Virus record (IMG/VR): IMGVR_UViG_3300033463_006479
Span: 32,001-96,000 of that record
DNA length: 64,000 bases
Direction: 5' to 3' (one strand)
Origin: a virus
Taxonomy: Duplodnaviria; Caudoviricetes
Translations under genes and position numbers: made by a program
In this document: positions 1 to 64,000 of the stretch, piece after piece
Layout of the letters: the number at the start of each line of letters is the position of its first letter
How positions within the stretch are numbered: position 1 is the stretch's first letter
Notes under the pieces: model-generated
What the model was told of the DNA's origin: nothing
Databases searched by the model: none
The model's input: the letters and a program-made list of their open reading frames with translations, nothing else

Positions 1-739
1 AATCAAAAAACATAAACTCCATATCTTTGACATTTGTTACATTCCATTTTGAAATATCACCATTGAAGTATGATTGGTTGAACATATATGACATATCTTC
101 AGCATTTGAAACATTCCAGTTTGAAATGTTGACGTTGAATTTTGATGACATAAACATTCCTCCCATTTTTTTAACATTCGAAACATCCCATCTGGAAATA
201 TCGCCGTTAAAATTGGAGTGCATAAACATATCCTCCATACTGGCAACATTGCTGACATCCCATTTGGAAATGTCCCCGTTGAATTTTGCACCAGCAAACA
301 TACCATACATATTTTTCACATTTGAAACATCCCATTCTGATATGCTCCCTTTGAAATTTGAATATGCGAACATATCCCGCATACTTTCAACGCTTGACAC
401 ATCCCATTTTGATATGTCCCCATTAAACCTTGTGCTGTTGAACATACAATACATATTTTTCACATTTGAAACATCCCAGTAATATATGTCGCCATTAAAA
501 AGTTTAAGATTGTCGCTCATTCTAAACAAGTTTGACATATTTGTTATTGCAGAAACGTCAATGTCGTTGAGGTCGCAGCGATATCCTTTTTCGTTTATGC
601 GTTCCTCTATTATGTCGGCAAGTTCAGTCACGGTACTCGGATGGTGTGTGTATATGACAAGACCAGACAACCTCGTTCTTGTAACTGGGCGTATATTCAG
701 TTTCTCGTTTATATATTCATTTGTGCCAAGTATTCTCAT
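1..739 (-). CDS. Tagged DUF285/BspA-like repeat protein (3' end runs off the window)
   Basis: Translated by hand from ATG at 739: MRILGTNEYINEKLNIRPVTRTRL...CDLNDIDVS...FNGDI.WDVSNV repeats; absent from the ORF track because it is truncated. Confidence 0.85.
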   Translation of the reverse strand, partial: MRILGTNEYINEKLNIRPVTRTRLSGLVIYTHHPSTVTELADIIEERINEKGYRCDLNDIDVSAITNMSNLFRMSDNLKLFNGDIYYWDVSNVKNMYCMFNSTRFNGDISKWDVSSVESMRDMFAYSNFKGSISEWDVSNVKNMYGMFAGAKFNGDISKWDVSNVASMEDMFMHSNFNGDISRWDVSNVKKMGGMFMSSKFNVNISNWNVSNAEDMSYMFNQSYFNGDISKWNVTNVKDMEFMFFD

Positions 740-746
740 AACGCCA

Positions 747-1616
747 TTATAATGTTCTGATTAAATCCTTATACCATTCTGGCGGGGTATTCCATAACGG
801 AGAATCATCAAACATATCCAGACATCTTTTCAGACTTAACGGTTTCCATTTAGATAGGTCTCCGCTGAAATGCGACTTGTAAAACATACAATACATATCC
901 ACAACACTTGAAACATCCCAGTCTGATATATCTCCATTGAAGTCCGAGGACTCAAACATATGCCGCATATTCTTAACTTTTGACACATCCCATTTTGATA
1001 TGTCCCCGTTGAAATCTGCGTCATTGAACATTTCCCTCATATCTTCAACATTACCCACATCCCATTTGGAAATGTCGCCATTGAATTTGCTTCTGCGAAA
1101 CATATAACTCATATTAACAACTTTGCCGACATTCCACTTTGAAATGTCGCCATTGAATTTAGACCAATTAAACATAGTGCTCATATCTGTTACATTTGAC
1201 ACATCCCAGTCTGATATGTCCCCGTTGAACGCTGAATTGCTGAACATACTATGCATATTCGTAACATTGCGCACATCCCATTTTGACAAGTCGCCGTTAA
1301 ATGTGCTGTTGTCGTTGAACATACTTACCATAGTTTTTACATTGGAAACATCCCACTCTGACACGTTTCCGTGGAAGTTCGCACCCTCAAACATATAGTC
1401 CATATCCTCAATAAGCGAAACATCAATGTCGTTGAGGTCGCAATCACGGCCAACTTCTTTTATTCTCTTGAATATAAGCTGAACAAGCTCGTCCTTTGTT
1501 TTTGGAAAATACTTGTATTTTCCGTATTTCCGCTTGTATTCGGACAGTGTGCTTTTTCCTATTGGCTTGATTGTGAGCTTTTCACTTATGTATTTTTCTG
1601 ATTTCAGTATTTCCAT
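747..1616 (-). CDS. Tagged DUF285/BspA-like repeat protein
   Basis: N-terminal tag, then LNDIDVS cap and 24-aa FNGDISxWDVSNVxxMxxMF repeats. Confidence 0.9.
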   Translation of the reverse strand: MEILKSEKYISEKLTIKPIGKSTLSEYKRKYGKYKYFPKTKDELVQLIFKRIKEVGRDCDLNDIDVSLIEDMDYMFEGANFHGNVSEWDVSNVKTMVSMFNDNSTFNGDLSKWDVRNVTNMHSMFSNSAFNGDISDWDVSNVTDMSTMFNWSKFNGDISKWNVGKVVNMSYMFRRSKFNGDISKWDVGNVEDMREMFNDADFNGDISKWDVSKVKNMRHMFESSDFNGDISDWDVSSVVDMYCMFYKSHFSGDLSKWKPLSLKRCLDMFDDSPLWNTPPEWYKDLIRTL

Positions 1617-1623
1617 AATGCTA

Positions 1624-2502
1624 TTAAAATTTATTCAAAGCCTTGTACCAGTCTGGCTTTATATATTCTGATGGCAAATAGCGAAACATATCATACGACA
1701 TTTGCAGACTTTTTACATTCCATCTGGAAATGTCACGATTGAATTTTTTCGCACCCATAAACATAAAATTCATATTTTCTACATTTGAAACATCCCAATC
1801 TGATATGTTTCCATTAAATTGTGATTCTTTGAACATACCTTCCATATTGGTCACGTTGGAAACATCCCATTTTGAGATATTGCCGTCAAACACAGAAAAC
1901 GCAAACATCCAACTCATATTGTTAACATTGGAAACATTCCATCTGGAAATGTCACCATTGAATTTTTCAGCACCGTAGAACATATAAGTCATATCCAACA
2001 CCTTTGACACATTCCATTTGGATAAGTCCCCGTTGAAATTAGAATTGCAAAACATATGTGTCATATCCATCACGTTCTTGACATCCCATTTTGATATATC
2101 CCCGTTGAACGCAGAATTGGAAAACATCTCACTCATATTTAAAACATTATACACCTTCCATTTTGACAAATCACCGTCAAACTCCTCATTTCCTTTGAAC
2201 ATACCTTCCATATTCCACACATTGGAAACATCCCATTCCGATATGTCGCCATTGAATTTGTCGTAATGTGCCGAAAACAATTTGGACATATCTTCAATAC
2301 GTGAAACATCAATATCGTTGAGGTTGCACTCCCACCCTTCATTTACTATCCTTGTGTAAAGTATTTCATTCAAATCACACCTTGTTTTTGGGAAATACTT
2401 GTACTTTTCAAACTTTCGCTTATAGTCGGACAGCGTGGTTTTCCCTATCGGCTTGATGCCCAGTTTCTCATTAATGTATTCGTTTGTATCAAATATCTTC
2501 AT
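1624..2502 (-). CDS. Tagged DUF285/BspA-like repeat protein
   Basis: Start moved to MKIFDTNEYINEKL (2502) to match paralogs; DUF285 repeats. Confidence 0.9.
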   Translation of the reverse strand: MKIFDTNEYINEKLGIKPIGKTTLSDYKRKFEKYKYFPKTRCDLNEILYTRIVNEGWECNLNDIDVSRIEDMSKLFSAHYDKFNGDISEWDVSNVWNMEGMFKGNEEFDGDLSKWKVYNVLNMSEMFSNSAFNGDISKWDVKNVMDMTHMFCNSNFNGDLSKWNVSKVLDMTYMFYGAEKFNGDISRWNVSNVNNMSWMFAFSVFDGNISKWDVSNVTNMEGMFKESQFNGNISDWDVSNVENMNFMFMGAKKFNRDISRWNVKSLQMSYDMFRYLPSEYIKPDWYKALNKF

Positions 2503-2518
2503 AATGTCATTATAATGT

Positions 2519-4039
2519 TTATGCGAGGCTGTCATACCAATATGGTGCTTTTCCGTCAAGCGGTGAGTTGGTGAACATAAACCCGCTCGGTCTCAAACTC
2601 TTCGTGTTCCATCTGGAAAGGTCGCCATTGAATTTTGAATATGCGAACATACAGTCCATATTGACTACATTGGAAACATCCCAGTCCGATATGCTTCCGT
2701 TGAACACAGAAGCTATGAACATACGCTCCATATTCGTAACACTGGAAACGTCCCAATACGATATGTCCCCGTTGAACTTGGAGTTGGCGAACATAAAGGA
2801 CATATCTTCAACATTGGAAACATTCCATTCTGAAATGTCCCCGTTGAAATTTGAATCGGAGAACATTTCTGCCATATATTTCACATTGCCGACATTCCAC
2901 TTTGAAATGTCGCCGTTGAAATTTGACTTTTTGAACATACCGTTCATATTGAAAACACTTGAAACATCCCATCTGGAAATGTCGCCTTGAAATGCCGATT
3001 CAACAAACATCTCTTTCATATTTTCAACTTTGCTGACATCCCATTTTGAAATGTCGCCATTGAAAACCGAATCCTCAAACATATTGTTCATTGCAATAAC
3101 TTTGCCGACATCCCATTTGGAAATGTCACCGTTAAATTTAGACCAGTTGAACATATACGCCATATCTGTTACATTGGAAACGTCCCAGTCCGAGATATTT
3201 TTGTTGAATGACGAATGGCAGAACATCGACCCCATATCCGTAACATTGGAAACATTCCATTTGGAAATATCTCCGTTGAAATATGAACGATAAAACATTC
3301 TATGCATATTTCTGACATTGCTGACATCCCATTCGGATATGTCGCCTTGGAATGTTGTGTTTCTGAACAATTCCACCATTTCGTAAATCATCGAAACATC
3401 AATGTCGTTGAGGTTGCAGAATATGCCTTCTTTCTGTATTCTTTTGTGTATTATGTCCTTCAGCTCTTCTTTCGTTTTCGGAAAATACTTATACTTTCCG
3501 TATTTCCCTTTGTAATCTGAAAGCGTTGTTTTGCTTATCGGCTTGATTATGAGCTTTTCATTCAAGCGTTTTGTGCGTTTCCACACAAATTTGCTGTTGC
3601 CGAGTGTGTAACCCCTTTTGAAAAAATCCAATGTCAGTGGTGTTTGAATTATGTTCGGCCTCATTATGCCACTGATGTGATAGTCTTTGTCAAATGTGGC
3701 GAAAAGATTGTCATTAAATATGCTTGCGTTCATATATTCGAATTTCTTTGAACTATTGTCATAATAAACAAGAAACCCGTCAAGAATAAGGTCTTTGTCG
3801 CCAACAAGTATAAGTTCAAGGCCGCTTAATGATTCGTAGTATTCATTGTATTCCACAACATCCTCATAGGATATGTATGTCAATATGCCAAAAGTGCCTT
3901 TCTGTTTGTTTATTATCACACCATCCCCGCTTTTCAGCATACGCTTCGGCGGATTGCCCAACGTGGAAAGCCTTGTCTTTGTAACTGGCTTTATATCCAA
4001 TTTTTCGTCTATGTATTTGTTTGAATCAAGTATTCTCAT
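2519..4039 (-). CDS. Two-module protein: tag + unknown domain X + internal tag + DUF285 repeats
   Basis: LKSGDGV domain, then internal RLNEKLIIKPISKTTL, then DUF285 repeats. Confidence 0.9.
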   Translation of the reverse strand: MRILDSNKYIDEKLDIKPVTKTRLSTLGNPPKRMLKSGDGVIINKQKGTFGILTYISYEDVVEYNEYYESLSGLELILVGDKDLILDGFLVYYDNSSKKFEYMNASIFNDNLFATFDKDYHISGIMRPNIIQTPLTLDFFKRGYTLGNSKFVWKRTKRLNEKLIIKPISKTTLSDYKGKYGKYKYFPKTKEELKDIIHKRIQKEGIFCNLNDIDVSMIYEMVELFRNTTFQGDISEWDVSNVRNMHRMFYRSYFNGDISKWNVSNVTDMGSMFCHSSFNKNISDWDVSNVTDMAYMFNWSKFNGDISKWDVGKVIAMNNMFEDSVFNGDISKWDVSKVENMKEMFVESAFQGDISRWDVSSVFNMNGMFKKSNFNGDISKWNVGNVKYMAEMFSDSNFNGDISEWNVSNVEDMSFMFANSKFNGDISYWDVSSVTNMERMFIASVFNGSISDWDVSNVVNMDCMFAYSKFNGDLSRWNTKSLRPSGFMFTNSPLDGKAPYWYDSLA

Positions 4040-4053
4040 AATTCATTTATAGT

Positions 4054-4809
4054 TTAACATTTTATTCCACCAGCAATACCGCTTGGTGTTACTTCTGGCA
4101 AAATCAGATTAGGATTTCGCATACAAATAAGCCTGCCTCTGATTTTGTTCGGCGCACCTTTTATTGATATTAGGTCGTTATCGGAACAATCAAAATCCCC
4201 TCCCACTTCTTGTGGTGCTCCTTCAAGCGATGTCAGTTTGTTGTGGTAACATACAAAATCCCCATTGACAATTTTCGGTGCTCCTTCGAGTGTTGTCAGT
4301 TGGTTTTTGGCACAAATGAAATCCCCGCCAACTATTTGCGGTGCGCCTTCAAGGGAAGTGAGGTTGTTTTCATCACAAAAAAATCCTTTTCCGATTTTAC
4401 TTGTCGCACCTTTAAGCGTTGATAAGTTGCTGTGGCCGCAATAATAATTTCCCATAATGCTTTTTGGGGAATGTTCCAACGATTTAAGCATATTGCTATT
4501 GCAGTTGAAATCCCCTTCTATTTCTTCTGGAACACCATAAAGTGTGGTAAGCCCGATTTTATAACAAGTGAAATCGCCTTCAACACGACCGAACTTTATG
4601 ATTAGTTTCCCGTTATTTACAGCATCAGTGCCAAGAATGACATTATGCTTGCAGTCAAACCGTTTCGTGTTCTCATTCCAGATGAGGTCGTATTTTTCAA
4701 CAAGCTCCCTATTCACCTCAACGCACAAATCACCAAGCCTTGATTTTGAAATCGGCTGGATTGTGAGCTTTTCTGTTATGTATTCTTCTGTCCTTAATAT
4801 CTTTGCCAT
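4054..4809 (-). CDS. Tagged 22-aa leucine-rich-repeat protein
   Basis: FxCxxNxLTSLEGAPxxVGG repeats. Confidence 0.88.
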   Translation of the reverse strand: MAKILRTEEYITEKLTIQPISKSRLGDLCVEVNRELVEKYDLIWNENTKRFDCKHNVILGTDAVNNGKLIIKFGRVEGDFTCYKIGLTTLYGVPEEIEGDFNCNSNMLKSLEHSPKSIMGNYYCGHSNLSTLKGATSKIGKGFFCDENNLTSLEGAPQIVGGDFICAKNQLTTLEGAPKIVNGDFVCYHNKLTSLEGAPQEVGGDFDCSDNDLISIKGAPNKIRGRLICMRNPNLILPEVTPSGIAGGIKC

Positions 4810-4817
4810 ATCTTTTA

Positions 4818-5621
4818 TTAAATATTGAAATCATCAACGCCTTCAATTACATCGCTCAAATTTACTGATTCCATTTTTTCATTATTGTCAATATACCATC
4901 CGCATTTTCTTTTTAAAGAGCCGCCTTTCCACACCATTTTGATATATTGTACTGGATTTCCATATATGTCCTTACTTATGTCTTTGCCGTCTATGGCTTT
5001 TTCATAATTGTATATGCCGTAAAAATAATCAAAAAATCCTTGGTCTGCATATTTATTATAATTAGGCCGAACTATATCCTTTATGAAAAGGACTGTTAGG
5101 TTTTTTATATTGCTGGTGAATATATCTGACTTGCAATCAATAAGTTCACTCAAATTATAAAAAACATATTTCATACCAAGATAAGTTATTGATGTATCCC
5201 AGATTGCAGCAATCGGTGCTATTTCTACGGATTGGTTGCTGCTACAAACAGTAACATTATTTTTGGTAAGTACGCTTATTGCGGAATCATATATGTTTTT
5301 TGGTACTGTTTTTACCCATTCAGATTTATCATTTTTCAAACACCAAGAAGGCTTAAAAACCAAATCAAATTCATTTTTATTGTTACGGGCATAAGCAAGA
5401 GCATATTCATCATAGTTGAACGAAGGATATGCCCATTTCCGTTTACACCAAAGAGCATAGGCCAGAGTGTATATGGTTTCATCAGTAGTTTGAGGACAAT
5501 CAATGTAATTTTCCGCATTGAAAAAATCCTTATACTTTTTGAATCTGTGCAAACGACCTTTATTAACTGGCTTAATTGTAAGTTTTTCAGCAATATAATC
5601 TTCTGTTCTTAATATGTTCAT
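4818..5621 (-). CDS. Tagged protein with unknown domain Y
   Basis: MNILRTEDYIAEKLTIKP; CPxTxxETIYTLAYAL motif shared with two neighbours. Confidence 0.8.
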   Translation of the reverse strand: MNILRTEDYIAEKLTIKPVNKGRLHRFKKYKDFFNAENYIDCPQTTDETIYTLAYALWCKRKWAYPSFNYDEYALAYARNNKNEFDLVFKPSWCLKNDKSEWVKTVPKNIYDSAISVLTKNNVTVCSSNQSVEIAPIAAIWDTSITYLGMKYVFYNLSELIDCKSDIFTSNIKNLTVLFIKDIVRPNYNKYADQGFFDYFYGIYNYEKAIDGKDISKDIYGNPVQYIKMVWKGGSLKRKCGWYIDNNEKMESVNLSDVIEGVDDFNI

Positions 5622-5641
5622 AATACTTAAATTGTTGTTTT

Positions 5642-7351
5642 TCAAATGATTAAGTTGTCAAGTCCATCAACAAAATCAGAGAATTTCACTGGTGTCAATT
5701 TGCCGTCAATCTCCATAAGCAATCCGCTGTCCCTATTCCATATAACTTCCAGATATTTCACATCGTTTCCGTATATGTCCTTGGTCAAATCTTTGGCCAT
5801 TTCACCTTCAAAATATTCCTTGTCCGCATATTTCTGGTATTGCGGACGGACGATACTTTTCAAAAAACGAGCGACAAAATACGACTTGGTATATTTTATG
5901 TAACCGTCATACATACTGAAATCGTCAATTTCATATAAGCTGTGAATAACGTCATTATGCTCATCGTGTATGATACACAGTCCGATTTTGGGGGCAATTT
6001 CCATAAGCCCGCTTGCGGCTTGGCAAACCGCCTCCCCGTTTCTGTAAAGTATGTCAATGGCGGAATCATATATACTCTGGCTTGTTATTTTTTTCGACCA
6101 TTTGCATTTTTCAAGTTTTTCACGTTGAAGCTGCAATCTTATCTCTTCAAATTTCACTCTGATGCCTTTCGGACTGTTTGAGTCATACATTAAATAATAA
6201 TCGTACTTATCAAATTTTGGATTTATCCAAAGGTGTGTGGCAAACAGAGCATTTGCCAAAGCGTATGTCGTTTCATCAAAGGTTTTCGGGCATTCAATGA
6301 AATTGTCCGAATCATAGATGTTGTCATACTTTTTTATTCCGTGCAGGCGTTCCCTGCTGACTGGCCGTATGTTGAGTTTTTCATTCACACTTTCTGAAAC
6401 CTTGTCGGCTGGAACATATTTCTTGTTGTACCTGCTCCATATTGTGGCGGTATCCATATTTTCAACCCACTCTCTGTCATCAAGGCGGTTTATGTAATTC
6501 CTTGTGAGTTCCGATTTCTGGTTCACATCCTTCAATATGTAGTTTACCGTAATGTATTTGCTTGAAAGGTTGTTGTCAAGGTCGGCCACCGAAATTGATA
6601 TGCAACTTGCACCACTATCAATATCTCCTTTTTTGAACAATATGCCTTCCTCCGATGCTTTCATTGTTATCATATATCCATAAGAAAGAAGCAGTTTTTC
6701 GTATTTTTTCAAATCGTCCTTTCCTATGAATACCATTGTGAAACCTTCGTATGTGTTGGTATCAATCAGTCTGTCGCCTATAACAATGTCCCCAGTATGC
6801 AGTTTGTTTTTCGGAAGAATTGTGCGTTTGGCGTTGTCAAGCCTTGCTTTGGTGACTGGCCTTATGTCAAGTTTTTCTTCAACATTTTTTGGTCTTTCCC
6901 AAAGCATATAGCTCCCTTCTGGTGCGATGCCCCTTTTCAAGTATTCCATTGTAAGTGGCTTTGGCAAGTTTTTTCCACGCATTATGCCAAACGCTTCAAT
7001 CCTATTGTCGGATGGGAATTTCAGATTTTCGTCAAACAGACCAGCCTTCAGATATGCAAATGTGTTTTTATTTTTATCGAAACCGATAAAAACGCCATCA
7101 TCCAAACTGCCTTGCGCATCGTGGTAAATGTGGTGTATCCCTTTCCATTTGTAGCAGCCAAGTCGTTTGAACTCATCATATGATATATAGAAAAACGCAG
7201 CAAATCTTTGCTCTATGGTATGCATCATAACCAAATCTCCGTCTTTCAACAGTTTCTTCGGTGACTTTGAAAGATTGTGCAGCATTGTTTTTGAAACTGG
7301 CCTTATGTCAAGTTTCTCGTTCATATAGTCGGTGGTTTTCAATATTCTCAT
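5642..7351 (-). CDS. Three-module protein: tag-X, tag-X, tag-Y
   Basis: Three tag copies (MNEKLDIRPVSK, VEEKLDIRPVTK, VNEKLNIRPVSR) separate the domains. Confidence 0.85.
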   Translation of the reverse strand: MRILKTTDYMNEKLDIRPVSKTMLHNLSKSPKKLLKDGDLVMMHTIEQRFAAFFYISYDEFKRLGCYKWKGIHHIYHDAQGSLDDGVFIGFDKNKNTFAYLKAGLFDENLKFPSDNRIEAFGIMRGKNLPKPLTMEYLKRGIAPEGSYMLWERPKNVEEKLDIRPVTKARLDNAKRTILPKNKLHTGDIVIGDRLIDTNTYEGFTMVFIGKDDLKKYEKLLLSYGYMITMKASEEGILFKKGDIDSGASCISISVADLDNNLSSKYITVNYILKDVNQKSELTRNYINRLDDREWVENMDTATIWSRYNKKYVPADKVSESVNEKLNIRPVSRERLHGIKKYDNIYDSDNFIECPKTFDETTYALANALFATHLWINPKFDKYDYYLMYDSNSPKGIRVKFEEIRLQLQREKLEKCKWSKKITSQSIYDSAIDILYRNGEAVCQAASGLMEIAPKIGLCIIHDEHNDVIHSLYEIDDFSMYDGYIKYTKSYFVARFLKSIVRPQYQKYADKEYFEGEMAKDLTKDIYGNDVKYLEVIWNRDSGLLMEIDGKLTPVKFSDFVDGLDNLII

Positions 7352-8127
7352 AGCGGTTTCCAAATGTTTAAATTGAATTTGTCTTTCATAAAGTCGGAGA
7401 ATTTAAGACAGACTTTCGTTCCAATGCTGTCATTGGCGATATAATAAAGATGCCCGTCATCGTTCACGTCCCAATCCACTGCGAAATACAATATTTCATT
7501 TCCTTTCAAGTCGGTGTTTATATGGTATTTTTTGTTTGCGTAGTTCTGGTATTTTGGAAGAAGCAGGTCTTTTCTTATATATGCCGTGAAATGCTTTATT
7601 TTCTTTTTTATATATTCTTCAAGTTCTTTGATTTCAGAATCGTCAAACAGAAATACTTCAGTATGTGATTTTGCATCATCCCAACCTTTTTGTATCATTT
7701 CAAACCCAATCTTCGGTAAAATCTTGATGAGGTTTGTCTTTTTGTCAAGCCCCATTATTTCGCCGTGGTTTGACAGAACACCAAGTGCGGAGTCGTATGT
7801 GCTTTTGTCTGCTATGTCCTTCACCCAGTCATAAACTGTAACTGTGCTCATCAAATACTTTTCATAAAAAAGAAAGGGTATTGTGTTGGTGCTTGTATAT
7901 CGTATGCAGTATTTGTATTTCTCAAAATTCGGTTTTCTCCAGTATCTTTGCGCAAACAGCGTGTATGCCAGAGTGTATATGGTTTCCTCCATTGTGGTAG
8001 GGCACGTCTTGTAGTTGTCCGCATTGTAGAACTCCCTATACTTCCTTATGTCGGTAAGGCGTGCCCTTGTTATCGGCTTGATGTCCAGTTTCTCGTTTAT
8101 GTATCGGTTTGAATCAAGTATTCTCAT
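7348..8127 (-). CDS. Tagged protein with unknown domain Y
   Basis: MRILDSNRYINEKLDIKP; CPTTMEETIYTLAYTLF. Confidence 0.8.
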   Translation of the reverse strand: MRILDSNRYINEKLDIKPITRARLTDIRKYREFYNADNYKTCPTTMEETIYTLAYTLFAQRYWRKPNFEKYKYCIRYTSTNTIPFLFYEKYLMSTVTVYDWVKDIADKSTYDSALGVLSNHGEIMGLDKKTNLIKILPKIGFEMIQKGWDDAKSHTEVFLFDDSEIKELEEYIKKKIKHFTAYIRKDLLLPKYQNYANKKYHINTDLKGNEILYFAVDWDVNDDGHLYYIANDSIGTKVCLKFSDFMKDKFNLNIWKPL

Positions 8128-8146
8128 AAGCATAATTGTTCACCTA

Positions 8147-8158
8147 TATTTATAAATA
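8147..8158. promoter_or_regulatory. Overlapping bidirectional T4-type late promoter (TATTTATAAATA)
   Basis: TATAAATA on both strands between divergent genes. Confidence 0.7.
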
Positions 8159-8198
8159 GGATGTGGCTGTTTAATCAATTTTTTTATTATATTATTGT

Positions 8199-10178
8199 AT
8201 GAAATTGCGTGAGATAGACATATCCGACAAACAGCAGGTGCTTGGTTTTTTTGTGTCAGAGCCAAACCCAGACAAGAACGGCAGAATGAAACGTGAGGAA
8301 ACATTCGCAAGGCTGTTTCCAGAACTTTATTCCGAGTTCAAGGTTTTTGTTTTTTCTGCTGACTTGGCCACCTCAACATTCGTTCAAAGGTTATGGCATT
8401 TCTTGCATAATGATAACGGAAATCTTGGCATTTGTCCAGTGTGCGGAAAACGCACGAAGTTTCAGTCGTTCACACTCGGATACCTTACATATTGCTCGTC
8501 AAAATGCGCCAATGCTTGTAATGACAAAAAAGATAAAGTTGCAAAATCGTGGATTGACAGATACGGGGGTGTGGGCTATGCTTCAGATAAAACGCAAGAA
8601 AAAATAAAGGCCACAATGCTTGAACGATATGGCGTTGAGTATTCGTCACAGAATGAAGCCATAAAACAGAAAATCATTGATTCGGAAACAAGAAATTTTG
8701 GCGGTGTCGGATTCGCATCCAAAAAGATTACAGACAAGTTCAAAGGCACTATGCTTGAACGATACGGAGTTGAATGGGCTTCGCAATCCGATGAGGTTAC
8801 GGAACGCAAGCGTATGAAAAAGATTTCTGGCAGCGACAATATTATAAGGATAACCGATGAGACGTTTGTTCTGAAATGCACAAATCCAGAATGTGAACTG
8901 TGCCAAGACAAACAATTTGAAATAAGCAGGAAAACATATCTGGCAAGGTTATCAAGAGGCAATGAACTGTGCACCATATTGAATCCGACAAAGACCATAG
9001 GCAAAGGGACAAGCGATTCCGAACAAAGTCTGTTCAAGTTCATCAAATCCATATATGGCGGAAAAATAATACAGAACGACAGAACCGCACTTGACGGAAT
9101 GGAGATTGACATATACCTGCCAGAGATAAATCTCGGTTTTGAGTTCAATGGGGATTACTGGCATCTGAATCCAAGAATATATGGTATGGATGATTGTGTG
9201 TTTGACCGAAACGCAAAGGATGTGTGGGAACGCATTATGCGAAAAGAATATGCGGCCAACAAGAAAGGCATAACTCTTGTTGAGGTGTGGGAAAATGACT
9301 GGTCTGGAAAATGCGATGAGGTGAAATCGCATATTTCAGATTTTGTGTCATATCCGACATTCAGTCCATCACCATATTATATATTGAAGGAGTTCCTTGA
9401 TTCTCTGCCAGCCAGATATGATGAATCGGAGTTCGGGCATTTTTCGTTCAAAGAGGCCGACATTATATATTCAAACGCATTTTACTTTAACAAAGGCACA
9501 GTACATTCGCACATAAAGTCGGAACAAGAAAAACGTACAATATATGTGTATGACTTTGAGATTAAGGACAATCGAAAATTTGATATTCTGAAAAGTCTCA
9601 TAGGGCACGCACTCGGACTGACGGAAAACAAGATATTTGCAAGAAAGTGCGAATTGAGGGAAATCACAAACACGGAATCCAGAAAGTTCCTTGATGAGAA
9701 CTCTTTGTTCGGGCATAGGGATGCCAATGTGGTGCTTGGCCTTTTTCATAATGGCGAGCTTGTTATGGTTTATAGTTTCGGCCACAACTATTATGGACGG
9801 AAAGACCATATAGAGATTATACGTGTCTGCACAAAGAAGAACACGGTTGTTGTTGGCGGTTCGTCAAAATGCTTGAAATACTTTATGGAGAAATATGGCG
9901 GTGATATCGGTTGCCGCAAAATCATATTCTATGTGGATAGAATACACAATGACGGAAAATCGCTAAAAGGATTCAAATTCTTGAAGCACGAATACGGTGT
10001 TATGAACTACTGGCTGGAAGATTATGTCGGGGATGGGTTTGTCGGTATGGCTGGCACTGCATTCAACAGAATGCCGTCAAAGCACGAAATTATCAAAAAA
10101 CTGACAAAACTCGGAAAAATCGTTCCGATTGAAACTCTTGGCGTTGATGTGTACGAATACGCAAAACCAACAGAGTAA
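8199..10178 (+). CDS. Putative homing endonuclease (Zn-finger, ERYGV repeats, Vsr/PD-(D/E)xK-like nuclease, Hef-like C-terminus)
   Basis: CPVCG, TMLERYGVE repeats, EIDIYLPEINLGFEFNGDYWH, FARKCELREI; lies next to the capsid gene. Confidence 0.7.
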   Translation: MKLREIDISDKQQVLGFFVSEPNPDKNGRMKREETFARLFPELYSEFKVFVFSADLATSTFVQRLWHFLHNDNGNLGICPVCGKRTKFQSFTLGYLTYCSSKCANACNDKKDKVAKSWIDRYGGVGYASDKTQEKIKATMLERYGVEYSSQNEAIKQKIIDSETRNFGGVGFASKKITDKFKGTMLERYGVEWASQSDEVTERKRMKKISGSDNIIRITDETFVLKCTNPECELCQDKQFEISRKTYLARLSRGNELCTILNPTKTIGKGTSDSEQSLFKFIKSIYGGKIIQNDRTALDGMEIDIYLPEINLGFEFNGDYWHLNPRIYGMDDCVFDRNAKDVWERIMRKEYAANKKGITLVEVWENDWSGKCDEVKSHISDFVSYPTFSPSPYYILKEFLDSLPARYDESEFGHFSFKEADIIYSNAFYFNKGTVHSHIKSEQEKRTIYVYDFEIKDNRKFDILKSLIGHALGLTENKIFARKCELREITNTESRKFLDENSLFGHRDANVVLGLFHNGELVMVYSFGHNYYGRKDHIEIIRVCTKKNTVVVGGSSKCLKYFMEKYGGDIGCRKIIFYVDRIHNDGKSLKGFKFLKHEYGVMNYWLEDYVGDGFVGMAGTAFNRMPSKHEIIKKLTKLGKIVPIETLGVDVYEYAKPTE

Positions 10179-10259
10179 AATCACAAACATTTAATTTACA
10201 ACAATTTACACATTGTTTTTGACTTTTTGCGGATTTTGAAAAATCCGTAAAAACGCTGT

Positions 10260-10267
10260 TATAAATA
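10260..10267 (+). promoter_or_regulatory. T4-type late promoter for the major capsid gene
   Basis: TATAAATA about 100 nt upstream of ATG; the same motif is at 12226, 17798, 29143, 40669, 41341, 52058, 55431 (+) and 31779, 34551 (-). Confidence 0.8.
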
Positions 10268-10366
10268 TATTAAGCGAAAAACGCTTCAAAACACAAATAG
10301 TCTGTTAAGTTATAGAAGAAAAGAACTTTCATCGACTGTGTTTATTCAAAAATATTTTTAACAACA

Positions 10367-12169
10367 ATGTATTACAATTCTATTAATGAATCACAAGTTC
10401 TCAACACTTGGGGACAGCACATTAAGGAGAGTTTGGGCATTAACGATGAAAGCAAGTTGGCTTGGATGTCAAAATATGCTTATATGCACGATTTGCACGA
10501 CAAACAAATGTTGAACGAATCCGTGGACGGACACGCTCACCTCAACCCTAATATGACAATCGGCGGAATGGGTCAAATCACATTCCCAGGCGCAACAACC
10601 AACAACACTTACGACCGCTCTTTGGCTGGTTCTGGTGACAATGTTTACAGCGTGCTTCCTTTGGCACTGCAAGTAGCAGCACAGACCATCGCCCTTGACC
10701 TCGTTCCCGTTGTTCCTATGCAGGGACCTCACGGCCTTTTGCAGTACCTCGACTATGTTTACGAAGGTGGCCGTCTGCACAACCAAGGTGGCAGCAAGTA
10801 CACTTCCGAAATCAAGAGCGATGTAATGGGTAACTTCGCATCTCCTTATATGATTAAGGCTATGCTCTTTGACGTTACCGAAGGCGAAGGCAGCGATGCT
10901 CCAAAGCATATGTTTGCTCCTAACGCAAAATACGCCATCAAAGGTCTTGAAGACGATTACGATTTGACTTTCATCTATCCTAACCGTATTGATGGTAAAC
11001 CTTTGTTCCGTGTGATTGAAAAATCCCACTACAATGGCGGACAGAAAATGGTTGGCGGTGAAAACGCTGGTGTTCCTATCTACGTTATCTTCGAAAACCT
11101 CAAAACCACTGAAAACCCAAACGGCAAATACGAACTCGTAGCCCTCGGAACTGGTTCTGACAGCAAAACTCTTACTATCCGCAAATCTGAAGGTTTGCAG
11201 GAAGTTCGTGCTTTTGAAGACCACATCACCTCTTTCAGCGGCGAAGGTTTCTTGAAAGACACCGTTACCTCAAACAATCCTTATACAAGGGAAATGGGCG
11301 AGGCTACTCCTGGCCGTAAGATTGGTTTGAAATCTTACACTCTGGATGTTAAAGCCACCACTTTCCAAGTTGACAGCGCAATCACCCGTGAACAAGTCCA
11401 AGACTTGAAACAGTTTGGTATTGACGCAGTTGCTCAAGCTGAAGCCGCATTGGTTAATGAACTTACCCAATGTATCAACAAGGTCATCCTTGAAAAGATG
11501 TTCAACCTTGGTGCTTTGAACGCTAAACAACTTGAGGAAGTTGAAGGCCGCAACCAAGTTTCCGCTTGGTTCACCAACGGAACTGGTTCTACCCCGACTA
11601 CCAAAATCTGGTTGGGCGACCAAATCAACAAAGAAGGCGAACTGGAAGACAAATATTTCACCGAAGTTCCTTTCACTAACGTGACTGGTGGTGGTGAAGT
11701 TATGGGTACTATCCAAAGACGTGTGATGACCAAAATCATCGCTGCTTCCAACATCATCGCTGTTCGTGGCCGTAGGGGTGCTGGTACTTTCGCTGTCGTA
11801 AGCGGAACTATCGGAACTGCTCTCCAAGACTGCGCTGGTTTCGTTCCTTATCCGTTGAGCAACACAATCTCCGCTAACGGTAACAGCCTTTATCCTATCG
11901 GTGCTCTCGCTGGTATCAGCATTTATGTTGACCCGAATATGGCATTCAACGACACACGTGTTTGCGTTGGTCGTAAGGGTAAAGAGAACGAACCTGGTAT
12001 CGTGTTTATGCCTTATTTGATGGCTGACAAAGTGGAAACCACTTCAGAGTTCACGATGGCTCCTGTCATCAGTCTGAAGAGCCGCTTCGCAGTTGTTGAA
12101 GCAGGTATCTACCCGCAGACCCAGTATTATACCTTCGGTATTAAACTGGAAGGCGTTAGCCTTGTGTAA
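10367..12169 (+). CDS. gp23: Major capsid protein, T4 gp23-like
   Basis: LPLALQVAAQTIALDLVPVVPMQGP, REQVQDLK, YVDP..VGRKG..PGIVFMPY, LKSRFAVV; strong codon bias; late promoter and terminator. Confidence 0.92.
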   Translation: MYYNSINESQVLNTWGQHIKESLGINDESKLAWMSKYAYMHDLHDKQMLNESVDGHAHLNPNMTIGGMGQITFPGATTNNTYDRSLAGSGDNVYSVLPLALQVAAQTIALDLVPVVPMQGPHGLLQYLDYVYEGGRLHNQGGSKYTSEIKSDVMGNFASPYMIKAMLFDVTEGEGSDAPKHMFAPNAKYAIKGLEDDYDLTFIYPNRIDGKPLFRVIEKSHYNGGQKMVGGENAGVPIYVIFENLKTTENPNGKYELVALGTGSDSKTLTIRKSEGLQEVRAFEDHITSFSGEGFLKDTVTSNNPYTREMGEATPGRKIGLKSYTLDVKATTFQVDSAITREQVQDLKQFGIDAVAQAEAALVNELTQCINKVILEKMFNLGALNAKQLEEVEGRNQVSAWFTNGTGSTPTTKIWLGDQINKEGELEDKYFTEVPFTNVTGGGEVMGTIQRRVMTKIIAASNIIAVRGRRGAGTFAVVSGTIGTALQDCAGFVPYPLSNTISANGNSLYPIGALAGISIYVDPNMAFNDTRVCVGRKGKENEPGIVFMPYLMADKVETTSEFTMAPVISLKSRFAVVEAGIYPQTQYYTFGIKLEGVSLV

Positions 12170-12188
12170 CCTTTAATTAGGTTTCAAT

Positions 12189-12221
12189 AAAAAAAGGAGT
12201 TGAGCAATCAACTCCTTTTTT
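12189..12221 (+). terminator. Intrinsic terminator after the capsid gene
   Basis: AAAAAAGGAGTTGA-gcaa-TCAACTCCTTTTTT. Confidence 0.85.
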
Positions 12222-12251
12222 GTTTTATAAATATAGTAACAATTTGTGAAT

Positions 12252-12800
12252 ATGCAAATACTCAAATCTGAAAGTTATATAAGCGAGAAACTCGGTATTA
12301 AACCAGTTACAAAAACAAGGCTGATTGACATAAAGGAAAGTTTTGTTATTGCAACCGACCGTAATATAGAAGATATTTTGAGTAAAGCCATAGAAAAATA
12401 CGGAAACAATGCCGATTTGAATTTCATATTGACACATAAAGTTACTGATATGCATAGTTTGTTCACATATGAATCTGAATTTAATGGCGACATTTCAAAA
12501 TGGGATGTAGGCAACGTGACAAATATGAGTTATATGTTTCGCAGAAGCAAATTCAATGGCGACATTTCCAAATGGGATGTGTCAAATGTGACTTCTATGT
12601 ATGCTATGTTTTGCCAATCAAAATTCAATGGTGATATTTCCAAGTGGAATGTTTCAAATGTTATTGATATGGAACATATGTTTTTTATGTCAGAATTTAA
12701 TGGAAACATATCAGAGTGGAATGTAAACAAATATGCCATTATGAATGAAACGTTTTACAAATCTCCACTTGAAAAAAATCCGCCAGCTTGGTACAAATAA
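12252..12800 (+). CDS. Tagged DUF285 repeat protein
   Basis: MQILKSESYISEKLGIKP; DUF285 repeats; TATAAATA at 12226. Confidence 0.9.
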   Translation: MQILKSESYISEKLGIKPVTKTRLIDIKESFVIATDRNIEDILSKAIEKYGNNADLNFILTHKVTDMHSLFTYESEFNGDISKWDVGNVTNMSYMFRRSKFNGDISKWDVSNVTSMYAMFCQSKFNGDISKWNVSNVIDMEHMFFMSEFNGNISEWNVNKYAIMNETFYKSPLEKNPPAWYK

Positions 12801-12809
12801 TAACTTACT

Positions 12810-13280
12810 ATGAAAATACTAAAATCAGAAAACTATATTTTAGAGAAATTGAGCATACGACCAGTCACCAAGGATATGCTTGCTGGCGTGCCAAAATATA
12901 AAATGTTCAAAACGCCTTATGATATGAAACAGAATTTCAAAACTGGCGACATTGCGATTTTTTCATCTCATATGGGCAATGAATCTGCAATGTTTGTGTC
13001 GTATGATGATTATATGTCAGACAAGTATTCGTTTATTAGAGACGGTTTGCCGCAAAACAAACACGCATTCCCAAATGGCATATTCGTAACAAAGCACTAT
13101 GGTGTTTTGGCGTTGTATTGTTGTCTTTCTGACTGCGATGACAATCTCATTTGTAGCAATTATGAGATAACGAAAGTTTACAGAAGACATAATATGACAA
13201 AACCATTTAAAAAGAGCGATTTTTTAGACCATAATTATGACAATACAACTTTGATATACGAAACAGACTACGAAGAATAA
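12810..13280 (+). CDS. Tagged protein with domain X
   Basis: Tag + FKTGDIAIF...FVSYDDY. Confidence 0.8.
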   Translation: MKILKSENYILEKLSIRPVTKDMLAGVPKYKMFKTPYDMKQNFKTGDIAIFSSHMGNESAMFVSYDDYMSDKYSFIRDGLPQNKHAFPNGIFVTKHYGVLALYCCLSDCDDNLICSNYEITKVYRRHNMTKPFKKSDFLDHNYDNTTLIYETDYEE

Positions 13281-13285
13281 TAGTT

Positions 13286-13831
13286 ATGAAAATACTAAAA
13301 TCAGATAAATACATAAACGAGAAACTCGGCATCAAACCAGTTACAAAAACAAGGCTGATTGACATAAAGGAAACATCTGTCGTGGCTACAGATGACACAT
13401 TGCTTGGCATTATTTTTGATGCCATAGAAACATATGGTTATGAAGGTGACTTCAACTTTATACAGACATATAAAGTTACCAGTATGAGCAACTTGTTTGA
13501 ATCTTCGGAGTTTAACGGGGACATTTCAAAATGGGATGTCAGCAACGTGACCAATATGAGCGAAATGTTTGAGGATTCAAAATTCAATAGGGACATTTCA
13601 AAATGGGATGTTTCCAATGTGCGTTTTATGGACTATATGTTCCAAGGGTCTGCATTTAACGGAGACATATCAAGATGGAATGTGTGTAATGTGAAAGATA
13701 TGAGTTATATGTTCACCGATTCAAATTTCAATGGGGATTTGACCTTGTGGAATGTGGGTAAAGATGTTCCTAAAGAATATATGTTTAGCCATTGCCCGCT
13801 TGGAAAAAATCCGCCAGCTTGGTACAAATAA
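13286..13831 (+). CDS. Tagged DUF285 repeat protein
   Basis: Close paralog of 12252-12800. Confidence 0.9.
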   Translation: MKILKSDKYINEKLGIKPVTKTRLIDIKETSVVATDDTLLGIIFDAIETYGYEGDFNFIQTYKVTSMSNLFESSEFNGDISKWDVSNVTNMSEMFEDSKFNRDISKWDVSNVRFMDYMFQGSAFNGDISRWNVCNVKDMSYMFTDSNFNGDLTLWNVGKDVPKEYMFSHCPLGKNPPAWYK

Positions 13832-14516
13832 TAACTTGCTATGAAAATATACAAATCCGAAAATTATATAAGCGAAAAACTCGGCATTAAGCCAATATCA
13901 AAAACAAGACTTGGCAAAATTCTGTATGTTGATACGTATAAAAGCGCAGCCGATATGCGTAGCAATCTTCAAACTGGCGATATTGTTGTGATTGGAAATG
14001 AAGATGAAAACATACAAGGGACATACATATCATACAATGATATAAAAAGCGGCGTGTATGATAGTTACTTTCATTTCATAAAAAGAATTTCTGAACTGCC
14101 AAACAGCGAAATTGCTGAAGGCTTGTTTGTTTTTTGGGAGAAAGAGGGGTTTTATACAAAAATTTCAGTACAAGAATTTGATGCTGACCTTAAAAAATAT
14201 AATACATTCAGAATTATGTATGTTTATAGGTTGCCTCTGCTTTTACAAAAACCATTACCAGAAGAGTTCTTTAAAACCAACCATATTCCGAAAGCAAAAC
14301 TGATTTGGAGTTACAACGGAAAATCGGTTAATGAGAAACTTGACATACAGCCAGTTACGAGGGAACGTCTTGGCGACATAAAAGACGGAATGTATGTTAT
14401 AACTGGATGTGTTGTTGAGTGGGATAACAACAGAAGTTGATAAACCTATTCAAAAGTAGTCAAAAATGTTCAAAAGTAACCCGTATAAATATATAAAGTT
14501 CGTGATATTTATTATT

Positions 14517-14620
14517 AGAATGTTGGTGGCACGGCATTCTGAATCAATAGAGATATATTAGAGGTCTTAACCTTGTTGACTCGTGCCACATTAAGTCGCA
14601 AAGTTATCACCTCTTTTTTT
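14517..14620 (+). ncRNA. Predicted two-hairpin kissing-loop RNA leader upstream of tnpB
   Basis: Loop GTGGCACG (14526-33) is complementary to loop CGTGCCAC (14582-89); covaries with the copy at 38479-38585. Confidence 0.65.
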
Positions 14621-14628
14621 ATTGGAAT

Positions 14629-16266
14629 ATGGTCATCGAGAGCAAATACACGAAAACCTTCAAGTCAAACGACTTAACCCGTCAGAAATATGACGAGTTG
14701 TATGCGTTTGCACTTATGCTACGTGACCATAAAAACCTTGTTTCCGAAAATGTGAACTCAAACCTTGAAAAGTACCTTGAATATTCCAAACTTGACTTCT
14801 TGAAGGAGATGAGGGCAAGATACAAGGATGTCATTCCAAGTTCGTTTTATTATGAGTTGTATTCACAAGTCTTTGCTTGCTACCAGAATAAGTTTGAAGC
14901 AATCCGCAAGCATCTTGACTTTGAAGTTGTAAGATTTGTCGGTTTTGACTTCTACAAGCGTGACACCAAGAAGAACAAGAAAGGAGACTTGAAGAAGGTT
15001 GTGACAGAGAAGAACAAAACACCTCTGTCAATTTGTCTGACCTACCTTGCGAGATATGGAAACGAGAACACACTTGAATACATAGCCAAGCAGTTAGAGA
15101 CCTGCGATGACAAGAAACGTGACTTCTACAACAATATCATCCGTTGCTGTGACAAGTTCGGTTTTGAACGTCTGCTTGGACTTGCTTTGCGGAAACGTAA
15201 CAGAATCATCAAGCGTTATTCAGAGCATCCGATAGGGTTCAAATCGCTTTCATTTGGCGGTCGTTGCAGGAAAACGAGAATCATTGACTACAACAAGAAG
15301 TTCGGTTCGGTCATCAACTCCTTTGTCAGTCTGTCGGGAATCGGGAGGAAGTCGTTTGACATTCCAGTGAAGTTCAACAAGGACTGGCACGGAAGTATGA
15401 AGGACTACCGCAAATCCAACCCCGACTACGAGTATGTCCTTACGTTTAACGAGAAACGACATCAAGTGAACATCAACTTGTGCAAGGACGGTCAGAGATA
15501 CATCCCAGAAGCAGGAGACAACGTGGTCGGCATTGACGTGAACTGTAAACACAATCTTTTCAGTCTGTCAAACGATACAAGTTATGATTATAACCGCAAG
15601 TTAGTCAATGACTTCTGCAAACTCTCGTTGGAGGTTGACGAACTGAAGAAAGACAAGAACTATGTTGTAGGAAAAAGAAAAAAGCGGAAACTTGACACCT
15701 TGAAGATGAAGATGCTGAAATCAGAGCAGCAACTCATATCAAGGATGTGCAAAGAACTTATGGCTGACGGAGTGAACCACATTGTTATGGAAGACCTTGA
15801 CAACGGATTCGGAAGGTGCTATGTCAAGGACAAGGGCAACGAGGATATAAACTACAACCGAAAGGTGAAGTTCCTTGGATTGAGTTCACTGAAAGATGAG
15901 GTTGAACACATTGCAAGGAAGTACGGCATCGCTTTGTCAACCGTGCAAGCGAGTTACACAAGCAAGATGTGCCCGATTTGCGGTTGCATTGCAGACGAGA
16001 ACCGACCTAACCAAGAGACATTTGAATGCGTTGAATGCGGACATAAGGACAATGCCGACCACAACGCATCGGTCAATATAAAGAACAGAGTGACCGTAAC
16101 CGTGTTGCGGGAGCAACTCTTAAAACGACTTGGCAACGGCGCATACGAACCTCGCAAATTAAAGCGAGAGAAGGTGAAGTATGTGCTGCTGTCGTTCCGA
16201 AGAGACTTGCAGAAAGCAAGTGGTGAACGTGGTGAAAGTGATATGACTACTTTTGACTATGTTTAG
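14629..16266 (+). CDS. tnpB: Large TnpB-family RNA-guided nuclease (545 aa)
   Basis: RuvC motifs VVGIDVN, IVMEDL, NADHNASVNI; Zn ribbon YTSKMCPICG..FECVECG. Confidence 0.9.
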   Translation: MVIESKYTKTFKSNDLTRQKYDELYAFALMLRDHKNLVSENVNSNLEKYLEYSKLDFLKEMRARYKDVIPSSFYYELYSQVFACYQNKFEAIRKHLDFEVVRFVGFDFYKRDTKKNKKGDLKKVVTEKNKTPLSICLTYLARYGNENTLEYIAKQLETCDDKKRDFYNNIIRCCDKFGFERLLGLALRKRNRIIKRYSEHPIGFKSLSFGGRCRKTRIIDYNKKFGSVINSFVSLSGIGRKSFDIPVKFNKDWHGSMKDYRKSNPDYEYVLTFNEKRHQVNINLCKDGQRYIPEAGDNVVGIDVNCKHNLFSLSNDTSYDYNRKLVNDFCKLSLEVDELKKDKNYVVGKRKKRKLDTLKMKMLKSEQQLISRMCKELMADGVNHIVMEDLDNGFGRCYVKDKGNEDINYNRKVKFLGLSSLKDEVEHIARKYGIALSTVQASYTSKMCPICGCIADENRPNQETFECVECGHKDNADHNASVNIKNRVTVTVLREQLLKRLGNGAYEPRKLKREKVKYVLLSFRRDLQKASGERGESDMTTFDYV

Positions 16267-16436
16267 TTCTTCGGATTTAGAGATGCTACAGAAAAAGAAT
16301 TTGATGATTTCTTTGATGGAAAACGCACACTAACAAATGTGTGCTATTATGTTGATATAACCAAAGGCGGTATGCGTGAAAATTTAAGCAGTGAAATGAA
16401 GCAACTGCGTAAGAAATACAATAGCATTTAATAAGC

Positions 16437-16469
16437 AAAAACGCCATTCGCTCTACAAGTGAATGGCGT
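16437..16469. terminator. Hairpin terminator between convergent genes
   Basis: ACGCCATTCGCT-ctaca-AGTGAATGGCGT with a flanking A tract. Confidence 0.65.
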
Positions 16470-16496
16470 GTATAATATCACTATATTCCACACTCT

Positions 16497-17684
16497 TTAT
16501 GTGATGATGAAGCGGTAGTGCGGTGTTACCTTGACGGAGAACTCCGCAGCGAAAATGCTTCTGGCGTGTACCGACTTGAAACCATCGGTCAATGTTATAT
16601 CGTAGTGGATAACGTCTGGATATATGGTTTCAACCTTGAGATTGTTCTCGTCCATATTCATTCGTCTTACCTTTTCTGCGATATGTTCCATATCGTGCTT
16701 GTATTTGGTTTCAGCGTTTTTTACCACCTCATCAACATACTTGCGCTTGTTCCACTGGTAATGGTTTGCCAGCACTTGCGTTTCTGTCTGCGTGCGTAAA
16801 GCCAGTTCTGATGGAAGGTCGGCATACAACTCTCTATTCCGCAGGTCTTCGTTATGCCGCCAAGCATACAGCCAATCCTCTTTCTTTCTGACTGGCTTGG
16901 CCTCAATCAAAGTATTAAAAATTACTGATTTCTTTTTAGGAATATACTCCGTTGAAATCGGTGAAAAACTATATCCGACTTTCTTGATTCTGCGGTAAAC
17001 TTCTGACACGCCGTCCCTCGGATGCTCCTTGCTCTCATATATGGCCGCAACCCTATCTCTATCAAGCGTGCCGAAGAAACTCATAAAATCGTATATGTCA
17101 AAATCCTTAAACTGCTTGAACGTATCAAATCGCTTGTCAGCCCATACCCTTACCTGCTCTATGTATCTGTCGTGAAAATCCTTTGTTTCGGAAAACAGAA
17201 TGGATAGCAGGTTGGTATATCTGCGGTCATTTGCATTTTTGTCCTTGTTGATAAGGCCGAACACATATTTGTCAAACGAGTTCTTCGCCCGTGTCCAGTA
17301 ATCGCTTCGTCTGCCATTGAATATAAGCTCTCCAGCTTTTTTGAGTATGAACTCGAACCAAGGAACGCTTTCACCTTCCAACGCTTTTTTTAGCGTAACG
17401 GATGTTGTCGGTGCGTCAAAACACCTCCACCACCAGAGGAAGTCCTCGTCCGTGTATTCTTCTGGTTTTTTGGATTTATGCACCTCGTTACCGATGAGGT
17501 AGATTGCTTTTTTGATTTCAGAAATCTTATTGGATTCTATGCCGTATTTATCGGCAATCAGTCTTTTCTCCGCCTTTGTATAGGCATTATCAACGGCTTT
17601 CAAATCCTGCTTGGCTGCTTCGTAATCAAATCCGTTCACAACAGATTCATTGATAAATTCACCGAAAGTCTTTATGTTCTCCAT
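16497..17684 (-). CDS. Hypothetical protein with T4 internal-protein-like N-terminus (MENIKTFGEFINE)
   Basis: 395-aa ORF; N-terminus resembles the T4 capsid-targeting sequence MKTYQEFIAE. Confidence 0.75.
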   Translation of the reverse strand: MENIKTFGEFINESVVNGFDYEAAKQDLKAVDNAYTKAEKRLIADKYGIESNKISEIKKAIYLIGNEVHKSKKPEEYTDEDFLWWWRCFDAPTTSVTLKKALEGESVPWFEFILKKAGELIFNGRRSDYWTRAKNSFDKYVFGLINKDKNANDRRYTNLLSILFSETKDFHDRYIEQVRVWADKRFDTFKQFKDFDIYDFMSFFGTLDRDRVAAIYESKEHPRDGVSEVYRRIKKVGYSFSPISTEYIPKKKSVIFNTLIEAKPVRKKEDWLYAWRHNEDLRNRELYADLPSELALRTQTETQVLANHYQWNKRKYVDEVVKNAETKYKHDMEHIAEKVRRMNMDENNLKVETIYPDVIHYDITLTDGFKSVHARSIFAAEFSVKVTPHYRFIIT

Positions 17685-17725
17685 AGCGATATGTTTTATT
17701 TATTTATGCCGTTTCAAAAACAATG

Positions 17726-17793
17726 CAAAGATACAAAAATATCTGGTATGATAAGGTGTGTGAATGAAATAGTTATCAACAAAATTATCAACA
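17726..17793 (-). promoter_or_regulatory. Bacteroidetes-type promoter (TATCTTTG) with tandem TTATCAACA boxes
   Basis: Same layout and spacing at 51966-52033 and 62785-62852. Confidence 0.7.
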
Positions 17794-17824
17794 TTGTTAT
17801 AAATATATAAACATAAATTGTGCT

Positions 17825-18715
17825 ATGGAAATACTGAAAACAGAACAATACATAAACGAGAAATTGGATATTCTTCCAGTCACAAAGGACAGACTTTCCA
17901 AAATGAAAGAATTGGTTTCTGTTGATGAAAAAACAAGGCGATTTATAGAAGAAAACAACTTGGTTTGGAATCCAGTCACAATGAGTTATGATTGTAAAGA
18001 TGATGTTCAAGTATCAGAGGATATAGTAATTAACGGAAAACTCAAAATAATATTCGGGAAAGTCAGTGGGGATTTTGATTGCCGTGATAATAATCTGACC
18101 ACCCTTGAGTGTGTGCCGAAGGAAGTGGGCGGAAGTTTTTATTGCAGTTATAATAATCTGACTACGCTTGAATGCGCACCGAAAGAAGTTGGTGGGTATT
18201 TTGATTGCAGTAACAATAATCTGACTACACTTGAAGGTGTACCGAATGTGGTTGGTAAGAATTTTGATTGTGGTAGAAATAATCTGACCACCCTTAACGG
18301 AGCACCACAAGAAGTTGGCGGGAGTTTTTATTGCAGTGGAAATGAACTGACTACACTTGAAGGAGCACCGCAGGAAGTGGGTGGTTTTTATTGCAGTTGT
18401 AATAGTCTGACTTCCCTTGAAGGTGCACCGAAAAAGGTTGGTGGGTGTTTTTATTGCAGTTTTAATTATCTGACCACGCTTGAAGGAGCACCAAAGGAAA
18501 TTGGCGAAGATTTTAAATGCAATGATAATGAACTGATTTCCCTTGAAGGCGCACCACAGAGAGTCGGCGGTGGTTTTGATTGTAGTGGCAATAAACTGAT
18601 TTCCCTTGAAGGCGCACCACAGAAAGTCGGTAGGGATTTTAAATGCAGTGATAACCCAAATCTTGTTTTATCAGAAGAAAAACCAAGCTGGGTGAAGGGG
18701 AATTTTATAAGATAA
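17825..18715 (+). CDS. Tagged LRR protein
   Basis: Tag + 22-aa repeats. Confidence 0.9.
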   Translation: MEILKTEQYINEKLDILPVTKDRLSKMKELVSVDEKTRRFIEENNLVWNPVTMSYDCKDDVQVSEDIVINGKLKIIFGKVSGDFDCRDNNLTTLECVPKEVGGSFYCSYNNLTTLECAPKEVGGYFDCSNNNLTTLEGVPNVVGKNFDCGRNNLTTLNGAPQEVGGSFYCSGNELTTLEGAPQEVGGFYCSCNSLTSLEGAPKKVGGCFYCSFNYLTTLEGAPKEIGEDFKCNDNELISLEGAPQRVGGGFDCSGNKLISLEGAPQKVGRDFKCSDNPNLVLSEEKPSWVKGNFIR

Positions 18716-18724
18716 ATCAAAATT

Positions 18725-19240
18725 ATGGAAATACTTAAATCAGAGCAATACATAAGCGAGAAACTGACCATACAGCCAGTAACAAAGGACAGACTTTCCA
18801 AAATGAAAGAAGAACCTTCTGCTGATGAAAAAGCAAGACAATTCATAGAAGACAACAACTTGGTTTGGAATCCCAAAACAATGTGTTATGACTGTGAAGG
18901 TAATATTAAAGTATCAGATGATATAGTCGCTGGAGGAAAACTTAAAATAAGATTTGGAAAAGTTAGTGGGTATTTTTATTGCAGTGATAATAATCTTACC
19001 ACACTTGAAGGAGCACCGAATAAAGTGGTCGGAAGTTTTTATTGCAGTAACAACAAACTAACCACTCTTGATGGCGCACCGCAATATGTTGAAGGAAGTT
19101 TTACTTGTAATGACAATAATTTGGTATCTCTTGAAGGCGCACCGAATGAAGTGTGTGGAAATTTTTGTTGCTATAATAATCCGAATCTGGTTTTGCCAAA
19201 AGAGAAACCGAGCTGGGTGAAAGGGGAAATAATACGTTAA
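18725..19240 (+). CDS. Tagged LRR protein
   Basis: Tag + 22-aa repeats. Confidence 0.9.
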   Translation: MEILKSEQYISEKLTIQPVTKDRLSKMKEEPSADEKARQFIEDNNLVWNPKTMCYDCEGNIKVSDDIVAGGKLKIRFGKVSGYFYCSDNNLTTLEGAPNKVVGSFYCSNNKLTTLDGAPQYVEGSFTCNDNNLVSLEGAPNEVCGNFCCYNNPNLVLPKEKPSWVKGEIIR

Positions 19241-19243
19241 ACT

Positions 19244-19885
19244 ATGAGAATATTAAAAACCGAACAATATATAAACGAGAAACTGCTAATCAAACCAGTC
19301 ACAAAGAATATGCTTGCCAAAATGAAAGAAGAGCCTTCTGCTGATGAAAAAGTAAGGCAATTTATAGAAGAAAACAACTTGGTTTGGAATCCAAAAACAA
19401 TGAGCTATGACTGTGTGGGTGATGTTAGAGTATCAGAGGATATAGTAATTGACGGAAAACTCAAAATAAGATTCGGGAAAGTCAATGGATATTTTGATTG
19501 CAGTAACAATAATCTGACCACGCTTGAAGGCTCACCGAATGAAGTGGTCGGAAGTTTTTATTGTGATAATAATAATCTTACCACTCTTGATGGCGCACCG
19601 AATAAAGTGGGCAGAGATTTTGATTGCAGTTATGACAAACTGACCTCGCTTGAAGGCGCACCGAATAAAGTGGGCAGGGATTTTGATTGCAGTTCTAATA
19701 ATCTGACTACGCTTGAAGGCGCACCGAATAAAGTGGGCAGGGATTTTTATTGCGGTTATAATGAACTTACCTCGCTTGAAGGCGCACCACAAGAAGTCGG
19801 TGGGGATTTTAATTGCATTTATAATCCAAACCTTATTTTACCAGAAGGGAAACCGAGCTGGCTGAAAGGGGAAATAATAAATTAA
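19244..19885 (+). CDS. Tagged LRR protein
   Basis: Tag + 22-aa repeats. Confidence 0.9.
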   Translation: MRILKTEQYINEKLLIKPVTKNMLAKMKEEPSADEKVRQFIEENNLVWNPKTMSYDCVGDVRVSEDIVIDGKLKIRFGKVNGYFDCSNNNLTTLEGSPNEVVGSFYCDNNNLTTLDGAPNKVGRDFDCSYDKLTSLEGAPNKVGRDFDCSSNNLTTLEGAPNKVGRDFYCGYNELTSLEGAPQEVGGDFNCIYNPNLILPEGKPSWLKGEIIN

Positions 19886-19888
19886 GTG

Positions 19889-20653
19889 ATGAAAATACTG
19901 GATTCAAACGAATACATTGGCGAAAAACTGGTAATCAAACCAGTTACAAAGGATATGCTTTCCGATTATAAAAATCTATCTGTTGACGAAACCACAAGTC
20001 AATTCATAGAAGAAAACAATCTTATATGGAATCCAATCACAAAAAGTTATGACTGTGGTGGTAATGTTATCGTATCAGAAGATATGGTCATTGACGGAAA
20101 ACTGAAAATAAAATTCGGAAAGGTCGGCGGGGAGTTTCTTTGCTTTAACAAACAACTGACCACGCTTGAAAACTCACCGAATGAAGTCGGAGGTGAGTTT
20201 GATTGCAGTAACAATGGACTGACTTCACTTGAAGGCGCACCGAAAAAAATTGGTGGACATTTTGATTGCAGTTTTAATAATCTGACCACACTTGAGGGAG
20301 CACCGCAGGAAGTCAGCGGAGGTTTTTATTTATATGATAATCATTTGACCTCGCTTGAAGGAGCACCACAGAAAGTTGGCGGAGATTTTAGTTGCAGTTC
20401 TAATAATCTTACAACGCTTGAAGGCTCACCGCAGAAAGTGAGTGGAGATTTCAATTGCAGTGGTAATGAACTGACCACCCTTGAAGGCGCACCGAAGGAA
20501 GTTGGTGGAAATTTTAATTGCAGTTATAATGAATTGACCACCCTTGATGGCGCACCACAGAAAGTTGGTGGAAATTTTGTTTGCAGTGATAACCCAAACC
20601 TTGTTTTACCAAAAAGAAAACCGAGCTGGTTGAAAGGAAAAATAATCAGTTAA
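19889..20653 (+). CDS. Tagged LRR protein
   Basis: Tag + 22-aa repeats. Confidence 0.9.
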   Translation: MKILDSNEYIGEKLVIKPVTKDMLSDYKNLSVDETTSQFIEENNLIWNPITKSYDCGGNVIVSEDMVIDGKLKIKFGKVGGEFLCFNKQLTTLENSPNEVGGEFDCSNNGLTSLEGAPKKIGGHFDCSFNNLTTLEGAPQEVSGGFYLYDNHLTSLEGAPQKVGGDFSCSSNNLTTLEGSPQKVSGDFNCSGNELTTLEGAPKEVGGNFNCSYNELTTLDGAPQKVGGNFVCSDNPNLVLPKRKPSWLKGKIIS

Positions 20654-20656
20654 GAT

Positions 20657-21736
20657 ATGAAAATATTGGATTCAAACGAATATATAAACGAGAAACTGGT
20701 AATCAAACCAGTAACAAAGGATAGGCTTTCCGATTATAAAAAGCCATATGCTGATGAGGAGACAATTCGATTCATAAAAGACAACAATCTTATATGGAAT
20801 CCATTATCAAAAAGTTATGACTGCGAAGGTTATGTTAATGTATCAGATGACATAGTAATTAATGGAAAACTCAAAATAAGATTCGGAAAGGTCTGTTTGG
20901 ATTTTAATTGCACTGATAATGAACTGACTACTCTTGAAGGAGCACCAAATGAAGTAGGAGGGGATTTTCTTTGCTTTCACAATGAACTGACCGCCCTTGA
21001 AGGCGCACCGAAGAAAGTCGGCGGACATTTTAATTGCAATAGTAATTATCTGACAACACTTGAAGGAGCACCAAATAATGTTGGTGGGAATTTTTATTGC
21101 AGTAACAATCAACTGACTACACTTGAAGGTGCACCGAATAAAGTTGATGGAAATTTTGATTGCAGTAAAAATAAACTGACCACCCTTGAAGGAGCACCGC
21201 AGGAAGTATGTGGAAGTTTTTATTGCGGTAACAATCAACTGACTACACTTGAAGGCGCACCAAATAAAGTTGATGGCGATTTTGATTGTTATAATAATAA
21301 TCTGACCTATCTTAAAGGCGCACCGCAGGAAGTATGTGGAAGTTTTTATTGCAGCAAAAATAAACTGACCTCGCTTGAAGGTGCACTGAAGAAAGTTGGT
21401 GGAGGCTTTAATTGCAGTAGTAATAATCTGGCCACCCTTGAAGGAGCACCGAAGAAAGTTGGTGGAAATTTTAGTTGCCGTAATAATAATCTTACCACCC
21501 TTGAAGGAGCACCGCAGGAAGTTGGTGGAAATTTTAGTTGCCGTAACAATAATCTGACCACGCTTGAAGGAACACCAAAGAAAGTTTGTGGGGATTTTTA
21601 TTGCAGTCATAATAATCTTACCACACTTGAAGGCGCACCAAATGAAGTCGGTGGTGATTTTGATTGCAGCAATAATCCAAACCTTGTTTTACCAAAAGAA
21701 AAACCGAACTGGCTGAAAGGAAAAATAATCAGTTAA
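20657..21736 (+). CDS. Tagged LRR protein
   Basis: Tag + about 12 repeats. Confidence 0.9.
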   Translation: MKILDSNEYINEKLVIKPVTKDRLSDYKKPYADEETIRFIKDNNLIWNPLSKSYDCEGYVNVSDDIVINGKLKIRFGKVCLDFNCTDNELTTLEGAPNEVGGDFLCFHNELTALEGAPKKVGGHFNCNSNYLTTLEGAPNNVGGNFYCSNNQLTTLEGAPNKVDGNFDCSKNKLTTLEGAPQEVCGSFYCGNNQLTTLEGAPNKVDGDFDCYNNNLTYLKGAPQEVCGSFYCSKNKLTSLEGALKKVGGGFNCSSNNLATLEGAPKKVGGNFSCRNNNLTTLEGAPQEVGGNFSCRNNNLTTLEGTPKKVCGDFYCSHNNLTTLEGAPNEVGGDFDCSNNPNLVLPKEKPNWLKGKIIS

Positions 21737-21739
21737 GAT

Positions 21740-22828
21740 ATGAAAATACTGGATTCAAACGAATACATAAACGAGAAACTGGACATTAAGCCAGTTACAA
21801 ATGACATACTTTCCAAATTTAGGGAAGAACCTTATATTGATAAAAAGACAAGAAAATTCATAGAAGTCAACAATCTTATATGGAATCCAGTCACAATGAG
21901 TTATGACTGTGATGGCGATGTTGATGTGTGGGAAGGCATAGTTACAGATGGAAAACTCAAAATAAGATTTGGGGATGTCTGTGGTGATTTTGATTGCAGT
22001 TATAATGAACTGACCACCCTTGAAGGCGCACCGAAAAAAGTAGGTGGTGATTTTGATTGTGATATTAATAATCTGACCACACTTGAAGGAGCACCAAATG
22101 TGGTGGGTGGACATTTTATTTGCAATGGCAATAAACTGACTTCACTTAAAGGAGCACCGAATGACGTTGGCGGAGATTTTAATTGCAGTGACAATAGTAT
22201 AACCACGCTTGAAGGTGCACCGAATAAGGTGGGCTGGGATTTTGATTGCAGTATTAATAAACTGACCACCCTTGAAGGAGCACCGAATGAAGTTGGTGGC
22301 GATTTTAATTGCAGTAGTAATAGTCTGACTACCCTTAAAGGCGCACCGAAGAAAGTTGATGGTGATTTTGATTGCAGTGGTAATAATCTGACCGCCCTTG
22401 AAGGTGCATCGAATGAGGTCGGTGGGTATTTTTATTGCTGTTATAATAAACTAACAACCCTTGAAGGTGCACCGAAGAAAGTGAGTGGAAATTTTTATTG
22501 TTATAACAATAATCTGACCACACTTGAAGGAGCACCAAATGAAGTAGGCGGGGATTTTAATTGCTCTTTTAATAATCTGACTGCCATTGAAGGAGCACCG
22601 AAGAAAGTCGGTGGGGATTTTAATTGCAGTAACAATGAACTGACCACCCTTGAAGGAGCACCGACTGTGGTTGGTAAAGGTTTTAATTGCAGTCATAATG
22701 AACTGACCACTCTTGAAGGAGCACCACAGAAAGTCGTTGGCGATTTTTATTGCAGACATAATCCAAACCTTGTTTTACCAGAAGAAAAACCGATTTGGAT
22801 TGAAGGAAAATATATAACTGCTTTATGA
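21740..22828 (+). CDS. Tagged LRR protein
   Basis: Tag + about 12 repeats. Confidence 0.9.
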   Translation: MKILDSNEYINEKLDIKPVTNDILSKFREEPYIDKKTRKFIEVNNLIWNPVTMSYDCDGDVDVWEGIVTDGKLKIRFGDVCGDFDCSYNELTTLEGAPKKVGGDFDCDINNLTTLEGAPNVVGGHFICNGNKLTSLKGAPNDVGGDFNCSDNSITTLEGAPNKVGWDFDCSINKLTTLEGAPNEVGGDFNCSSNSLTTLKGAPKKVDGDFDCSGNNLTALEGASNEVGGYFYCCYNKLTTLEGAPKKVSGNFYCYNNNLTTLEGAPNEVGGDFNCSFNNLTAIEGAPKKVGGDFNCSNNELTTLEGAPTVVGKGFNCSHNELTTLEGAPQKVVGDFYCRHNPNLVLPEEKPIWIEGKYITAL

Positions 22829-23592
22829 AAATACTTGATTCAAACGAATATATAAACGAGAAACTGGACATCCAGCCAGTCACAAAGGATAGGTTTGCCA
22901 AATTTAAGGAAGAACCTTATATTGATGAAAAGACAAGAAAATTCATAGAAGACAACAATCTTATATGGAATCCAGTTACAATGAGCTATGACTGTGGAGG
23001 TGGTGTTAAAGCATCAGAGGATATAGTTGCTGACGGAAAACTTAAAATAAGATTCGGGAAGGTTGATGGGGATTTTAATTGCAGTGATAATCAACTGACA
23101 ACCCTTGATGGAGCACCGAAGGAAGTGGGTAGAAATTTTTATTGCAGAAGAAATAAACTGACAACCCTTGAAGGAGCACCGAAGGAAGTGAGCGGAAGTT
23201 TTTATTGCAGTCGTAATAATCTGACCACCCTTAAAGACGCACCACAAAAAGTGGGTGGAGATTTTGATTGCATTGGTAATAAACTAACCACCCTTGAAGG
23301 AGCACCGCAGGAAGTTGGTGGGTATTTTAGTTGCAGTAATAATAATCTTACAACGCTTGAAGGAGCACCTCAAGAAATAGGTAAGGATTTTGATTGCAGT
23401 TTTAATAATCTTACCACCCTTAAAGGAACACCGCAGAAAGTCGGTGGGTATTTTAATTGCAGTGACACCAATCTGACCACCCTTGAGTACGCACCGAATG
23501 AAGTTGACGGTTATTTTTATTGTTATAATAACTCAAGTCTTGTTTTGCCAGAGGAGAAACCGAGCTGGCTGAAAGGGAGAATAATAAGTTAA
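22825..23592 (+). CDS. Tagged LRR protein
   Basis: Tag + 22-aa repeats. Confidence 0.9.
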   Translation: MKILDSNEYINEKLDIQPVTKDRFAKFKEEPYIDEKTRKFIEDNNLIWNPVTMSYDCGGGVKASEDIVADGKLKIRFGKVDGDFNCSDNQLTTLDGAPKEVGRNFYCRRNKLTTLEGAPKEVSGSFYCSRNNLTTLKDAPQKVGGDFDCIGNKLTTLEGAPQEVGGYFSCSNNNLTTLEGAPQEIGKDFDCSFNNLTTLKGTPQKVGGYFNCSDTNLTTLEYAPNEVDGYFYCYNNSSLVLPEEKPSWLKGRIIS

Positions 23593-23595
23593 ATT

Positions 23596-24300
23596 ATGAA
23601 AACACTGAAAACTGAACAATACATAAGCGAGAAACTGACCATACAGCCAGTCACAAAGGACAGACTTTCCAAAATGAAAGAAGAGCCGTCTGTTGATGAA
23701 AAAGCAAGGCTATACATAGAAGAAAACAACTTGGTTTGGAATTCAAAAACAATAAGCTATGATTGTTATGGAGATGTTGATGTGTCGGAAGACATAGTTA
23801 CAGATGGAAAACTCAAAATAAGATTTGGAAAGATTGGTGGGTATTTTGATTGCAATAACAATAGACTGACTACGCTTGAAGGAGTACCGAAAGAAGTTGG
23901 TGGGTATTTTGATTGCAGTTATAACAATCTGACCACACTTGAAGGAGCACCGAATGTTGTTGGTGAAGATTTTTATTGTGATAACAATAGACTGACCACT
24001 CTTGAAGGCGCACCGAATGAAGTGAGTGGTGATTTTTTTTGCGGTGGCAATAAACTGGCCACACTTGAAGGAGCACCGAAGGAAGTTGGCGGTTGTTTCA
24101 GTTGTAGTAATAATAATCTTACAACGCTTGAAGGTGCACCGAAAAAGGTCGGCGGGTATTTTAATTGCAGTGACAATAATCTGACTACACTTGAAGGAGC
24201 ACCACAGAAAGTTGGTGGGGATTTTAATTGCATTAATAACCCAAACCTTGTTTTACCAGAAGAAAAACCAATCTGGGTGAAAGGTGAAATATATAAATAA
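23596..24300 (+). CDS. Tagged LRR protein
   Basis: Tag + 22-aa repeats. Confidence 0.9.
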   Translation: MKTLKTEQYISEKLTIQPVTKDRLSKMKEEPSVDEKARLYIEENNLVWNSKTISYDCYGDVDVSEDIVTDGKLKIRFGKIGGYFDCNNNRLTTLEGVPKEVGGYFDCSYNNLTTLEGAPNVVGEDFYCDNNRLTTLEGAPNEVSGDFFCGGNKLATLEGAPKEVGGCFSCSNNNLTTLEGAPKKVGGYFNCSDNNLTTLEGAPQKVGGDFNCINNPNLVLPEEKPIWVKGEIYK

Positions 24301-24303
24301 TTT

Positions 24304-24882
24304 ATGAGAATACTGAAGTCAGACACATATATAAACGAGAAACTGGACATTAAGCCAGTCACAAAGGACAGACTTTCCAAATTTATGGAAAAACTGTATG
24401 TTGATGAAAACACAAGGAAATTTATAGAAAAGAATAATCTTAAATGGAATCCATTATTAAAAGGTTATGACTGTGGAGGTGATGTTAAAGTATCAGAGGA
24501 TATAGTCACTGACGGAAAACTGAAAATAAGATTTGGGAAAGTCGGTGGTAATTTTCATTGCGGTAGTAATAATCTGACCACGCTTGAAGGCGCACCGAAG
24601 GAAGTCGGTGGGTGTTTCAGTTGTAGTAATAATAATCTTACAACGCTTGAAGGAACACCGAAAAATGTCTGTGGGTATTTTAATTGCAGTGATAATAAAC
24701 TGACTTCACTTGAAGGAGCACCGCAGGAAGTCGGTGGGAATTTTTATTGCAGTGGTAATGAACTGACTACGCTTGAAGGCGCACCGAAGGAAGTCGGTGG
24801 GGATTTTATTTGCAGATATAACCAAAACCTTGTTTTACCAAAAGAAAAACCGAGCTGGCTGAAAGGGAATTTTATAAATTAA
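24304..24882 (+). CDS. Tagged LRR protein
   Basis: Tag + 22-aa repeats. Confidence 0.9.
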   Translation: MRILKSDTYINEKLDIKPVTKDRLSKFMEKLYVDENTRKFIEKNNLKWNPLLKGYDCGGDVKVSEDIVTDGKLKIRFGKVGGNFHCGSNNLTTLEGAPKEVGGCFSCSNNNLTTLEGTPKNVCGYFNCSDNKLTSLEGAPQEVGGNFYCSGNELTTLEGAPKEVGGDFICRYNQNLVLPKEKPSWLKGNFIN

Positions 24883-24891
24883 ATCAAAATT

Positions 24892-25659
24892 ATGGAAATA
24901 CTGAAAACCGAACAATATATAAACGAGAAACTGACCATACAGCCAGTAACAAAGGATAGACTTTCCAAATTTAGGGAAGAACCTTATATTGATGAAAAGA
25001 CAAGGCAATTCATAGAATACAACAACCTTAAATGGAATCCAGTTACAAAAAGTTATGATTGTGAAGGTGATGTTAAAGTATCAGAGGATATTGTTGCTGA
25101 CGGAAAACTGAAAATAAGATTCGGAAAAGTTAGCGGGATTTTTGATTGCAGTAACAATAAACTGACATCGCTTGAAGGAGCACCGAATGAAGTTGGTGGT
25201 AATTTTTATTGCGGTTATAATGAACTGACCACCCTTGATGGCGCACCGCAATATGTTGGTGTTGGTTTTCATTGTTATGGTAATAAACTGACTTCCCTTG
25301 AAGGCGCACCTCAAGAAATAGGTAAAGATTTTGATTGCGGTTATAATAATCTGACCACCCTTGAAGGAGCACCGAAGAAAGTTGGTGGTAATTTTGATTG
25401 CAGCAGTAATGTATTGACCACCCTTGAAGGCGCACCAAAATATGTTGGTGATAATTTTATTTGCAGTTATAATAAACTGACCACTCTTGAATGCGCACCG
25501 CAAGAAGTTGGTGTGGGTTTTTATTGCACTTCCAATAATCTGACCTCTCTTGAAGGTGCACCGAATAAAGTCGGTGGGTATTTTTATTGCAGTGATAATT
25601 CAAACCTTGTTTTACCAAAAGAAAAACCGAGCTGGGTGAAAGGAGAAATAATAAGTTAA
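24892..25659 (+). CDS. Tagged LRR protein
   Basis: Tag + 22-aa repeats. Confidence 0.9.
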   Translation: MEILKTEQYINEKLTIQPVTKDRLSKFREEPYIDEKTRQFIEYNNLKWNPVTKSYDCEGDVKVSEDIVADGKLKIRFGKVSGIFDCSNNKLTSLEGAPNEVGGNFYCGYNELTTLDGAPQYVGVGFHCYGNKLTSLEGAPQEIGKDFDCGYNNLTTLEGAPKKVGGNFDCSSNVLTTLEGAPKYVGDNFICSYNKLTTLECAPQEVGVGFYCTSNNLTSLEGAPNKVGGYFYCSDNSNLVLPKEKPSWVKGEIIS

Positions 25660-25662
25660 AAT

Positions 25663-26556
25663 ATGCAAATACTGAAAACCGAACAATACATAAACGAGAA
25701 ACTGACCATACAGCCAGTTACAAAGGACAGACTTTCCAAAATGAAAGAAGAGCCTTCTGTTGATAAAAAAGCAAGGCGATTCATAGAAGAAAACAACTTG
25801 GTTTGGAATCCAGTAACAATGAGTTATGACTGTGATGGTGATGTCAAAACATCAAAGGATATAGTTGCTGGTGGAAAATTGAACATAAAATTCGGAAATG
25901 TCGGCGGGGAGTTTAATTGCAATGAAAGTCATCTGACCACACTTGAAGGCGCACCGCAGGAAGTATGTGGAAGTTTTAGTTGCAATCATAATAATCTGAC
26001 CACCCTTGAGGGCGCACCGAAGAAAGTCGGTGGGCATTTTTATTGCATTGGTAATAATCTGACCACCCTTGAATGCGCACCAAATGAAGTTGGTGAAAAT
26101 TTTTATTGCAGTTATAATGAACTTACCTCGCTTGAAGGAGCACCGAAGAAAGTCGGCGGATATTTTGATTGTAGTAACAATAAATTGAAAATACTTGATG
26201 GTGCACCGCAGGAAGTGGGTGGAAATTTTGTTTGCAGTTTTAATAATCTGACCACACTTGATGGCGCACCGAAAAAAGTAGGCTGGTATTTTGATTGCAG
26301 TCATAATAATCTAACTTCACTTGAAGGTGCACCGCAGGAAGTTTATGGAGGTTTTTATTGCAGTAACAATAATTTGACCTCGCTTGAAGGTGCACCGAAT
26401 AAAGTGGATGGGGGTTTTAGTTGCAATAGTAATAATCTGACTTCACTTGAAGGCGCACCGAAAAAGGTTGGCGGTGATTTTTATTGCAGTTATAATCCGA
26501 ATTTGTATTTGCCTAAAGAAAAACCGAGCTGGTTGAAAGGAAATTTTATAAATTAA
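25663..26556 (+). CDS. Tagged LRR protein
   Basis: Tag + 22-aa repeats. Confidence 0.9.
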   Translation: MQILKTEQYINEKLTIQPVTKDRLSKMKEEPSVDKKARRFIEENNLVWNPVTMSYDCDGDVKTSKDIVAGGKLNIKFGNVGGEFNCNESHLTTLEGAPQEVCGSFSCNHNNLTTLEGAPKKVGGHFYCIGNNLTTLECAPNEVGENFYCSYNELTSLEGAPKKVGGYFDCSNNKLKILDGAPQEVGGNFVCSFNNLTTLDGAPKKVGWYFDCSHNNLTSLEGAPQEVYGGFYCSNNNLTSLEGAPNKVDGGFSCNSNNLTSLEGAPKKVGGDFYCSYNPNLYLPKEKPSWLKGNFIN

Positions 26557-26565
26557 ATCAAAATT

Positions 26566-27585
26566 ATGCAAATACTGAAAACCGAACAATATATAGACGA
26601 GAAACTGGTAGTTAAACCATTAACAAAGGATAGGCTTGTCAAATTTAAAGAAGAGCCTTCTGTTGATGAAAACGCAAGGCAATTCATAGAAAAAAACAAC
26701 TTGGTTTGGAATCCCAAAACAATGAGTTATGACTGTGATGGCGATGTTAGCGTATCAGAAGATATAGTCATTGACGGAAAATTGAAAATAAGATTCGGAA
26801 AAGTTAGTGGATGTTTTGATTGCAGTTATAACAAACTGATATCGCTTGAAGGAGCACCGAAGAAAGTGGGCGGGGATTTTAGTTGCAGTCATAATAAACT
26901 GACCACCCTTGAAGGAGCACCGCAGAATGTGGGCGGGAAATTTAATTGCATTCATAATAAACTGACTACCCTTGAAGGAGCTCCGAATGTGGTTGGTAAC
27001 AGTTTTTATTGCAGCAAAAATGAACTGACCACCCTTGAAGGAGCACCGCAGAAAGTGGGCAGGGATTTTAATTGTAGTGATAATAATCTAACCACACTTG
27101 AGGGCGCACCACAAGAAGTTGGAGGTAAATTTGATTGCGATAACAATATACTGACATCACTTGAAGGCGCACCGAAGAAAGTCGGCTGGGATTTTTATTG
27201 CAGTGTTAACAAGCTAACCTCACTTAAAGGTGCGCCGAATGAAGTGGGCGGGGATTTTTATTGCTATTATAATAAACTGACCTCGCTTGAAGGTGCGCCA
27301 CAAAAGGTTGGTAAAACTTTTGATTGCAGTGACAATAAACTAACAACACTTGAAGGAGCACCGAGTGTTGTTGGCAGAGGTTTTTGTTGCAACAAAAATA
27401 ATCTGACTACCCTTGAAGGAGCACCGCAGAAAGTTGGTGAGGATTTTATTTGCTTTCACAATCAACTTACCACCATTGAAATAGCACCGCAGGAAGTCGG
27501 AGGCGATTTTTTTTGCAGCAATAACCCAACCCTTGTTTTACCAAAAAGAAAACCGAGCTGGCTGAAAGGAAATATAATACGTTAA
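26566..27585 (+). CDS. Tagged LRR protein
   Basis: Tag + 22-aa repeats. Confidence 0.9.
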   Translation: MQILKTEQYIDEKLVVKPLTKDRLVKFKEEPSVDENARQFIEKNNLVWNPKTMSYDCDGDVSVSEDIVIDGKLKIRFGKVSGCFDCSYNKLISLEGAPKKVGGDFSCSHNKLTTLEGAPQNVGGKFNCIHNKLTTLEGAPNVVGNSFYCSKNELTTLEGAPQKVGRDFNCSDNNLTTLEGAPQEVGGKFDCDNNILTSLEGAPKKVGWDFYCSVNKLTSLKGAPNEVGGDFYCYYNKLTSLEGAPQKVGKTFDCSDNKLTTLEGAPSVVGRGFCCNKNNLTTLEGAPQKVGEDFICFHNQLTTIEIAPQEVGGDFFCSNNPTLVLPKRKPSWLKGNIIR

Positions 27586-27588
27586 ACT

Positions 27589-28101
27589 ATGAAAATACTG
27601 GATTCAAACGAATACATAAACGAGAAACTGAACATACAGCCAGTTACAAAGGATAGGCTTTCCGATTATAAAAAGCCATCTGTTGATAAGGAAACAATAC
27701 GATTTATAGAAGAGAAAAATCTTATATGGAATCCATTATCAAAATGTTATGATTGCGGAGGTAATGTTAGAGTATTAGATGATATGGTCATTGACGGAAA
27801 ACTCAAAATAAAATTCGGGAAAGTCGGTGGTGGTTTTGATTGCAGTAACAATAAACTGACCACACTTGAAGGCGCACCGCAGGAAGTGCGTGGAGGTTTT
27901 TATTGTAATAACAATAATCTGACCTCGCTTGAATGTGCACCACAAAAAGTTGGTGGAAATTTTAATTGCAGTTCTAATAATCTAACCTCGCTTGAATGCG
28001 CACCACAGAAAGTTGGTGGTGATTTTTATTGCAGACATAATCCAAACCTTGTTTTACCAGAAGGAAAACCGAGCTGGCTGAAAGGAGAAATATATGACTA
28101 A
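27589..28101 (+). CDS. Tagged LRR protein
   Basis: Tag + 3 repeats. Confidence 0.9.
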   Translation: MKILDSNEYINEKLNIQPVTKDRLSDYKKPSVDKETIRFIEEKNLIWNPLSKCYDCGGNVRVLDDMVIDGKLKIKFGKVGGGFDCSNNKLTTLEGAPQEVRGGFYCNNNNLTSLECAPQKVGGNFNCSSNNLTSLECAPQKVGGDFYCRHNPNLVLPEGKPSWLKGEIYD

Positions 28102-28104
28102 TTT

Positions 28105-28605
28105 ATGAGAATACTGGATTCAAAAGAATACATAAGCGAGAAACTGGATATTAAACCTATAACAAAGAAAAGATTGAAAAGCGGTATGTTCGATTGGAAA
28201 AATAAATTGAAAACTGGAGATGCCGTTATCATTAAACTTGTGTCGGATTCAAAAAAAGAATATACAGTTGAGTTTTTTTATGTATCTGAAGAAGATTACA
28301 ACCAATACAAATCAATCTTTAACTTTGATATGGCCAGCATAGAAACCGATAAATTGAAAAACGGTATGTTCATAAGGTGGCGTTGGGGTGATAAAAAATA
28401 TGAATTTAGTATGGTAAGCCAGTATGGTGACATTAATGCAATGCGAACAACAAGTGCTGGCAATTATGAGTATGTATGCCGCATATACCGCAACGAGAAA
28501 TTTGAATATCCGCTAACTGGAAAATATTTCAAAGACAACCAAAATCTTGTTTTTGCGTTGTCTTACGGCTGGTCACTTGTTTATGATTCTGTTTTAAATC
28601 ACTAA
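28105..28605 (+). CDS. Tagged protein with domain X
   Basis: Tag + LKTGDAVII...FFYVSEEDY. Confidence 0.8.
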   Translation: MRILDSKEYISEKLDIKPITKKRLKSGMFDWKNKLKTGDAVIIKLVSDSKKEYTVEFFYVSEEDYNQYKSIFNFDMASIETDKLKNGMFIRWRWGDKKYEFSMVSQYGDINAMRTTSAGNYEYVCRIYRNEKFEYPLTGKYFKDNQNLVFALSYGWSLVYDSVLNH

Positions 28606-28613
28606 ATTGTTAT

Positions 28614-29105
28614 ATGGAACGGAAAGTATATGTTTTCAGCAAACGTCTTTTTGACAAGTGTATGACGGAAAATAATGTGCCGCACGCATTTCCAGCAAAG
28701 TCTATGGCTATGACAAATCCGATTGCATATATATCAATAAGCGAGCCAGACGAAAAATCGCACTGGTTTTGGTATAGCCAGCCAACTGTGCTTAACATTG
28801 ACTTTTGGGATGTGAACGGATATGATGTTGAAGGAATAAAAGGGCTTACAGATGAGCAGGCCAAAACGATATACGAGTTTATAGATTATGCTATTGAATA
28901 CTGCCCGTTTATGACTTTCTATGTGCATTGTCGGGCTGGTGCTTCACGCTCGCAGGCCGTTGCTGAATTTTTGCGTGACTGCTACGGCTATGAGATTGAA
29001 CGTGTTGCTGACGGCAAAGGATTTGCAAACCAGCACGTCCTACAACTTTTGAAACGAATGTATAGCGAAAACCATAAGGACAAATATCGGCCAGATAACC
29101 GATAA
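28614..29105 (+). CDS. Protein-tyrosine/dual-specificity phosphatase-like protein
   Basis: CX5R loop VHCRAGASRS. Confidence 0.8.
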   Translation: MERKVYVFSKRLFDKCMTENNVPHAFPAKSMAMTNPIAYISISEPDEKSHWFWYSQPTVLNIDFWDVNGYDVEGIKGLTDEQAKTIYEFIDYAIEYCPFMTFYVHCRAGASRSQAVAEFLRDCYGYEIERVADGKGFANQHVLQLLKRMYSENHKDKYRPDNR

Positions 29106-29174
29106 ATTGTGTTTATCGGCTGAATGACCGATAAATGCGATGTATAAATAATATAGAAAATATAATTTGAAGAT

Positions 29175-29606
29175 ATGGCACGAATTAAAAGAATTGACGA
29201 GATGTCAAACAATAAGAAATACACACTCCGTGGGCTTGTTCTCGGAACAGAGCTTGACGGCAAATATATGATGACTGATGACGGACTTAAAGCTGTTTAT
29301 CACGCATTGTATAATGGTGAAGATGTAGATGGCGCAATTGAATTTGCCGAATATGCCGCTGAACGCATAAACAAAAGTGAGTTTGAAGCATACATCAGTG
29401 AATGCATAAAACCATTTATATATGATAAATTAAGCGATGACGCTTCATATAAAAAAATACTTGATACAATCTATGATGGTGATTATTTGAATTATTTGTC
29501 ACCAAGTGTTAGTGCATTTGAAGAATTTGATAACGGTAATTATACACAGTGGGCATACGAGGTTGCAAATTTGATTGGTCTTGGAAAATACTACGAAGAA
29601 AATTAA
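29175..29606 (+). CDS. Hypothetical late protein
   Basis: 143-aa ORF after TATAAATA (29143); short IDE-ending N-terminus. Confidence 0.7.
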   Translation: MARIKRIDEMSNNKKYTLRGLVLGTELDGKYMMTDDGLKAVYHALYNGEDVDGAIEFAEYAAERINKSEFEAYISECIKPFIYDKLSDDASYKKILDTIYDGDYLNYLSPSVSAFEEFDNGNYTQWAYEVANLIGLGKYYEEN

Positions 29607-29631
29607 CGGGCAATATACTTATTCCGAAACA

Positions 29632-29661
29632 AAAAATGGCGGACTTGAATCCGCCATTTTT
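29632..29661. terminator. Bidirectional intrinsic terminator
   Basis: AAAAATGGCGGA-cttgaa-TCCGCCATTTTT between convergent genes. Confidence 0.8.
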
Positions 29662-30005
29662 CATATATTGTTGTTTGTGCTATTTCTTGAAAACATAATC
29701 AAGCATTTCTTTGCAAAAGTCATTCAGTACATTAAATACAGATGAAACAAATTTGACGGCAAATTTTTCAAAATCTCCGTGAATCAATTTTGAGTAATTT
29801 ACTTGAAAATAATCCATACCACCTTCATCGTTTTCAAGTTCACATTTAATTGGCATAAAGCCGAAATATTTTTTTGCGTTTTTTCTTGTAAAATCTGAAA
29901 GCAATGTAAGAAACGTATTTTCTATACGGAGCAACCTTTCGGTATTGGTGCTGATTACAATTCCGTATTCAAAAAATCTTTTTACTTCATTTTCTGTTAT
30001 TTCAT

Positions 30006-31323
30006 CGGAATTATCCCTTTTAGTCTTGTTAAACTTCAAGTTCAATAGTCGCTTCGTTGCTGTCCGTTTGTTCACCAGTTTTCTTGGGTTTTGCAAACGG
30101 TTGATACACAGCTCCACGACTGTACTCGACATTCCTTGCCGAGATATGTCTCTGCCATTCATCTGGCTCGTATGATTCATTATTCTTCGCTGCGTTGATG
30201 TCTCTGTCGTGATGAGCACCGCAGTTCGGGCAAGTCCAATATCTTACACCCAGATTTTTGACTTTCTTGTTTATGTAACCGCACTCGCTGCACATTTGGC
30301 TTGATGGATAATATCTGTCGACTTTCATCATAGTTTTGCCGTTCCATCTGCATTTGTATTCGAGTGTCTGGACAAACTGATGCCAGTTACATTCGGAGAT
30401 GGACTCTGCCAACTTATGATTCTTCATCATTCCTTTAATGTTGAGGTCTTCAACTTTTATCAAATCATAAGTTTTGACAAGTTCTGTGGTTATCTTGTGT
30501 ATGTAATCGGTTTTGATGTCCGTGATTTTCTGGTAGATTCGGTTGCATTTCAACACTTGGTTTTCGTATCTCTTGCTTCCGTGTATCTTTCTTGCCAGAC
30601 ATCTTTGATATTTCTTTAACTTTCTTTTATAATATCTAATTATACTACGTTTACTTGCGTATTTGAATCCCTTGCTTGTTATAATCAACTCCTTTATTCC
30701 GAGGTCAAGACCCACACGCTCATAGGTTTTACTGCTTGGCGTATAATCTTGCTTGACTGTTATCGCTATATAATATCTGCCAGCCTTGTTTTTTGAAATT
30801 GTGGCAAAGCAAATCTTGCCAGTGATTTCTTTGGAGACCACAATGTCTATTCCGCTTTTGAGTTTCGGAATATAAAGTTTATTATCCTTGATTCGGAACG
30901 TGTTTGGCTGTGAAATCCTAAACGACTGTTTGTTCTTTCTGTTCTTGAACTTCGGGTATTTGCTTCTGCGCTTGTAGAAATTGTCATACGCAGTGTGCAT
31001 ATTCCTCAAACTGCATTGCAAAGACTGCAAAGGAATATCATTCAAGAATTCGAATCCTTCAGTCTTGCGGAGTTTGGTCAGTTTAGATTGTTGAATGTTG
31101 TATGAATCGCTTGTCTTTGTTTCTTCGTATTGTTGTTTCTTCTCATTAAGGAAATGGTTGTACACAAGCCTGCAACACCCGAACACATTAGCAAGATAAA
31201 CTTGCTGCTCTCTGTTCGGATATATCCTAAACTTATATGTGTAAACTCTTTCCATCTAATTGAAATACTATACTCTATTTATACCAATTACATTCTTACA
31301 AGACTAAATGGGATAATTCCGTA
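30006..31323 (-). mobile_element. tnpB-only insertion element 2 with 24-bp TIRs (23/24)
   Basis: CGGAATTATCCCTTTTAGTCTTGT (30006-30029) and ACAAGACTAAATGGGATAATTCCG (31298-31321); internal TATAAATA on - strand at 31276-31283. Confidence 0.85.
30029..31255 (-). CDS. tnpB: TnpB (IS605/IS607 OrfB family) RNA-guided nuclease
   Basis: YKFRIYPN HTH, VGLDLG, VEDLN, PSSQMCSECG, CPNCG..HDRDINAA. Confidence 0.93.
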   Translation of the reverse strand: MERVYTYKFRIYPNREQQVYLANVFGCCRLVYNHFLNEKKQQYEETKTSDSYNIQQSKLTKLRKTEGFEFLNDIPLQSLQCSLRNMHTAYDNFYKRRSKYPKFKNRKNKQSFRISQPNTFRIKDNKLYIPKLKSGIDIVVSKEITGKICFATISKNKAGRYYIAITVKQDYTPSSKTYERVGLDLGIKELIITSKGFKYASKRSIIRYYKRKLKKYQRCLARKIHGSKRYENQVLKCNRIYQKITDIKTDYIHKITTELVKTYDLIKVEDLNIKGMMKNHKLAESISECNWHQFVQTLEYKCRWNGKTMMKVDRYYPSSQMCSECGYINKKVKNLGVRYWTCPNCGAHHDRDINAAKNNESYEPDEWQRHISARNVEYSRGAVYQPFAKPKKTGEQTDSNEATIELEV

Positions 31324-31374
31324 ATTTATTATTTTTAATGTTTGTCAATCTTCCTTTTGTTATTGGTTGGATTG

Positions 31375-31749
31375 TCATTTTTCACTAACGCATAAAGATT
31401 CGTTGAATATCTCATCTTCAATAAGCAAGTCATCATATCCTTGGTCTTCAAGTTCTTTGAGCAAATCAGCATATTGTTCCTTTGTAGCTGGGATTGTATC
31501 CTCTTGAACCCAGTCCCACCCGCAGGAACTATGCTGGCCAATATGTGAATAACACATAATAGTACCGTCATTGTTTTCTATATACGGAAACACAGCCACA
31601 ACCTCATCGTTATCTTCGTCATAGCGGAATGTAACAATGGTTTTACCAACAGTTTCCTTGTATTTGGCAAGTCTTGTTTTGGTGACGGGCTTTATGGACA
31701 ACCCTTCATCAAGTTTGTTGTATTCGTTGGATTTAAGAATTTTTGTCAT
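31375..31749 (-). CDS. Tagged hypothetical protein
   Basis: MTKILKSNEYNKLDEGLSIKPVTKTRL; VVAVFP..CYSHIGQHS; late promoter at 31779. Confidence 0.8.
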   Translation of the reverse strand: MTKILKSNEYNKLDEGLSIKPVTKTRLAKYKETVGKTIVTFRYDEDNDEVVAVFPYIENNDGTIMCYSHIGQHSSCGWDWVQEDTIPATKEQYADLLKELEDQGYDDLLIEDEIFNESLCVSEK

Positions 31750-31789
31750 ATCTGATATGATTCATTATAATGCCATTATATTTATAAAA

Positions 31790-31816
31790 GAAAAGCACCA
31801 GAACTCTGGTGCTTTT
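31790..31816. terminator. Intrinsic terminator
   Basis: AAAAGCACCAGA-ac-TCTGGTGCTTTT. Confidence 0.75.
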
Positions 31817-31819
31817 CTA

Positions 31820-32110
31820 TCAGATATGAGGCATACTTATATTCGGCATTTTCGGCATTTTCATACTGCTCTGTGCTTGTTTCATCATATTGCTTCCCAT
31901 CTTCGCTGGGTCGCTCATACCAGATGAAGCCTGCTGCTTGTCCTGCTCTTCCTTTCTCTCTTTCAGTATCTTCTCGTATTCCTCCAAGGAAATCTCGTAT
32001 TCCCAGAACTGCATATTGTCAAGTTCGGAAGGCTGGATATGCCATTGTTCCATCAGAAGAACCCTACTCCTCAAGAAGTTCGTCAAATCTATCTGAAATA
32101 GTCGGAACAA
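31820..32110 (-). CDS. Small baseplate-hub/tail assembly protein, gp51-like (start uncertain)
   Basis: IDLTNFLRSRVLLMEQWHIQPSELDNMQFWEYE pattern; overlaps the end of the upstream gene; TTG at 32110. Confidence 0.55.
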   Translation of the reverse strand: MFRLFQIDLTNFLRSRVLLMEQWHIQPSELDNMQFWEYEISLEEYEKILKERKEEQDKQQASSGMSDPAKMGSNMMKQAQSSMKMPKMPNISMPHI

Positions 32111-33134
32111 ATAGAGATTTGAATCCTCCTCTGGTTTCAGCTCCGTCATCTGACGTGCTTTGAAACATAACTGGGACTTCCATTTCCCCTCCGCAGGACT
32201 CGCAAATAACGTGGATGTTCGGACTCATACCAACGGTTGCGTTCATCTTTTCAACAAAGCGGTAGATGAGCGTGTATTTTGTGGTATCCCAGTTTTCAAA
32301 CTCCGTAGCCATATTGAAAATGTCCTTGTCTTTGAATTGTCTCCACTCACGGCGGAAGAACGGAATCATCTGCACGAGCGACTGTTCCCATTGTTTCTGG
32401 TTTTGCGCCCTGCTGATAGCCCAATCCCTAACGATTGTTGTAACGCCGATTGTGGGCGGTGCAATCTGGATTGTGCCATAGTGCTTTGTGCGGATGCTGT
32501 AACACTTGTTGTCTGGGTCGTAGTATTTTTCCAGTTGCGGGTCACGGTCTGGACGTTCCAGCATATCGGAAGTGAGGCGCACTTCTTTCTGCGGGTGGCA
32601 TCCTGGGGTCTTGCAAGAGCCGTCTGGAATGGGGATGTTGATTACGGTTTCCCCGTTCTTGAATGTGAGCTCTTGGATTTTCTTGATGAGGTAGAAACGG
32701 TCGTGCTCAAGGATGTCCTTGTACGAGCCTGGCATATTGCCGAACATAACTTTCACGCATTGTGAAAGCATATAGTTCATTTTGTCAATGATGTCATTCG
32801 GGTTAGATTCGTCCATCATAGAGTATTCACGGATTTCACCGACACGGCAGGCACGGATATGCACCTCGAAATCGTCACGGTAAAACCTGCCCTCTGAAGG
32901 GAAGCCAGCGAGCGGCAGGTGCATATAGTTCACCAGCGAGTTCATTTTCATAATCTGCGGGTCGTTGTTGATTTCCTCACGTGTCATCTGCTTGTTGATG
33001 CCCATAGGGTTGTCAACCTTGCCCAAATCCATAACCACTGGTCTGTCAACTGGGCTTTCCATCATATTGTCTTTTTGCGTTTCGCCGCCAAATTCACGGA
33101 GAAGATTTTCTTCGTATTCTTTATTTTTGTCCAT
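32064..33134 (-). CDS. Baseplate hub assembly protein, T4 gp26-like
   Basis: LPLAGFPSEGRFY, DRFYLIKKIQELTF, APPTIG, C-terminal CESCG. Confidence 0.7.
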   Translation of the reverse strand: MDKNKEYEENLLREFGGETQKDNMMESPVDRPVVMDLGKVDNPMGINKQMTREEINNDPQIMKMNSLVNYMHLPLAGFPSEGRFYRDDFEVHIRACRVGEIREYSMMDESNPNDIIDKMNYMLSQCVKVMFGNMPGSYKDILEHDRFYLIKKIQELTFKNGETVINIPIPDGSCKTPGCHPQKEVRLTSDMLERPDRDPQLEKYYDPDNKCYSIRTKHYGTIQIAPPTIGVTTIVRDWAISRAQNQKQWEQSLVQMIPFFRREWRQFKDKDIFNMATEFENWDTTKYTLIYRFVEKMNATVGMSPNIHVICESCGGEMEVPVMFQSTSDDGAETRGGFKSLFVPTISDRFDELLEE

Positions 33135-33154
33135 TATTTTATATTTTTTAAATG

Positions 33155-33364
33155 TTAAACCAATTCAATTTTCTTATAGTTGGTGTCAAGACTCTCCTTC
33201 AGATAACCAGACACATTCTTGCCGCTTTCAAGTATGCTCTCGTACACGGATTTCGGCACGTTCACATATTTCACGACATTGCCGTCATTGTATTTGATGG
33301 TGAGTTCCATTGTCACCTCGGAATAGATTATTCCAGTTATTGTCTTGTTGGTGTCTATGAGCAT
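33155..33364 (-). CDS. KTSC-domain protein
   Basis: LTIKYNDGNVVKYVNVPKSVYESIL..VSGYL. Confidence 0.75.
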   Translation of the reverse strand: MLIDTNKTITGIIYSEVTMELTIKYNDGNVVKYVNVPKSVYESILESGKNVSGYLKESLDTNYKKIELV

Positions 33365-34503
33365 AGCGATAGTTTTATTTTTCTGGCTTCCACATCAACG
33401 GAGTTGATTTTCACTTTGATATGGTCGCCGATTTTAATCTGGTTGTTGAGTGCGAGTGTTCCAATGACATTGTATGTGAGTTGCACCAGCATAAAGTTTT
33501 TCGTGGTGCTGATTGCACATCCGTCAAGAATTGTGTTCTGCTTGAACTCCTTGGCGATTTTCTCTTTCCACAAGTTCTTCGTATACCAGTTCTGTGTGAG
33601 CATAAACTGTCCGTTCTGCTCAAAATCAACAAAGAATTTGATTGGGGTTTTCTCAATCTCAATCTCATTGTTGTTGAACAGTTTTCGCATTTCCTCGTTC
33701 ATATCGGAATAAAGGAGTTTGCCTGCAAGACTGCCGTTGAACACAACGAGAACGTAGTCGTGTTTTTTCAATGTTATGATACCTTCGTATTCGGTGTTTC
33801 TGTCCTCGTCCATAACGGTCTTTATGGCGGCTGGGCGTATAATGTCAAGGAACGCTGTGTGTGAAACGACAACCATATCACGCTTGCTGTTGTACATTGT
33901 CGGTATGACCATAAGTTCCTTGCCGAGTATGGAAGTGTAGTCGCTCAATCGGTAGAAGGATGCGGTTGAGCCTGGGAGGAAGCATTTTACGCCTTGTATG
34001 GAAACATAATAGCCTCCGTTCACGCACTCGTCCACCTTTGCTGAATATGCGTGCGAGCTGTCGTGGGAAAGGGCTGCTGAAATGAGTTCGGATTTGACTG
34101 ACAATTTCAGCGAATCCTTGATTGAGATGTTGATGCCCTTTTTCATATTGGCCGCAACTGAAATCTTGTACTTGACACCTTCCTCAAATGCGCTGACAAC
34201 TTCTTCTGGTTCTTCGGAAGCGTCCATCTGATAGTCGTATTTCTTGTTCAGTTGTATGTTCAACTTGCCGTTGTTCTTCTCAATGAGCGTGTTGTCAATA
34301 AGGCGGCTCTGGCTTGAACTCTCAAAATTGGAGATTGTTTCAATGTCCGAACCACCGAGAGTTGCACGGTACTTGTTGATACATTCTAATACGTAAGGTT
34401 CTTGTGAAATGATTTTTTCGCCGTTTTCGCACGGTACATTAATGATTTGTTCGTCCAGCGGGTTTTCCGTGTTGCGAACTTTTACTTTCTGGATAATCAT
34501 CAA
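33355..34503 (-). CDS. Ribosomal protein S1-like (multiple S1/OB domains)
   Basis: AKVDECVNGGYYVSIQGVKCFLPGS; IGDHIKVKINSVDVEARKIKLS. Confidence 0.75.
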   Translation of the reverse strand: MMIIQKVKVRNTENPLDEQIINVPCENGEKIISQEPYVLECINKYRATLGGSDIETISNFESSSQSRLIDNTLIEKNNGKLNIQLNKKYDYQMDASEEPEEVVSAFEEGVKYKISVAANMKKGINISIKDSLKLSVKSELISAALSHDSSHAYSAKVDECVNGGYYVSIQGVKCFLPGSTASFYRLSDYTSILGKELMVIPTMYNSKRDMVVVSHTAFLDIIRPAAIKTVMDEDRNTEYEGIITLKKHDYVLVVFNGSLAGKLLYSDMNEEMRKLFNNNEIEIEKTPIKFFVDFEQNGQFMLTQNWYTKNLWKEKIAKEFKQNTILDGCAISTTKNFMLVQLTYNVIGTLALNNQIKIGDHIKVKINSVDVEARKIKLSLCS

Positions 34504-34549
34504 TCTTTGAATTTAAAAGGTTAGTAATAAAATCAGTTTGTTTTTTTAT

Positions 34550-35272
34550 TTATTTATACAAGTTGTTTTTCGGGTTTTTCTTTTTCTTGAATTTCGGCAT
34601 TTTGCTATTGTCTCTGGACATATATATATTTGCGAAATGCTCGCTGTTGTTCACTTTTCCAACATTCCAACCAGACAAGTCTTGGTCAAAAAACAACGCA
34701 CCTCTGAACATAGCTTCCATTGACAGCACATTGGAAACATCCCATTTGGAAATGTCTTGGTTAAAATTTCTGGCGGCAAAAAACATATATTTCATATTGC
34801 AAACATTTGACACATTCCATTTGGAAATGTCTTGGTCAAACAAACTTGTATTTGCAAACATCGCTTCCATATCTTTCACATTGGAAACGTCCCAGTTTGA
34901 AATATCATTATTGAAATTAGAACGACTGAATATAAATGACATATCTATTACATTTGACACATTCCATTTGGAAATGTCGCCGTTGAATTTGCAGTCAGCA
35001 AACATAAGCGACATACTCGTAACATTGGAAACATTCCAGTCCGATATGTCGCCATTGAACTGGTGCATATCATAGAACAGCTTGCTCATATCTGTTATAT
35101 AAGTAACACAGATGTCGTTGAGGTTGCATTCGTCTCCTTCGTTTGCAATCTTGGTTTTAATAATCTGTATGAGTTCATCCTTTGTTTTCGGATAATAACG
35201 GTAGTTCCGTTTCATACCAGACAGCCGTTCCTTTGACACTGGTCTTATGATAAGTCTGTTTGTGTTTTCCAT
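34550..35272 (-). CDS. DUF285 repeat protein with partial tag
   Basis: MENTNRLIIRPVSKERL; DUF285 repeats. Confidence 0.88.
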   Translation of the reverse strand: MENTNRLIIRPVSKERLSGMKRNYRYYPKTKDELIQIIKTKIANEGDECNLNDICVTYITDMSKLFYDMHQFNGDISDWNVSNVTSMSLMFADCKFNGDISKWNVSNVIDMSFIFSRSNFNNDISNWDVSNVKDMEAMFANTSLFDQDISKWNVSNVCNMKYMFFAARNFNQDISKWDVSNVLSMEAMFRGALFFDQDLSGWNVGKVNNSEHFANIYMSRDNSKMPKFKKKKNPKNNLYK

Positions 35273-35273
35273 A

Positions 35274-35978
35274 CTATTTCATCTTTGGTCTTTTCCATCC
35301 GTTGAAGTCAAAGGAAAGTGGAGATTTTTTGAATATGTCGGTTGTTGCGGCCTTTTCAAGATTCCATTTTGATATGTCTTGGTTGAAACTTGAGTTGTAG
35401 AACATTCTGCTGGCCATTTTTACATTTGACACATTCCATTGGGAAATGTCTCGGTTAAACATTGAATGTGAGAACATATAGTCCATATATTCAACATTGG
35501 AAACATCCCATCTTGACAGACTGCCGTTGAACTGCGCAACGGAGAACATATAGCCCATATCGGTTACGTTGGAAACATCCCAGTCCGATATATCCTTGTT
35601 GAAAGCGGAATGGCAGAACATAGAACGCATATTTCTGACCTTTGACACATTCCATTGTGAGATGTCCCCGTTGAACTCGGACTCTTGGAACATATAGGAC
35701 ATATCTTTCACATTGCTGACATCCCATTGTGAAATGTCGCCGTCAAACATATGCGTTTTGTTTATCTGGTTGAACAGCCTTGACATATTTTTAATGCGAG
35801 AAACGTCTATGTCGTTGAGGTCGCAATGCACGCCCTCGTTCTCTATGCGTTCCGCAATTATCTCAATCAGTTCGTTTTCCCATCTTGGAAAATACTTGTA
35901 TTTCGATACGCCATTTGATTGAACTGGCTGTATGTTTAATTTCTCTGCTATAAAGTCTTTTAATTTAAGTATTATCAT
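35274..35978 (-). CDS. Tagged DUF285 repeat protein
   Basis: FIAEKLNIQPV; DUF285 repeats. Confidence 0.9.
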   Translation of the reverse strand: MIILKLKDFIAEKLNIQPVQSNGVSKYKYFPRWENELIEIIAERIENEGVHCDLNDIDVSRIKNMSRLFNQINKTHMFDGDISQWDVSNVKDMSYMFQESEFNGDISQWNVSKVRNMRSMFCHSAFNKDISDWDVSNVTDMGYMFSVAQFNGSLSRWDVSNVEYMDYMFSHSMFNRDISQWNVSNVKMASRMFYNSSFNQDISKWNLEKAATTDIFKKSPLSFDFNGWKRPKMK

Positions 35979-35981
35979 AGT

Positions 35982-36764
35982 CTATTTGAATAATGGTTGT
36001 TTTTCTGGGTGATTGACAAGTGGAGACTCGTTGAACATATTGATATGTGTTTTTACGCTTCTGACATCCCACCCAGACAAGTCTTGGTCAAATTTATGTG
36101 TCATATTAAACATTTGCATCATATTCACAACACTACGGGTGTTCCATCCAGATATGTCGCTATTAAATTCTTCAGCACCATAGAACATAGATTCCATAGT
36201 TTGCACACTTGACACATTCCATTTGGAAAGATTGCCGTTAAATTCATAAGCATAACAGAACATACCCTTCATACTAATCACATTAGACACATCCCATTCC
36301 GATATGTCCCCGTTGAAACTGGATTCCGAAAACATACCTTCCATACATTTGACGTTGCTCACATTCCATCTGGAAATGTCGCCATTAAAAATGGATTGGC
36401 AAAACATATCGGTCATATCCTCAACATTTTTGACATTCCACATTGATATGTCGCCATTGAAGTCCGAACTTCTGAACATCATTTTCATATTGGTTACATT
36501 GCTGACATCCCATTCGGATATGTTGCCGTTGAAGTCGGAGGTGTAGAACAGTTCTTCCATATTGTCAATGTTGGAAACGTCTATGTCGTTCAAATCGCAT
36601 TCAGCCCCTTCTTTTTCAATTCTGTCTTGTATGATGGAATAAAGGTCTTCCCTTGATGTCGGATGATAATTATGAATACGCCGCATACCATAAAGCCTTG
36701 TCTTTGTGACTGGTTTTATGTTCAGTTTTTCGTTTATATATTTGTCGGACTTCAGTATTCTCAT
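35982..36764 (-). CDS. Tagged DUF285 repeat protein
   Basis: Tag + repeats. Confidence 0.9.
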   Translation of the reverse strand: MRILKSDKYINEKLNIKPVTKTRLYGMRRIHNYHPTSREDLYSIIQDRIEKEGAECDLNDIDVSNIDNMEELFYTSDFNGNISEWDVSNVTNMKMMFRSSDFNGDISMWNVKNVEDMTDMFCQSIFNGDISRWNVSNVKCMEGMFSESSFNGDISEWDVSNVISMKGMFCYAYEFNGNLSKWNVSSVQTMESMFYGAEEFNSDISGWNTRSVVNMMQMFNMTHKFDQDLSGWDVRSVKTHINMFNESPLVNHPEKQPLFK

Positions 36765-36767
36765 ATC

Positions 36768-37553
36768 CTATTTGAATATTGGTTGTTTTTCTGGCTGGTT
36801 TTCCAACGGGCAATCTTTGAACATATCCGTATATACCATAATGCTTTTGGTGTTCCATCCAGACAAGTCTTGGTCAAATGAAGATGCCTTTTCAAACATT
36901 TGCGTCATAGTTATGACATTTGACACATCCCATTTTGATATGTCACTGTTAAACTTTCTTGCCCCGTAGAACATATATGTCATAGTTTGCGACCTTGACA
37001 CATTCCATTTGGACAAATCCCCGTTGAACTTTTCGGCATAGCAGAACATACCAGTCATATCAAACACTTTTGACACATCCCATTTGGACAAGTCCCCGTT
37101 GAATTGTGATGTGTGGAACATTCCAGACATATATTTCACATTTGACACATTCCAATCGGATATGTCATTGTCAAACAAGGACAGCTTGAACATATCGGTC
37201 ATATTCTTCACTTTGCAGACATTCCATTTTGAAATGTCCCCTTTGAAAGATGAGCGGCTGAACATACATTCCATAGTCGTAACATTATGCACGTTCCATT
37301 GGGATATGTTTCCGTTGAAAGTTGATTCATAAAAAAGATGCGACATATCGTCAATGGCAGAAACATCTATATCGTTCAAATCGCATAAATCTCCTTCTGC
37401 TGCTATGCGGTCATCTATAATGCTTTTCAACTCAAACTTTGACTGCGGATAATACTTGTACTTATGCACACGCATACCAGCAAGCCTCGTTCTTGTAACT
37501 GGCTTGATGTTGAGTTTCTCGTTTATATATCGGTCGGCATTGAGTATTTTCAT
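36768..37553 (-). CDS. Tagged DUF285 repeat protein
   Basis: Tag + repeats. Confidence 0.9.
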   Translation of the reverse strand: MKILNADRYINEKLNIKPVTRTRLAGMRVHKYKYYPQSKFELKSIIDDRIAAEGDLCDLNDIDVSAIDDMSHLFYESTFNGNISQWNVHNVTTMECMFSRSSFKGDISKWNVCKVKNMTDMFKLSLFDNDISDWNVSNVKYMSGMFHTSQFNGDLSKWDVSKVFDMTGMFCYAEKFNGDLSKWNVSRSQTMTYMFYGARKFNSDISKWDVSNVITMTQMFEKASSFDQDLSGWNTKSIMVYTDMFKDCPLENQPEKQPIFK

Positions 37554-37559
37554 AATTTT

Positions 37560-38198
37560 CTAATATCTGAAATTTGGTTGCAGCTCTTCCTCATATTGCA
37601 TTGGGCAGTTTTTGAATATGTCGTGGCGATGCCACACATTTCCAACCGACCATCTGGATAGGTCGCCTTTAAATATTGAATCGCAAAACATATACGACAT
37701 TTTCGTAACATTGCTCACATTCCAGTTGGAAATGTCGCCGTTGAAATCCGAATTTTGGAACATATTCTCCATATTTAAAACTTTTCCGACATTCCATTTT
37801 GATATGTCGCCATCAAAGTATGAATTGTAAAACATATATGACATATTTGTAACATTGCCAACATTCCAGTTGGAAATGTCGCCGTTGAATTTTGAGCTTT
37901 GGAACATACCAGTCATATTTTTCGCATTTCTGACATTCCATTCAGATATGTTTCCATCAAAATCCTTTAATGTGGAAATGGAAAACAAATATGAGAAGTT
38001 CGTTATGCAAGAAACATCAATGTCGTTCAAGTTGCAAAAAAAGCCATATTCTTCAATGTGGTTTTCTATGCAAACAATCAGTTCGCCTTTTGTTTTTGGA
38101 TGGTGTTTGTGTGGACGCAGTTCGGCCAGCCTTGTTTTTGAAACTGGCTTGATGCCAAGTTTTTCGTTTATATATCGGTCGGCATTAAGTATTCCCAT
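37560..38198 (-). CDS. Tagged DUF285 repeat protein
   Basis: Tag + repeats. Confidence 0.9.
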   Translation of the reverse strand: MGILNADRYINEKLGIKPVSKTRLAELRPHKHHPKTKGELIVCIENHIEEYGFFCNLNDIDVSCITNFSYLFSISTLKDFDGNISEWNVRNAKNMTGMFQSSKFNGDISNWNVGNVTNMSYMFYNSYFDGDISKWNVGKVLNMENMFQNSDFNGDISNWNVSNVTKMSYMFCDSIFKGDLSRWSVGNVWHRHDIFKNCPMQYEEELQPNFRY

Positions 38199-38223
38199 AG
38201 ACTAATATATTGTTTATTCATTC

Positions 38224-38235
38224 TATTTATAAATA
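38224..38235. promoter_or_regulatory. Overlapping bidirectional late promoter (TATTTATAAATA)
   Basis: Lies between divergent tagged genes; same form as 8147. Confidence 0.7.
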
Positions 38236-38251
38236 TAGAAATTATTTTTGT

Positions 38252-38388
38252 ATGGAAATACTGAAATCAGAACAATATCTAAACAAGAAACTGAACATTA
38301 CTCCAGTAACAAAAACAAGGCTTGACGGATTTGCCAAACCTACTGTTGATGAACATACAAAAAAGTTTATAACAAGCAATGGGTTGGT
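38252..38388 (+). pseudogene. Truncated tagged LRR gene interrupted by tnpB element 3
   Basis: MEILKSEQYLNKKLNITPVTKTRL..VDEHTKKFITSNGLV breaks where paralogs read LVWNP. Confidence 0.75.
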
Positions 38389-39861
38389 AACAGTTTATTG
38401 AAAATCTAATGAAAACTACGAAAAACGTATAAAAACAAACCCGTATAAATATATTATAGTTTAATGCTATTTATATAATGAAACGAAAGTGGAGAGTCGT
38501 TTCAAAATAGAATAAGATATATACAGAGGTTTTATCCTTGTCGGTACTCTCCACATTACTACCACAAGTTTAATGCCTCTTTTTTATTGATATGTTGCGA
38601 GGAATCAAGGTAAGGTTATATCCGAACAAGGAACAGCAGGCAAGACTGAATCAAGTTCTTGGTTGTTACCGTTTTGTGTATAACAAGACGCTCGAACTCA
38701 AACGCAATGCTTATGATGAAGACAAAACAACTCTTGGATTAACTGACATTTCAAAATGGTTTCACGGAACATTATTGAAAGACGAGAACTACACTTGGTT
38801 GCAGGAGCAGAACACAAAGGTGATGAAGCAGTCAATCAGACAAATGCTTGACGCTTATTCAAAGTTTTTCAAACAACACAACGGATTTCCGAAGTTCAAA
38901 TCCAAGAAAGACAAGCAGTCAGCACTGTTTCCGTCAGAAGCGATTTCCAAACGCAACACGTTCAATGAAAGAAAAATAACGCTGACTCAAGACTTAAAGG
39001 ACATAAGATTCAGATGTTCGGACTTGTATTACAAGAGACTTCAAGACCACAAGGACAAGATAAGAAGTGCGACCGTTTCGAGAACCAAGAGCGGCAACTA
39101 CTTCTTATCCATCCTTGTTGACATCCCGCAGAATGAACTTATCAAGTTCAAGCATACCAAGCAATGCGTTGGCATTGACCTCGGAGTCAAGGATTTTGTA
39201 ATCACAAGTGACGGTGAGGTCTTTGAAAACAAACACTTTTTCAAGAAGCAAGAAAGAAAAGTCAAAAGATTACAGAGGCAGCAGTCAAGAAAACAGAAAG
39301 GTTCGCACAACCAAGAGAAACAACGTGTCAGAATCGCAAAGGCGTTTGAAAGACTGACCAATCAGAAAGACGCTTACATCCATTCGGTTGTAAATGCTTT
39401 GCTATCCTTGTATGACTTGGTTTGTATGGAGGACTTGAATGTTCAAGGAATGCTGAAGAACCACAAACTTGCAAAGGCAATCCAAGAAGTTGGTTTCTAC
39501 AAGTTCAAGCAGATTTTACTTGACAAGGCAAATGTAAATGACAAGCAAGTCGTGTTGGTTGACCGTTTCTATCCGAGCAGTAAGACCTGCCACACGTGTG
39601 GTTACATCAAGAAAGACTTGACTTTGAGCGACCGTGAATGGGTCTGCCCTATTTGTGGTGAACACCACGACAGAGATGTGAATGCAGCGATTAACATCTT
39701 GTGTGAAGGTTTAAGAATAATAGGTGTCCGTAGCACCGAATTTACGCTTGCGGACTGCCCAACTATGGATGACCGTCTGGCAACAGACCTAAAAAGTAGT
39801 GGCAGGTTGAAACAAGAAAGAAGGACTAATAATTCCAGTTTTATTAGATTTTTCTATACGG
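38389..39861 (+). mobile_element. tnpB-only insertion element 3 with imperfect TIRs
   Basis: Left CAGTTTATTGAAAATCTAATGAAAACT vs reverse complement of right end CCGTATAGAAAAATCTAATAAAACT; internal TATAAATA at 38444. Confidence 0.7.
38479..38585 (+). ncRNA. Predicted kissing-loop RNA leader upstream of tnpB
   Basis: Loop GTGGAGAG (38489-96) is complementary to loop CTCTCCAC (38547-54); second hairpin ends in a U tract. Confidence 0.65.
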
Positions 39862-39893
39862 TTCGTTTGAATTTGACAGATAATATTGTTTAA
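38592..39893 (+). CDS. tnpB: TnpB RNA-guided nuclease
   Basis: KVRLYPN, VGIDLG, MEDLN, PSSKTCHTCG, CPICG..HDRDVNAAINI. Confidence 0.93.
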   Translation: MLRGIKVRLYPNKEQQARLNQVLGCYRFVYNKTLELKRNAYDEDKTTLGLTDISKWFHGTLLKDENYTWLQEQNTKVMKQSIRQMLDAYSKFFKQHNGFPKFKSKKDKQSALFPSEAISKRNTFNERKITLTQDLKDIRFRCSDLYYKRLQDHKDKIRSATVSRTKSGNYFLSILVDIPQNELIKFKHTKQCVGIDLGVKDFVITSDGEVFENKHFFKKQERKVKRLQRQQSRKQKGSHNQEKQRVRIAKAFERLTNQKDAYIHSVVNALLSLYDLVCMEDLNVQGMLKNHKLAKAIQEVGFYKFKQILLDKANVNDKQVVLVDRFYPSSKTCHTCGYIKKDLTLSDREWVCPICGEHHDRDVNAAINILCEGLRIIGVRSTEFTLADCPTMDDRLATDLKSSGRLKQERRTNNSSFIRFFYTVRLNLTDNIV

Positions 39894-39907
39894 TATAAAA
39901 TTGAAAT

Positions 39908-40645
39908 ATGAGAAGAGAATACGAGCAGTCCGCCCCCCCCCCACAACCGACAGAAGTTTATTTAACTAATGTGTATTGTGAAAACAACACTGTGGTTGAC
40001 CACGCCGTAAATGTTAATTATCCTTGGGGAACAACAACGGATGGTGTATGGTTTACAAATGGAAACGTGACAAATAGAGCTTATTACATATACGCAAACG
40101 GCGGATATAAGTCGGTATATATAAATAGAAGTATAAAATGGAACACATCAACGCCAAATCCTCCAACAAATGGCGTATGCCCAGAATATTTCGGTTTTGG
40201 GCTGCGGTTTAAAACAATGTTTTATTCAACAACACATACAAATGGCAAAGAACCATTAAGCTGCTTATCGCATAATAACACAGCATATCGTGGTTATTGT
40301 TTGATTTGGATGTACAATTCTGGATGGTATTGGGCTTTATGCAAAAACTCGTATGACCCAGCTGCGTCCAATGTTACAAAAATACAAATACCGTATGTTG
40401 AAACCCAAAGCAGTCCTATGATTATACAATGGGATTTCAACGCAACGCAAAATCGTTTTAAGGCGTTTGACAATTTTGGAAATCTTTTGGCAGACAGCGG
40501 CATTGATACTTCCCTGCATAGCAATGAACGTGTACTTCAACTTATGTGTGGTAACTGGAACAGTGGCAATCAATGCAATCCTACTTGTTATTACAAATAC
40601 ATACAATTCATAGATGGAACAAGTGTTGATGATTTTTTGCAATAG
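39908..40645 (+). CDS. Hypothetical protein (Asn/Tyr/Trp-rich, possibly virion-associated)
   Basis: 245-aa ORF before the tail tube gene; no family recognised. Confidence 0.65.
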   Translation: MRREYEQSAPPPQPTEVYLTNVYCENNTVVDHAVNVNYPWGTTTDGVWFTNGNVTNRAYYIYANGGYKSVYINRSIKWNTSTPNPPTNGVCPEYFGFGLRFKTMFYSTTHTNGKEPLSCLSHNNTAYRGYCLIWMYNSGWYWALCKNSYDPAASNVTKIQIPYVETQSSPMIIQWDFNATQNRFKAFDNFGNLLADSGIDTSLHSNERVLQLMCGNWNSGNQCNPTCYYKYIQFIDGTSVDDFLQ

Positions 40646-40723
40646 ACAAAATCATCAAAAAGTGTTCGTATAAATAATATACGGCACAATTTGTTTGTGT
40701 CGGCGAAAAATATATGAAATATT

Positions 40724-41284
40724 ATGGCTTTACCACATTATAGTAATTCTATAGCGAGTACACAGCACTACGAACCCGTCTATAAGGCGTTGTTTGAGGT
40801 CACTATATTCCCGCCAGCCGCAGTCAATTTTGACCAAGCACTGCTTCTGCAACACGTAAAAAGCATCGGCGGTCTTGACGGCCTCAACCCTTCTGTGAGT
40901 ACAACTGAACAGAAGTTCAAACAAGCAACCCGTTCATACGCTGGATTCCCAGAAAAGACCACTCTCGACTTGGCTATGACGTTCACAATGAACCTCAACC
41001 ACTCAAACGAGAACTACATTTACACCGCATTGAGAAAATGGTGCAACATTATCTGGAATCCGCTGAATGGCGCAAGCGGTATGAAGAAGGATTATGTAGG
41101 GAGTATGATAGTGGTCCAATTTAACAGGGACGGCTCAATCTATCGTAAAATCATTTGCAAGGATGCTTTCCCGACTGGTCAGTTGCAGGTTGGCGATACC
41201 TTGGATTACAGCGATGCTGAAGCAGCAGAAGCCCAATTAACGTTTAGATGCGATTATTGGGACGAACAAATCGTTGGCATTTAA
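40724..41284 (+). CDS. gp19: Tail tube protein, T4 gp19-like
   Basis: YEPVYKALFEV, KKDYVGSMIVVQFNRDG, AFPT..LDYS..TFRCDYW; late promoter at 40669. Confidence 0.82.
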   Translation: MALPHYSNSIASTQHYEPVYKALFEVTIFPPAAVNFDQALLLQHVKSIGGLDGLNPSVSTTEQKFKQATRSYAGFPEKTTLDLAMTFTMNLNHSNENYIYTALRKWCNIIWNPLNGASGMKKDYVGSMIVVQFNRDGSIYRKIICKDAFPTGQLQVGDTLDYSDAEAAEAQLTFRCDYWDEQIVGI

Positions 41285-41306
41285 TTCTAATGTTTTTATG
41301 ACAACC

Positions 41307-41341
41307 AAATCCCCCAAGTATAATGCTTGGGGGATTTTTTT
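41307..41341 (+). terminator. Intrinsic terminator
   Basis: AAATCCCCCAAG-tataatg-CTTGGGGGATTTTTT. Confidence 0.85.
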
Positions 41342-41371
41342 ATAAATAATGTATTGTTATTTAATGCTATT

Positions 41372-42727
41372 ATGACATACGATTATTATATAAATTTGTG
41401 CGAAAACGATATATCATTTTATAAAGAAATTACATTTAGAAAGAATTTTGTTGTTGAGTATAATGAGATACAAAAAATGTCATTTCCTTCGGAATTTACA
41501 TTTAATCAAAAACTATATCATTATTTGCATAACGACACAGATTTGAAACTCGGAATTTGTTATTGCGGAAATCGTTGTAAATTTGTAAACTTAAAAACTG
41601 GCTATTTAACTTATTGTTCAAGAAAATGTATGGCCAATTCAAATAATGTTTCTGATAAAAAGAAGCAGACTTTAAATGAGCATTATGACGTTGATAATCC
41701 TATGCAATCTAAAATTATTAAAAACAAGGCCATTGAAACAAATATACAAAAATATGGTAATAAATGTACACTGCATAGTGAATTGATAAGTGAACGTGTT
41801 AATAAAATTTTTGAAGAAAAATATGGCGGGCATCCTTTAAAATCAAAATCTGTTCGTGAAAAACAGAAAACCACTTGTCTTGAACGATATGGCGTTGAGC
41901 ACATTTCACAGTCAGATATTGTGAAAGAAAAGAAAAAGATGACTTCAATGGAACGATATGGTGTTGAATATACATTTCAGTCCAATGCGGTTAAAGAGTC
42001 TATAAAGAAAACAAACAATGAGAAATATGGTGTTGATAATCCGTCACAAGCAAAATGTGTTAAAGATAAAAAACGTCATACATTTCTTGAAAAATATGGA
42101 GTGGAAAATCCATTTCAGTCTGAAGAAATAAAAGATAAATCAAAAAACACTTGTATTGAAAAATATGGTGTAGAACACGCATCAAAGTTAGATGCTGTGA
42201 AATTAAAGATAAAAACGACAACATTAGAACGATATGGTGATGAATCATATATACGAACAGAAGGATATGTCGATAAAGTTAGAATACGATTCAAGGAGCT
42301 TATAGAAACGGCAAACAAAAAACATATGAAAACAACTTCTGGCATATCAAGAATTGAAATACTTTTTTATGATTATCTTGTTGAAAAATTCGGAGAAAAT
42401 GATGTTGTTTACAATTATATGTCAGAATTGTATCCTTACAGATGTGATTTCTATATAAAATCCTATGATTTGTATGTTGAACTAAATGCACATTGGTCGC
42501 ACGGTGGTCATCCGTTTGATGAAAACAGCCAGACTGATATTGAAAGACTTAATTATTGGAAATCAAAAAATTCAAAATACTATAATATCGCAGCAAAAGT
42601 GTGGTGCGAATCTGATGTTAAGAAACGGCAATGTGCTAAAGAAAACAATTTGAATTACATTGAAATTTTTGACAACGACATAAAAACCGTTATAGATACA
42701 TTTGAAAAGAAACTGGTGATGTTTTAA
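41372..42727 (+). CDS. Putative homing endonuclease (EKYGV repeats + PD-(D/E)xK-like nuclease)
   Basis: About 9 E(K/R)YGVx repeats; CDFYIKSYDLYVELNAHWSH; N-terminus paralogous to 8199-10178. Confidence 0.7.
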   Translation: MTYDYYINLCENDISFYKEITFRKNFVVEYNEIQKMSFPSEFTFNQKLYHYLHNDTDLKLGICYCGNRCKFVNLKTGYLTYCSRKCMANSNNVSDKKKQTLNEHYDVDNPMQSKIIKNKAIETNIQKYGNKCTLHSELISERVNKIFEEKYGGHPLKSKSVREKQKTTCLERYGVEHISQSDIVKEKKKMTSMERYGVEYTFQSNAVKESIKKTNNEKYGVDNPSQAKCVKDKKRHTFLEKYGVENPFQSEEIKDKSKNTCIEKYGVEHASKLDAVKLKIKTTTLERYGDESYIRTEGYVDKVRIRFKELIETANKKHMKTTSGISRIEILFYDYLVEKFGENDVVYNYMSELYPYRCDFYIKSYDLYVELNAHWSHGGHPFDENSQTDIERLNYWKSKNSKYYNIAAKVWCESDVKKRQCAKENNLNYIEIFDNDIKTVIDTFEKKLVMF

Positions 42728-42763
42728 ATATAAACCCGCAGAAACCTGCTGGTTTTTTGTTTT

Positions 42764-43666
42764 TCAGAATAACGATTTTTGTGAAACGAGTTCCTTTATT
42801 CTTTGCAAAGATGTTTTATGGTATGCCTCATCTTTTTCAATGGCGATATAATCACGTTTCAGACTTATCGCCGAAAGTTGTGTGCTGCCGCAACCAGCAA
42901 ACGGGTCAACCACCAAATCGCCTTCATTGCTGCTTGCCGATATGAGCCGTTTTATAAGTTTGAGCGGTTTCTGTGTCGGATGGTATCGTTTTTCTTCGTA
43001 GAAGTCTATGTCAGTCCAGACATCAGTAAGCCCCATTTGCGGATTGAACGTCTGTGCGATTTTTGAATACGGCAGGTCAAACTCCAGTATTTCCGACAAC
43101 TTGTTCCAAAGTTCTTCTGTCGGGAATTGCTCGCAAACATTCTTGCCAGTATATATGCTCCACATACCTCCGCCGTTTGTCTTTACACCGAGAGCCTCGT
43201 TTATTTGTTTGGAAGTGAGTCCGAGTGCGTTCTGTCGTTCTTTAAGAAACGGCTTTATCTTTTTCTTGTTGTCCTTGATTATGAACAGTATGCTTTCCGT
43301 TACATTGGGGAACAACTTGTAATTCTTTGTAGCCCTTCCAGAAACGGAACGCATACCTTTGTCTATTACAATCTGCTGGCGAAGTTCAAGACCGAGGCTT
43401 TCAAGATGAGGTATTAGATGGGCAAGCGTTCTGAAATATCCGAAACAATAGAACGAGCCGCCATATCGTAGTATTCTTGAAACCTCTTTAATCCAAGCCA
43501 GACACCAGCCGATGTATTCAAGCTCGGTTCTCCATTGGTAATCCCAAGATTCACCGACAACCTTCCAATACGGAGGGTCAGCAACAACGAGGTCTGCGCA
43601 GCCAGAATCAATGTCCTGCATTGTTTCAATGCAGTCCCCAAGTATTGTGGTGTTGCGTTCAATCAT
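42764..43666 (-). CDS. DNA methyltransferase (N6-A/N4-C, beta class) with inserted HTH-like segment
   Basis: DPPY, HPTQKP, DPFAGCGS. Confidence 0.9.
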   Translation of the reverse strand: MIERNTTILGDCIETMQDIDSGCADLVVADPPYWKVVGESWDYQWRTELEYIGWCLAWIKEVSRILRYGGSFYCFGYFRTLAHLIPHLESLGLELRQQIVIDKGMRSVSGRATKNYKLFPNVTESILFIIKDNKKKIKPFLKERQNALGLTSKQINEALGVKTNGGGMWSIYTGKNVCEQFPTEELWNKLSEILEFDLPYSKIAQTFNPQMGLTDVWTDIDFYEEKRYHPTQKPLKLIKRLISASSNEGDLVVDPFAGCGSTQLSAISLKRDYIAIEKDEAYHKTSLQRIKELVSQKSLF

Positions 43667-43997
43667 AATAATCTACGACAAATTTGGTTTTTCCGATAGT
43701 TTTTGTAAATCCGACATTTTTGTTCTCATTCCGTTTGTTTAGAATAAGAACACTTTTCGGAATGCAGTTTTTGTCTATTGGTGTTCCGTCAAGATTGACC
43801 AGATTTCCGTTATCGTCAAGTTTGAACGGATGAGGTTCGCCGTCATTGTCCTCATACACCGCACCGATTGCATTCGGATGCTTGTCCGACAAAACAACGT
43901 TCTCGTAAATCTTGACCAGTTTTGCGAATTTATCATCAACAAACTTGTTACGCATTGATTTGAGTTGTGTGTTTGTGATTGGTTTTATGTCCAGCAT
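43659..43997 (-). CDS. Hypothetical protein starting directly with the second half of the tag
   Basis: MLDIKPITNTQLK. Confidence 0.7.
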   Translation of the reverse strand: MLDIKPITNTQLKSMRNKFVDDKFAKLVKIYENVVLSDKHPNAIGAVYEDNDGEPHPFKLDDNGNLVNLDGTPIDKNCIPKSVLILNKRNENKNVGFTKTIGKTKFVVDYYD

Positions 43998-44041
43998 ATT
44001 TTGTATAAGTTTTTAAATGACAATATGTAATTGGTTGGTTG

Positions 44042-45784
44042 GTTGTAAATAGCAAACAAGCATAGCCATTCAACATTAATGGGTATAATACTTCAAGGTC
44101 TTTCACAGTTGTAAATAACAAACAAGCATAGCAATTCAACATTCGTCTATCCAAAAATTCACTGTGTCGTACAGTTGTAAATAGCATACAAACATAGCCA
44201 TTCAACATTTGTGTAACCTAAAGACCTTGGACAAGTCTTGTTGTAAATGGCATACAAACATAGCCATTCAACATTACGTTGCCCGTTGAGAAATTGGAGA
44301 CCTGTTGTAAATAGCATATAAACATAGCCATTCAACATTAACATCAAAAGACGCTGTGTCACTCATACGGTTGTAAATAGCATACAAACATAGCCATTCA
44401 ACATTAAGAAATGCCTTGAACTGCTCTACCGTTGGGTTGTAAATAGCATATAAGCATAGCCATTCAACATTTGTGTAACTTAAAGACCTTGGACAAGTCT
44501 TGTTGTAAATGGCATACAAACATAGCCATTCAACAATTGAAATCCACCAACTTAATTCCGTCACGATGTTGTAAATGGCATACAAACATAGCCATTCAAC
44601 ATTGATTTCAACAAAAAGGAAATTAGAAAAATCGTTGTAAATGGCATACAAACATAGCCATTCAACAATCAAAATTCTGACAAATTCTATCATTTGTATG
44701 TTGTAAATAGCACACAAACATAGCCATTCAACAATCTCAAAAGATTGACAAAAGCAAGCAATATCGTTGTAAATAGCATACAAACATAGCCATTCAACAA
44801 TACTTCTGCAAGAAATCCTTGCTCACCATATGTTGTAAATAGCATACAAACATAGCCATTCAACAATCTCATTCCAAGCAGATTTGCCACTTTTAGCTGT
44901 AAATAGCATACAAACATAGCCATTCAACAATCTCATTCCAAGCAGATTTGCCACTTTTAGTTGTAAATAGCATACAAACATAGCCATTCAACAATCAATC
45001 GGTTGTAACAGAAATTCCTCTAAAGTTGTAAATAGCATACAAACATAGCCATTCAACAATTCAATTATATAAGGATGGGATGAGGGCTGCGTTGTAAATA
45101 GCATACAAACATAGCCATTCAACAATCATTGTTGTCGAGTTTGGTAATTTCCTTGTGTTGTAAATAGCACACAAACATAGCCATTCAACAATATTCTCCA
45201 ACTTGTCTCATTCCAATCAGCGTTGTAAATAGCACACAAACATAGCCATTCAACAATATCATTCAGTCGTTCATCTTGTCCTCACAGTTGTAAATAGCAT
45301 ACAAACATAGCCATTCAACAATCTCCCTTCCTCAATCAGTTTGAGTTTCACCGTTGTAAATAGCATACAAACATAGCCATTCAACAATTGCTGTTTACGT
45401 CTCTCATTCTTTGCCATCGTTGTAAATAGCATACAAACATAGCCATTCAACAATGCATTCTTTTTGAATCCGCTTATGTTTTCTGTTGTAAATAGCATAC
45501 AAACATAGCCATTCAACAATCATAAACTTAAACAAAGGAGACATTCGTACGTTGTAAATAGCATACAAACATAGCCATTCAACAATAGGAAGTCGAGGAA
45601 TACAAGGTGCGAGAGAGTTGTAAATAGCATACAAACATAGCCATTCAACAATTACATCAAGGAAGGAGGTGCTTATGAGCTGGTTGTAAATAGCATACAA
45701 ACATAGCCATTCAACAATAACCAACTTGCTGTGTTTCGCAAGATTCTCGTTGTAAATAGCATACAAACATAGCCATTCAACAAT
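44042..45784 (-). CRISPR. CRISPR array, 27 repeats of 36 nt and 26 spacers of 28-30 nt
   Basis: Repeat (- strand) ATTGTTGAATGGCTATGTTTGTATGCTATTTACAAC; repeats are uniform near the cas gene and degenerate toward 44042. Confidence 0.98.
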
Positions 45785-45898
45785 ATATTCTTTTCATTTC
45801 ATTGTATATCAATAAAATGAAATGGGTTATCTCTTACAAAAATGCTTGTTTGTTATACAATATGTCAAAGAACGCTTTATTTTTCAATCAGTAATAAA
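45785..45898 (-). promoter_or_regulatory. CRISPR leader with boxA-like GTTCTTTGACATATTG (45858-45873)
   Basis: AT-rich gap between the cas stop codon and the first repeat. Confidence 0.65.
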
Positions 45899-48229
45899 TT
45901 ATTTTGCTGATTTTGTGAGTTCGTCATATTCTTCTTGGGTCAATACTTTAACATACCCGTTTCTGTTCAATTCACCAAAAACGGTTGCTTGCGGAAGTCT
46001 TTTTTTGAATTTTGTCTGAATCATAAACTCGGCAGAATTGTAGCAGTTTTTGTCGGTTTGCTTTTTCGTGAAAACATCACGCAGATTTTTTGTAATGTCT
46101 CTGATGTTCCGTGCTGCGTTGTTGTCTGCGTTCATTCCGTTGAGATGCTGCTCTTGTATTTTACGAAGCACTCGCTTGTTTATAAACTTGACAACCTTTT
46201 TTGTTTTTCCGTTATCGCACTTTTCAGTATATTCCAAAAGATATAATTTTCGTGTTTTGCTGTCAATCTGTGATGTGAACGATGAAGGTATAAATACCGT
46301 ATTCATTGTGTTATTGTTTGTGAGTTGTGCGAACTTGTCTTTGACATCAGCAAAATGAATTGCTTTGATGAAAGAGTTATAAAACGTGCTTTCTTTGTTG
46401 CGTTTGATTCCTTCATTGGTGATTGTGAAATTCATAATATTGCCAGCATCGTCAAGTTCTGGCCTATAACACATATATACATCATTCCATTCTTTTAAGT
46501 TCCACTCATCTTTCGGTTTTCCGAGTAATTTGCGGTAATTGAGAAGTGATTTGATGCTTGGCAGTCTGCGCTTTTTTTCAAATTGCGATGATGTCAAATA
46601 CTCAACGCCAATGGTGTCGTAGCCATTATTTTTAATGACGTTGAACGCATAGGTTACGATGTTGTTACGGCAACCGATGATTTTCCGTTCAATTCTGTTT
46701 AGTTTGACAAGCATTTCTTTTGCTGACGGCTCGTTGATGAAGTCGCTTTTGTAAACTTCATCAGGATTGTCTGTTTTACCGTGAGCCAAATCATATTCTT
46801 GCTGCTTGCGGTTATACGCTTCTTTTATCTTGAAATAAGATATGTACTGCGCACGTAACTTCTGTGTTGAGCCAAGGTAGAATTTGATTTTGTGGTCATC
46901 TTTGTATCGTTTCTCAAGTTTCTCAAAAACATCCTGCATAGCAAGTTCTCTTTTGCAAAGTATGCTTTTTTCGGTGTCTGTGGCACGGGCAAAAAGCGAG
47001 TCCAATTCTGTGATTCCAAATGTTGCGTATTTGGAGAGTTCTATGTATTGGTTAAGCTCTTCGTCACTCGTTATGGTTTTTCTGAAATTCTTATCGGAAA
47101 GAAATTCCTTATACAGATTAACATAACCTTTGACTTTGCCTTTGTCCTCAATACTGGAATTGAGCATTGAGTGCTTTATGTTGATATCCACGCCAACAAT
47201 GTTTTTCGGCAAATTCGGCTGTTTTTCATAATTGTAATCGGCTGTCAGTGCGACAAAAAGATTTCCGTTTTCAATTTTGAATGTAAAACGCTCACCGTGC
47301 TTGTTGCATATGTCAATATTTTCGTTTTCAGCACGTTCTCCATTGCAAACAGAAACGAGCGCACGATGACCGAAAATGTTTATCATATATTTTCCACCAA
47401 ACAGATTTGTCGTGAGTTTATATGAAGTAAGGCCATCGGCTTCGATTTTTGTTAATTTCTTATTTAAGAGGATAACCATAGACAATCCATCCGCTCTTCT
47501 TTTGCAGCCACCAAAGTCTTTCAAGCATTCAACCCTTTTCTGATTGATATATTGCTCAACATCTTGTTTATGGTCTTTCCAATAATCAAACAATGTTTCC
47601 ATACGGAAGATTAGTGCGGTGTTCGGTTCTGACTTTTGTTTCATATAGTCTATTGACTTTTTCCAGTCATCATCATTTTTGAAGTCATTTTTCGTAACTT
47701 CATAAACGGTTTGTTCAAGAAGAACCTCATCGGTCGGCATATTTTCGGAACTGAACCTTTTGTATTTCGGGTTTATTTTTAGAGTTGTCATTTTTGTGCG
47801 GTAGTTGCTTATGACATTATCAAAATACCCGTTTCTTCTGTATCCAGTTTCAAACAATGACAATAGGTTGCCGTTATAATTCTCTGGATTTATTTTCCTA
47901 ACAGCCTCAAACAGCAAATTGTCTGCGTGAGTTTTCGGACAGTCTGTGAAAAGGGTGTAAAGTGGCAAATCTGTTTTTTGTTCATCAATGAAATATGTGT
48001 AATACCCAACACCCTTGTTTATCTGTTTTTCTCCAACATATTTCAACAAATCACCGATAGTAACACTTGTCAGATTTTTGCAAATCCAGTCGGAAAGTTT
48101 GTTGTAATAGTTTATGTATTCGTCAATCGTTGGTTTCCATACACGTTCAATATCGTGTTTTGACATTTTGGCTTTCATTACGTATGCCTTTACGATTGTT
48201 TGATTGTCTGTTTTTTTGTGTGTTGCCAT
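45899..48229 (-). CDS. casLambda: Type V CRISPR effector, Cas-lambda family (776 aa from MATHKK)
   Basis: MATHKKT N-terminus, YRRNGY, FGGCKR, RuvC IVGVDINIKH / GVEYLTSSQF / MNADNNAARNI, IHFADVKD; adjacent array with ATTGTTG...ACAAC repeat; matches my recollection of Cas-lambda. Confidence 0.88.
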   Translation of the reverse strand: MATHKKTDNQTIVKAYVMKAKMSKHDIERVWKPTIDEYINYYNKLSDWICKNLTSVTIGDLLKYVGEKQINKGVGYYTYFIDEQKTDLPLYTLFTDCPKTHADNLLFEAVRKINPENYNGNLLSLFETGYRRNGYFDNVISNYRTKMTTLKINPKYKRFSSENMPTDEVLLEQTVYEVTKNDFKNDDDWKKSIDYMKQKSEPNTALIFRMETLFDYWKDHKQDVEQYINQKRVECLKDFGGCKRRADGLSMVILLNKKLTKIEADGLTSYKLTTNLFGGKYMINIFGHRALVSVCNGERAENENIDICNKHGERFTFKIENGNLFVALTADYNYEKQPNLPKNIVGVDINIKHSMLNSSIEDKGKVKGYVNLYKEFLSDKNFRKTITSDEELNQYIELSKYATFGITELDSLFARATDTEKSILCKRELAMQDVFEKLEKRYKDDHKIKFYLGSTQKLRAQYISYFKIKEAYNRKQQEYDLAHGKTDNPDEVYKSDFINEPSAKEMLVKLNRIERKIIGCRNNIVTYAFNVIKNNGYDTIGVEYLTSSQFEKKRRLPSIKSLLNYRKLLGKPKDEWNLKEWNDVYMCYRPELDDAGNIMNFTITNEGIKRNKESTFYNSFIKAIHFADVKDKFAQLTNNNTMNTVFIPSSFTSQIDSKTRKLYLLEYTEKCDNGKTKKVVKFINKRVLRKIQEQHLNGMNADNNAARNIRDITKNLRDVFTKKQTDKNCYNSAEFMIQTKFKKRLPQATVFGELNRNGYVKVLTQEEYDELTKSAK

Positions 48230-48278
48230 AAATTGATGGTTTATGTGGTTTATATATGAGTTACTTATTTTTTCTGTA

Positions 48279-49448
48279 TCAAAAATATTGGTTGTTATTT
48301 GATTTTTTTCTGATAAGAATACGTTTATAAACACCTTTACCATTAATCATAAATTGCCCACCAGCAACACCATCTCCGCCGTTTCCGTTAAGGTCGTGCT
48401 CGTGTCCAATAATTTCAATTTGATTTGGATTATAATGCTCTAAAATTGTAATAGGAACACCCATTACTCCGTTGTAATCAATAGGAATAAAATCAAGTTT
48501 ATCCACATTTATTGCATCATAGTTATCATATTTGGGGTAGTCTACAAGATTATATTTTTTTTGTTCTTGCGGATAAAATAGTTCTTTTCGTTTGTTGTGT
48601 TCGACATTTGTGAACCAATTGCACAATCCTAATTTCTGATGCACGATACCATCTACCATATATTGACTTTTTTCATCAACAATTTTATTCAACGGAGTTA
48701 TGAAATCCGTTGGTGTCGTGTATCCAAGCCAAAGTTTGTTATCTTTTATATATTGAAAAATTTCTTTATACGTTATGGCGTTTTTGTTACCGATAATAAT
48801 GAATTTTTTTTCCAATTTTATAATTTGATTGACAAATTGGCGAAATAAACTAAATGGTGGGTTTGTGACGACAACATCACATTCTTTCATTATCTCAATA
48901 CACTCTTTACTCGAAAAAGAGCCGTCACCATTTAATTTGGTTACAACAAATTCACTCTCATCAACAAACATTGAATCATCGCATTCCCCGTTATATTCAA
49001 AAGCCAACCCGTTTATGCCAAGTTCTTTTTTTATACCATTACCATTTTTTATATATTGTGTGATTACAAGTTTTTTTATGCCCCATTCCTTAAAGTGGTA
49101 TGTGAAAAAATTAACAAATTCGCTTCTGCCTATATTTAAAACTTTGTCACAAGGCATATACACAATTTTTCCTTTGAAAAAATTTTTGTAATGATAAAGC
49201 TCTTTATCAATATCTTCAAATGTCGTATAGAACTCATCGTATTTGTTTTTTTTCGCCTCTCGCAAATTGCTGTTTTTTTGTTTTGACGGTTTTCCAAGAA
49301 ATTCTGAAAAATCAGCATTGAGCGAAACTTTTGTCGGTGCAATGATTTTATTTTCCAGATATGTTTTAGAAAAACCTTTTTTTAAGTGAATGACGTATTT
49401 TCCAAGTATTGGATTATATATTTCTTCAAAATGTTCAGATTTTTCCAT
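48279..49448 (-). CDS. Adenine-specific DNA methyltransferase, EcoRI family
   Basis: KYDEFYT, GDGSFSS.EC, VVTNPPFSLFR, GVMGVPIT. Confidence 0.88.
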   Translation of the reverse strand: MEKSEHFEEIYNPILGKYVIHLKKGFSKTYLENKIIAPTKVSLNADFSEFLGKPSKQKNSNLREAKKNKYDEFYTTFEDIDKELYHYKNFFKGKIVYMPCDKVLNIGRSEFVNFFTYHFKEWGIKKLVITQYIKNGNGIKKELGINGLAFEYNGECDDSMFVDESEFVVTKLNGDGSFSSKECIEIMKECDVVVTNPPFSLFRQFVNQIIKLEKKFIIIGNKNAITYKEIFQYIKDNKLWLGYTTPTDFITPLNKIVDEKSQYMVDGIVHQKLGLCNWFTNVEHNKRKELFYPQEQKKYNLVDYPKYDNYDAINVDKLDFIPIDYNGVMGVPITILEHYNPNQIEIIGHEHDLNGNGGDGVAGGQFMINGKGVYKRILIRKKSNNNQYF

Positions 49449-49480
49449 AAGTTTAGAATTATATTTAGCGAATTTATAAA

Positions 49481-49516
49481 GTCACAGATGACCTAAATTA
49501 TTAAGTCATCTGTGAC
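49481..49516. terminator. Intergenic hairpin
   Basis: GTCACAGATGAC...GTCATCTGTGAC 12-bp inverted repeat. Confidence 0.55.
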
Positions 49517-49528
49517 ATAACCTATTTA

Positions 49529-51064
49529 TTATTTACTCTTTTTAATGAGTGGTACATATTTTTCTGGAGTTCCTTTTTTGACACATTCGATTAGGCGTTT
49601 TTTCGCATCCTTAATGTCAGATTCTGTGAACTTGTTTCCGTGCAAAAGTTTCTCGTGATTTTCTTTTGTTGTAATCAAAAGATTTTCGGGTGCTGTTTTT
49701 CCACCCAACGACCACATTACAATATGATGACAACAAAAATCTCTTGGGCTATCGTGTTTCTTACCGTCAACGGGGTCAATGCCGCCAAATTCCTTAAATA
49801 AAGCATCTTTTTGGCTGATTGTGAAGTTCCGTATGCTTAACATTTTTTCATCATCTTTTCTCTCTCCACGCAATACATATTCAACAATTCGTGATAATGC
49901 GACAACATCGGGGTCTTGCATAAGTCTATCAACACTTTTGTTGATTTCCTTTTTTTCTTTAATTGTTAATTGTTTACGGCCATATAAAGCGTAAATCCTT
50001 CCCCAATCAGTGAGTCTCGTTATTTTTGAATTTATTGTACTTTCGTCAAAAATAGAACGCACCCAATCAATCACTGTTGTGTATGACTTAACCAAATGTT
50101 CGGCATCTGGATAATTATGAAATTCTTCCATATATGCTAAAATTCGTTTAGCCTTTATTTTTGGTGTTTCTTTTAAATATGTTTCACCAACCAACTCACC
50201 TTCACCGTGTTCTATAAACCATTTGTTTTCACCACTTTCAACAGCCCATATCGCACTTGCCCAATCCAATGCCGTTTCCAAAACAAGTTGTCTTTCAGCA
50301 GCCCTATTATACATAAATGTGTCATAATAGTATCGTCCGTCTTTGTCTTTCTTGTTAAACACAAAACCGTTAATTTTATTTGGTTTTGATGTTTTTGAAT
50401 TTTTTGAAAAATGCCGTTTTGCATCCTCACACCATTCTCCAGTGAATGCGCAGTTTCTTAACTCTTGGTCGTTAAGCAATGACGTATCTTGGTTAATAAT
50501 GGTAAACCAGTTCATCAAATCTCGTTCATTGCCTTTACATTTGTTAATTGTTGGCTTGTATTTTAAAAATTTTTCTTGGACTTCTTTTGGCAATTGTCTA
50601 AACAACACAAGGTTTCCACTTGGGTTATTAAGCCAATTTTCATATTTGAATTTAATCTTTCCTTCAAGAAAGTTAAACAATGTCAACAATCTTTGCTGTC
50701 CGTCAACAACACAATAATCATTTGTTGCTGTATTGTGGCCAAAATACATATGTCCAATCGGATAGCCCAAACTCACACTTTCCAACAACTTTGATTGCCA
50801 TCTTTTGTTTTCTTTTACAACATAACCTCTTTGGAATTTCGGGCGAATAATAAGTTTTCCATCCAACGCAACCACACTACCGCCGTCATCATCGGATGTG
50901 TCGGAAAAACCTTTATATAATTGTTCCAATGTCGGTTCTTCTCCATCGATTTGAAACTTATCTACGGAAAAATCTTGTTGGAAACCCAATCCGTAAGTTT
51001 CAGTTTCAGTTTCAGTTAACACTTGGCTGTTTTTCTTGCTGTTTACATTTTTGCTGTTCTTCAT
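49529..51064 (-). CDS. DUF262 (ParB-like) + HNH nuclease, GmrSD-like
   Basis: RPKFQRGYV, VVDGQQRL, F..IN; C-terminal HHIVMWSLGGKTAPENL...ENH. Confidence 0.85.
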   Translation of the reverse strand: MKNSKNVNSKKNSQVLTETETETYGLGFQQDFSVDKFQIDGEEPTLEQLYKGFSDTSDDDGGSVVALDGKLIIRPKFQRGYVVKENKRWQSKLLESVSLGYPIGHMYFGHNTATNDYCVVDGQQRLLTLFNFLEGKIKFKYENWLNNPSGNLVLFRQLPKEVQEKFLKYKPTINKCKGNERDLMNWFTIINQDTSLLNDQELRNCAFTGEWCEDAKRHFSKNSKTSKPNKINGFVFNKKDKDGRYYYDTFMYNRAAERQLVLETALDWASAIWAVESGENKWFIEHGEGELVGETYLKETPKIKAKRILAYMEEFHNYPDAEHLVKSYTTVIDWVRSIFDESTINSKITRLTDWGRIYALYGRKQLTIKEKKEINKSVDRLMQDPDVVALSRIVEYVLRGERKDDEKMLSIRNFTISQKDALFKEFGGIDPVDGKKHDSPRDFCCHHIVMWSLGGKTAPENLLITTKENHEKLLHGNKFTESDIKDAKKRLIECVKKGTPEKYVPLIKKSK

Positions 51065-51110
51065 AACTTTTAATTTTTAATGATTAATGATTATTGTTTG
51101 TTATTTGTTA

Positions 51111-51917
51111 TTATCCGATATTGATTCCGTGAATTTTGGCGAAGTCTTCAATTTCGCAAAGTGTTTTTTTGCCGACATTTCTGTATTTTAAAATGTCGCT
51201 TTTCTTTGATGCGGCAAGTTTCTCCACCGTGTCAATGCCCATACCGATAAGGCAGTTGATTGTTCTGACGGAAAAGTCGCAGTCAATAATTCGCTCGTCA
51301 AGGATTGGGTTTCGTTCAGTGCTCTTTGGCGGAACGATACCGTTTCTCAAATTGTTGTTCTCCCGTTCAAGTTCGGAAAGTCTTTTTTTGAGGTGATAGT
51401 TTTCTTCAACAATCTTGCCGCATTTTGCGTGTCTGATTCTCCTGCAAGCCTTATTCGCAATTTGTACCGTGCGTTCTTCAGAAAGCCCGTGATTGTCTGC
51501 AACATAAGCAACATCACCGCTTTCAACAATGCCGATGAGAACGTCACACTCTTTTTCTGGTAAAACATCCCCAAGTGATTTCAAAAACGAAGCAATCGCA
51601 TCTCTGGTGATTCTGCTGGCAGTACCGCCTCTGTAAAGTCCGAGTGCCGCACGCTTGTCATCAATCTCGTTTTGGAGTTTGCTGGCTGTTGCATTTGACT
51701 TGTCAAGTAATTCGTTCACCTTTCTTTTGGATTCCTCAAGTTCGGCAATGCTGTCGGTAAGTGCGTGCAGCGTGTCGGAATCAACGAAAAGCCTACCATT
51801 AATCATATGTCCTTTCAAGACACCGTTTTTCACCCAGTTAGAAACCGTCTGTTGAGTGCATCTCAAAAATTCAGCGGCATCCTCTCTGGACACCAGTCTT
51901 TTTTCATTCTTTTCCAT
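51111..51917 (-). CDS. Excisionase/MerR-type HTH + sigma4-like HTH + RNA polymerase alpha-CTD fusion
   Basis: SREDAAEFLRCTQQTVSNWVKNG; GLSEERTVQI; FSVRTINCL..GIDTV...YRNVGKKTLCEI. Confidence 0.8.
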   Translation of the reverse strand: MEKNEKRLVSREDAAEFLRCTQQTVSNWVKNGVLKGHMINGRLFVDSDTLHALTDSIAELEESKRKVNELLDKSNATASKLQNEIDDKRAALGLYRGGTASRITRDAIASFLKSLGDVLPEKECDVLIGIVESGDVAYVADNHGLSEERTVQIANKACRRIRHAKCGKIVEENYHLKKRLSELERENNNLRNGIVPPKSTERNPILDERIIDCDFSVRTINCLIGMGIDTVEKLAASKKSDILKYRNVGKKTLCEIEDFAKIHGINIG

Positions 51918-51965
51918 AATCTCTGTTCTTTTGTTACTCATTAAACTTGTTGTTTGAACACGATG

Positions 51966-52033
51966 CAAAAATACAACTAAATTTCATATAATCTACAAAA
52001 AATTTCAAAAAGTTATCAACAAAGTTATCAACA
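51966..52033 (-). promoter_or_regulatory. Bacteroidetes-type promoter (TATTTTTG) with tandem TTATCAACA boxes
   Basis: Layout repeated three times in the window. Confidence 0.7.
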
Positions 52034-52093
52034 AAAACTATGTCATTATAATGGCGTTATAAATATATGGAATCATCTTTTAATCATTAGACT

Positions 52094-53788
52094 ATGGCAG
52101 GTTTTATTACCACAAGGAAAGACCCAAGGACATACGCAACAACTAACAGAGTGTCGAAGATGCTGCGAAAAATCAGCAACCTCGGTATGGACTTTGACGG
52201 AAAAGTGTTCAAAAATTCAAGGGCAATCGGTCTTTATGATGTTGACCCTACAACACCGAACACCCAAATATTCCAATATGAAGATTCTATATATGACATA
52301 TTCCAAGGGTTCTCGTACACAGACCCGTCAATGCACAAGAACGTGTCAATCTATGACCAGCGTTACGATGACAGAAAGCGCAACGAACTGCGCAGGCTCG
52401 CTATGCAGGACGAGATTGAGGACATTCTTGACATTTTGACAGACGAAACAATATGTTATAACAAGAATGGATTGTTCTGCGAATTGCTTTATGACAAAAC
52501 CCTATTGACCGATGAACTGAACACGGAGGTTGTTGATATATTCAACAGCATATATTCCTATTTCGGTTTCTGGGACCAAAATATGGCTTGGGGTTATTTC
52601 CGCAAATTCCTCATTGAAGGCTTCCTCGCATTTGAAATCATATATGACGGAGAGCCGACAAAACCAGAAACACAGAAGAATATCATAAACTTCAAGGAAC
52701 TTGACATCCTTTCGTTAATTCCAGCAGTTTCGCAGCAGACTGGAGAGAAAATCTGGATTCAATATCCGAATGACCCAGCCAAGCAGCGTGTGCTTTACGA
52801 CTCACAAATCATATATATAAGTTATGCGCAGTTTGACAGCGCAAGCCGTGTTTCCTATGTGGAACGTTTGTCAAGGAGTTTCAACCTTCTCCGTATTATG
52901 GAGAGCACGAGGATTATGTGGGCTGTAACAAATTCAAGTTACAAGACATTGTTCACCATACCAGTTGAAAGTTACAGAAACCGTGGTCAGCAGACACTTG
53001 CGCAGATGATGCACAACTACAAGGAGATTATTGATTTCAACGAGGAAAGCGGTGAACTGCACGTGAACGGAAGGCCGATGATGCCGTTCAGCAAGGAATA
53101 CTGGTTTCCAAGTGTAGGAGGAGAAAGCCCGCAGATACAGACCTTGGGCGGTGACGGACCAGACCTCTCCGACACCGAGGCACTCAACTACTTCAAGCAG
53201 AAACTCTGGCAGACCAGCAAGATTCCGTTCACCCGTTTTGACAACACGCAAGGCCGTGGAAGTTATGCGTTGAACACCGAATCTATGATGCGTGAGGAGG
53301 TGAAGTTCAACAACTTTGTAAACCGCCTGCGAAGCATATTCAAGGAAATACTCATAAAACCCGTATATATACAACTCTGTCTTAAACATAAGGAGTTCTC
53401 AACAGATGTTTCATTCAGAAACTCTCTTACGCTTGACTTTGTTTCTGATAACGTGTTTACTGAAATGCGTGAAACCGAGGTGTTGCAGAAGAAATCTGAA
53501 TTTATTTCCGCTATGATGCAGAACCTCGTTACACAAGACAGCGAGGGTAATGATGTTCCGTATTTTGACCTCGACTTCCTTGTTATGCGTTTCAGTGGTA
53601 TGACACAAGAGGACTTGGACACCAACAAAAAGTTCAAGGAAAGAAAGGAACTCCAAAAAGAAGGCTATAAGGATGAGGATATAGAGAAGATACTTGACGG
53701 TGCTGACAAAGCCGACTTCAAAGCGGAAAAGAAAGAGGAAAAGAAAGAGGACGAGGATGAAGAAGGCGGCGGAGGGTTCTCATTGTAA
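52094..53788 (+). CDS. gp20: Portal protein, T4 gp20-like
   Basis: SYVERL.RSFNLLRIME, EYWFP..GG..PQIQTLGG, YFKQKL..SKIPFTRF, REEVKF..FVNRLR. Confidence 0.92.
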   Translation: MAGFITTRKDPRTYATTNRVSKMLRKISNLGMDFDGKVFKNSRAIGLYDVDPTTPNTQIFQYEDSIYDIFQGFSYTDPSMHKNVSIYDQRYDDRKRNELRRLAMQDEIEDILDILTDETICYNKNGLFCELLYDKTLLTDELNTEVVDIFNSIYSYFGFWDQNMAWGYFRKFLIEGFLAFEIIYDGEPTKPETQKNIINFKELDILSLIPAVSQQTGEKIWIQYPNDPAKQRVLYDSQIIYISYAQFDSASRVSYVERLSRSFNLLRIMESTRIMWAVTNSSYKTLFTIPVESYRNRGQQTLAQMMHNYKEIIDFNEESGELHVNGRPMMPFSKEYWFPSVGGESPQIQTLGGDGPDLSDTEALNYFKQKLWQTSKIPFTRFDNTQGRGSYALNTESMMREEVKFNNFVNRLRSIFKEILIKPVYIQLCLKHKEFSTDVSFRNSLTLDFVSDNVFTEMRETEVLQKKSEFISAMMQNLVTQDSEGNDVPYFDLDFLVMRFSGMTQEDLDTNKKFKERKELQKEGYKDEDIEKILDGADKADFKAEKKEEKKEDEDEEGGGGFSL

Positions 53789-53802
53789 AAGATTTGAATA
53801 AT

Positions 53803-54333
53803 ATGAGAATACTTGACACCAGCAGATACATAAACGAGAAACTTGTCATCAAGCCAATATCAAAATCAAGGCTTGGTGAATTTCTAAAATGCACGGAATT
53901 TCCAAAAACAAAGGATGAGCTTCGGGAAATCATAGAGGAACGAATGAAAAAATACGGGAACAACTGCAATCTGAATGACATTGACGTTTCCGAAATAACC
54001 GATATGAGCTGGCTGTTCTCAATCAATTTTGGATTGTCAAGGTTTTCTGGAAACATATCCAGATGGAACACAAGCAATGTGAAGAATATGTCGCATATGT
54101 TCTACTGGGCAAAAGATTTCAATTGCGACATATCAAAATGGGATGTCAGTAATGTATATAATATGGAATCTATGTTTGAACAAGCAGAATCGTTCAATCA
54201 AGATTTGTCCAACTGGAATACACAGAATGTTGGTTTCCGCATATTTGACGGAGGATATAAAAAAATATTCTATGGCTGTCCGTTGAAATCCCAACCAGAA
54301 AAACAACCTATTTTCAAAGATGCGAATACTTGA
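53803..54333 (+). CDS. Tagged DUF285 repeat protein
   Basis: Tag + repeats; directly follows the portal gene. Confidence 0.9.
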   Translation: MRILDTSRYINEKLVIKPISKSRLGEFLKCTEFPKTKDELREIIEERMKKYGNNCNLNDIDVSEITDMSWLFSINFGLSRFSGNISRWNTSNVKNMSHMFYWAKDFNCDISKWDVSNVYNMESMFEQAESFNQDLSNWNTQNVGFRIFDGGYKKIFYGCPLKSQPEKQPIFKDANT

Positions 54334-55390
54334 TACTGACGAATACATAAACGAAAAACTTATCATACAACCGTTCACAAAAACGCAGCTTGCGAATAAA
54401 GGTCGTGGTAAGCACAAATGGTTTCCAAAAAGCAACGAGGAACTGAAGGCCATTGTGCGTTCAAGGATAGAAAAAGAAGGTGACGGCTGCAATCTCAACG
54501 ACATTGATGTTTCTTGCATCACTGATTTTTCAAAGGTGTTTTATGGCATAGTGGTAAATGTGGACATTTCCGAATGGAATGTGTCAAACGCATCCAATAT
54601 GACAAGTATGTTTGAATACTCAAACTTTAACGGGGATATCTCAAAATGGGATGTTTCAAAAGTGGTTACTATGTCGCATATGTTCTATGGCTCGGCGTTC
54701 AACCAAAACATATCAAATTGGGATGTGAGCAATGTTGAAGATATGGAATGCTTGTTTGGACACACGGTCTTTAACCAAGACATATCAAAATGGAATGTCG
54801 GAAAAGTTCGGACATTCGTAAAAATGTTCTTCCGTAACCATTGTTTCAATGGCGACATTTCTGGTTGGAATGTCAGCAGTGCCTACAATATGTGTGGAAT
54901 GTTTGAAGAAAGCAGATTCAACGGTGATATTTCCAAATGGGATGTTTCTGGGGTTATGTTTATGTCCTTTATGTTTTGTGGAAGCAAATTTGACGGAGAT
55001 ATATCCAGATGGGATGTTCATAATGTGAACTATATGGATAATATGTTCAAAGACAGCGAGTTCAACGGAGACATATCAGACTGGAACACCAGCAGTGTGT
55101 CGTTTATGGAGTTTATGTTTAAAAATTCCAAATTCGACAGCAATATTTCCAAATGGGATGTATCAAGTGTGCAAACTATGGAATGTATGTTCTATGGCTC
55201 TAATTTCAATGATGACATATCAAATTGGAATACAAAAAATGTTACGAATATGAAAGGTATGTTCGCATATTCAAAATTTGATGGCGACATTTCAAACTGG
55301 GATGTTTCTGGAGTTACCGACCATACGAGTATGTTCACATATTCACCGCTCGCAAGGTTTAAACGGAAACAGCCAAAGTTCAAGATATGA
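54320..55390 (+). CDS. Tagged DUF285 repeat protein
   Basis: Tag + about 11 repeats. Confidence 0.9.
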   Translation: MRILDTDEYINEKLIIQPFTKTQLANKGRGKHKWFPKSNEELKAIVRSRIEKEGDGCNLNDIDVSCITDFSKVFYGIVVNVDISEWNVSNASNMTSMFEYSNFNGDISKWDVSKVVTMSHMFYGSAFNQNISNWDVSNVEDMECLFGHTVFNQDISKWNVGKVRTFVKMFFRNHCFNGDISGWNVSSAYNMCGMFEESRFNGDISKWDVSGVMFMSFMFCGSKFDGDISRWDVHNVNYMDNMFKDSEFNGDISDWNTSSVSFMEFMFKNSKFDSNISKWDVSSVQTMECMFYGSNFNDDISNWNTKNVTNMKGMFAYSKFDGDISNWDVSGVTDHTSMFTYSPLARFKRKQPKFKI

Positions 55391-55453
55391 TATTCGGCCA
55401 GTCTTTAACGACTGACCTTTTTGTTGTTCTTATAAATATAGAAAATGTGTGCT

Positions 55454-56455
55454 ATGCGAATACTTGACTCCAACAGATTCATAAACGAAAAACTTGACAT
55501 TAAGCCAGTTTCAAAAACAAGGCTGGCCGAACTGCGTCCGCACAAACACCACCCGAAAACAAAAGATGAACTTGTCGATTGCATATTAAACCACATTTAC
55601 GATAATGGAATTAAATGTGATTTGAACGACATTGATGTTTCGGAAATAACTGATATGTACGGCTTGTTTTCCGACAACTACGGGTTTGACAAATTCAATG
55701 GAGATATTTCCAAATGGGATGTTTCAAATGTGAGGGATATGGAAGGTATGTTCGCTGGTTCACAATTCAACGGGGATATATCAGAATGGAATGTTTCAAA
55801 CGTGGATAATATGGAATCTATGTTTCAAAGGAACAAGGCTTTTGACGGGGATATTTCCAAATGGAATGTGTCAAGCGTAAAGGAAATGGATTTTATGTTC
55901 AAAAATTCATCATTCAACGGGAACATATCAAACTGGAATGTCGGCAATGTTCTTTCTATGAAAGAAATGTTTATGTATTCACAATTTAATAGCGACATTT
56001 CAAAGTGGAATGTCAGCAATGTGAAAAGTATGGAATCTATGTTCAGTGATTCCATATTTGACAAGGACATATCGGGTTGGGATGTGTCAAGTGTAACCAA
56101 TATGAGTTATATGTTCTGTTCATCAAAATTTGACAAAGATATTTCAAAATGGAATGTGTCAAATGTGAAAACTATGGCATCTATGTTCAGTGATTCCATA
56201 TTTGACAAGGACATATCGGGTTGGGATGTGTCAAGTGTAACCAATATGAGTTATATGTTCTGTTCATCAAAATTTGACAAAGATATTTCAAAATGGAATG
56301 TGTCAAGCGTAACCACTATGGAAAGTATGTTTGAAGATTCAGTGTTCAACGGAGATTTGTCTGGATGGAACGTTGTCAATGTAACAAATGACAAACATAT
56401 GTTCCGTAGATGCCCCATTGAGAATGACACCAAGAAACAACCATTGTTTTTTTAA
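55454..56455 (+). CDS. Tagged DUF285 repeat protein
   Basis: Tag + repeats; late promoter at 55431; recent internal duplication. Confidence 0.9.
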   Translation: MRILDSNRFINEKLDIKPVSKTRLAELRPHKHHPKTKDELVDCILNHIYDNGIKCDLNDIDVSEITDMYGLFSDNYGFDKFNGDISKWDVSNVRDMEGMFAGSQFNGDISEWNVSNVDNMESMFQRNKAFDGDISKWNVSSVKEMDFMFKNSSFNGNISNWNVGNVLSMKEMFMYSQFNSDISKWNVSNVKSMESMFSDSIFDKDISGWDVSSVTNMSYMFCSSKFDKDISKWNVSNVKTMASMFSDSIFDKDISGWDVSSVTNMSYMFCSSKFDKDISKWNVSSVTTMESMFEDSVFNGDLSGWNVVNVTNDKHMFRRCPIENDTKKQPLFF

Positions 56456-56457
56456 GT

Positions 56458-57486
56458 ATGCGTATTTACAGAACTGACATATTCAATGAGAAACTTTCCA
56501 TACAGCCAGTAACAAAAACAAGGCTTAATGATATGGGTGTTGCTTTTAGCAAAGACCCAAAAAAACTTTTGCAAGCTGGCGACAGTGTTGTGATTAAAGA
56601 CAGCGCATATCCAAAAGGGATAAATGGTATGTTTATGCTATATGTGCCAGATGAGGATATGCGCAAATACGAATATGCCAAAAAATTTAATTTGTCTGGG
56701 TATTACAAATATAGTGATGCCGAGCGTAATGAGGGTGCATTTATCGGCCATAGTCCAAGCGGTTTCATTTTTGCACTGTTGAACAACTTTGATTGTTTAT
56801 TGAATTGTTGGACACGCCCAAACGGTGAACTGAAAGTCATTGAAATACGTAGATATGACAATATACAGAAGCAGCCATTTGACGAATATATTGTGAAGCG
56901 TGGCGGTACTGTCTTTGATGGAACATACGAAACGATATGGAAATGCGATGACAAATTAAATGAGAAACTTTCCATACAGCCAGTAACAAAAACAAGGCTT
57001 AATGATATGCATCCGTACAATTATAGGCCGACAACAAAAGCCGAACTTATAAGAATAATGGACAAACGCATATTGGATGAAGGCTTGCATTGCAACCTCA
57101 ACGACATAAATGTTTCAGCAATAAAAGATATGTCTGGGCTGTTTATGACTGATTTCAACAGATTTGACGGCGACATATCTGAATGGAATGTTTCCAATGT
57201 CGTTGATATGAGCCGTATGTTTTATGATTCGGATTTCAATGGCGACATATCAAAGTGGAATGTCGGTAAAGTTGAGAATATGTATCAGATGTTCGCATAT
57301 TCAAAGTTTAATGGAAAAATATCAAACTGGGATTTGTCAAGTGTGAATGATATGTTCCAGATGTTCGCAAATTCATATTATTCAAGGGATTTGTCCTGCT
57401 GGGATATTTCACACGTTAGGGATACTGGAAATATGTTCAGCGGTTGTCCGCTTGAATCAAAAAAAGAAAAGCAACCTCAATATTAA
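56458..57486 (+). CDS. Two-module protein: tag-X, tag-DUF285
   Basis: Identical NEKLSIQPVTKTRLNDM occurs twice. Confidence 0.9.
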   Translation: MRIYRTDIFNEKLSIQPVTKTRLNDMGVAFSKDPKKLLQAGDSVVIKDSAYPKGINGMFMLYVPDEDMRKYEYAKKFNLSGYYKYSDAERNEGAFIGHSPSGFIFALLNNFDCLLNCWTRPNGELKVIEIRRYDNIQKQPFDEYIVKRGGTVFDGTYETIWKCDDKLNEKLSIQPVTKTRLNDMHPYNYRPTTKAELIRIMDKRILDEGLHCNLNDINVSAIKDMSGLFMTDFNRFDGDISEWNVSNVVDMSRMFYDSDFNGDISKWNVGKVENMYQMFAYSKFNGKISNWDLSSVNDMFQMFANSYYSRDLSCWDISHVRDTGNMFSGCPLESKKEKQPQY

Positions 57487-57490
57487 GATT

Positions 57491-58516
57491 ATGGAAATAA
57501 TGGATACCAAAAAATACAATGAGAAATTGGATATAAAGCCAATGTCAAGGACACAGCTTATGTCAAGAAGCTGGGATATTTTCGGGCAACTGAAAGACGG
57601 CGATGTTGTAATCGTGCATTGCGATACAATGAACGGTATAGAAGATGTGAGGTTTGTGTTTGTTTCCGAAGAAAGTATGAGGAAGTACGCATATGCGAAA
57701 ACCTACAATTTCACTTTATACACATCCAATTTATATAGCGATAGGCAGCACGGCACGCTTATAGCATATTACTCAAACAAGTTTTCATATACATTGTTCA
57801 GCAAGTTTAGAAGAAATGGGGAATATAAAGCGGATAGAAGTGGTTACAGATATATAATAAAGGAGATAAGAAGATACGACAAACCTCCGTATCAGCCGTT
57901 CTCTGATTTGTATTTCCAACAGATAGGCAATTATGGAAACTATACCATATTGTATAGCAATTCGATAACGACAAAAATCAGCGAGAAACTGAACATAAGA
58001 CCTATTTCAAAAAGTCAGCTCGGATTGTATAAGACGAAAACTGTTACAATAAACGGACAGATTTGGACAGCCGAAAACGCATCAACCACAAGAGCGAATG
58101 ACGGCACTCGTCTTGTTGAGGGTGTTGATTATTTCGTGCATAACGGTGAATACTTCTATACGGAAATGAGTGCACAAAAAATTATTCCTTATGGTTGGCG
58201 ATTGCCATATACAAATGATTGGTATCATTTGTTTTCATCTGTAAATGGTAATGTTTTATCACTTGTATCAAAAGAATATGGCGGAACTGATGACTATGGG
58301 TTTGGTATAAAATTTCTTGGGATATATGGAAAGAGCAGGATGATAGGAGAAAACCAATATGCAAATTTCATTATCGGTGATAAAAAAGAAACGGATGGCA
58401 GCACAAATACTATGAAGTTGCTTAACGGAGACCAATATAATGAAAACGGAACTATGTGGGAGGAAACGCTGCCTGGTGTGTATGGTGTATCGTTGAGATT
58501 TATAAAAAACACATAA
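57491..58516 (+). CDS. Two-module protein: tag-X, tag-FISUMP (Fibrobacter succinogenes major paralogous domain)
   Basis: Internal ISEKLNIRPISK; TVTINGQIWTAEN, PYGWRLP, GTDDYGF, SLRFIK. Confidence 0.8.
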   Translation: MEIMDTKKYNEKLDIKPMSRTQLMSRSWDIFGQLKDGDVVIVHCDTMNGIEDVRFVFVSEESMRKYAYAKTYNFTLYTSNLYSDRQHGTLIAYYSNKFSYTLFSKFRRNGEYKADRSGYRYIIKEIRRYDKPPYQPFSDLYFQQIGNYGNYTILYSNSITTKISEKLNIRPISKSQLGLYKTKTVTINGQIWTAENASTTRANDGTRLVEGVDYFVHNGEYFYTEMSAQKIIPYGWRLPYTNDWYHLFSSVNGNVLSLVSKEYGGTDDYGFGIKFLGIYGKSRMIGENQYANFIIGDKKETDGSTNTMKLLNGDQYNENGTMWEETLPGVYGVSLRFIKNT

Positions 58517-58520
58517 AACA

Positions 58521-58988
58521 ATGGAACGCATACACGAGAAACTTGGTATAAAACCGATAACAAGGGAACGGCTGAAGAACATCAAACTGGACGGATTAAA
58601 AGGTCTGCTCAAAACTGGTGATGTTGTTACAATAATAATGACATATACGAGCGGAAGAACAGAGGAAAGACGATATGTTTTTATTTCGGAAACCGATATG
58701 CCGAAATACGAAAGACTGTTCGGATTTGAAACTTGGGGAAGAAACAAGGCATATTCCATTGACGGATTTTTCGTTCATTATGATATTGTGCGGTACAAAT
58801 ATCTGGCTGTTTCAAATTTTGACAAAAACCTTGTATATAACGACAACTATGGTACGATACGAGAAGTTGTGCAGATAAAGAGAATGTCAAATCCGCAGCC
58901 GTTGGACGAAAGATATTTTTTGAGAATCAAAAGCGTCATTTTTGATGAACTGGATGAATTTGACATCATCGTTTTTGAAAAGAAATAG
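58521..58988 (+). CDS. Tagged protein with domain X
   Basis: IHEKLGIKPITRERL; LKTGDVV. Confidence 0.8.
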   Translation: MERIHEKLGIKPITRERLKNIKLDGLKGLLKTGDVVTIIMTYTSGRTEERRYVFISETDMPKYERLFGFETWGRNKAYSIDGFFVHYDIVRYKYLAVSNFDKNLVYNDNYGTIREVVQIKRMSNPQPLDERYFLRIKSVIFDELDEFDIIVFEKK

Positions 58989-58992
58989 TATT

Positions 58993-59556
58993 ATGAAAAT
59001 ATTTGACATCGAACAATTAAATGAGAAACTTGACATAAAGCCCGTTACGAAAAGCGGACTTAATGACATATTGTTTTCAAGTCGTGTCAAGATTGGTAAA
59101 AATATATGGACTTCAAAGAACTACAACATTACTGTTTGCGCAGACGGAAGCCAGCTTGAAGAAGGTCAAGATTATGTAAAGAACGGCGATGATGTATATT
59201 ACGCATACAAAGCGGCTGAACGGGTAGTTCCGAATGGATGGCATCTTCCGACATATAAAGATGTAGAAGCGTTGTTTATTTCGGCGGCTGGAAGCAGGGA
59301 TTGGCTATTGTCAAAAAGTTTGGGCGGAAAAGACATTTTCGGTTTCAACGCACTTTATACTGGATATGTTGGAACAACTGGTGCTGTAAACGGCAAGGTT
59401 TGCGGTTTTGGCGATAGGTCTTTCTTTTGGTGTGATGACTTTGTTGATTCTGAAGGATATGGATATGTCGCATTAAAATCAAATTACAACAAACTTATAT
59501 ACGACCGTACAAAATCATATATAAAACTACCGATAAGACTTGTGAAAAACATATAA
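58993..59556 (+). CDS. Tagged FISUMP-domain protein
   Basis: VKIGKNIWTSKN, PNGWHLPT, FGFNALYTGY, FFW, PIRLVK. Confidence 0.82.
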   Translation: MKIFDIEQLNEKLDIKPVTKSGLNDILFSSRVKIGKNIWTSKNYNITVCADGSQLEEGQDYVKNGDDVYYAYKAAERVVPNGWHLPTYKDVEALFISAAGSRDWLLSKSLGGKDIFGFNALYTGYVGTTGAVNGKVCGFGDRSFFWCDDFVDSEGYGYVALKSNYNKLIYDRTKSYIKLPIRLVKNI

Positions 59557-59566
59557 CGCCATTATA

Positions 59567-60070
59567 ATGAGAATATTGAAATGCGGAGATTTCATAAACG
59601 AAAAACTTGACATAAAGCCAGTTTCAAAAGAAAGGCTGTCCGATATGGGTGCGGAGTTTAACAACGAAATTACGCAACTGTTAAACAAATGGAGCACTAT
59701 GGAACTTGCTGAACACATAGACATACAAAACAATTTGCTTAAACACGGAATACGAGATACAAGAGGTCGTTTTATTGAAACTTTTACTCATATACGATTT
59801 AAGGTTGAAGACAAGTTTGACAGCTTTTGGCGAGATTACCGATATGGCAGCTATAAAAACGATAAAGCACATTTCTACAAAAAACACAAGAAATATGCTA
59901 ACAACAAACAATTAAGGCCACAGACTATAATTATGTCGCTGCTTGTTATGCTTGAAAAGAATCTGAAAGACAAATTCTATTATCCAATAATTGAACTATA
60001 TCTTGAACGTTTCAAGGAGCAATACATTATTGGAAACGATGAAATTGAGCATATATTTTTCAAGCAATAA
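59567..60070 (+). CDS. Tagged hypothetical protein
   Basis: FINEKLDIKPVSKERL. Confidence 0.8.
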   Translation: MRILKCGDFINEKLDIKPVSKERLSDMGAEFNNEITQLLNKWSTMELAEHIDIQNNLLKHGIRDTRGRFIETFTHIRFKVEDKFDSFWRDYRYGSYKNDKAHFYKKHKKYANNKQLRPQTIIMSLLVMLEKNLKDKFYYPIIELYLERFKEQYIIGNDEIEHIFFKQ

Positions 60071-60527
60071 TTTTGCTGAATAAAATGTCGCATAATGCTT
60101 TTTCTCCAATAGGAAACTTTATGCAGAAATCACGAACATACAATTTCACGATTTCAATGTAGTCTTTTTTCATATCAAATTCGTGATTGCAATATATGTC
60201 AAAAATAGCATATAGACGAAGCAACTCTGAATTTCTTGATAGGTTTCCAATACTTTTGAGTATTATTGAACTGTGAAGTATATGATTATCTTTGATACAA
60301 GCGATTTCAGCCCATTTCAGATATGTTTTGACACTTTGCTTGACTTGTGCCTCAACATCAATATAATCAAATTCGATACGCATTTTTAAACGCAGGTTTT
60401 CGATATATATTGGCAGCAAAACCAGTTTCTTGTGTATGGAAAGTGCATACTCAACATCACCCATACCTTTCATTGATTTGAGCCGTTTGGCTGTTATAGG
60501 TGTTATGTCAAGTTTCTTGTGTTCCAT
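60060..60527 (-). CDS. Partially tagged hypothetical protein, probable paralog of 59567-60070
   Basis: KKLDITPITAKRL; shared C-terminal Y..I..LY...F.....IG......I.F. Confidence 0.7.
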   Translation of the reverse strand: MEHKKLDITPITAKRLKSMKGMGDVEYALSIHKKLVLLPIYIENLRLKMRIEFDYIDVEAQVKQSVKTYLKWAEIACIKDNHILHSSIILKSIGNLSRNSELLRLYAIFDIYCNHEFDMKKDYIEIVKLYVRDFCIKFPIGEKALCDILFSKIIA

Positions 60528-60529
60528 AA

Positions 60530-61033
60530 TTAATATAAATCTTCTGAAAAAAGTTCGCCGTCAAGCCCGCCATTTTCATCAATCTGACCAGCGGTCTTGG
60601 CTATATCAAACGCTTCCTTGCGACTGACAAACCTTCCGTTACTTGTTATGAATCCTTGCACGGCCTTGCACCTTGTCAAGTCTTTTTCGTGCCATCCGTA
60701 TTTGACACGCAGTTCGTCATACTTCTGTATTTCCTCTGGCGTTGCGTGCCCGAACACATTTAGCAGGAAATTCGGGTTTGTCGGCAGGATATCTCCGATA
60801 TGCGGATGTCTGTAACCGCCGAGGACAAACCCAGTTTCAATCCCATAGTGTTTCTGAAACGGATATTCGATTCCGTTGTCATACCATATAGCAGCGCACA
60901 CGACATATTCAATGGGTTCATAACAAACCTCAACGTCTTCGTTTTCCGCAAACCAAGCGAGTGCTTCCTTTTCGGATACGAAGTCGGATATGCCGTGGCC
61001 GTCTTTTCTGATATGAACTTTCATTATTTGCAA
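60530..61033 (-). CDS. Conserved phage hypothetical protein
   Basis: VCAAIWY, GYRH, QGFITSNGRFVSRKEA..IA..AGQ, LFSEDLY. Confidence 0.75.
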   Translation of the reverse strand: MQIMKVHIRKDGHGISDFVSEKEALAWFAENEDVEVCYEPIEYVVCAAIWYDNGIEYPFQKHYGIETGFVLGGYRHPHIGDILPTNPNFLLNVFGHATPEEIQKYDELRVKYGWHEKDLTRCKAVQGFITSNGRFVSRKEAFDIAKTAGQIDENGGLDGELFSEDLY

Positions 61034-61746
61034 TAGATTTTGAAATCACCACCAACCCATCCAGTGCTGCACGACAGAATGGTGTCTTTTGGAAAATTCA
61101 TTTTGCGAACCCACCTCATAAGTGATTTCATAGTTTTGGCTCTAACACTGGCATCACTTGAACCCCATTTATATTTCGGGATATGTATGTCAAAAACATC
61201 AAGTGTGTGCCATCCTACCTCCTTGTCGTTATCATCGCAATCAAACCACAAGGTAGTTCCATATTCGCTTGTGTTTTCCTTTCCGAAATAACTTGCACTG
61301 ACATCAACATAGCCACGGGCAAGGCAAAGTTTGTTGTTGTTCTTGTCGTTGAACTTGTAATTTTTGAAATCAAGGACAAACTTTTTTGCTGGAACATAAT
61401 GCCAGCGTTCAAAGTCGTATTTGCCGCCTTTGCCTTTTGCCTCACGAACCATATCAATCCACTCGTCACTATAACACCAGCGCAGACCTTCAATTATCGG
61501 TTGCGGGAGATTGTCCATCTGTGCAATGCAGACATCAATCGCAAGAGGAAAGTTTGTTACGGGATGTTCCTTTGACGGGTTGTAATCCTCACTGGTTTCA
61601 TCCCAATCATTCCAATCTTGCGAATAAACACACCGCATTGGGTCTAACGTACAGCGTGCCATAATTTCGTCACGATGTTCTTTCAAGAATGCCACGATTG
61701 TTTCGGCATCCGCTTTGTTTGCATAAATCTTGTCTATTGCTGCCAT
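61024..61746 (-). CDS. Hypothetical protein
   Basis: 240-aa ORF in a tightly packed operon. Confidence 0.75.
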   Translation of the reverse strand: MAAIDKIYANKADAETIVAFLKEHRDEIMARCTLDPMRCVYSQDWNDWDETSEDYNPSKEHPVTNFPLAIDVCIAQMDNLPQPIIEGLRWCYSDEWIDMVREAKGKGGKYDFERWHYVPAKKFVLDFKNYKFNDKNNNKLCLARGYVDVSASYFGKENTSEYGTTLWFDCDDNDKEVGWHTLDVFDIHIPKYKWGSSDASVRAKTMKSLMRWVRKMNFPKDTILSCSTGWVGGDFKIYCK

Positions 61747-61749
61747 AAT

Positions 61750-62244
61750 TTATAAGTATATTCCAAATAAAGGTTCTTCACAATCTTTTAGTGAGCTTAC
61801 ATATTCAGCGTAAAGCTCTCGTTGTTTGTCATAATTGTTATTTAATATGTCTGATATTTTTGTTCCCAAATCGTCCAATCCACACATTGCATAATCAGCA
61901 TATAGTGTGATGGTTTCATCGCTTGTTCCCGTAATTCTATCATATTTGGAAATCATTGCATTATGTAATGTAACGGAATTATCAACACCAGCGGATATTC
62001 CGCAAGTGAATGTGCCTTCTTTCTTGCGCCAAATGCCGCTTGGTACTATGTTATTTTGTATAAGTGCATTGAAGTATTTGGAAATGTTTTTTCCACGAAA
62101 ACGCACTGATATTGACGGGTCATCATAACTGCCGACAACACCTATTTCAAAACCAGACACTGGAACATCAAGACGTTTGGGTGTATTGCCGTTTTTATGC
62201 TCAATGACAAGCACAACGTCATCTGAAAACTTATGGTATCTCAT
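61750..62244 (-). CDS. Hypothetical protein, probable paralog of 63280-63867
   Basis: D(V/I)PVSxF...GxNIxKY motif shared. Confidence 0.7.
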   Translation of the reverse strand: MRYHKFSDDVVLVIEHKNGNTPKRLDVPVSGFEIGVVGSYDDPSISVRFRGKNISKYFNALIQNNIVPSGIWRKKEGTFTCGISAGVDNSVTLHNAMISKYDRITGTSDETITLYADYAMCGLDDLGTKISDILNNNYDKQRELYAEYVSSLKDCEEPLFGIYL

Positions 62245-62245
62245 A

Positions 62246-62764
62246 TTAAATCAGTTTTGAAAGAACATCACGGAGTTTCTGTTCCTTAACGCCTTCGCTT
62301 TTCTTTTTCATATCCTCACGATTCATAATGCAGAGCGGTGTGAACAATCCTTTTTTGCAAAGCAAATTGGCCAGTTTTTTGTCTTCAACTGACATACTAT
62401 GGAGAATATTGAAGTTGATTGCATCTGCAATTTCGCAATGTGATGGATAGTAACCATAATTTTTCTTGTATTCAAATCCCTTGATTTCAAGATAGCGTTT
62501 TTCCATCTTCTCATATTCAATCTCTTCATCGCACATAGGCACAAACCCGTCATACAATTTTTTGAAAACATCATACGATTTCAAAATGGCATACAATGCA
62601 CAAAGCTCTTTGCTTGTGTATGCGTCCAGCCATTTTCTGACAATGCAGTATCCCCCTTTTAGCTCGTCAAAGCCAACCAGTTTTTTCGGAAGCAGGCTTT
62701 CCATACGATAATCAACAGAAATTGAACAGATAGCGTCCTTAAATAATTCTTTTGTGTCAATCAT
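62246..62764 (-). CDS. Hypothetical protein
   Basis: 172-aa ORF after a Bacteroidetes-type promoter. Confidence 0.75.
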   Translation of the reverse strand: MIDTKELFKDAICSISVDYRMESLLPKKLVGFDELKGGYCIVRKWLDAYTSKELCALYAILKSYDVFKKLYDGFVPMCDEEIEYEKMEKRYLEIKGFEYKKNYGYYPSHCEIADAINFNILHSMSVEDKKLANLLCKKGLFTPLCIMNREDMKKKSEGVKEQKLRDVLSKLI

Positions 62765-62784
62765 AATTCCATATTTTTACGCTG

Positions 62785-62852
62785 CAAAAATACGACAATG
62801 TTTTGATATGACAATAGGAAAAATGAAAAAGTTATCAACAAACTTATCAACA
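62785..62852 (-). promoter_or_regulatory. Bacteroidetes-type promoter (TATTTTTG) with tandem TTATCAACA boxes
   Basis: Third copy of the layout. Confidence 0.7.
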
Positions 62853-63272
62853 GCAAGGATGCGATTCAAGAAAATTGATGATTTCATCCCAATCTGTTTC
62901 TGGCTCAAATCCGAACTTGTCATCAATACCGACATTGAAATATATTTTTTCTTTTGAATATATGTCGGTGTCGCCAACTTCTGGGTTGCTGTTCATATAG
63001 TCAAACACTATTCCGTTTTTCACCATATACGCCCAGTATTTTGTAAGTTTGTCGGAATGTGTGCCACTCCATAGTATAAGGCATATATCGTTTCTGTCGC
63101 TCATCATTTGCAACGCCTCTTTTGCGTTGCCGAGCCAGTTGTAGTTGCAGTCGGATGAATAGTCCGATTCAAATATAGTTCCGTGAATGTCAATGAGGAC
63201 ATATATGTATTCCCATCTCTGTTCACGCATACGCTCAAATGCGTTTTCAAATGCTTTTGTGATTCCGCCCAT
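62847..63272 (-). CDS. HAD-superfamily hydrolase-like protein
   Basis: LIDIHGTI, ILWSG, GIDDK. Confidence 0.7.
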   Translation of the reverse strand: MGGITKAFENAFERMREQRWEYIYVLIDIHGTIFESDYSSDCNYNWLGNAKEALQMMSDRNDICLILWSGTHSDKLTKYWAYMVKNGIVFDYMNSNPEVGDTDIYSKEKIYFNVGIDDKFGFEPETDWDEIINFLESHPCC

Positions 63273-63279
63273 AATGATA

Positions 63280-63867
63280 TTATTGAAAATCTGATGATAT
63301 TGCGGCAAGTGTCTTGTATAAGGCATCTTGGCCAGTTGAAGCTATCTGTGCGGCCATTTGCTGTATTTCTCTTTCGTCTTGGATTTTCCAGATAAAAGAT
63401 GAATTTTGTGCAGCACGACAACTTGTGTTAATTATGTCTGGTGTCATACGATAGTTTTCAATCTCGTGTGCGTTTTCCAAGAATTGTTTTTCAAACAAGT
63501 CAGCGGATTGACAACTATTTTTAAAACCAGATTTACGGCCACGAAGCAATGCGTTGCTTGCAGCCATTCTGATATAATGCTTATCCGAAGAAACAACTGC
63601 CCTTTGTATGGCAGCAACGCATTTGTTATCGCTGTCAAATATCACACAATCACATATAGAATCGTATATACTTATTATACCGTTGTGTGAATGCATCCAT
63701 TCAACATACTTGTCTATATTCCTGCCAGACAATAGCAAATCAACCTCGCTTGACAATCCATATTTAGCACCGCAATATACAAAATTGGATACTGGAATGT
63801 CAATAGTCTTTTTGCGTTTTGTCAATTTGAACACAAAGTTTCCGTATATTGTTACATTTTCTACCAT
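63280..63867 (-). CDS. Hypothetical protein
   Basis: Likely start MVENV at 63867. Confidence 0.65.
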   Translation of the reverse strand: MVENVTIYGNFVFKLTKRKKTIDIPVSNFVYCGAKYGLSSEVDLLLSGRNIDKYVEWMHSHNGIISIYDSICDCVIFDSDNKCVAAIQRAVVSSDKHYIRMAASNALLRGRKSGFKNSCQSADLFEKQFLENAHEIENYRMTPDIINTSCRAAQNSSFIWKIQDEREIQQMAAQIASTGQDALYKTLAAISSDFQ

Positions 63868-64000
63868 TAGAACAATGCTTTTGATTTTATTCTTGATGCT
63901 ATATAGTTTTCGGCTTCCTCGTAATTGATGTTGTTTATCCAGTTCTCTGCCTTTTTGAACATATCGCCGTCTTTTTCGCAACCTATGAAATTGCGGCCTA

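Follow-up and report, generated by a model that had tools for sequence, protein, structure and literature searches.

A two-part N-terminal leader as a candidate head-loading and processing signal in a huge phage

Known loading systems and the shared leader

The capsid-targeting sequence (CTS) of phage T4 is MKTYQEFIAE (PMC8442874). Mutagenesis assigns targeting to its residues 4 and 7 and processing to residues 8 and 10, and the protease gp21 cleaves after L/I-x-E (PMC9026906). Reviews of T4 already propose the CTS as an evolutionary route for loading varied proteins (PMC9026906, PMC3012670). In phiKZ, 201phi2-1 and SPN3US, inner-body and ejection proteins are processed by gp21-like proteases (PMC9026906), and propeptides there may hold several cleavage sites (PMC9026906; see also PMC7411985 and PMC10052503). 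In the giant algal virus AaV, DUF285 is found in 13% of coding regions, and two DUF285 proteins occur in purified particles (PMC7507832).

We analysed a window of 64,000 nucleotides from a Caudoviricetes record of 192,463 bp. A leader of 26 residues opens approximately two-thirds of the genes, 44 of the 70 ORFs of positions 1–60,527, which bears out the sequence-only reading that more than half of the genes share an N-terminal tag. The 70 genes come from a crude ORF call, and the 44 comprise 43 with the leader and one (60060–60527) with its second half only. Over the whole 192-kb record the leader is found on approximately 80 of 259 ORFs. The consensus of 34 copies is MxILKSxxYINEKLxIKPVTKxRL, in which M1, K13, L14 and P18 are invariant. 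Part 1, MxILxxxxYIxE, resembles the T4 CTS, while part 2, KLxIxPVTKxRL, is found again within multi-module proteins.

The leader is like the T4 CTS in being a short N-terminal peptide on unrelated cargo that ends in aromatic-I-x-E. The likeness extends to a gp21-family protease (here from the relative G001), to capsid and scaffold with matching L/I-x-E sites, and to leader-bearing genes that sit with head genes. However, approximately 80 such genes are present per 192 kb here, against 3–5 in T4. The leader also has two parts; the second would be retained after maturation and is found again where modules adjoin. The cargo is thus polyprotein-like, and it is mostly acidic and built of repeat-type binding domains rather than of small basic proteins. 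Dozens of putative head-internal proteins, paralogue families among them, with predicted cuts after Glu at a short motif, would recall the giant phages phiKZ, 201phi2-1 and SPN3US, but the cleavage motif of those phages is S/A-x-E, and they are not described as sharing one leader sequence. The DUF285 expansion is shared with AaV; however, AaV is a eukaryotic nucleocytoplasmic virus for which no shared leader or prohead protease logic has been described.

A profile HMM of the leader (26 positions, trained on 31 regex hits) identified approximately 40 full N-terminal leaders, six internal half copies and approximately four genes beginning at the second half in the window. Widening the scan to the entire record and to related phages, in line with the proposal of the sequence-only reading, gave 95–97 copies in the record. 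Five related huge phages (2.5 Mb together) yielded no match, while the same profile recovered 97 in the positive control. A strict peptide pattern matched only 4 of 2.9 million IMG/VR contigs, and among 185,579 prokaryote genomes a strict DNA pattern yielded just two hits, both of them chance matches within a membrane protein. The leader is thus not a chance feature. It lies at the extreme N-terminus: full copies begin at Met1 in approximately 40 genes of the window and, among 150 representative clusters, in nearly all. It stands before at least 20 unrelated cargo clusters. A Sec, Tat or lipoprotein signal peptide was rejected, since no hydrophobic core of approximately 10 or more residues follows a basic N-terminus and the consensus is hydrophilic and charged throughout.

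The conserved 5′ segment might instead be mainly a nucleic-acid feature whose peptide has no targeting role; it could be a cassette for swapping cargo between paralogues by recombination, or it could serve translation initiation in a host that does not use Shine-Dalgarno sequences. No Shine-Dalgarno sequence was seen upstream, codons are biased at I3, I10, N11, K13, P18 and T20 in this genome, GAG-AAA at E12-K13 is common to a distant relative, and fast repertoire turnover among relatives would also fit. Nevertheless, synonymous codons vary freely at the conserved L4, Y9, L14, I16 and K21, which points to selection on the peptide, and the distant relative keeps residues P18, R23 and L24 with different codons. 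In-frame internal copies cannot serve as translation starts, and recombination at the leader would fit head loading equally and does not exclude it. We consider this explanation very unlikely.

Organization of the tagged arrays and their cargo

The first array (2..8133, minus strand) comprises eight genes (2–739, 747–1616, 1624–2502, 2519–4039, 4054–4809, 4818–5621, 5642–7351 and 7348–8127), with HMM scores of 45–56 bits at each start and cargo of DUF285 (by Pfam), the X domain and the FKKY family. It runs on past the window start. The motif TATAAATA lies 13 nt upstream (8147–8154, minus strand). An internal half copy, LNE-KLIIKPISKTTL (3515..3562, minus strand; HMM positions 11–26), is placed at residue 161 of 507 in 2519–4039, between its X module and its DUF285 module. 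The leader HMM finds two more in 5642–7351, VNE-KLNIRPVSRERL (6341..6385) and VEE-KLDIRPVTKARL (6839..6880), both on the minus strand.

The major capsid protein gene, of the Gp23 family (10367..12169, plus strand; PF07068, 107 bits), is preceded by TATAAATA at 10260. The ORF upstream of it (8199–10178) is a homing endonuclease. Four leader-bearing genes follow the capsid gene directly (12252..14440, plus strand: 12252–12800, 12810–13280, 13286–13831 and 13841–14440), with TATAAATA at 12226 and an internal half copy, found by the leader HMM, at 14330–14377. The portal protein gene (52094..53788, plus strand; phrog_213, 1.3e-64), with TATAAATA at 52058, likewise leads straight into eight leader-bearing genes found by the HMM (53803..60070, plus strand: 53803–54333, 54320–55390, 55454–56455, 56458–57486, 57491–58516, 58521–58988, 58993–59556 and 59567–60070). 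Tagged genes were thus seen directly behind both head genes, as had been read from the sequence. The cargo of this array is DUF285, the X domain with FISUMP, and singletons; internal half copies lie at 56941–57003 and 57977–58021, and TATAAATA at 55431.

A further array consists of 14 leader-bearing genes arranged head-to-tail (17825..28605, plus strand; 49–62 bits), 13 with LRR cargo and one with the X domain (28105–28605), and TATAAATA occurs in this region at 17798 and 24292. Five DUF285 genes occupy 34550..38198 on the minus strand (leader HMM and Pfam), with TATAAATA upstream at 38224–38231 (minus strand); 34550–35272 starts at the second half only, while 35274–35978, 35982–36764, 36768–37553 and 37560–38198 have the full leader. 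A singleton (31375..31749, minus strand; 31 bits) carries a diverged leader, MTKILKSNEYNKLDEGLSIKP, with TATAAATA upstream at 31779–31786 (minus strand). At 38252..38401 (plus strand; 43 bits) a leader is followed by only approximately 25 more codons in an open frame of 66 aa, adjoining a TnpB gene (38592–39893), and this is probably a disrupted tagged gene. Two minus-strand genes begin at the second half, one with MLDIKPITNTQL (43659..43997; 12 bits, HMM positions 14–25) and one, weakly, with MEHKKLDITPITAKRL (60060..60527; 7.5 bits, from its N-terminus as read).

There are 59 occurrences of the motif TATAAATA, with 29 expected, and most lie 4–60 nt ahead of a start. The capsid gene, the portal gene and every tagged array in the window have it upstream, as do the protease-scaffold and capsid genes of relatives. 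The sequence-only reading had placed late promoters ahead of the clusters: the motif common to arrays and head genes holds up, while a homologue of T4 gp55 was not found, so the late timing of the arrays rests on the motif that they share with head genes.

The cargo comprises DUF285 (15 genes), LRRs (14), FISUMP (2), one domain of approximately 135 aa that has no assigned family, and singletons. These counts reproduce the earlier ones: DUF285 (PF03382) follows the leader in 15 of 41 proteins above the curated Pfam cut-off, with up to 517 bits, and Fib_succ_major (PF09603) in two proteins above its cut-off, while LRRs are found in 5–6 genes by weak Pfam matches and in 14 genes of one cluster. 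The cargo repertoire turns over fast between relatives. Most of the predicted mature parts are acidic (median pI 5.8); their median length is 233 aa, and they are not small and basic in the manner of T4 IPI–III. Small basic proteins are typical of the T4 internal proteins, yet do not define CTS cargo; Alt is a large CTS cargo protein.

LRR, DUF285 and FISUMP are typical surface and adhesion modules, which would suit a leader that docks alternative binders on the virion exterior, whether as head fibres, as decoration or as a network of tail fibres, to give a large adhesin repertoire. One tagged array also stands upstream of a gene with a weak likeness to a baseplate hub (phrog_150, E 7e-4), and the related jumbo phages PTm1 and PAU have head fibres or mop-like tail fibres (PMC7824862). 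However, profile searches of PTm1 and PAU did not find the leader, an outer anchor has no use for a conserved protease motif repeated between modules, and approximately 80 different outer proteins would need equally many docking sites. The leader is predicted to be an unstructured peptide of 26 residues, in contrast to the known anchor domains of branched receptor-binding proteins, which are folded and exceed 100 residues. AlphaFold models leader residues 1–30 of 28105–28605 as coil (pLDDT 47–62) and the cargo domain with approximately 90 or more; in the two-module protein 56458–57486, the internal copy is placed, with low confidence, just after the folded first domain ends. External docking is, in our judgement, quite improbable.

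Predicted targeting and cleavage determinants

Leader copies were collected with a pattern that did not require Glu. Among N-terminal copies (n = 191), P1 is Glu in 188 of 191 and P3 aliphatic in 172 of 191, P4 is aromatic in 159 of 190 and P9 is Leu/Ile in 160 of 184. Internal copies (n = 55) retain the P1 Glu (54/55) and the aliphatic P3 (51/55), while P4 is aromatic in just 4 of 55. The internal copies keep only the P1 Glu and P3 aliphatic residues, which constitute the T4 gp21 motif L/I-x-E; judged by sequence, they have kept exactly the gp21 determinants and lost the targeting ones. A related metagenomic contig carries the leader variants MKTYEEYIEE-KL, MKTYEEYISE-KL and MKKYEEFIKE-KL, close to the T4 CTS, and the first has Y4 and Y7 at the targeting positions exactly as in T4. 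Short leaders consisting of the CTS-like part only are found in the record, MVKSYIEFITE, MENIKTFGEFINE and MSTILALEEFIVE. Of these, MENIKTFGEFINE begins the 395-aa singleton 16497..17684 (minus strand), as had been noted, with a predicted cut before S; this protein has no match in Pfam, PHROG, Atlas or relatives. A comparison over 10–12 residues is too short to establish that the leader and the T4 CTS are homologous.

The capsid protein, which places the lineage as T4/Lak/PTm1-like rather than phiKZ-like, has two sites at which the protease is predicted to cut, INE↓S at residue 8 and MLNE↓SVDGHAH at residue 51, so that both N-terminal sites of the earlier reading are there. The second is homologous in place to the T4 gp23 cleavage at FLTE↓AEIGGDHGY, and [LI]-x-E is kept at the homologous capsid position in nine relatives.

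G001, a close relative that is complete (413 kb), carries 77 leaders, and the capsid identity is 88%. Among its products is a 647-aa protein in which Peptidase_S77 (PF03420) scores 48 bits and which matches the T4 gp21 structure 5JBL at E 1.9e-6. This gp21-family protease is fused to a scaffold. In the tail of the fusion a 14-aa unit with [DE]Y[LI]AE[KQH][LMV] is repeated 12 times in tandem, and DYLAE(K/Q)L in these repeats has the same core as YINE-KL. A homologue, 61% identical, has 12–13 tail repeats. The likeness of leader to scaffold is confined to a six-residue motif, and the profile match is insignificant (E 0.11). In T4, the gp22 sites QLIAE, KIAE and WLAE mirror the ...FIAE of the CTS in the same way. 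The fusion gene has no copy in the 192-kb record, which is itself a fragment and for that reason lacks the main protease gene. The only S77-like ORF of the record has 173 aa and is weak (18–21 bits, below the cut-off); this small second ORF is conserved with G001 at 39% identity, separately from the protease-scaffold fusion.

Such a second paralogue could be the protease of a different pathway, in which the leader and internal copies are polyprotein processing sites or linkers, maturation takes place in the cytoplasm with no head loading, and the products act in the infected cell or leave at lysis. The cleavage-site appearance of the internal copies and the acidic cargo would also agree with this. 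Yet it leaves unaccounted the aromatic P4 and Leu P9, matching the T4 targeting residues, in N-terminal copies alone, as well as the T4-CTS-like variants and the arrays behind capsid and portal under the head-gene promoter motif. Moreover, known gp21-family proteases work inside proheads (PMC9026906). Cytoplasmic maturation is unlikely.

A proposed head-loading model and its meaning

We favour, with moderate confidence, the reading of the leader as a two-part, protease-cut head-loading signal on polyprotein-like cargo. Its first half had been proposed as a T4-like targeting and cleavage signal, and this gains partial support from several independent lines of sequence evidence: the determinants that internal copies keep and lose, the capsid L-x-E where T4 gp23 is cut, the gp21-family protease fused to a DYLAE(K/Q)L-repeat scaffold in a complete relative, the MKTYEEYIEE-KL variants near the T4 CTS, and the promoter motif common to capsid, portal and protease genes. 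We propose that part 1 (M-x-I-L-x4-[YF]-I-x-E) would work as the T4 CTS does, bringing the protein into the prohead scaffold core, and that the gp21-family protease would remove it after the glutamate, at [ILV]-x-E↓K-L. The scaffold repeats (DYLAE↓KL) and capsid propeptide (LNE↓S) would be sites of the same kind. A multi-module protein would be loaded in one event through its single part 1 and then cut at its internal [ILV]-x-E↓KL copies, so that each released module would start with KLxIxPVTKxRL. Mature LRR, DUF285, FISUMP and other modules would remain in the head with the DNA.

Several observations stand against head loading. The mature cargo is mostly acidic while T4 internal proteins are basic, LRR, DUF285 and FISUMP usually serve as binding modules outside the cell, and the tail would have to let long solenoids through. 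Genes with part 2 but not part 1 would not be loaded. Finally, the 14 conserved residues past the predicted cut exceed what a protease site needs. Release into the host may follow packaging and cleavage, and the retained basic peptide may have a role, for instance in DNA tethering or as an exit signal. It is possible, although doubtful, that the invariant KLxIxPVTKxRL is a second, hitherto undescribed address, one per polyprotein module, acting as a DNA tether, a tail-exit signal or an N-terminal-lysine N-degron timer and enabling an injected binder library.

Since the leader looks like a T4 head-loading tag joined to a head-protease site, the heads of this phage probably contain dozens of binding proteins beside the DNA. 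Should this reading of the leader be right, sequence alone suffices to list what an uncultured lineage of huge phages carries in its heads; this cargo would make up approximately 30% of genes, far above any studied phage. The T4 capsid-targeting principle would then have been extended to a larger scale, with cargo in polyprotein form and a second peptide that is kept. Were the second-address reading true, phages of this lineage, approximately 400 kb in size, would inject their host with 75 or more LRR/DUF285 binders, a fast-evolving library that would work against host defences like a repertoire of antibody-like proteins. The leader profile and scaffold repeats provide a handle for mining such cargo in metagenomes, for the role of LRR/DUF285 binder libraries inside the host cell, and for designing packaging tags in phages of Bacteroidota.

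The leader and the genome that carries it

Leaders were detected first with a regex and then with an HMM of 26 positions, which together located about 40 full leaders at N-termini in the window, six half copies within ORFs and about four genes starting at the second half. The consensus reads MxILKSxxYINEKLxIKPVTKxRL. The leader is present in 44 of the 70 ORFs of 1-60527, bearing out the sequence-only reading, which had noticed one tag at the start of most genes here. Over the whole record, for which a crude call gives 259 ORFs, the HMM found 95–97 copies, spread over about 80 of those ORFs. Leader matches were also found in G001, a complete relative (77), and in a 121-kb fragment (18); two other fragments had no leader match, and five related huge phages gave none (positive control, 97). 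A strict pattern occurs in four IMG/VR contigs, and a set of 1.84 billion proteins, clustered at 50% identity, contains 170 clusters with the leader. A DNA-pattern scan of 185,579 prokaryote genomes returned only two chance matches, both inside a membrane protein. On these counts the leader is specific to a narrow lineage; none of the Pfam or PHROG families extends over it. A secretion signal was ruled out as its identity, since it has no hydrophobic core, as was a RiPP-type leader, since the cargo consists of whole folded domains.

The DNA comprises bases 32001-96000 of a single 192,463-bp IMG/VR virus record, classed as linear by IMG/VR, with a G+C content of 38%. CheckV estimates the record to be ~70% complete. 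The major capsid protein, encoded at 10367-12169, belongs to the T4 Gp23 family (PF07068). Its nearest GenBank homologue is from an uncultured 462-kb phage (43.6% identity), followed by Prevotella Lak megaphages (~33%), Tenacibaculum PTm1/PTm5 (30%) and Sphingomonas PAU (29%); megablast with 12 kb as query matched no GenBank phage. The closest IMG/VR relative by capsid is G001 (88% identity), which is rated 100% complete at 413,021 bp. Most likely, then, the record is one piece of a ~400-kb huge-phage genome and probably makes up less than half of it. The genes lack visible upstream Shine-Dalgarno sequences, which agrees with a Bacteroidota host, a candidate only.

Two separable parts of the leader

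The leader divides into part 1 (residues 1–12) and part 2 (residues 13–26), either of which is found without the other. Part 1 stands without part 2 in ORF 16497-17684 (MENIKTFGEFINE), which has no Pfam, PHROG or Atlas match and no relative in G001–G004, and in the variants MRILRSSQFIAE, MKILDSNSFIKE, MVKSYIEFITE and MSTILALEEFIVE. Part 2 alone opens the genes at 34550-35272, 43659-43997 and 60060-60527, as well as a row of four neighbouring genes that precedes the window. It also repeats, preceded by [ILV]-x-E, at a period of ~150 aa inside multi-module proteins, examples from the window being 2519-4039, 5642-7351, 13841-14440, 56458-57486 and 57491-58516.

We compared N-terminal with internal copies using all those of the record and 150 representative clusters, collected with a pattern anchored on K-L-x-I-x-P that left the preceding residues free. 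Glu at P1, the position before the predicted cut, is found in 188/191 N-terminal and 54/55 internal copies, and an aliphatic residue at P3 in 172/191 and 51/55, so that what is retained internally is precisely the cleavage motif of T4 gp21, [ILV]-x-E. The additional hydrophobic and aromatic positions are conserved at true N-termini only: P4 is aromatic in 159/190 N-terminal copies and 4/55 internal ones, and P9 is Leu/Ile in 160/184, with no preference internally. The T4 capsid-targeting sequence (CTS) is MKTYQEFIAE (PMC8442874), gp21 cuts after L/I-x-E, and mutagenesis assigns targeting to CTS residues 4 and 7 and processing to residues 8 and 10 (PMC9026906), a split that agrees with the N-terminal-only and all-copy positions here. 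A related metagenomic contig, L001, holds 28 leaders within 15 kb, and its variants MKTYEEYIEE-KLNIKP, MKTYEEYISE-KL and MKKYEEFIKE-KL appear to bridge the T4 CTS and the leader of the window.

Synonymous codons of the leader are free to vary at L4, Y9, L14, I16 and K21 and are biased at I3, I10, N11, K13, P18 and T20. Only the GAG-AAA (E12-K13) and ATA (I16) codons are common to L001 and the record, P18, R23 and L24 being coded differently. The synonymous variation and these codon changes point to selection mainly on the peptide, and part of the codon bias is probably due to gene conversion or to recent shared ancestry. Glu12-Lys13 is GAG-AAA in 68–76% of copies, in both the record and a distant relative, GAA being the usual Glu codon (73%); GAG at Glu12 may avoid a run of A.

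Head genes, protease and neighbouring elements

Base composition predicts 29 occurrences of the motif TATAAATA, and 59 are present, ~38 of them lying 4–60 nt upstream of a same-strand start. It precedes the capsid (10260) and portal (52058) genes and every tagged array in the window, at 8154(-), 12226, 17798, 24292, 31786(-), 38231(-) and 55431, which links expression of the tagged genes with that of the head genes. It is also found upstream of the relatives' protease-scaffold and capsid genes. Its designation as a 'late' motif rests on analogy with T4, because T4 gp55, used as query against the record and G001, gave no match and no late sigma factor was found.

The capsid protein has predicted sites at its N-terminus, MYYNSINE/SQ (the slash marking the cut), and further on at KQMLNE/SVDGHAHLNPNM. 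[LI]-x-E is kept at the KQMLNE place in nine capsid relatives, PTm1, PAU and Lak among them, and T4 gp23 reads FLTE/AEIGGDHGY in its own record. In G001, the N-terminal 170 residues of a 647-aa protein (L012:115-2058:-) match Peptidase_S77 (48 bits, cut-off 27) and the T4 gp21 structure 5JBL (E 1.9e-6), and share 36% identity with PTm1's 'prohead core scaffolding protein and protease'. Twelve tandem repeats of 14 residues, all containing [DE]-Y-[LI]-A-E-[KQH]-[LMV], lie in the tail of the 647-aa G001 protein; L016, its homologue from a further relative (61% identity), has 12–13. A scaffold tail of such repeats, with one predicted protease site in each, is unusually regular.

The Y-[IL]-x-E-K-L core of the scaffold is also the leader's best-conserved core (Y9, I10, E12, K13, L14). 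T4 resembles G001 in that its scaffold sites mirror its CTS: gp22 has QLIAE, KLAE, KIAE (twice) and WLAE, and the CTS ends in FIAE. The likeness of tag and scaffold is an argument at the level of motifs, since the tag HMM did not match the scaffold protein significantly (E 0.11). K13-L14 may serve in P1'-P2' recognition, given that K/Q-L occupies those positions in the scaffold repeats too. A complex prediction of protease-scaffold residues 1–450 from G001 with the leader alignment scored 0.00 with controls absent, and counts neither way. The protease-scaffold gene is missing from the 192,463-bp record, which fits a fragment. Outside the window the record encodes a 173-aa ORF (record 104441-104962(-)) with weak matches to Peptidase_S77 and phrog_207; this ORF has a 39% identical homologue at G001:C1:39148-39570(+), separate from the protease-scaffold fusion.

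Several other elements lie among these genes. Three TnpB/IS605 OrfB genes (PF07282, PF01385, PF12323), each with TATAAATA upstream, are found at 14629-16266(+), 30029-31255(-) and 38592-39893(+). Two of them adjoin truncated tagged genes, a leader-only fragment (38252-38401) and 13841-14440, whose second module ends ~20 residues past its half copy, and the TnpB genes may have inserted into tagged genes. Of two homing endonuclease genes (8199-10178(+) and 41327-42727(+); phrog_3339, phrog_559 HNH, DUF7487), one is directly upstream of the capsid gene; homing endonucleases adjoin the capsid genes of T4 and PTm1 too. A phage-borne CRISPR-Cas-lambda locus comprises an array at 44042-45814, in which a 36-nt repeat (GTTGTAAATAGCATACAAACATAGCCATTCAACA..) is present ~27 times with a 66-nt period, and an adjoining 814-aa ORF (45899-48343(-)) that matches the CasLambda structure 8DC2 (E 8e-126). 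ORFs 44274-44783 and 45404-45766 overlie the array and were rejected as spurious.

Cargo and the head-loading reading

The cargo counts made from the sequence alone were right for the window: 15 DUF285, two Fib_succ_major (FISUMP) and an LRR cluster of 14, which rises to 24 in the record. The remainder comprises an unassigned domain of ~135 aa (X/Y in the sequence-only reading, signature LKTGD), which is the most often reiterated cargo and often precedes other cargo in one protein, and ~20 singleton clusters. One representative tagged protein matched a MafB19-like deaminase (E 2e-5), an assignment dropped because no representative has a deaminase motif. AlphaFold, given a 31-sequence alignment, models residues 1–30 of 28105-28605 as coil at pLDDT 47–62 and the cargo domain at ~90 or more, so the leader comes out as a flexible appendage outside the cargo fold. 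Foldseek found no match to this X-domain model in the PDB at E <= 0.001. The two-module protein 56458-57486 is predicted confidently to about residue 162, with low confidence for the internal copy (166–185); its second module is not folded in the model (pLDDT <50), and the internal copy is thus placed only as beyond the first folded domain.

Three observations count against T4-type head loading with cutting by a gp21-family protease. T4 internal proteins are basic, whereas the cargo, in its predicted mature form, ranges from acidic to neutral (median pI 5.8 versus 6.6 for untagged proteins, p = 0.007). LRR, DUF285 and FISUMP domains typically serve as binding modules outside the cell. Finally, 14 residues are conserved after the predicted cut, K13-L14 followed by I-x-P-[VI]-[TS]-K-x-R-L, which exceeds what a protease site would call for. 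We regard head loading and cleavage as moderately probable; this portion of the sequence-only interpretation has good support from the sequence, and the interpretation as a whole is supported in part. It would also have the cargo injected into the host. The 'second address' proposed there for part 2 could fit its retention on every polyprotein module, and we speculate that the N-terminal lysine might act as an N-degron.

The closest known system is the CTS of T4 and the internal proteins that bear it. Those diverse proteins have only a CTS in common (PMC3012670), and the CTS is possibly a means of loading varied proteins (PMC9026906). In giant phages of the phiKZ type, dozens of packed proteins are processed by a protease (PMC9026906). 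What is new here is the scale, with the leader on ~30% of genes, and a two-part leader from which a conserved peptide would stay after the predicted cut. Also new are the reiteration of part 2 at module boundaries, giving polyprotein-like cargo, and the combination of repeat-type binder cargo with a putative scaffold of tandem copies of the same predicted site.

Follow-up and report, generated by a model that had tools for sequence, protein, structure and literature searches.

Introduction

In phage T4, gp21 cleaves after L/I-X-E, and within the capsid targeting sequence (CTS) residues 8 and 10 (Ile and Glu) govern cleavage, whereas residues 4 and 7 govern targeting (PMC9026906). The T4 internal proteins are cut once only (PMC8442874). 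Cutting at several sites takes place in T4, phiKZ, and SPN3US, where it concerns scaffold proteins or discarded propeptides and not the release of several mature proteins (PMC5694885, PMC9026906). No paper describing protease-jointed phage cargo chains such as those reported below was found in the literature.

Here, we analyzed a window of 64,000 nucleotides (IMGVR_UViG_3300033463_006479:32001-96000; positions are counted from its first nucleotide) from an uncultured giant T4-like rumen phage that probably produces head-cargo polyproteins: some of its genes chain two to four independent modules through joints carrying a protease motif. Because a cutting motif and a conserved 12-residue peptide occur at every joint, the chains are probably loaded whole into the capsid and then cut. 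The source record (G000) is about 70% complete; the comparison set comprised a complete 413-kb relative (G001) and 150 database representatives clustered at ≤50% identity.

Results

Tag copies and polyprotein genes

About one quarter of the genes carry a tag, whose first half is of the type M-x-I-L-x-S-x-x-Y-I-N-E and whose second half is K-L-x-I-x-P-V-T-K-x-R-L. The motif [VILM]xEKLx[IV]xP occurred 42 times in the six frames of the window, whereas 200 codon-chunk shuffles averaged 0.035, and a tag HMM detected 49 real tag copies. Six copies were internal; they belonged to five genes, and every one fell exactly on a module boundary. The HMM found no further internal copy over the window. The architectures were X-DUF285 (twice), X-X-Y, X-FISUMP, and X-stump. 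A sequence-only reading had claimed that the second half recurs at domain boundaries without the M-x-I-L part, and its five cited examples were real and in frame. Beyond the leader site, one or two further cut motifs were present at the module joints of each of the five window genes, and up to four in relatives. The genes and joints are as follows, a slash marking the predicted cut.

2519-4039, minus strand, X-DUF285, 506 aa (full N-terminal tag, X, joint, DUF285 repeat domain; PF03382, 3.9e-158)
3521-3565 (P3-P12'), its joint, RLNE/KLIIKPISKTTL, residue 161, predicted cut 3557/3556
5642-7351, minus strand, X-X-Y, 569 aa, two joints
6839-6883, its joint 1, NVEE/KLDIRPVTKARL, residue 160, predicted cut 6875/6874
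6344-6388, its joint 2, SVNE/KLNIRPVSRERL, residue 325, predicted cut 6380/6379
13841-14440, plus strand, X-stump, truncated polyprotein (intact orthologue P0008, 322 aa)
14327-14371, its joint, SVNE/KLDIQPVTRERL, residue 166, predicted cut 14335/14336
56458-57486, plus strand, X-DUF285, 342 aa (DUF285 at 6.3e-41)
56956-57000, its joint, KLNE/KLSIQPVTKTRL, residue 170, predicted cut 56964/56965
57491-58516, plus strand, X-FISUMP, 341 aa from the ATG at 57491 (PF09603, 1.9e-9)
57977-58021, its joint, KISE/KLNIRPISKSQL, predicted cut 57985/57986

A longer ORF of the X-FISUMP gene, from 57347, would overlap the preceding gene.

Broken polyproteins, leaderless genes, and stand-alone modules

Two polyproteins were broken next to insertion sequences.

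14629-16266, TnpB of the IS200/605-type element that follows 13841-14440
31289-31749, minus strand, broken polyprotein (intact two-module orthologue P0095, 326 aa)
30029-31255, TnpB of the IS element downstream of the latter

The gene at 13841 had been taken for X followed by an unknown domain. Comparison with P0008 corrected this: where the orthologue has a 157-residue module, 13841-14440 has been cut down by the IS insertion to a 33-residue stump that breaks off at ...AGTTGAT, the element beginning after TTGAT at about 14441. Likewise, the gene at 31378 had been thought to start directly at the second half, but a variant first half is present (MTKILKSNEY..LDE/GL). Its first module (31375-31749) ends in ...CVSE-K-stop. 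A deletion of 1 nt at the K/L codons takes TIQPITKGRLTNIKNNKL, the second half (31375-31322), out of the reading frame; TTAC and then the IS element lie downstream. This gene corresponds to the first of two polyprotein modules, the second having been lost.

Three other genes had been said to begin at the second half. This held for 43659, whereas 34550 and 60060 bear leaders of five and four residues. The same reading had stated that most of the modules also exist as stand-alone tagged genes, and module clustering bore this out for X, DUF285, Y, and FISUMP.

43659-43997, minus strand, second-half-only gene with Met exactly at P1' (M-L-D-I-K-P-I-T-N)
34550-35272, minus strand, DUF285 gene, 5-residue leader MENTN before RLIIRPVSKERL, no first half, no Glu site
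60060-60527, minus strand, 4-residue leader MEHK before KLDITPITAKRL, no first half, no Glu site
58521-58988, plus strand, stand-alone X, shortened 6-residue leader MERIHE/KLGIKPITRERL
28105-28605, plus strand, stand-alone X, full N-terminal tag
12810-13280, further stand-alone X (module clustering)
4818-5621 and 7348-8133, stand-alone Y genes (module clustering)
58993-59556, stand-alone FISUMP gene (module clustering)

The T4-type head module and the protease motif

The window encodes T4-type head proteins and T4 late-promoter-like sequences.

10367-12169, plus strand, T4 gp23-type major capsid protein (PF07068, 1.5e-30)
52094-53788, plus strand, T4 gp20-type portal protein (PF07230, 3.3e-64)
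8147-8154, minus strand, T4 late-promoter-like TATAAATA, 14 nt upstream of a minus-strand tagged operon

The operon behind the 8147-8154 element includes 5642-7351 and 2519-4039. The same element lies ahead of the capsid gene (at 10260) and the portal gene (52058), as well as two operons that start at 12252 (12226) and 55445 (55431); it matched 22 times versus 4.4 expected.

The complete relative, whose capsid protein is 88% identical to that of the window, encodes a gp21-type protease (PF03420) scoring 49.5-50.7 bits against a 27-bit cut-off. In the 70%-complete record no gp21 match exceeded the Pfam cut-off, the sole match (19.5 bits) being a paralogue-like ORF outside the window, and tblastn of this record with the relative's protease as query gave no match. 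The relative's protease, a protease-scaffold protein, has I-I-E in its N terminus, resembling LIE-9 of T4 gp21, and toward the C terminus it carries about 12 copies of a 14-residue repeat, every one with D-Y-L-A-E-(K/Q)-L. The predicted propeptide cut of the window's capsid protein is L-N-E51/SVDGHAHLNP, with LNE, MNE, or IAE in four relatives. The triad at the joints thus agrees with the repeats of the scaffold as well as with the propeptide site of the capsid protein.

Conservation of the two tag halves

The N-terminal leader, at 12 residues, falls within the 10-19 aa expected of a T4-type CTS leader and ends in an L/I-X-E type site on otherwise unrelated proteins. Among 124 N-terminal tags of the two genomes, P1 was Glu in 121, P3 was I/V/L/F/M in nearly all, and P4 was Tyr/Phe in 94. 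In the 29 internal copies of these genomes, P1 Glu (27/29) and V/I/L/M at P3 (25/29) were retained and P1'-P12' were conserved as in N-terminal tags, while P4 and the upstream residues were unconserved; the internal copies of the database representatives had Glu at P1 in 40 of 40 and an aliphatic residue at P3 in 38 of 40. When about 65 internal copies (window record, complete relative, and 150 representatives) were pooled, only [V/I/L]-x-Glu and K-L-x-I-x-P-V-T-K-x-R-L were kept, and in about 64 of them the first half was lost down to P4 with P3 and P1 retained, although the paralogues behind these tag counts are related and so are not independent events. The retained [VIL]-x-Glu corresponds to the positions that decide processing, not targeting, in T4 (PMC9026906). 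At least one joint, that of 56458-57486, is a very recent recombination product and is therefore uninformative on conservation: a 61-nt direct repeat of tag DNA brackets X (56475-56535 and 56949-57009; 97% identical, 51 nt exact).

All 26 joints of leader-bearing proteins had Glu at P1, but only two of eight second-half copies did in proteins that lack a first half (Fisher p = 2e-5); at the sequence level, P1 Glu tracks the leader and not the second half. Conversely, Met stands exactly at P1' as the start of seven genes in the two genomes, indicating that the second half works without the [VIL]-x-E triad; five more genes have short leaders without the targeting part, and three proteins carry the first half alone (M-x-I-L..QFIAE/GAGAGY type). 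Together with the internal copies without the targeting part, these genes agree with the earlier suggestion that the tag halves are separable.

Over 86 tag copies, Leu used five codons and Pro four, and this synonymous variation indicates selection at the protein level. Tag codon usage was skewed relative to gene bodies, e.g., GAG over GAA at P1. The 12 residues after the predicted cut are missing from the protease's other predicted sites, and protease specificity leaves them unexplained; the whole 15-mer could be a single binding motif.

Joint structure and module X

In AlphaFold models, which covered 56458-57486, the joints appeared as low-confidence coil that belongs to neither of the domains on either side. 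The pLDDT was 44-47 around the cut, 64-72 in the second half, and 98 in the adjoining DUF285 domain, and both tags scored 60-74 beside an X core of 90-98; low pLDDT does not prove disorder. The joints coincide with true module boundaries, and exposed coil is predicted for them. In alignments, stand-alone X ended 3-4 residues past a conserved terminal Trp, whereas fused X continued through an 8-10-residue linker up to the Glu. Gene 58521-58988 ends three residues past the last X strand and thus marks where an unfused X stops.

X is 135-150 aa long, with paralogues 15-35% identical, and no Cys or His was conserved across 37 aligned X modules. It is mildly basic (median pI 8.3), in contrast to the acidic payload repeat domains. 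X was compared with the NlpC/P60 papain-like peptidases, which combine their fold with a conserved Cys-His catalytic pair. Foldseek gave no match to X. Its best structural match reached Z 5.4 (3kw0), and many chains of the NlpC/P60 superfamily matched at Z 3-5, below the tool's stated background level; an X profile weakly matched a bacterial NlpC/P60 repeat protein (P0146, E 2.4e-4).

Fusion, splitting, and recombination in relatives

In relatives, the modules recurred in fused, split, or reshuffled form, with the changes falling at tags, and all module families also occurred as stand-alone genes. Orthologues of 5642-7351 in other assemblies were 91-98% identical, and the X-FISUMP architecture was found twice in the complete relative, in which homologues of two separate genes of this record are also joined into one. 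X1 is missing from the orthologue P0005, whose N terminus bears the same second half behind the first half of the neighboring gene; its recombination junction falls inside EKLDI. X-X-X-Z, X-X-X, and X-X-X-X architectures exist, X lies downstream of a DUF285 module in P0010, and same-motif joints also follow at least 10 non-X modules. Module clustering, the X ends, the fused and split relatives, and AlphaFold domains (pLDDT 90-98) all indicated that the modules are independent units.

Discussion

We put at slightly better than even the chance that the internal tags are the joints of modular capsid-cargo polyproteins that are loaded, cut, and released. The first half would be a T4-type CTS that carries the whole chain into the prohead scaffolding core, a step suggested by its likeness to T4 MKTYQEFIAE and to the scaffold repeat of this lineage. 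The gp21-type prohead protease would then cut after Glu in [V/I/L]-x-E/K-L, at the leader and at every joint, so that one packaged precursor would give two to four modules (X, DUF285 repeats, a second repeat family, FISUMP, Y, and others), each beginning with K-L-x-I-x-P-V-T-K-x-R-L. Comparison with relatives shows that the tags double as in-frame recombination points, at which modules are gained, lost, or exchanged. Cleavage at the joints is consistent with every in silico test run: a T4-type head module is present, the motif matches scaffold and capsid, Glu is linked to the leader, and relatives have fused as well as split forms. The retained 12-residue peptide, apparently dispensable for the protease and present on leaderless proteins, would most likely be a separate address or docking peptide. 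That it is an independent postcleavage address, given by the polyprotein design to every released module, is a tentative and somewhat doubtful proposal; its possible roles would be docking to a shared partner from phage or host, tethering of acidic cargo to the packaged DNA, or a signal for exit or ordering. If true, cargo would be coded in two steps (load, cut, then re-address), and some proteins that are never packaged would be tagged as well.

Alternatively, the joints may stay uncut as flexible linkers or recombination scars, with the full-length proteins acting and the 15-mer serving as a repeated binding or docking motif. Tags do act as recombination points (the P0005 junction, the 61-nt repeat around X), the 12 postcut residues are as conserved as the cut motif and yet absent from other predicted protease sites, and the skewed codons hint at DNA-level constraint or conversion. 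Scars, however, would keep or lose the halves at random, whereas nearly all internal copies kept P3 and P1 and lost the first half; the Glu contrast between leader-bearing joints and leaderless copies, the genes starting at P1', in which the second half works without the triad, and the match of the triad to the scaffold repeat and capsid propeptide site also oppose this reading, which we consider unlikely.

Rather less likely still, the joints are cut but X is a removable carrier or propeptide, or a prohead-core block that aids downstream loading and is then degraded or remains as filler. X does stand upstream in most polyproteins (X-DUF285, X-FISUMP, X-X-Y, X-X-X-Z), has no conserved catalytic residue or clear known fold, is basic where the payload repeats are acidic, behaves as an insertable cassette between tag repeats, and matches in length the long propeptides of SPN3US (124-127 residues; PMC5694885). 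Yet X also occurs alone, as the last module, or downstream of DUF285 (P0010); its paralogues' 15-35% identity fits diversifying cargo better than a conserved structural component, and the non-X modules preceding same-motif joints do not fit a carrier role for X. DUF285/BspA-like repeats and FISUMP domains usually mark surface or binding proteins. These domain types, and the second half on some leaderless proteins, would suit tagged proteins that lie outside the particle or in the cell (adhesin, decoration), anchored by the peptide to a common partner. We regard this as highly improbable: the tagged proteins have no signal peptide, no T4 decoration protein is known to carry such a leader, the first half resembles the lineage's scaffold repeat DYLAE(K/Q)L as well as the T4 CTS (..DFIAE, ..DYIAE, and ..QYINE versus ..EFIAE; PMC8442874), and particles of the giant virus AaV contain DUF285 proteins (PMC7507832).

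With capsid-cargo polyproteins as the preferred reading, the nearest relatives are T4 IPI, IPII, IPIII, and Alt, whose CTS (MKTYQEFIAE) is removed by gp21 at L/I-X-E; T4-type head genes are common to both systems. As in T4, a leader ending in aromatic-Ile-x-Glu (12 residues here) stands on many unrelated, fast-evolving proteins, and the two positions that determine the predicted cut after Glu are also shared. However, such a leader occurs on a handful of T4 genes but on about a quarter of genes here, and the T4 internal proteins are single-module and cut once, whereas here one leader serves two to four modules. The predicted cut motifs beyond the leader site set these proteins apart from T4 CTS cargo, the consensus site of the predicted protease being present at every module boundary (26 of 26 leader-bearing joints; 40 of 40 in the database representatives), and the extra conserved 12-residue peptide after each cut would stay on the products. 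Several prohead-protease sites per head protein, as here, are also found in T4 gp22, gp67, and gp68 and in the long propeptides of phiKZ and SPN3US, and the protease-scaffold protein of the complete relative, with about 12 DYLAE repeats, looks like a multisite substrate of this sort. In those systems the extra cuts shred scaffold or propeptide for exit from the head, whereas the pieces between cuts here are folded domains with stand-alone gene counterparts, and thus the cuts would release several mature proteins.

Virus-encoded proteases also cut polyproteins during particle maturation in picornaviruses, in African swine fever virus (ASFV pp220/pp62), and in adenovirus precursors. A single ORF giving several products, with a short consensus sequence marking every boundary, is shared with these viruses, whereas the lineage and protease family (here a gp21/assemblin-like serine protease) are unrelated, and their products are essential structural or replication proteins where those here would be accessory, interchangeable cargo with a common N-terminal peptide. 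Finally, T4-type phages have promoter-early stem-loop (PeSL) cassettes and hyperplastic internal-protein loci, where diverse genes in variable genome regions are shuffled as modules by way of a short conserved sequence beside them; here, in contrast, the shuffling element is coding, in frame, and conserved as protein with synonymous variation, and it joins modules into single proteins.

Tag copies and joints within open reading frames

The window covers bases 32001-96000 of a 192,463-bp IMG/VR virus record, rated about 70% complete by CheckV. It carries head genes of the T4 type, and most of its other long open reading frames (ORFs) were headed by a 25-residue tag, M-x-I-L-x-S-x-x-Y-I-N-E-K-L-x-I-x-P-V-T-K-x-R-L, in which the first half (the leader) ends with the Glu and the predicted cut lies between Glu (P1) and Lys (P1').

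10367-12169, T4 gp23-type major capsid protein
52094-53788, gp20-type portal

Regular expressions and a tag HMM gave the same picture, about 49 copies of the tag across the window, of which six are internal (hereafter joints), and the core motif occurred 42 times as against 0.035 in shuffles.

2519-4039, internal tag at residue 161
5642-7351, internal tags at residues 160 and 325
13841-14440, internal tag at residue 166
56458-57486, internal tag at residue 170
57491-58516, internal tag at residue 166

To define the modules, all tagged proteins of this virus (G000) and of its complete 413-kb relative G001, whose capsid protein is 88% identical, were split at the tags and the pieces were clustered. 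Five main families resulted, namely X (38 copies of about 140 amino acids), DUF285 repeats (D, 28), Z (40), which is a second repeat family distinct from the DUF285 repeats, FISUMP (F, 11), and Y (5). All five occurred both as stand-alone tagged genes and in chains (X/D, X/F, X/X/Y, X/X/X/Z, X/X/X/X, and Z/Z). In the X alignment, stand-alone genes ended 3-4 residues past a conserved terminal Trp, whereas in fused X a variable 8- to 10-residue linker led on to the Glu; these alignment ends therefore place the internal tags exactly at module boundaries. Thus, the six internal copies, the module clustering, and the X alignment ends bore out the sequence-only reading that the tag recurs inside ORFs at domain boundaries, and the two-genome clustering confirmed for all five families that the modules also exist as stand-alone tagged genes.

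Two other explanations of the internal copies were rejected. They are not separate genes with their own starts, as no upstream in-frame start with a first half was present, the exception being genome position 13329. Nor are they a DNA- or RNA-level element, given that the invariant Leu is written with five codons and the invariant Pro with four, and that the internal copies lie in frame inside long ORFs. This codon diversity indicates that selection works on the tag peptide.

Residues retained at the joints

Pooling G000 and G001 gave 124 tags at N-termini, 29 internal copies judged genuine, and 12 short starts. P1 was Glu in 27 of the 29 internal copies and P3 was Val, Ile, Leu, or Met in 25, while P4 and the positions further upstream were unconserved; N-terminal tags had Tyr or Phe at P4 in 94/124 cases, plus the M-x-I-L start. 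Conservation of P1'-P12' was equal in both groups. An X profile search of 1.84 billion representatives matched only 169 proteins, so X is a rare family. In a set made up of the best 150 of these 169 matches plus the window's own protein, 34 proteins contained internal tags, with Glu at P1 in 40/40 copies and Val, Ile, Leu, or Met at P3 in 38/40, although a few of these 40 in truth belong to N-termini whose starts were miscalled. The complete first half including Met was found in just one internal copy, which lies at genome 13329 and results from simple read-through fusion.

In T4, the capsid targeting sequence (CTS) reads MKTYQEFIAE, and each internal protein undergoes one cut (PMC8442874); CTS residues 4 and 7 serve targeting, residues 8 and 10 (Ile and Glu) serve processing, and gp21 cuts after L/I-X-E (PMC9026906). 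Judged by residue conservation, the joints retain precisely the two processing positions of T4 and have lost the targeting positions.

Predicted structure of the joints and of X

AlphaFold was run with paralogue alignments for two separate models: X plus its two flanking tags, and the joint with DUF285. In full-length MAFFT alignments the shared tag had twice drawn all X modules onto the DUF285 half, hence the split. In the first model, pLDDT was 90-98 for the X core, 60-66 for the N-terminal tag, and 70-74 for the linker and joint, with coil around N-E/K-L-S-I-Q-P-V and a short helix from T-K-T-R-L onward. In the second, pLDDT was 44-47 up to the predicted cut, 64-72 in the second half, and 98 in the repeat domain. 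The tag peptide stood ahead of at least eight unrelated module families. Both the low-pLDDT coil of the models and this variety of families argue that the motif is not integral to the downstream fold, as expected from the proposal that internal tags are linkers.

The X fold had no Foldseek match in the PDB at E <= 0.001, a best Z of at most 5.4 in a wide VIA-align search, no named neighbour in the ESM Atlas, and just a sub-threshold DUF7663 match in Pfam. It was weakly similar to NlpC/P60-type peptidases, with no conserved Cys or His. As modelled, X is without a convincing known fold.

Separate occurrence of the two tag halves

The second half was found without the first in three settings: with Met exactly at P1' (M-L-x-I-x-P) in 7 genes, behind leaders of 4-6 residues in 5 genes, and internally in 3 proteins with unrelated N-termini. 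Two homologous proteins of 160 residues have it internally with no leader.

Genome 98421-98912 (on L042), minus strand, leaderless protein starting MPPKDY, internal second half without Glu (..NGG before KLEIKPITKTRL)
G001 43060-43542, plus strand, leaderless protein starting MPPKDY, internal second half without Glu (..SNT before KLRIQPVNKERL)

The first half alone headed 3 proteins, at genome 115497 (plus strand, L042), G001 192643 (minus), and G001 178758 (minus). These begin M-x-I-L..Q-F-I-A-E, very close to the ..EFIAE of T4, and continue with G-A-G-A-G-Y or other sequence; the protein at genome 115497 reads M-R-I-L-R-S-S-Q-F-I-A-E and then G-A-G-A-G-Y, and that at G001 192643 has further on an internal QVNE/KL joint and a second module. 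P1 was Glu in only 2/8 leaderless contexts versus 26/26 joints of leader-bearing proteins (Fisher p = 2e-5, the copies being paralogues and not fully independent). Because of this difference, and because each half occurs alone, the Glu triad travels with predicted capsid targeting, and the second half is a unit of its own, in which conservation begins with the Leu at P2'. The earlier suggestion that the tag halves are separable was thus upheld.

Recombination and decay at the tags

In close orthologues of 5642-7351, both joints were unchanged and the first X module had diverged. The database orthologue P0005 lacks this X module; its first 18 residues come from the neighbouring gene 7348-8133, followed by the window's internal second half from inside E-K-L-D-I; this is a deletion through recombination within the tag. 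For the two tags behind this deletion, no extended homology was found in G000, where identity was patchy at most. The X of 56458-57486 lies between direct repeats of tag DNA, which suggests that it was recently inserted as a cassette through tag recombination.

56475-56535 and 56949-57009, 61-nt direct repeat of tag DNA, 97% identical with 51 nt exact, 474 nt apart and in frame

Furthermore, homologues of 59567-60070 and 31375-31749, separate in the window, are fused in G001. P0004, a 610-residue orthologue of 5642-7351 from another assembly, has about 95 sugar-nucleotidyltransferase-like first residues (..LVVMAAGIGSRFG..) joined to the middle of the first X; it is either truly recombinant or chimeric through assembly. 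A candidate decayed joint was seen outside the window; this ORF may be a degenerating X/DUF285 fusion.

L041:11013-11627 (genome 29010-29627), minus strand, X, an apparent decayed joint (..SNPRISGNP..), then a single DUF285-like repeat

All three IS200/605-type TnpB elements of the window lie inside tagged genes, each truncating its gene, and two of them share the left-end sequence ..AACCCGTATAAATATAT...

14441-16266, IS200/605-type TnpB element
30029-31320, IS200/605-type TnpB element
38400-39893, IS200/605-type TnpB element, after ..TTTATTGA, in a Z-type gene cut to 49 residues (38252-38401)

Two details of the sequence-only reading had to be corrected here. The second module of 13841-14440, called unknown, is in fact a stump: the window copy ends ..AGTTGAT before an IS element, where the orthologue P0008 has 157 residues. 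The gene at 31378 does not start at the second half; 31375-31749 carries a variant leader, and its end reads ..C-V-S-E-K-stop, where the orthologue P0095 goes on with K-L-T-I-Q-P-I-T-K-G-R-L and a second module. In the window, a 1-nt deletion puts this second tag out of frame, and an IS element follows ..AAATTAC.

Genome setting and distribution of tagged genes

The T4 late-promoter-like octamer TATAAATA occurred at 22 window sites versus 4.4 expected, a five-fold enrichment (examples: 8147, 10260, 12226, 17798, 38224, 52058, and 55431). Since it closely precedes the capsid and portal genes and the tagged-gene operons, including those with the jointed genes, the tagged genes are probably late genes co-expressed with the head genes. 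The octamer was also present within IS left ends, ahead of TnpB. Two DUF7487 proteins are encoded at 8199-10178 (plus), immediately before the major capsid gene, and 41372-42727 (plus), and a restriction/anti-restriction-related cluster lies among the head genes at 45899-51064 (minus).

48279-49448, minus strand, EcoRI-type adenine methyltransferase (PF13651, 1.2e-92)
49529-51064, minus strand, protein with a GmrSD N-terminal domain, adjoining the methyltransferase
Within 45899-51064, minus strand, 814-residue ORF without Pfam match

A degenerate DNA pattern for E-K-L-x-I-x-P-V-T-K-x-R-L, covering the Val-Thr-Lys variant only, gave 7 matches in 185,579 prokaryote genomes, all out of frame or with stops, and its IMG/VR matches were confined to G001 and two further contigs. 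By these searches, this tag is restricted to a few rumen phage contigs.

Predicted protease sites and comparison with known systems

G001 encodes a 647-residue protein whose N-terminal part is a gp21-family domain (PF03420, about 50 bits).

L039, G001:290916-292871, minus strand, gp21-type protease with a long C-terminal region

The C-terminal region consists of about 12 tandem 14-residue repeats, H-x-D-Y-L-A-E-K/Q-L-Q-K-x-x-x, with a 42-nt period, and outside the tags the motif [YF][LIVM]xE[KQ]L was nearly restricted to this protein, whose make-up suggests a protease-scaffold fusion carrying many copies of its own predicted cut motif. Its N-terminal ..L-L-I-I-E-R resembles LIE-9 of T4 gp21. 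The capsid protein has L-N-E51/S-V-D-G-H at the expected propeptide position, a site conserved among four relatives as LNE, MNE, or IAE. These three further sites, all predicted for the protease of this lineage, agree with the joint motif. No homologue of the protease-scaffold protein and no clear protease gene were found in G000, a record about 70% complete. An ORF outside the window may be a diverged protease paralogue like that reported for SPN3US-type phages.

L001:1360-1881 (genome 104442-104963), minus strand, 173-residue ORF, sub-threshold gp21-family match (19.5 bits)

We propose that each chain would be loaded by one leader of the T4 type and cut at every joint, the products all starting with the second half; every test run on sequence and models agreed with this reading. 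There are three main rivals. The joints could be uncut linkers and recombination scars. The chains could be cut with X as a carrier or propeptide and not cargo. Finally, the tagged proteins might not be head-loaded at all.

Single-cut CTS cargo is known in T4, and multi-site shredding of scaffolds or propeptides in T4, phiKZ, and SPN3US (PMC8442874, PMC9026906, PMC5694885, PMC10052503). In the literature on prohead proteases we found no paper using the word "polyprotein", and protease-jointed cargo chains appear to be unpublished. Should cutting occur at the joints, single genes would let T4-type phages package and deliver proteins in combinatorial sets, with several payloads per targeting leader and new combinations arising via in-frame recombination at tags. 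The joints would then offer a simple sequence rule to spot injected cargo in uncultured phages, and several foreign proteins could be packed into T4-like capsids by means of these natural joints, which would separate by themselves. Likewise, the internal-protein paradigm, which in T4 covers three or four small proteins, would be widened to a modular arsenal that fills about one-quarter of a giant phage genome.

Follow-up and report, generated by a model that had tools for sequence, protein, structure and literature searches.

The window, a stretch of 64,000 nt, belongs to a 192-kb contig of a rumen jumbo phage whose completeness CheckV puts at about 70%. It contains three elements that each carry tnpB as their sole recognisable protein gene and that each lie within a dispensable member of the "tagged" genes, a large paralogous family (Table 1). 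The three tnpB genes named in a preliminary description of this DNA are confirmed by Pfam, and the RuvC D-E-D motifs are present in all three products. Element 1 encodes a long TnpB whose Pfam match is limited to the TNB domain; its RuvC motifs are seen when it is aligned with chain 9nzp. The TnpB of element 2 matches that of ISDra2 (E = 3.4e-75) and retains D-E-D, as does the TnpB of element 3, which is 37% identical to it and whose frame extends 32 nt beyond the right end of the element into the flank. The inverted repeats counted earlier were recovered with the same scores, 20/22 in element 1 (14441-14462 / 16244-16265) and 23/24 in the 24-nt repeat of element 2 (30006-30029 / 31298-31321), and element 3 has a shorter one of 13/14 (38401-38414 / 39839-39852).

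Table 1. Features of the three tnpB loci (positions in the window)
Feature	Position	Strand	Remarks
Host gene 1, 5' remnant	13841..14422	+	Tagged gene; P0002 92% identical; intact at 322 aa in related phage
Element 1	14421..16274	+	IS607-family, tnpB-only; GGGATAAC ... TTCTTCGG
TATAAATA motif, element 1	14484..14491	+	Motif search
Structured leader, element 1	14492..14628	+	Between TATAAATA motif and tnpB start
tnpB, element 1	14629..16266	+	545 aa; Pfam PF07282, 1.3e-16
OmegaRNA-like scaffold (candidate), element 1	16095..16274	+	Stops at right end; presumed guide is flank from 16275
Host gene 1, 3' remnant	16275..16431	+	Aligns with final 52 codons of P0002 gene
Host gene 2, 3' remnant	29680..30005	-	Aligns with P0007 C-terminus; DNA identity only 61-82%
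Element 2	30006..31321	-	tnpB cassette; IS1595-type terminal inverted repeats (CGGAATTATCCC...)
tnpB, element 2	30029..31255	-	408 aa, ISDra2 type; three Pfam domains
TATAAATA motif, element 2	31276..31283	-	28 nt ahead of start codon; in 3/3 relatives
Host gene 2, 5' remnant	31322..31749	-	Intact at 326 aa in related phage
Host gene 3, 5' remnant	38254..38387	+	Related-phage homologue 300 aa
Element 3	38388..39861	+	IS607-family, tnpB-only; TAACAG ... CTATACGG
TATAAATA motif, element 3	38444..38451	+	Motif search; in 12/35 relatives
tnpB, element 3	38592..39893	+	433 aa; Pfam

The sequence TATAAATA was counted 22 times where 4.4 would be expected, and none of 100 shuffles reached that number. 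It stands upstream of every one of the three tnpB genes and of a Gp23-like capsid gene; inside all three elements it lies on the correct strand, which bears out the earlier proposal that each element carries a phage promoter. As a promoter of the capsid-gene type it is presumed to be late. Close tnpB-only relatives of element 1 (L056, L057, L059) retain the motif, and it is missing from relatives that bear tnpA. The leader that follows it in element 1 terminates as a stem and a U-run, has homologues in element 3, in a second copy of the family and in L056-L060, and shows compensatory changes at 10 of 25 predicted pairs. At the other end of element 1, a predicted omegaRNA-like fold comprises 45 consensus pairs, 18 of them with compensatory changes, and places TTCTTCGG in its terminal stem. 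Folding-energy z-scores across the three elements are -5.9 (the element 1 scaffold), -2.6 and -2.3, and structure at the 3' end of element 3 is modest only. These 3' regions are candidate scaffolds that may function as omegaRNAs.

True ends were established from independent copies of the elements and from alleles that lack them; such alleles, which the preliminary description had suggested seeking, were found in a closely related rumen phage. Across more than 20 independent insertions, homology within the element 1 family runs from GGGATA to just past TTCTTCGG; in four other phage genomes the matching DNA is confined to about 14419-16275, and the alignment to the empty-allele contig breaks at 14425/16275. 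Each end of element 1 is ambiguous by 2 nt because of the GG core, and the true ends lie 17 nt and 8 nt farther out than the span 14438-16266 first assigned. The initial left end of element 2, 31323, moves to 31321. For element 3 the first span, 38389-39861, was nearly right: its left end was placed from the empty-allele breakpoints, and the family left-end consensus GGGTnnn, a separate estimate, would put the start at 38381. Its right end, ...ATACGG followed by T, is kept in most of 31 right ends examined (39 independent loci found). The junction rule drawn up earlier for all three elements (a flanking T, two nucleotides and a terminal repeat on the left; a repeat ending in G on the right) does not hold. 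Nor do the elements make up a single family whose junctions share one geometry: two of them, 1 and 3, are of IS607 type, and element 2 is of IS1595 type.

The ends and the relatives of elements 1 and 3 mark both as derivatives of the IS607 family, and for these two the earlier lead from the phased TCAAAA/GAAAA repeats is right. IS607 is described, in the passages of PMC13565253 that treat it, as lacking terminal inverted repeats and target duplications, as having GG termini and as inserting at or after GG. Elements 1 and 3 likewise sit 3' of GG, have GG right ends and asymmetric ends with phased short repeats, lack a duplication, and hold tnpB beside the right end with structured RNA up to that end. 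Of over 50 right ends examined, most read ...TTCTTCGG or ...ATACGG, with left flanks ending in GG; GA stands in place of GG in a few, and some family-B loci have variant or no recognisable ends. No target duplication was seen at the IS607-type insertions examined. Directly upstream of close TnpB homologues of both families, other jumbo phages carry a TnpA with MerR-HTH and Resolvase domains (Pfam; tblastn); an ORF upstream in L100 has no match in Pfam. A serine-recombinase TnpA with an N-terminal MerR-type HTH is absent from the elements and the 192-kb contig, whose sole resolvase (contig 207-1169) carries a C-terminal HTH, the wrong domain order for an IS607 TnpA. Because tnpA is missing, elements 1 and 3 are to be classed as derivatives and not as complete members of IS607. 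They differ from the family further in having a phage promoter motif and a structured leader in place of tnpA, in the host deletion that adjoins each copy, and in the length of the element 1 TnpB. RAGATH-18 is the omegaRNA class of known IS607 TnpBs. It is not matched here in Rfam at E values up to 1, although a conserved, covarying 3' fold does reach the right end.

Element 2, judged by its ends and its protein, is an ISDra2-type tnpB between the ends of an IS1595-type DDE transposon. Its terminal inverted repeats are identical to those bounding a 3.4-kb element in G005 that encodes an ISXO2-like IS1595 DDE transposase and is flanked by a perfect 8-bp duplication. TnpB copies with these ends in two other phages also have perfect 8-bp duplications. 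The terminal 23 nt, with one position free, recur exactly in 13 phage stretches and 46 genome stretches; the latter, from Bacteroidales contigs, include DDE copies (65-97% identical), MITEs and cargo elements. Duplications of 8 bp, AT-rich among the relatives of element 2, likewise flank the MITEs and cargo elements sharing these ends in related phages and Bacteroidales contigs, and perfect ones were recorded at L009, L011, L122, L130, L152, L169 and L182. Some of the contigs binned as Bacteroidales may be mis-binned phage. Among phage contigs the DDE-bearing element with these ends is a single sighting, and its transposase, searched in IMG/VR, matched only itself. Another IS1595 copy, in G002, was considered as a relative of element 2 and set aside, its ends being different.

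An ISXO2-like DDE transposase, which G005 and Bacteroidales contigs carry between these same ends, is absent from element 2 and from the contig, which makes element 2 a non-autonomous IS1595 derivative. It departs from IS1595 in carrying an RNA-guided nuclease without a transposase as cargo, and this copy is unduplicated and adjoins a deletion of about 229 nt. The flanks, ATAAATTA and ATGAAATA, are alike at 6/8 positions with no 8-bp target duplication, and each matches its own position in the host gene, about 229 nt apart. The absence of target duplications noted in the preliminary description stands for the three copies described there and does not extend to the element 2 family, which makes 8-bp duplications elsewhere. 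Three copies in this genome (family A) have exactly the ends of element 2, and none has a duplication; exchange of flanks among them was rejected as the cause of this absence, the 8-mers not cross-matching.

IS200/IS605 elements have a Y1 HUH TnpA and subterminal hairpin ends without terminal inverted repeats. Element 2 was therefore not assigned to that group, since it has true inverted repeats and lacks Y1 (PF01797 has no match in the contig); the resemblance to ISDra2 is confined to its TnpB. Another likeness is with the DDE-associated and solo TnpBs of Altae-Tran et al. (2023), in which tnpB also lies between symmetric inverted ends with its 3' end near the transposon end. The partners named for the DDE-associated branches in the cited passages of PMC10691335 and PMC13565253 are IS630, ISL2 and IS1031, and those passages do not name IS1595 as a TnpB partner. 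TnpB cassettes based on two unrelated transposition systems occur together in this one phage genome.

In the closely related rumen phage the host genes are intact at 322, 326 and 300 aa for sites 1, 2 and 3. Comparison with these alleles reveals that the elements replace host sequence, 227 nt at site 1, about 229 nt at site 2 and about 756 nt at site 3. Further searches for relatives of the loci returned little. The GenBank phage collection had no match to any of the three regions by megablast or to host exon 1 by tblastn, host exons 1 and 2 as queries retrieved no related loci in IMG/VR, and an exact search of IMG/VR with the right flank of element 1 found nothing. The sole match to the 3' remnant of host gene 2 in a protein search was a 58-aa piece identical to the query over its own length, and when five phage genomes were searched for alleles unoccupied by the L057 and L059 insertions, only the elements matched.

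The deletions bear directly on the preliminary proposal that the elements leave transcripts like introns. Its inverted ends would pair and bring the exons together, and removal of the IStron kind would leave the host genes functional; by its coordinates a U precedes each element, the last base is G, and excision leaves the frame open at both site 1 and site 2. Those frames do open on paper. The intact alleles show that the genes are not restored by them: 76 codons are missing at site 1 and another 76 at site 2, where the sequence is also frameshifted (a 1-nt loss in the A-run 31378-31382 of the 5' remnant). At site 3 a stop follows after three codons. The open frames are arithmetic, not biology. 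The ends on which excision was modelled for element 1 fall inside that element, and a group I core would not fit into the short leader. Rfam matches nothing at gathering score, and at E values up to 1 it finds neither a group I intron nor any other intron or omegaRNA family. An IStron is a group I intron fused to an IS605/IS607 element with TnpB; the present elements share with it tnpB inside a gene and an omegaRNA-like 3' end, and differ in that no intron core was detected and that the host gene is left unrestored. Attractive as it was, the frame-restoring reading, on which the intron idea rested, is refuted by the empty alleles, a refutation for which the preliminary description itself had made provision, and removal as an intron is now hardly credible.

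At sites 1 and 3 the deletions begin and end 3' of a host GG, and at site 2 they do so at two similar AT-rich 8-mers. Both end points of each deletion resemble target sites of the respective transposase, and adjacent deletion mediated by the transposase after insertion is proposed as the most economical cause. Insertion is tied to deletion at target-like sites in three of three cases. That all three elements of the window have deletions exceeds what would be expected if adjacent deletion were occasional. The host and the left end have nucleotides in common at site 1 (5, GGGAT) and site 3 (7, GGGTTGG), a sharing that a simple GG-core model does not account for.

The three elements are probably non-autonomous cassettes of two transposon kinds, comprising TnpB and a guide-RNA scaffold only and moved in trans. 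Elements 1 and 3 would descend from IS607-family ancestors that lost the serine-recombinase gene tnpA and kept the GG ends, the phased subterminal repeats and a structured 3' RNA running to the right boundary, with the adjoining flank as guide. Element 2 carries an ISDra2-type tnpB between IS1595-type DDE ends. All three cassettes have acquired the TATAAATA promoter motif, the phage's own, together with a structured leader.

The search for transposases covered the three elements and the whole 192-kb contig. As reported earlier for the elements, no Y1, IS1595 DDE, tyrosine-recombinase or IS607-type TnpA gene was found in either, and the recombinase check proposed for the rest of the genome returned no tyrosine recombinase and only the one serine recombinase described above. 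With no matching transposase in 192 kb, mobilisation in trans is likely; the enzymes, if the cassettes still move, would come from related phages or from a Bacteroidales host. Since the contig is about 70% complete, a transposase may be missing from it rather than absent from the phage. Solo TnpBs inside DDE or serine transposon ends are read as mobilised in trans in the relevant passages of PMC10691335. The same lack of a transposase, together with the flanking deletions, the missing duplications, and the truncated or solitary ends that lie in other parts of the genome, could instead mark the elements as immobile, decaying relics kept only by their location in dispensable genes. Decay of this kind is improbable given three intact ORFs with catalytic residues, RNA pairs kept through compensatory changes, a promoter motif kept across relatives, and the presence in many phages of several copies per genome, each at a different site.

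Identity to the empty-allele phage is 90-100% away from the elements and falls beside them; on the low side of element 2 it is 61-82% and then about 50% over 400 nt. The lower identity suggests that recombination has acted as well. One reading of it is RNA-guided homing between co-infecting jumbo phages, in which TnpB with its omegaRNA would cut the allele lacking the element, repair would copy in the cassette with its flank and deletion, and transposases would now play a minor part. PMC13565253 discusses non-restorative homing by which TnpB elements pass between co-infecting phages. TnpBs that look active, an omegaRNA-like fold with the flank as would-be guide, a cassette-internal promoter motif of the capsid-gene kind, and element-bearing and element-free alleles occurring together in rumen samples all fit such a process. 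Homing as the main route is nonetheless rather unlikely: the many insertion sites per family need transposition, the guide-matching sequence in the intact allele of site 1 is one base off the nearest GG, and the reduced identity could also reflect decay of broken genes or ordinary mosaicism. Somewhat more doubtful still is the suggestion that the cassettes, driven by the presumed late promoter, are homing or marker-exclusion devices whose TnpB, with an omegaRNA guide taken from the flank, would cut element-free alleles in co-infecting relatives; repair would bring in the cassette and the deletion beside it, such "replacement alleles" spreading like a gene drive.

Free-standing homing endonuclease genes of T4-like phages are known for intronless homing and marker exclusion. 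The cassettes resemble them in being nuclease genes under a phage promoter, with mosaic flanks and with related phages that have or lack the insertion, and differ in their predicted RNA-guided targeting, true transposon ends and many sites, homing being only proposed here. Were homing to be true, the IS1595-type ends would add a second mode of movement through a borrowed transposase. TnpB cassettes occur in many rumen jumbo phages, several per genome, and so offer natural material on homing and on competition between phages.

The three tnpB elements of the window are neither a single family nor intron-like. Elements 1 (family C) and 3 (family B) derive from IS607 elements, and element 2 (family A) has IS1595-type ends. 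The elements are phage-adapted and probably mobilised in trans, as the preliminary description proposed, which makes that description right in part. The source of the window is a rumen jumbo phage, as indicated by the size of the IMG/VR contig (192,463 bp, of which the window is bases 32001-96000; ~70% complete by CheckV), the syntenic Gp23-type major capsid gene of a related phage, and the presence of the sequence in bovine and goat gut metagenomes. The whole contig holds seven TnpB matches: three family-A copies (~410 aa), element 2 among them; two family-C copies (~545 aa), element 1 and one within a tRNA cluster; one family-B copy, element 3; and a 94-aa fragment. The three tnpB genes of the window are real, since Pfam assigns all three ORFs to TnpB and each retains the RuvC D-E-D motifs. 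The tRNA cluster around the second family-C copy comprises four tRNAs by Rfam, and one adjoining ORF, which has a GIY-YIG-like motif, is a candidate homing endonuclease.

Features of the elements and their surroundings (window positions; G000:C1 denotes positions in the whole contig; a slash marks a breakpoint)
Feature	Family	Position	Basis or detail
Element 1	C	14421-16274	two-copy comparison, >20 insertions, GGGATA starts, four-genome DNA matches
Element 2	A	30006-31321	exact ends common to three family-A copies
Element 3	B	38388-39861	start 38381 if GGGTTGG is counted within the end
Site 1 breakpoints			AATGG/GATGAAG and CAATGG/AATTTAG
Site 3 breakpoints			GGGTTGG/AATGG and GAAAGG/TTTGTT
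tnpB leader		14492-14628, 38452-38591	also in L006, L056-L060
Second copy (L006)	C	G000:C1:120660-123851	inside tRNA gene cluster
MITE	A	G000:C1:150451-150922	470 bp, 7/8 duplication
Solo end; truncated tnpB copy with one end	A	G000:C1 24351 and 182267
IS1595-type element of G005	A	L122 817-4210	passenger ORFs of 288, 158 and 229 aa
Capsid gene counterpart		10367-12169	600-aa ORF
Tag-motif ORFs (examples)		12252-14440, 18725-28605, 34550-38198
Tandem array of tagged genes		17825-28605	relative: L090 12362-16221

The inverted repeats first counted in the elements are reproduced (20/22, 23/24 and 13/14 for elements 1 to 3), and several boundaries move. Homology between this genome's two family-C copies runs 17 nt left and 8-9 nt right beyond the original limits of element 1. 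Family-C right ends, compared across >20 independent insertions from other jumbo phages, read ...TTCTTCGG, three ending TTCTTCGA instead, and are followed by the base A before sequences diverge; the left end is GGGATA in all close relatives. Four other phage genomes match the DNA over window 14419-16275 only, so the true ends of element 1 lie 17 nt to the left and 8 nt to the right of those proposed. The family-A ends CGGAATTATCCC ... GGGATAATTCCG are exactly common to the three copies in this genome, which keeps 30006 for element 2 and shifts its left end from 31323 to 31321. Among 39 family-B loci, right ends read ...ATACGG then T in most of those examined, in agreement with the original right end of element 3, and left ends have GGGT and, after three variable positions, (T/C)AAC(A/T)G.

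The earlier IS607 lead holds for families C and B. In L065 and L081, loci related to the elements, the ORF immediately upstream of tnpB (201-207 aa) has a MerR-type HTH and, after it, a Resolvase domain, and tblastn places homologues upstream of tnpB at nine further family-C and six family-B loci; at three other family-C loci and one other family-B locus the HTH part alone is left. According to one review, IS607 elements are without TIRs or duplications, mostly have GG termini and insert at or after GG (PMC13565253), and families B and C both fit that description. The last 150 nt of family C form a conserved fold of 45 pairs, 18 with compensatory changes, whose terminal stem is built with the TTCTTCGG end. 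An omegaRNA scaffold reading the flank as guide would look like this, and the 'TIR' of element 1 is partly a hairpin of the fold.

Family-A TnpB is close to ISDra2 TnpB (E = 3.4e-75). In another phage genome, G005, a 3.4-kb element lies between the family-A ends, extended there to an inverted repeat of 65 nt; it codes for an IS1595-family DDE transposase (PF12762, 4.9e-33) and has a perfect 8-bp duplication, ATTTTAAA, at its flanks. Perfect 8-bp duplications also flank family-A tnpB copies in two other phages; the three elements of the window have no target duplication themselves. The exact end sequence recurs in phage DNA (13 stretches) and in Bacteroidales contigs from rumen and horse gut (46 stretches); some of these Bacteroidales contigs may be mis-binned phage. 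In them the ends enclose DDE copies (65-97% identical), MITEs (251-669 bp) and cargo elements of one gene each, and many of these have perfect AT-rich 8-bp duplications. The passenger ORFs of the G005 element are without Pfam matches. Cargo elements with family-A ends at L126, L130, L148, L152, L162 and L169 carry single genes without assigned function, and several cargo-gene N-termini (e.g. MTHIKRIDEM, MKIKTSEEFI) faintly recall the phage tag. This genome also carries a family-A MITE of 470 bp, together with one solo end and one tnpB copy that is truncated.

The elements are without a transposase of their own, as first described: the contig, ~70% complete, has no Y1 transposase, IS1595 DDE or tyrosine recombinase, and its sole serine recombinase has HTH_7 at the C-terminus, after the resolvase domain, a layout other than that of IS607 TnpA. 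There are published cases of solo TnpBs that lie between serine- or DDE-transposon ends and are interpreted as mobilised in trans (PMC10691335); the DDE partners named in the pertinent passages are IS630, ISL2 and IS1031, with IS1595 not among them there (PMC10691335; PMC13565253). The promoter motif reported at each left end is borne out: TATAAATA occurs 22 times against 4.4 expected, precedes each of the three tnpB genes on the coding strand, and lies ~100 nt upstream of the counterpart of the related phage's Gp23-type capsid gene. It is retained in tnpB-only relatives and missing from tnpA-bearing family-C relatives, a distribution consistent with adaptation to phage expression. The stretch from TATAAATA to the tnpB start holds a conserved leader of ~140 nt with covarying stems and, ~10 nt upstream of the ATG, a terminator-like stem and U-run; possible roles are those of an attenuator or of a small RNA in its own right.

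Intact host alleles decide the excision question. Host exon 1 as a protein query recovers P0002, which has 322 aa and is 92% identical; it is encoded on contigs as long as 101 kb, followed here through loci L087, L090 and L091. L090 matches the window to 14425, resumes at 16275 and in between holds 227 nt (76 codons) in place of element 1; a contig from metagenome run X3 agrees. Host gene 2 is a single 326-aa ORF (P0007), of which window 30003-31321 replaces 229 nt (76 codons), and window 38388-39872 replaces ~756 nt of a 300-aa gene at site 3. Because the elements stand in place of host-gene sequence, the open frames after 'excision', once taken as restored, are not the original genes. Phase at site 1 is kept by chance through 29 nt of element ends left outside the first boundaries; at site 2 the window is short of one A in the run at 31378-31382, and from this loss comes the 'ATGA overlap start' that gave the frame its natural look. 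Intron-like removal loses its support with these frames, and an Rfam search gives no match to a group I intron or other Rfam family.

Both breakpoints of the intact alleles lie directly 3' of GG at sites 1 and 3; at site 2 the flanking 8-mers are alike at 6/8, each matching its own host position. Both deletion end points thus look like target sites. The deletions would best be read as transposase-mediated adjacent deletion (intramolecular transposition), which leaves unexplained a deletion at all three elements, two deletions of 76 codons each, and the bases common to host and left end, 5 nt at site 1 and 7 nt at site 3. Beside the elements, similarity to the empty-allele phage drops, most at the low side of element 2, which suggests that recombination or co-conversion is involved alongside adjacent deletion.

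All three elements do lie within tagged genes. Survival of such insertions is unsurprising, since tagged ORFs make up at least 36% of the window and have dozens of paralogues. The tag, L-x-I-(K/Q/R)-P-(V/I)-(T/S)-K-x-R-L ~13 residues from the start, occurs in at least 31 ORFs within window 1-60527, and a second, internal copy makes host genes 1 and 2 two-module proteins. Repeat-rich tagged genes form a tandem array far longer than its counterpart in the close relative; copy number thus differs from strain to strain. The gene that follows element 3 has a run of 10 C at 39935-39944 against 7 in the related phage, an in-frame homopolymer difference. That phage also has two extra genes (339 and 278 aa; L091 3011-4943) relative to window 38193-38250, a separate indel beside element 3.
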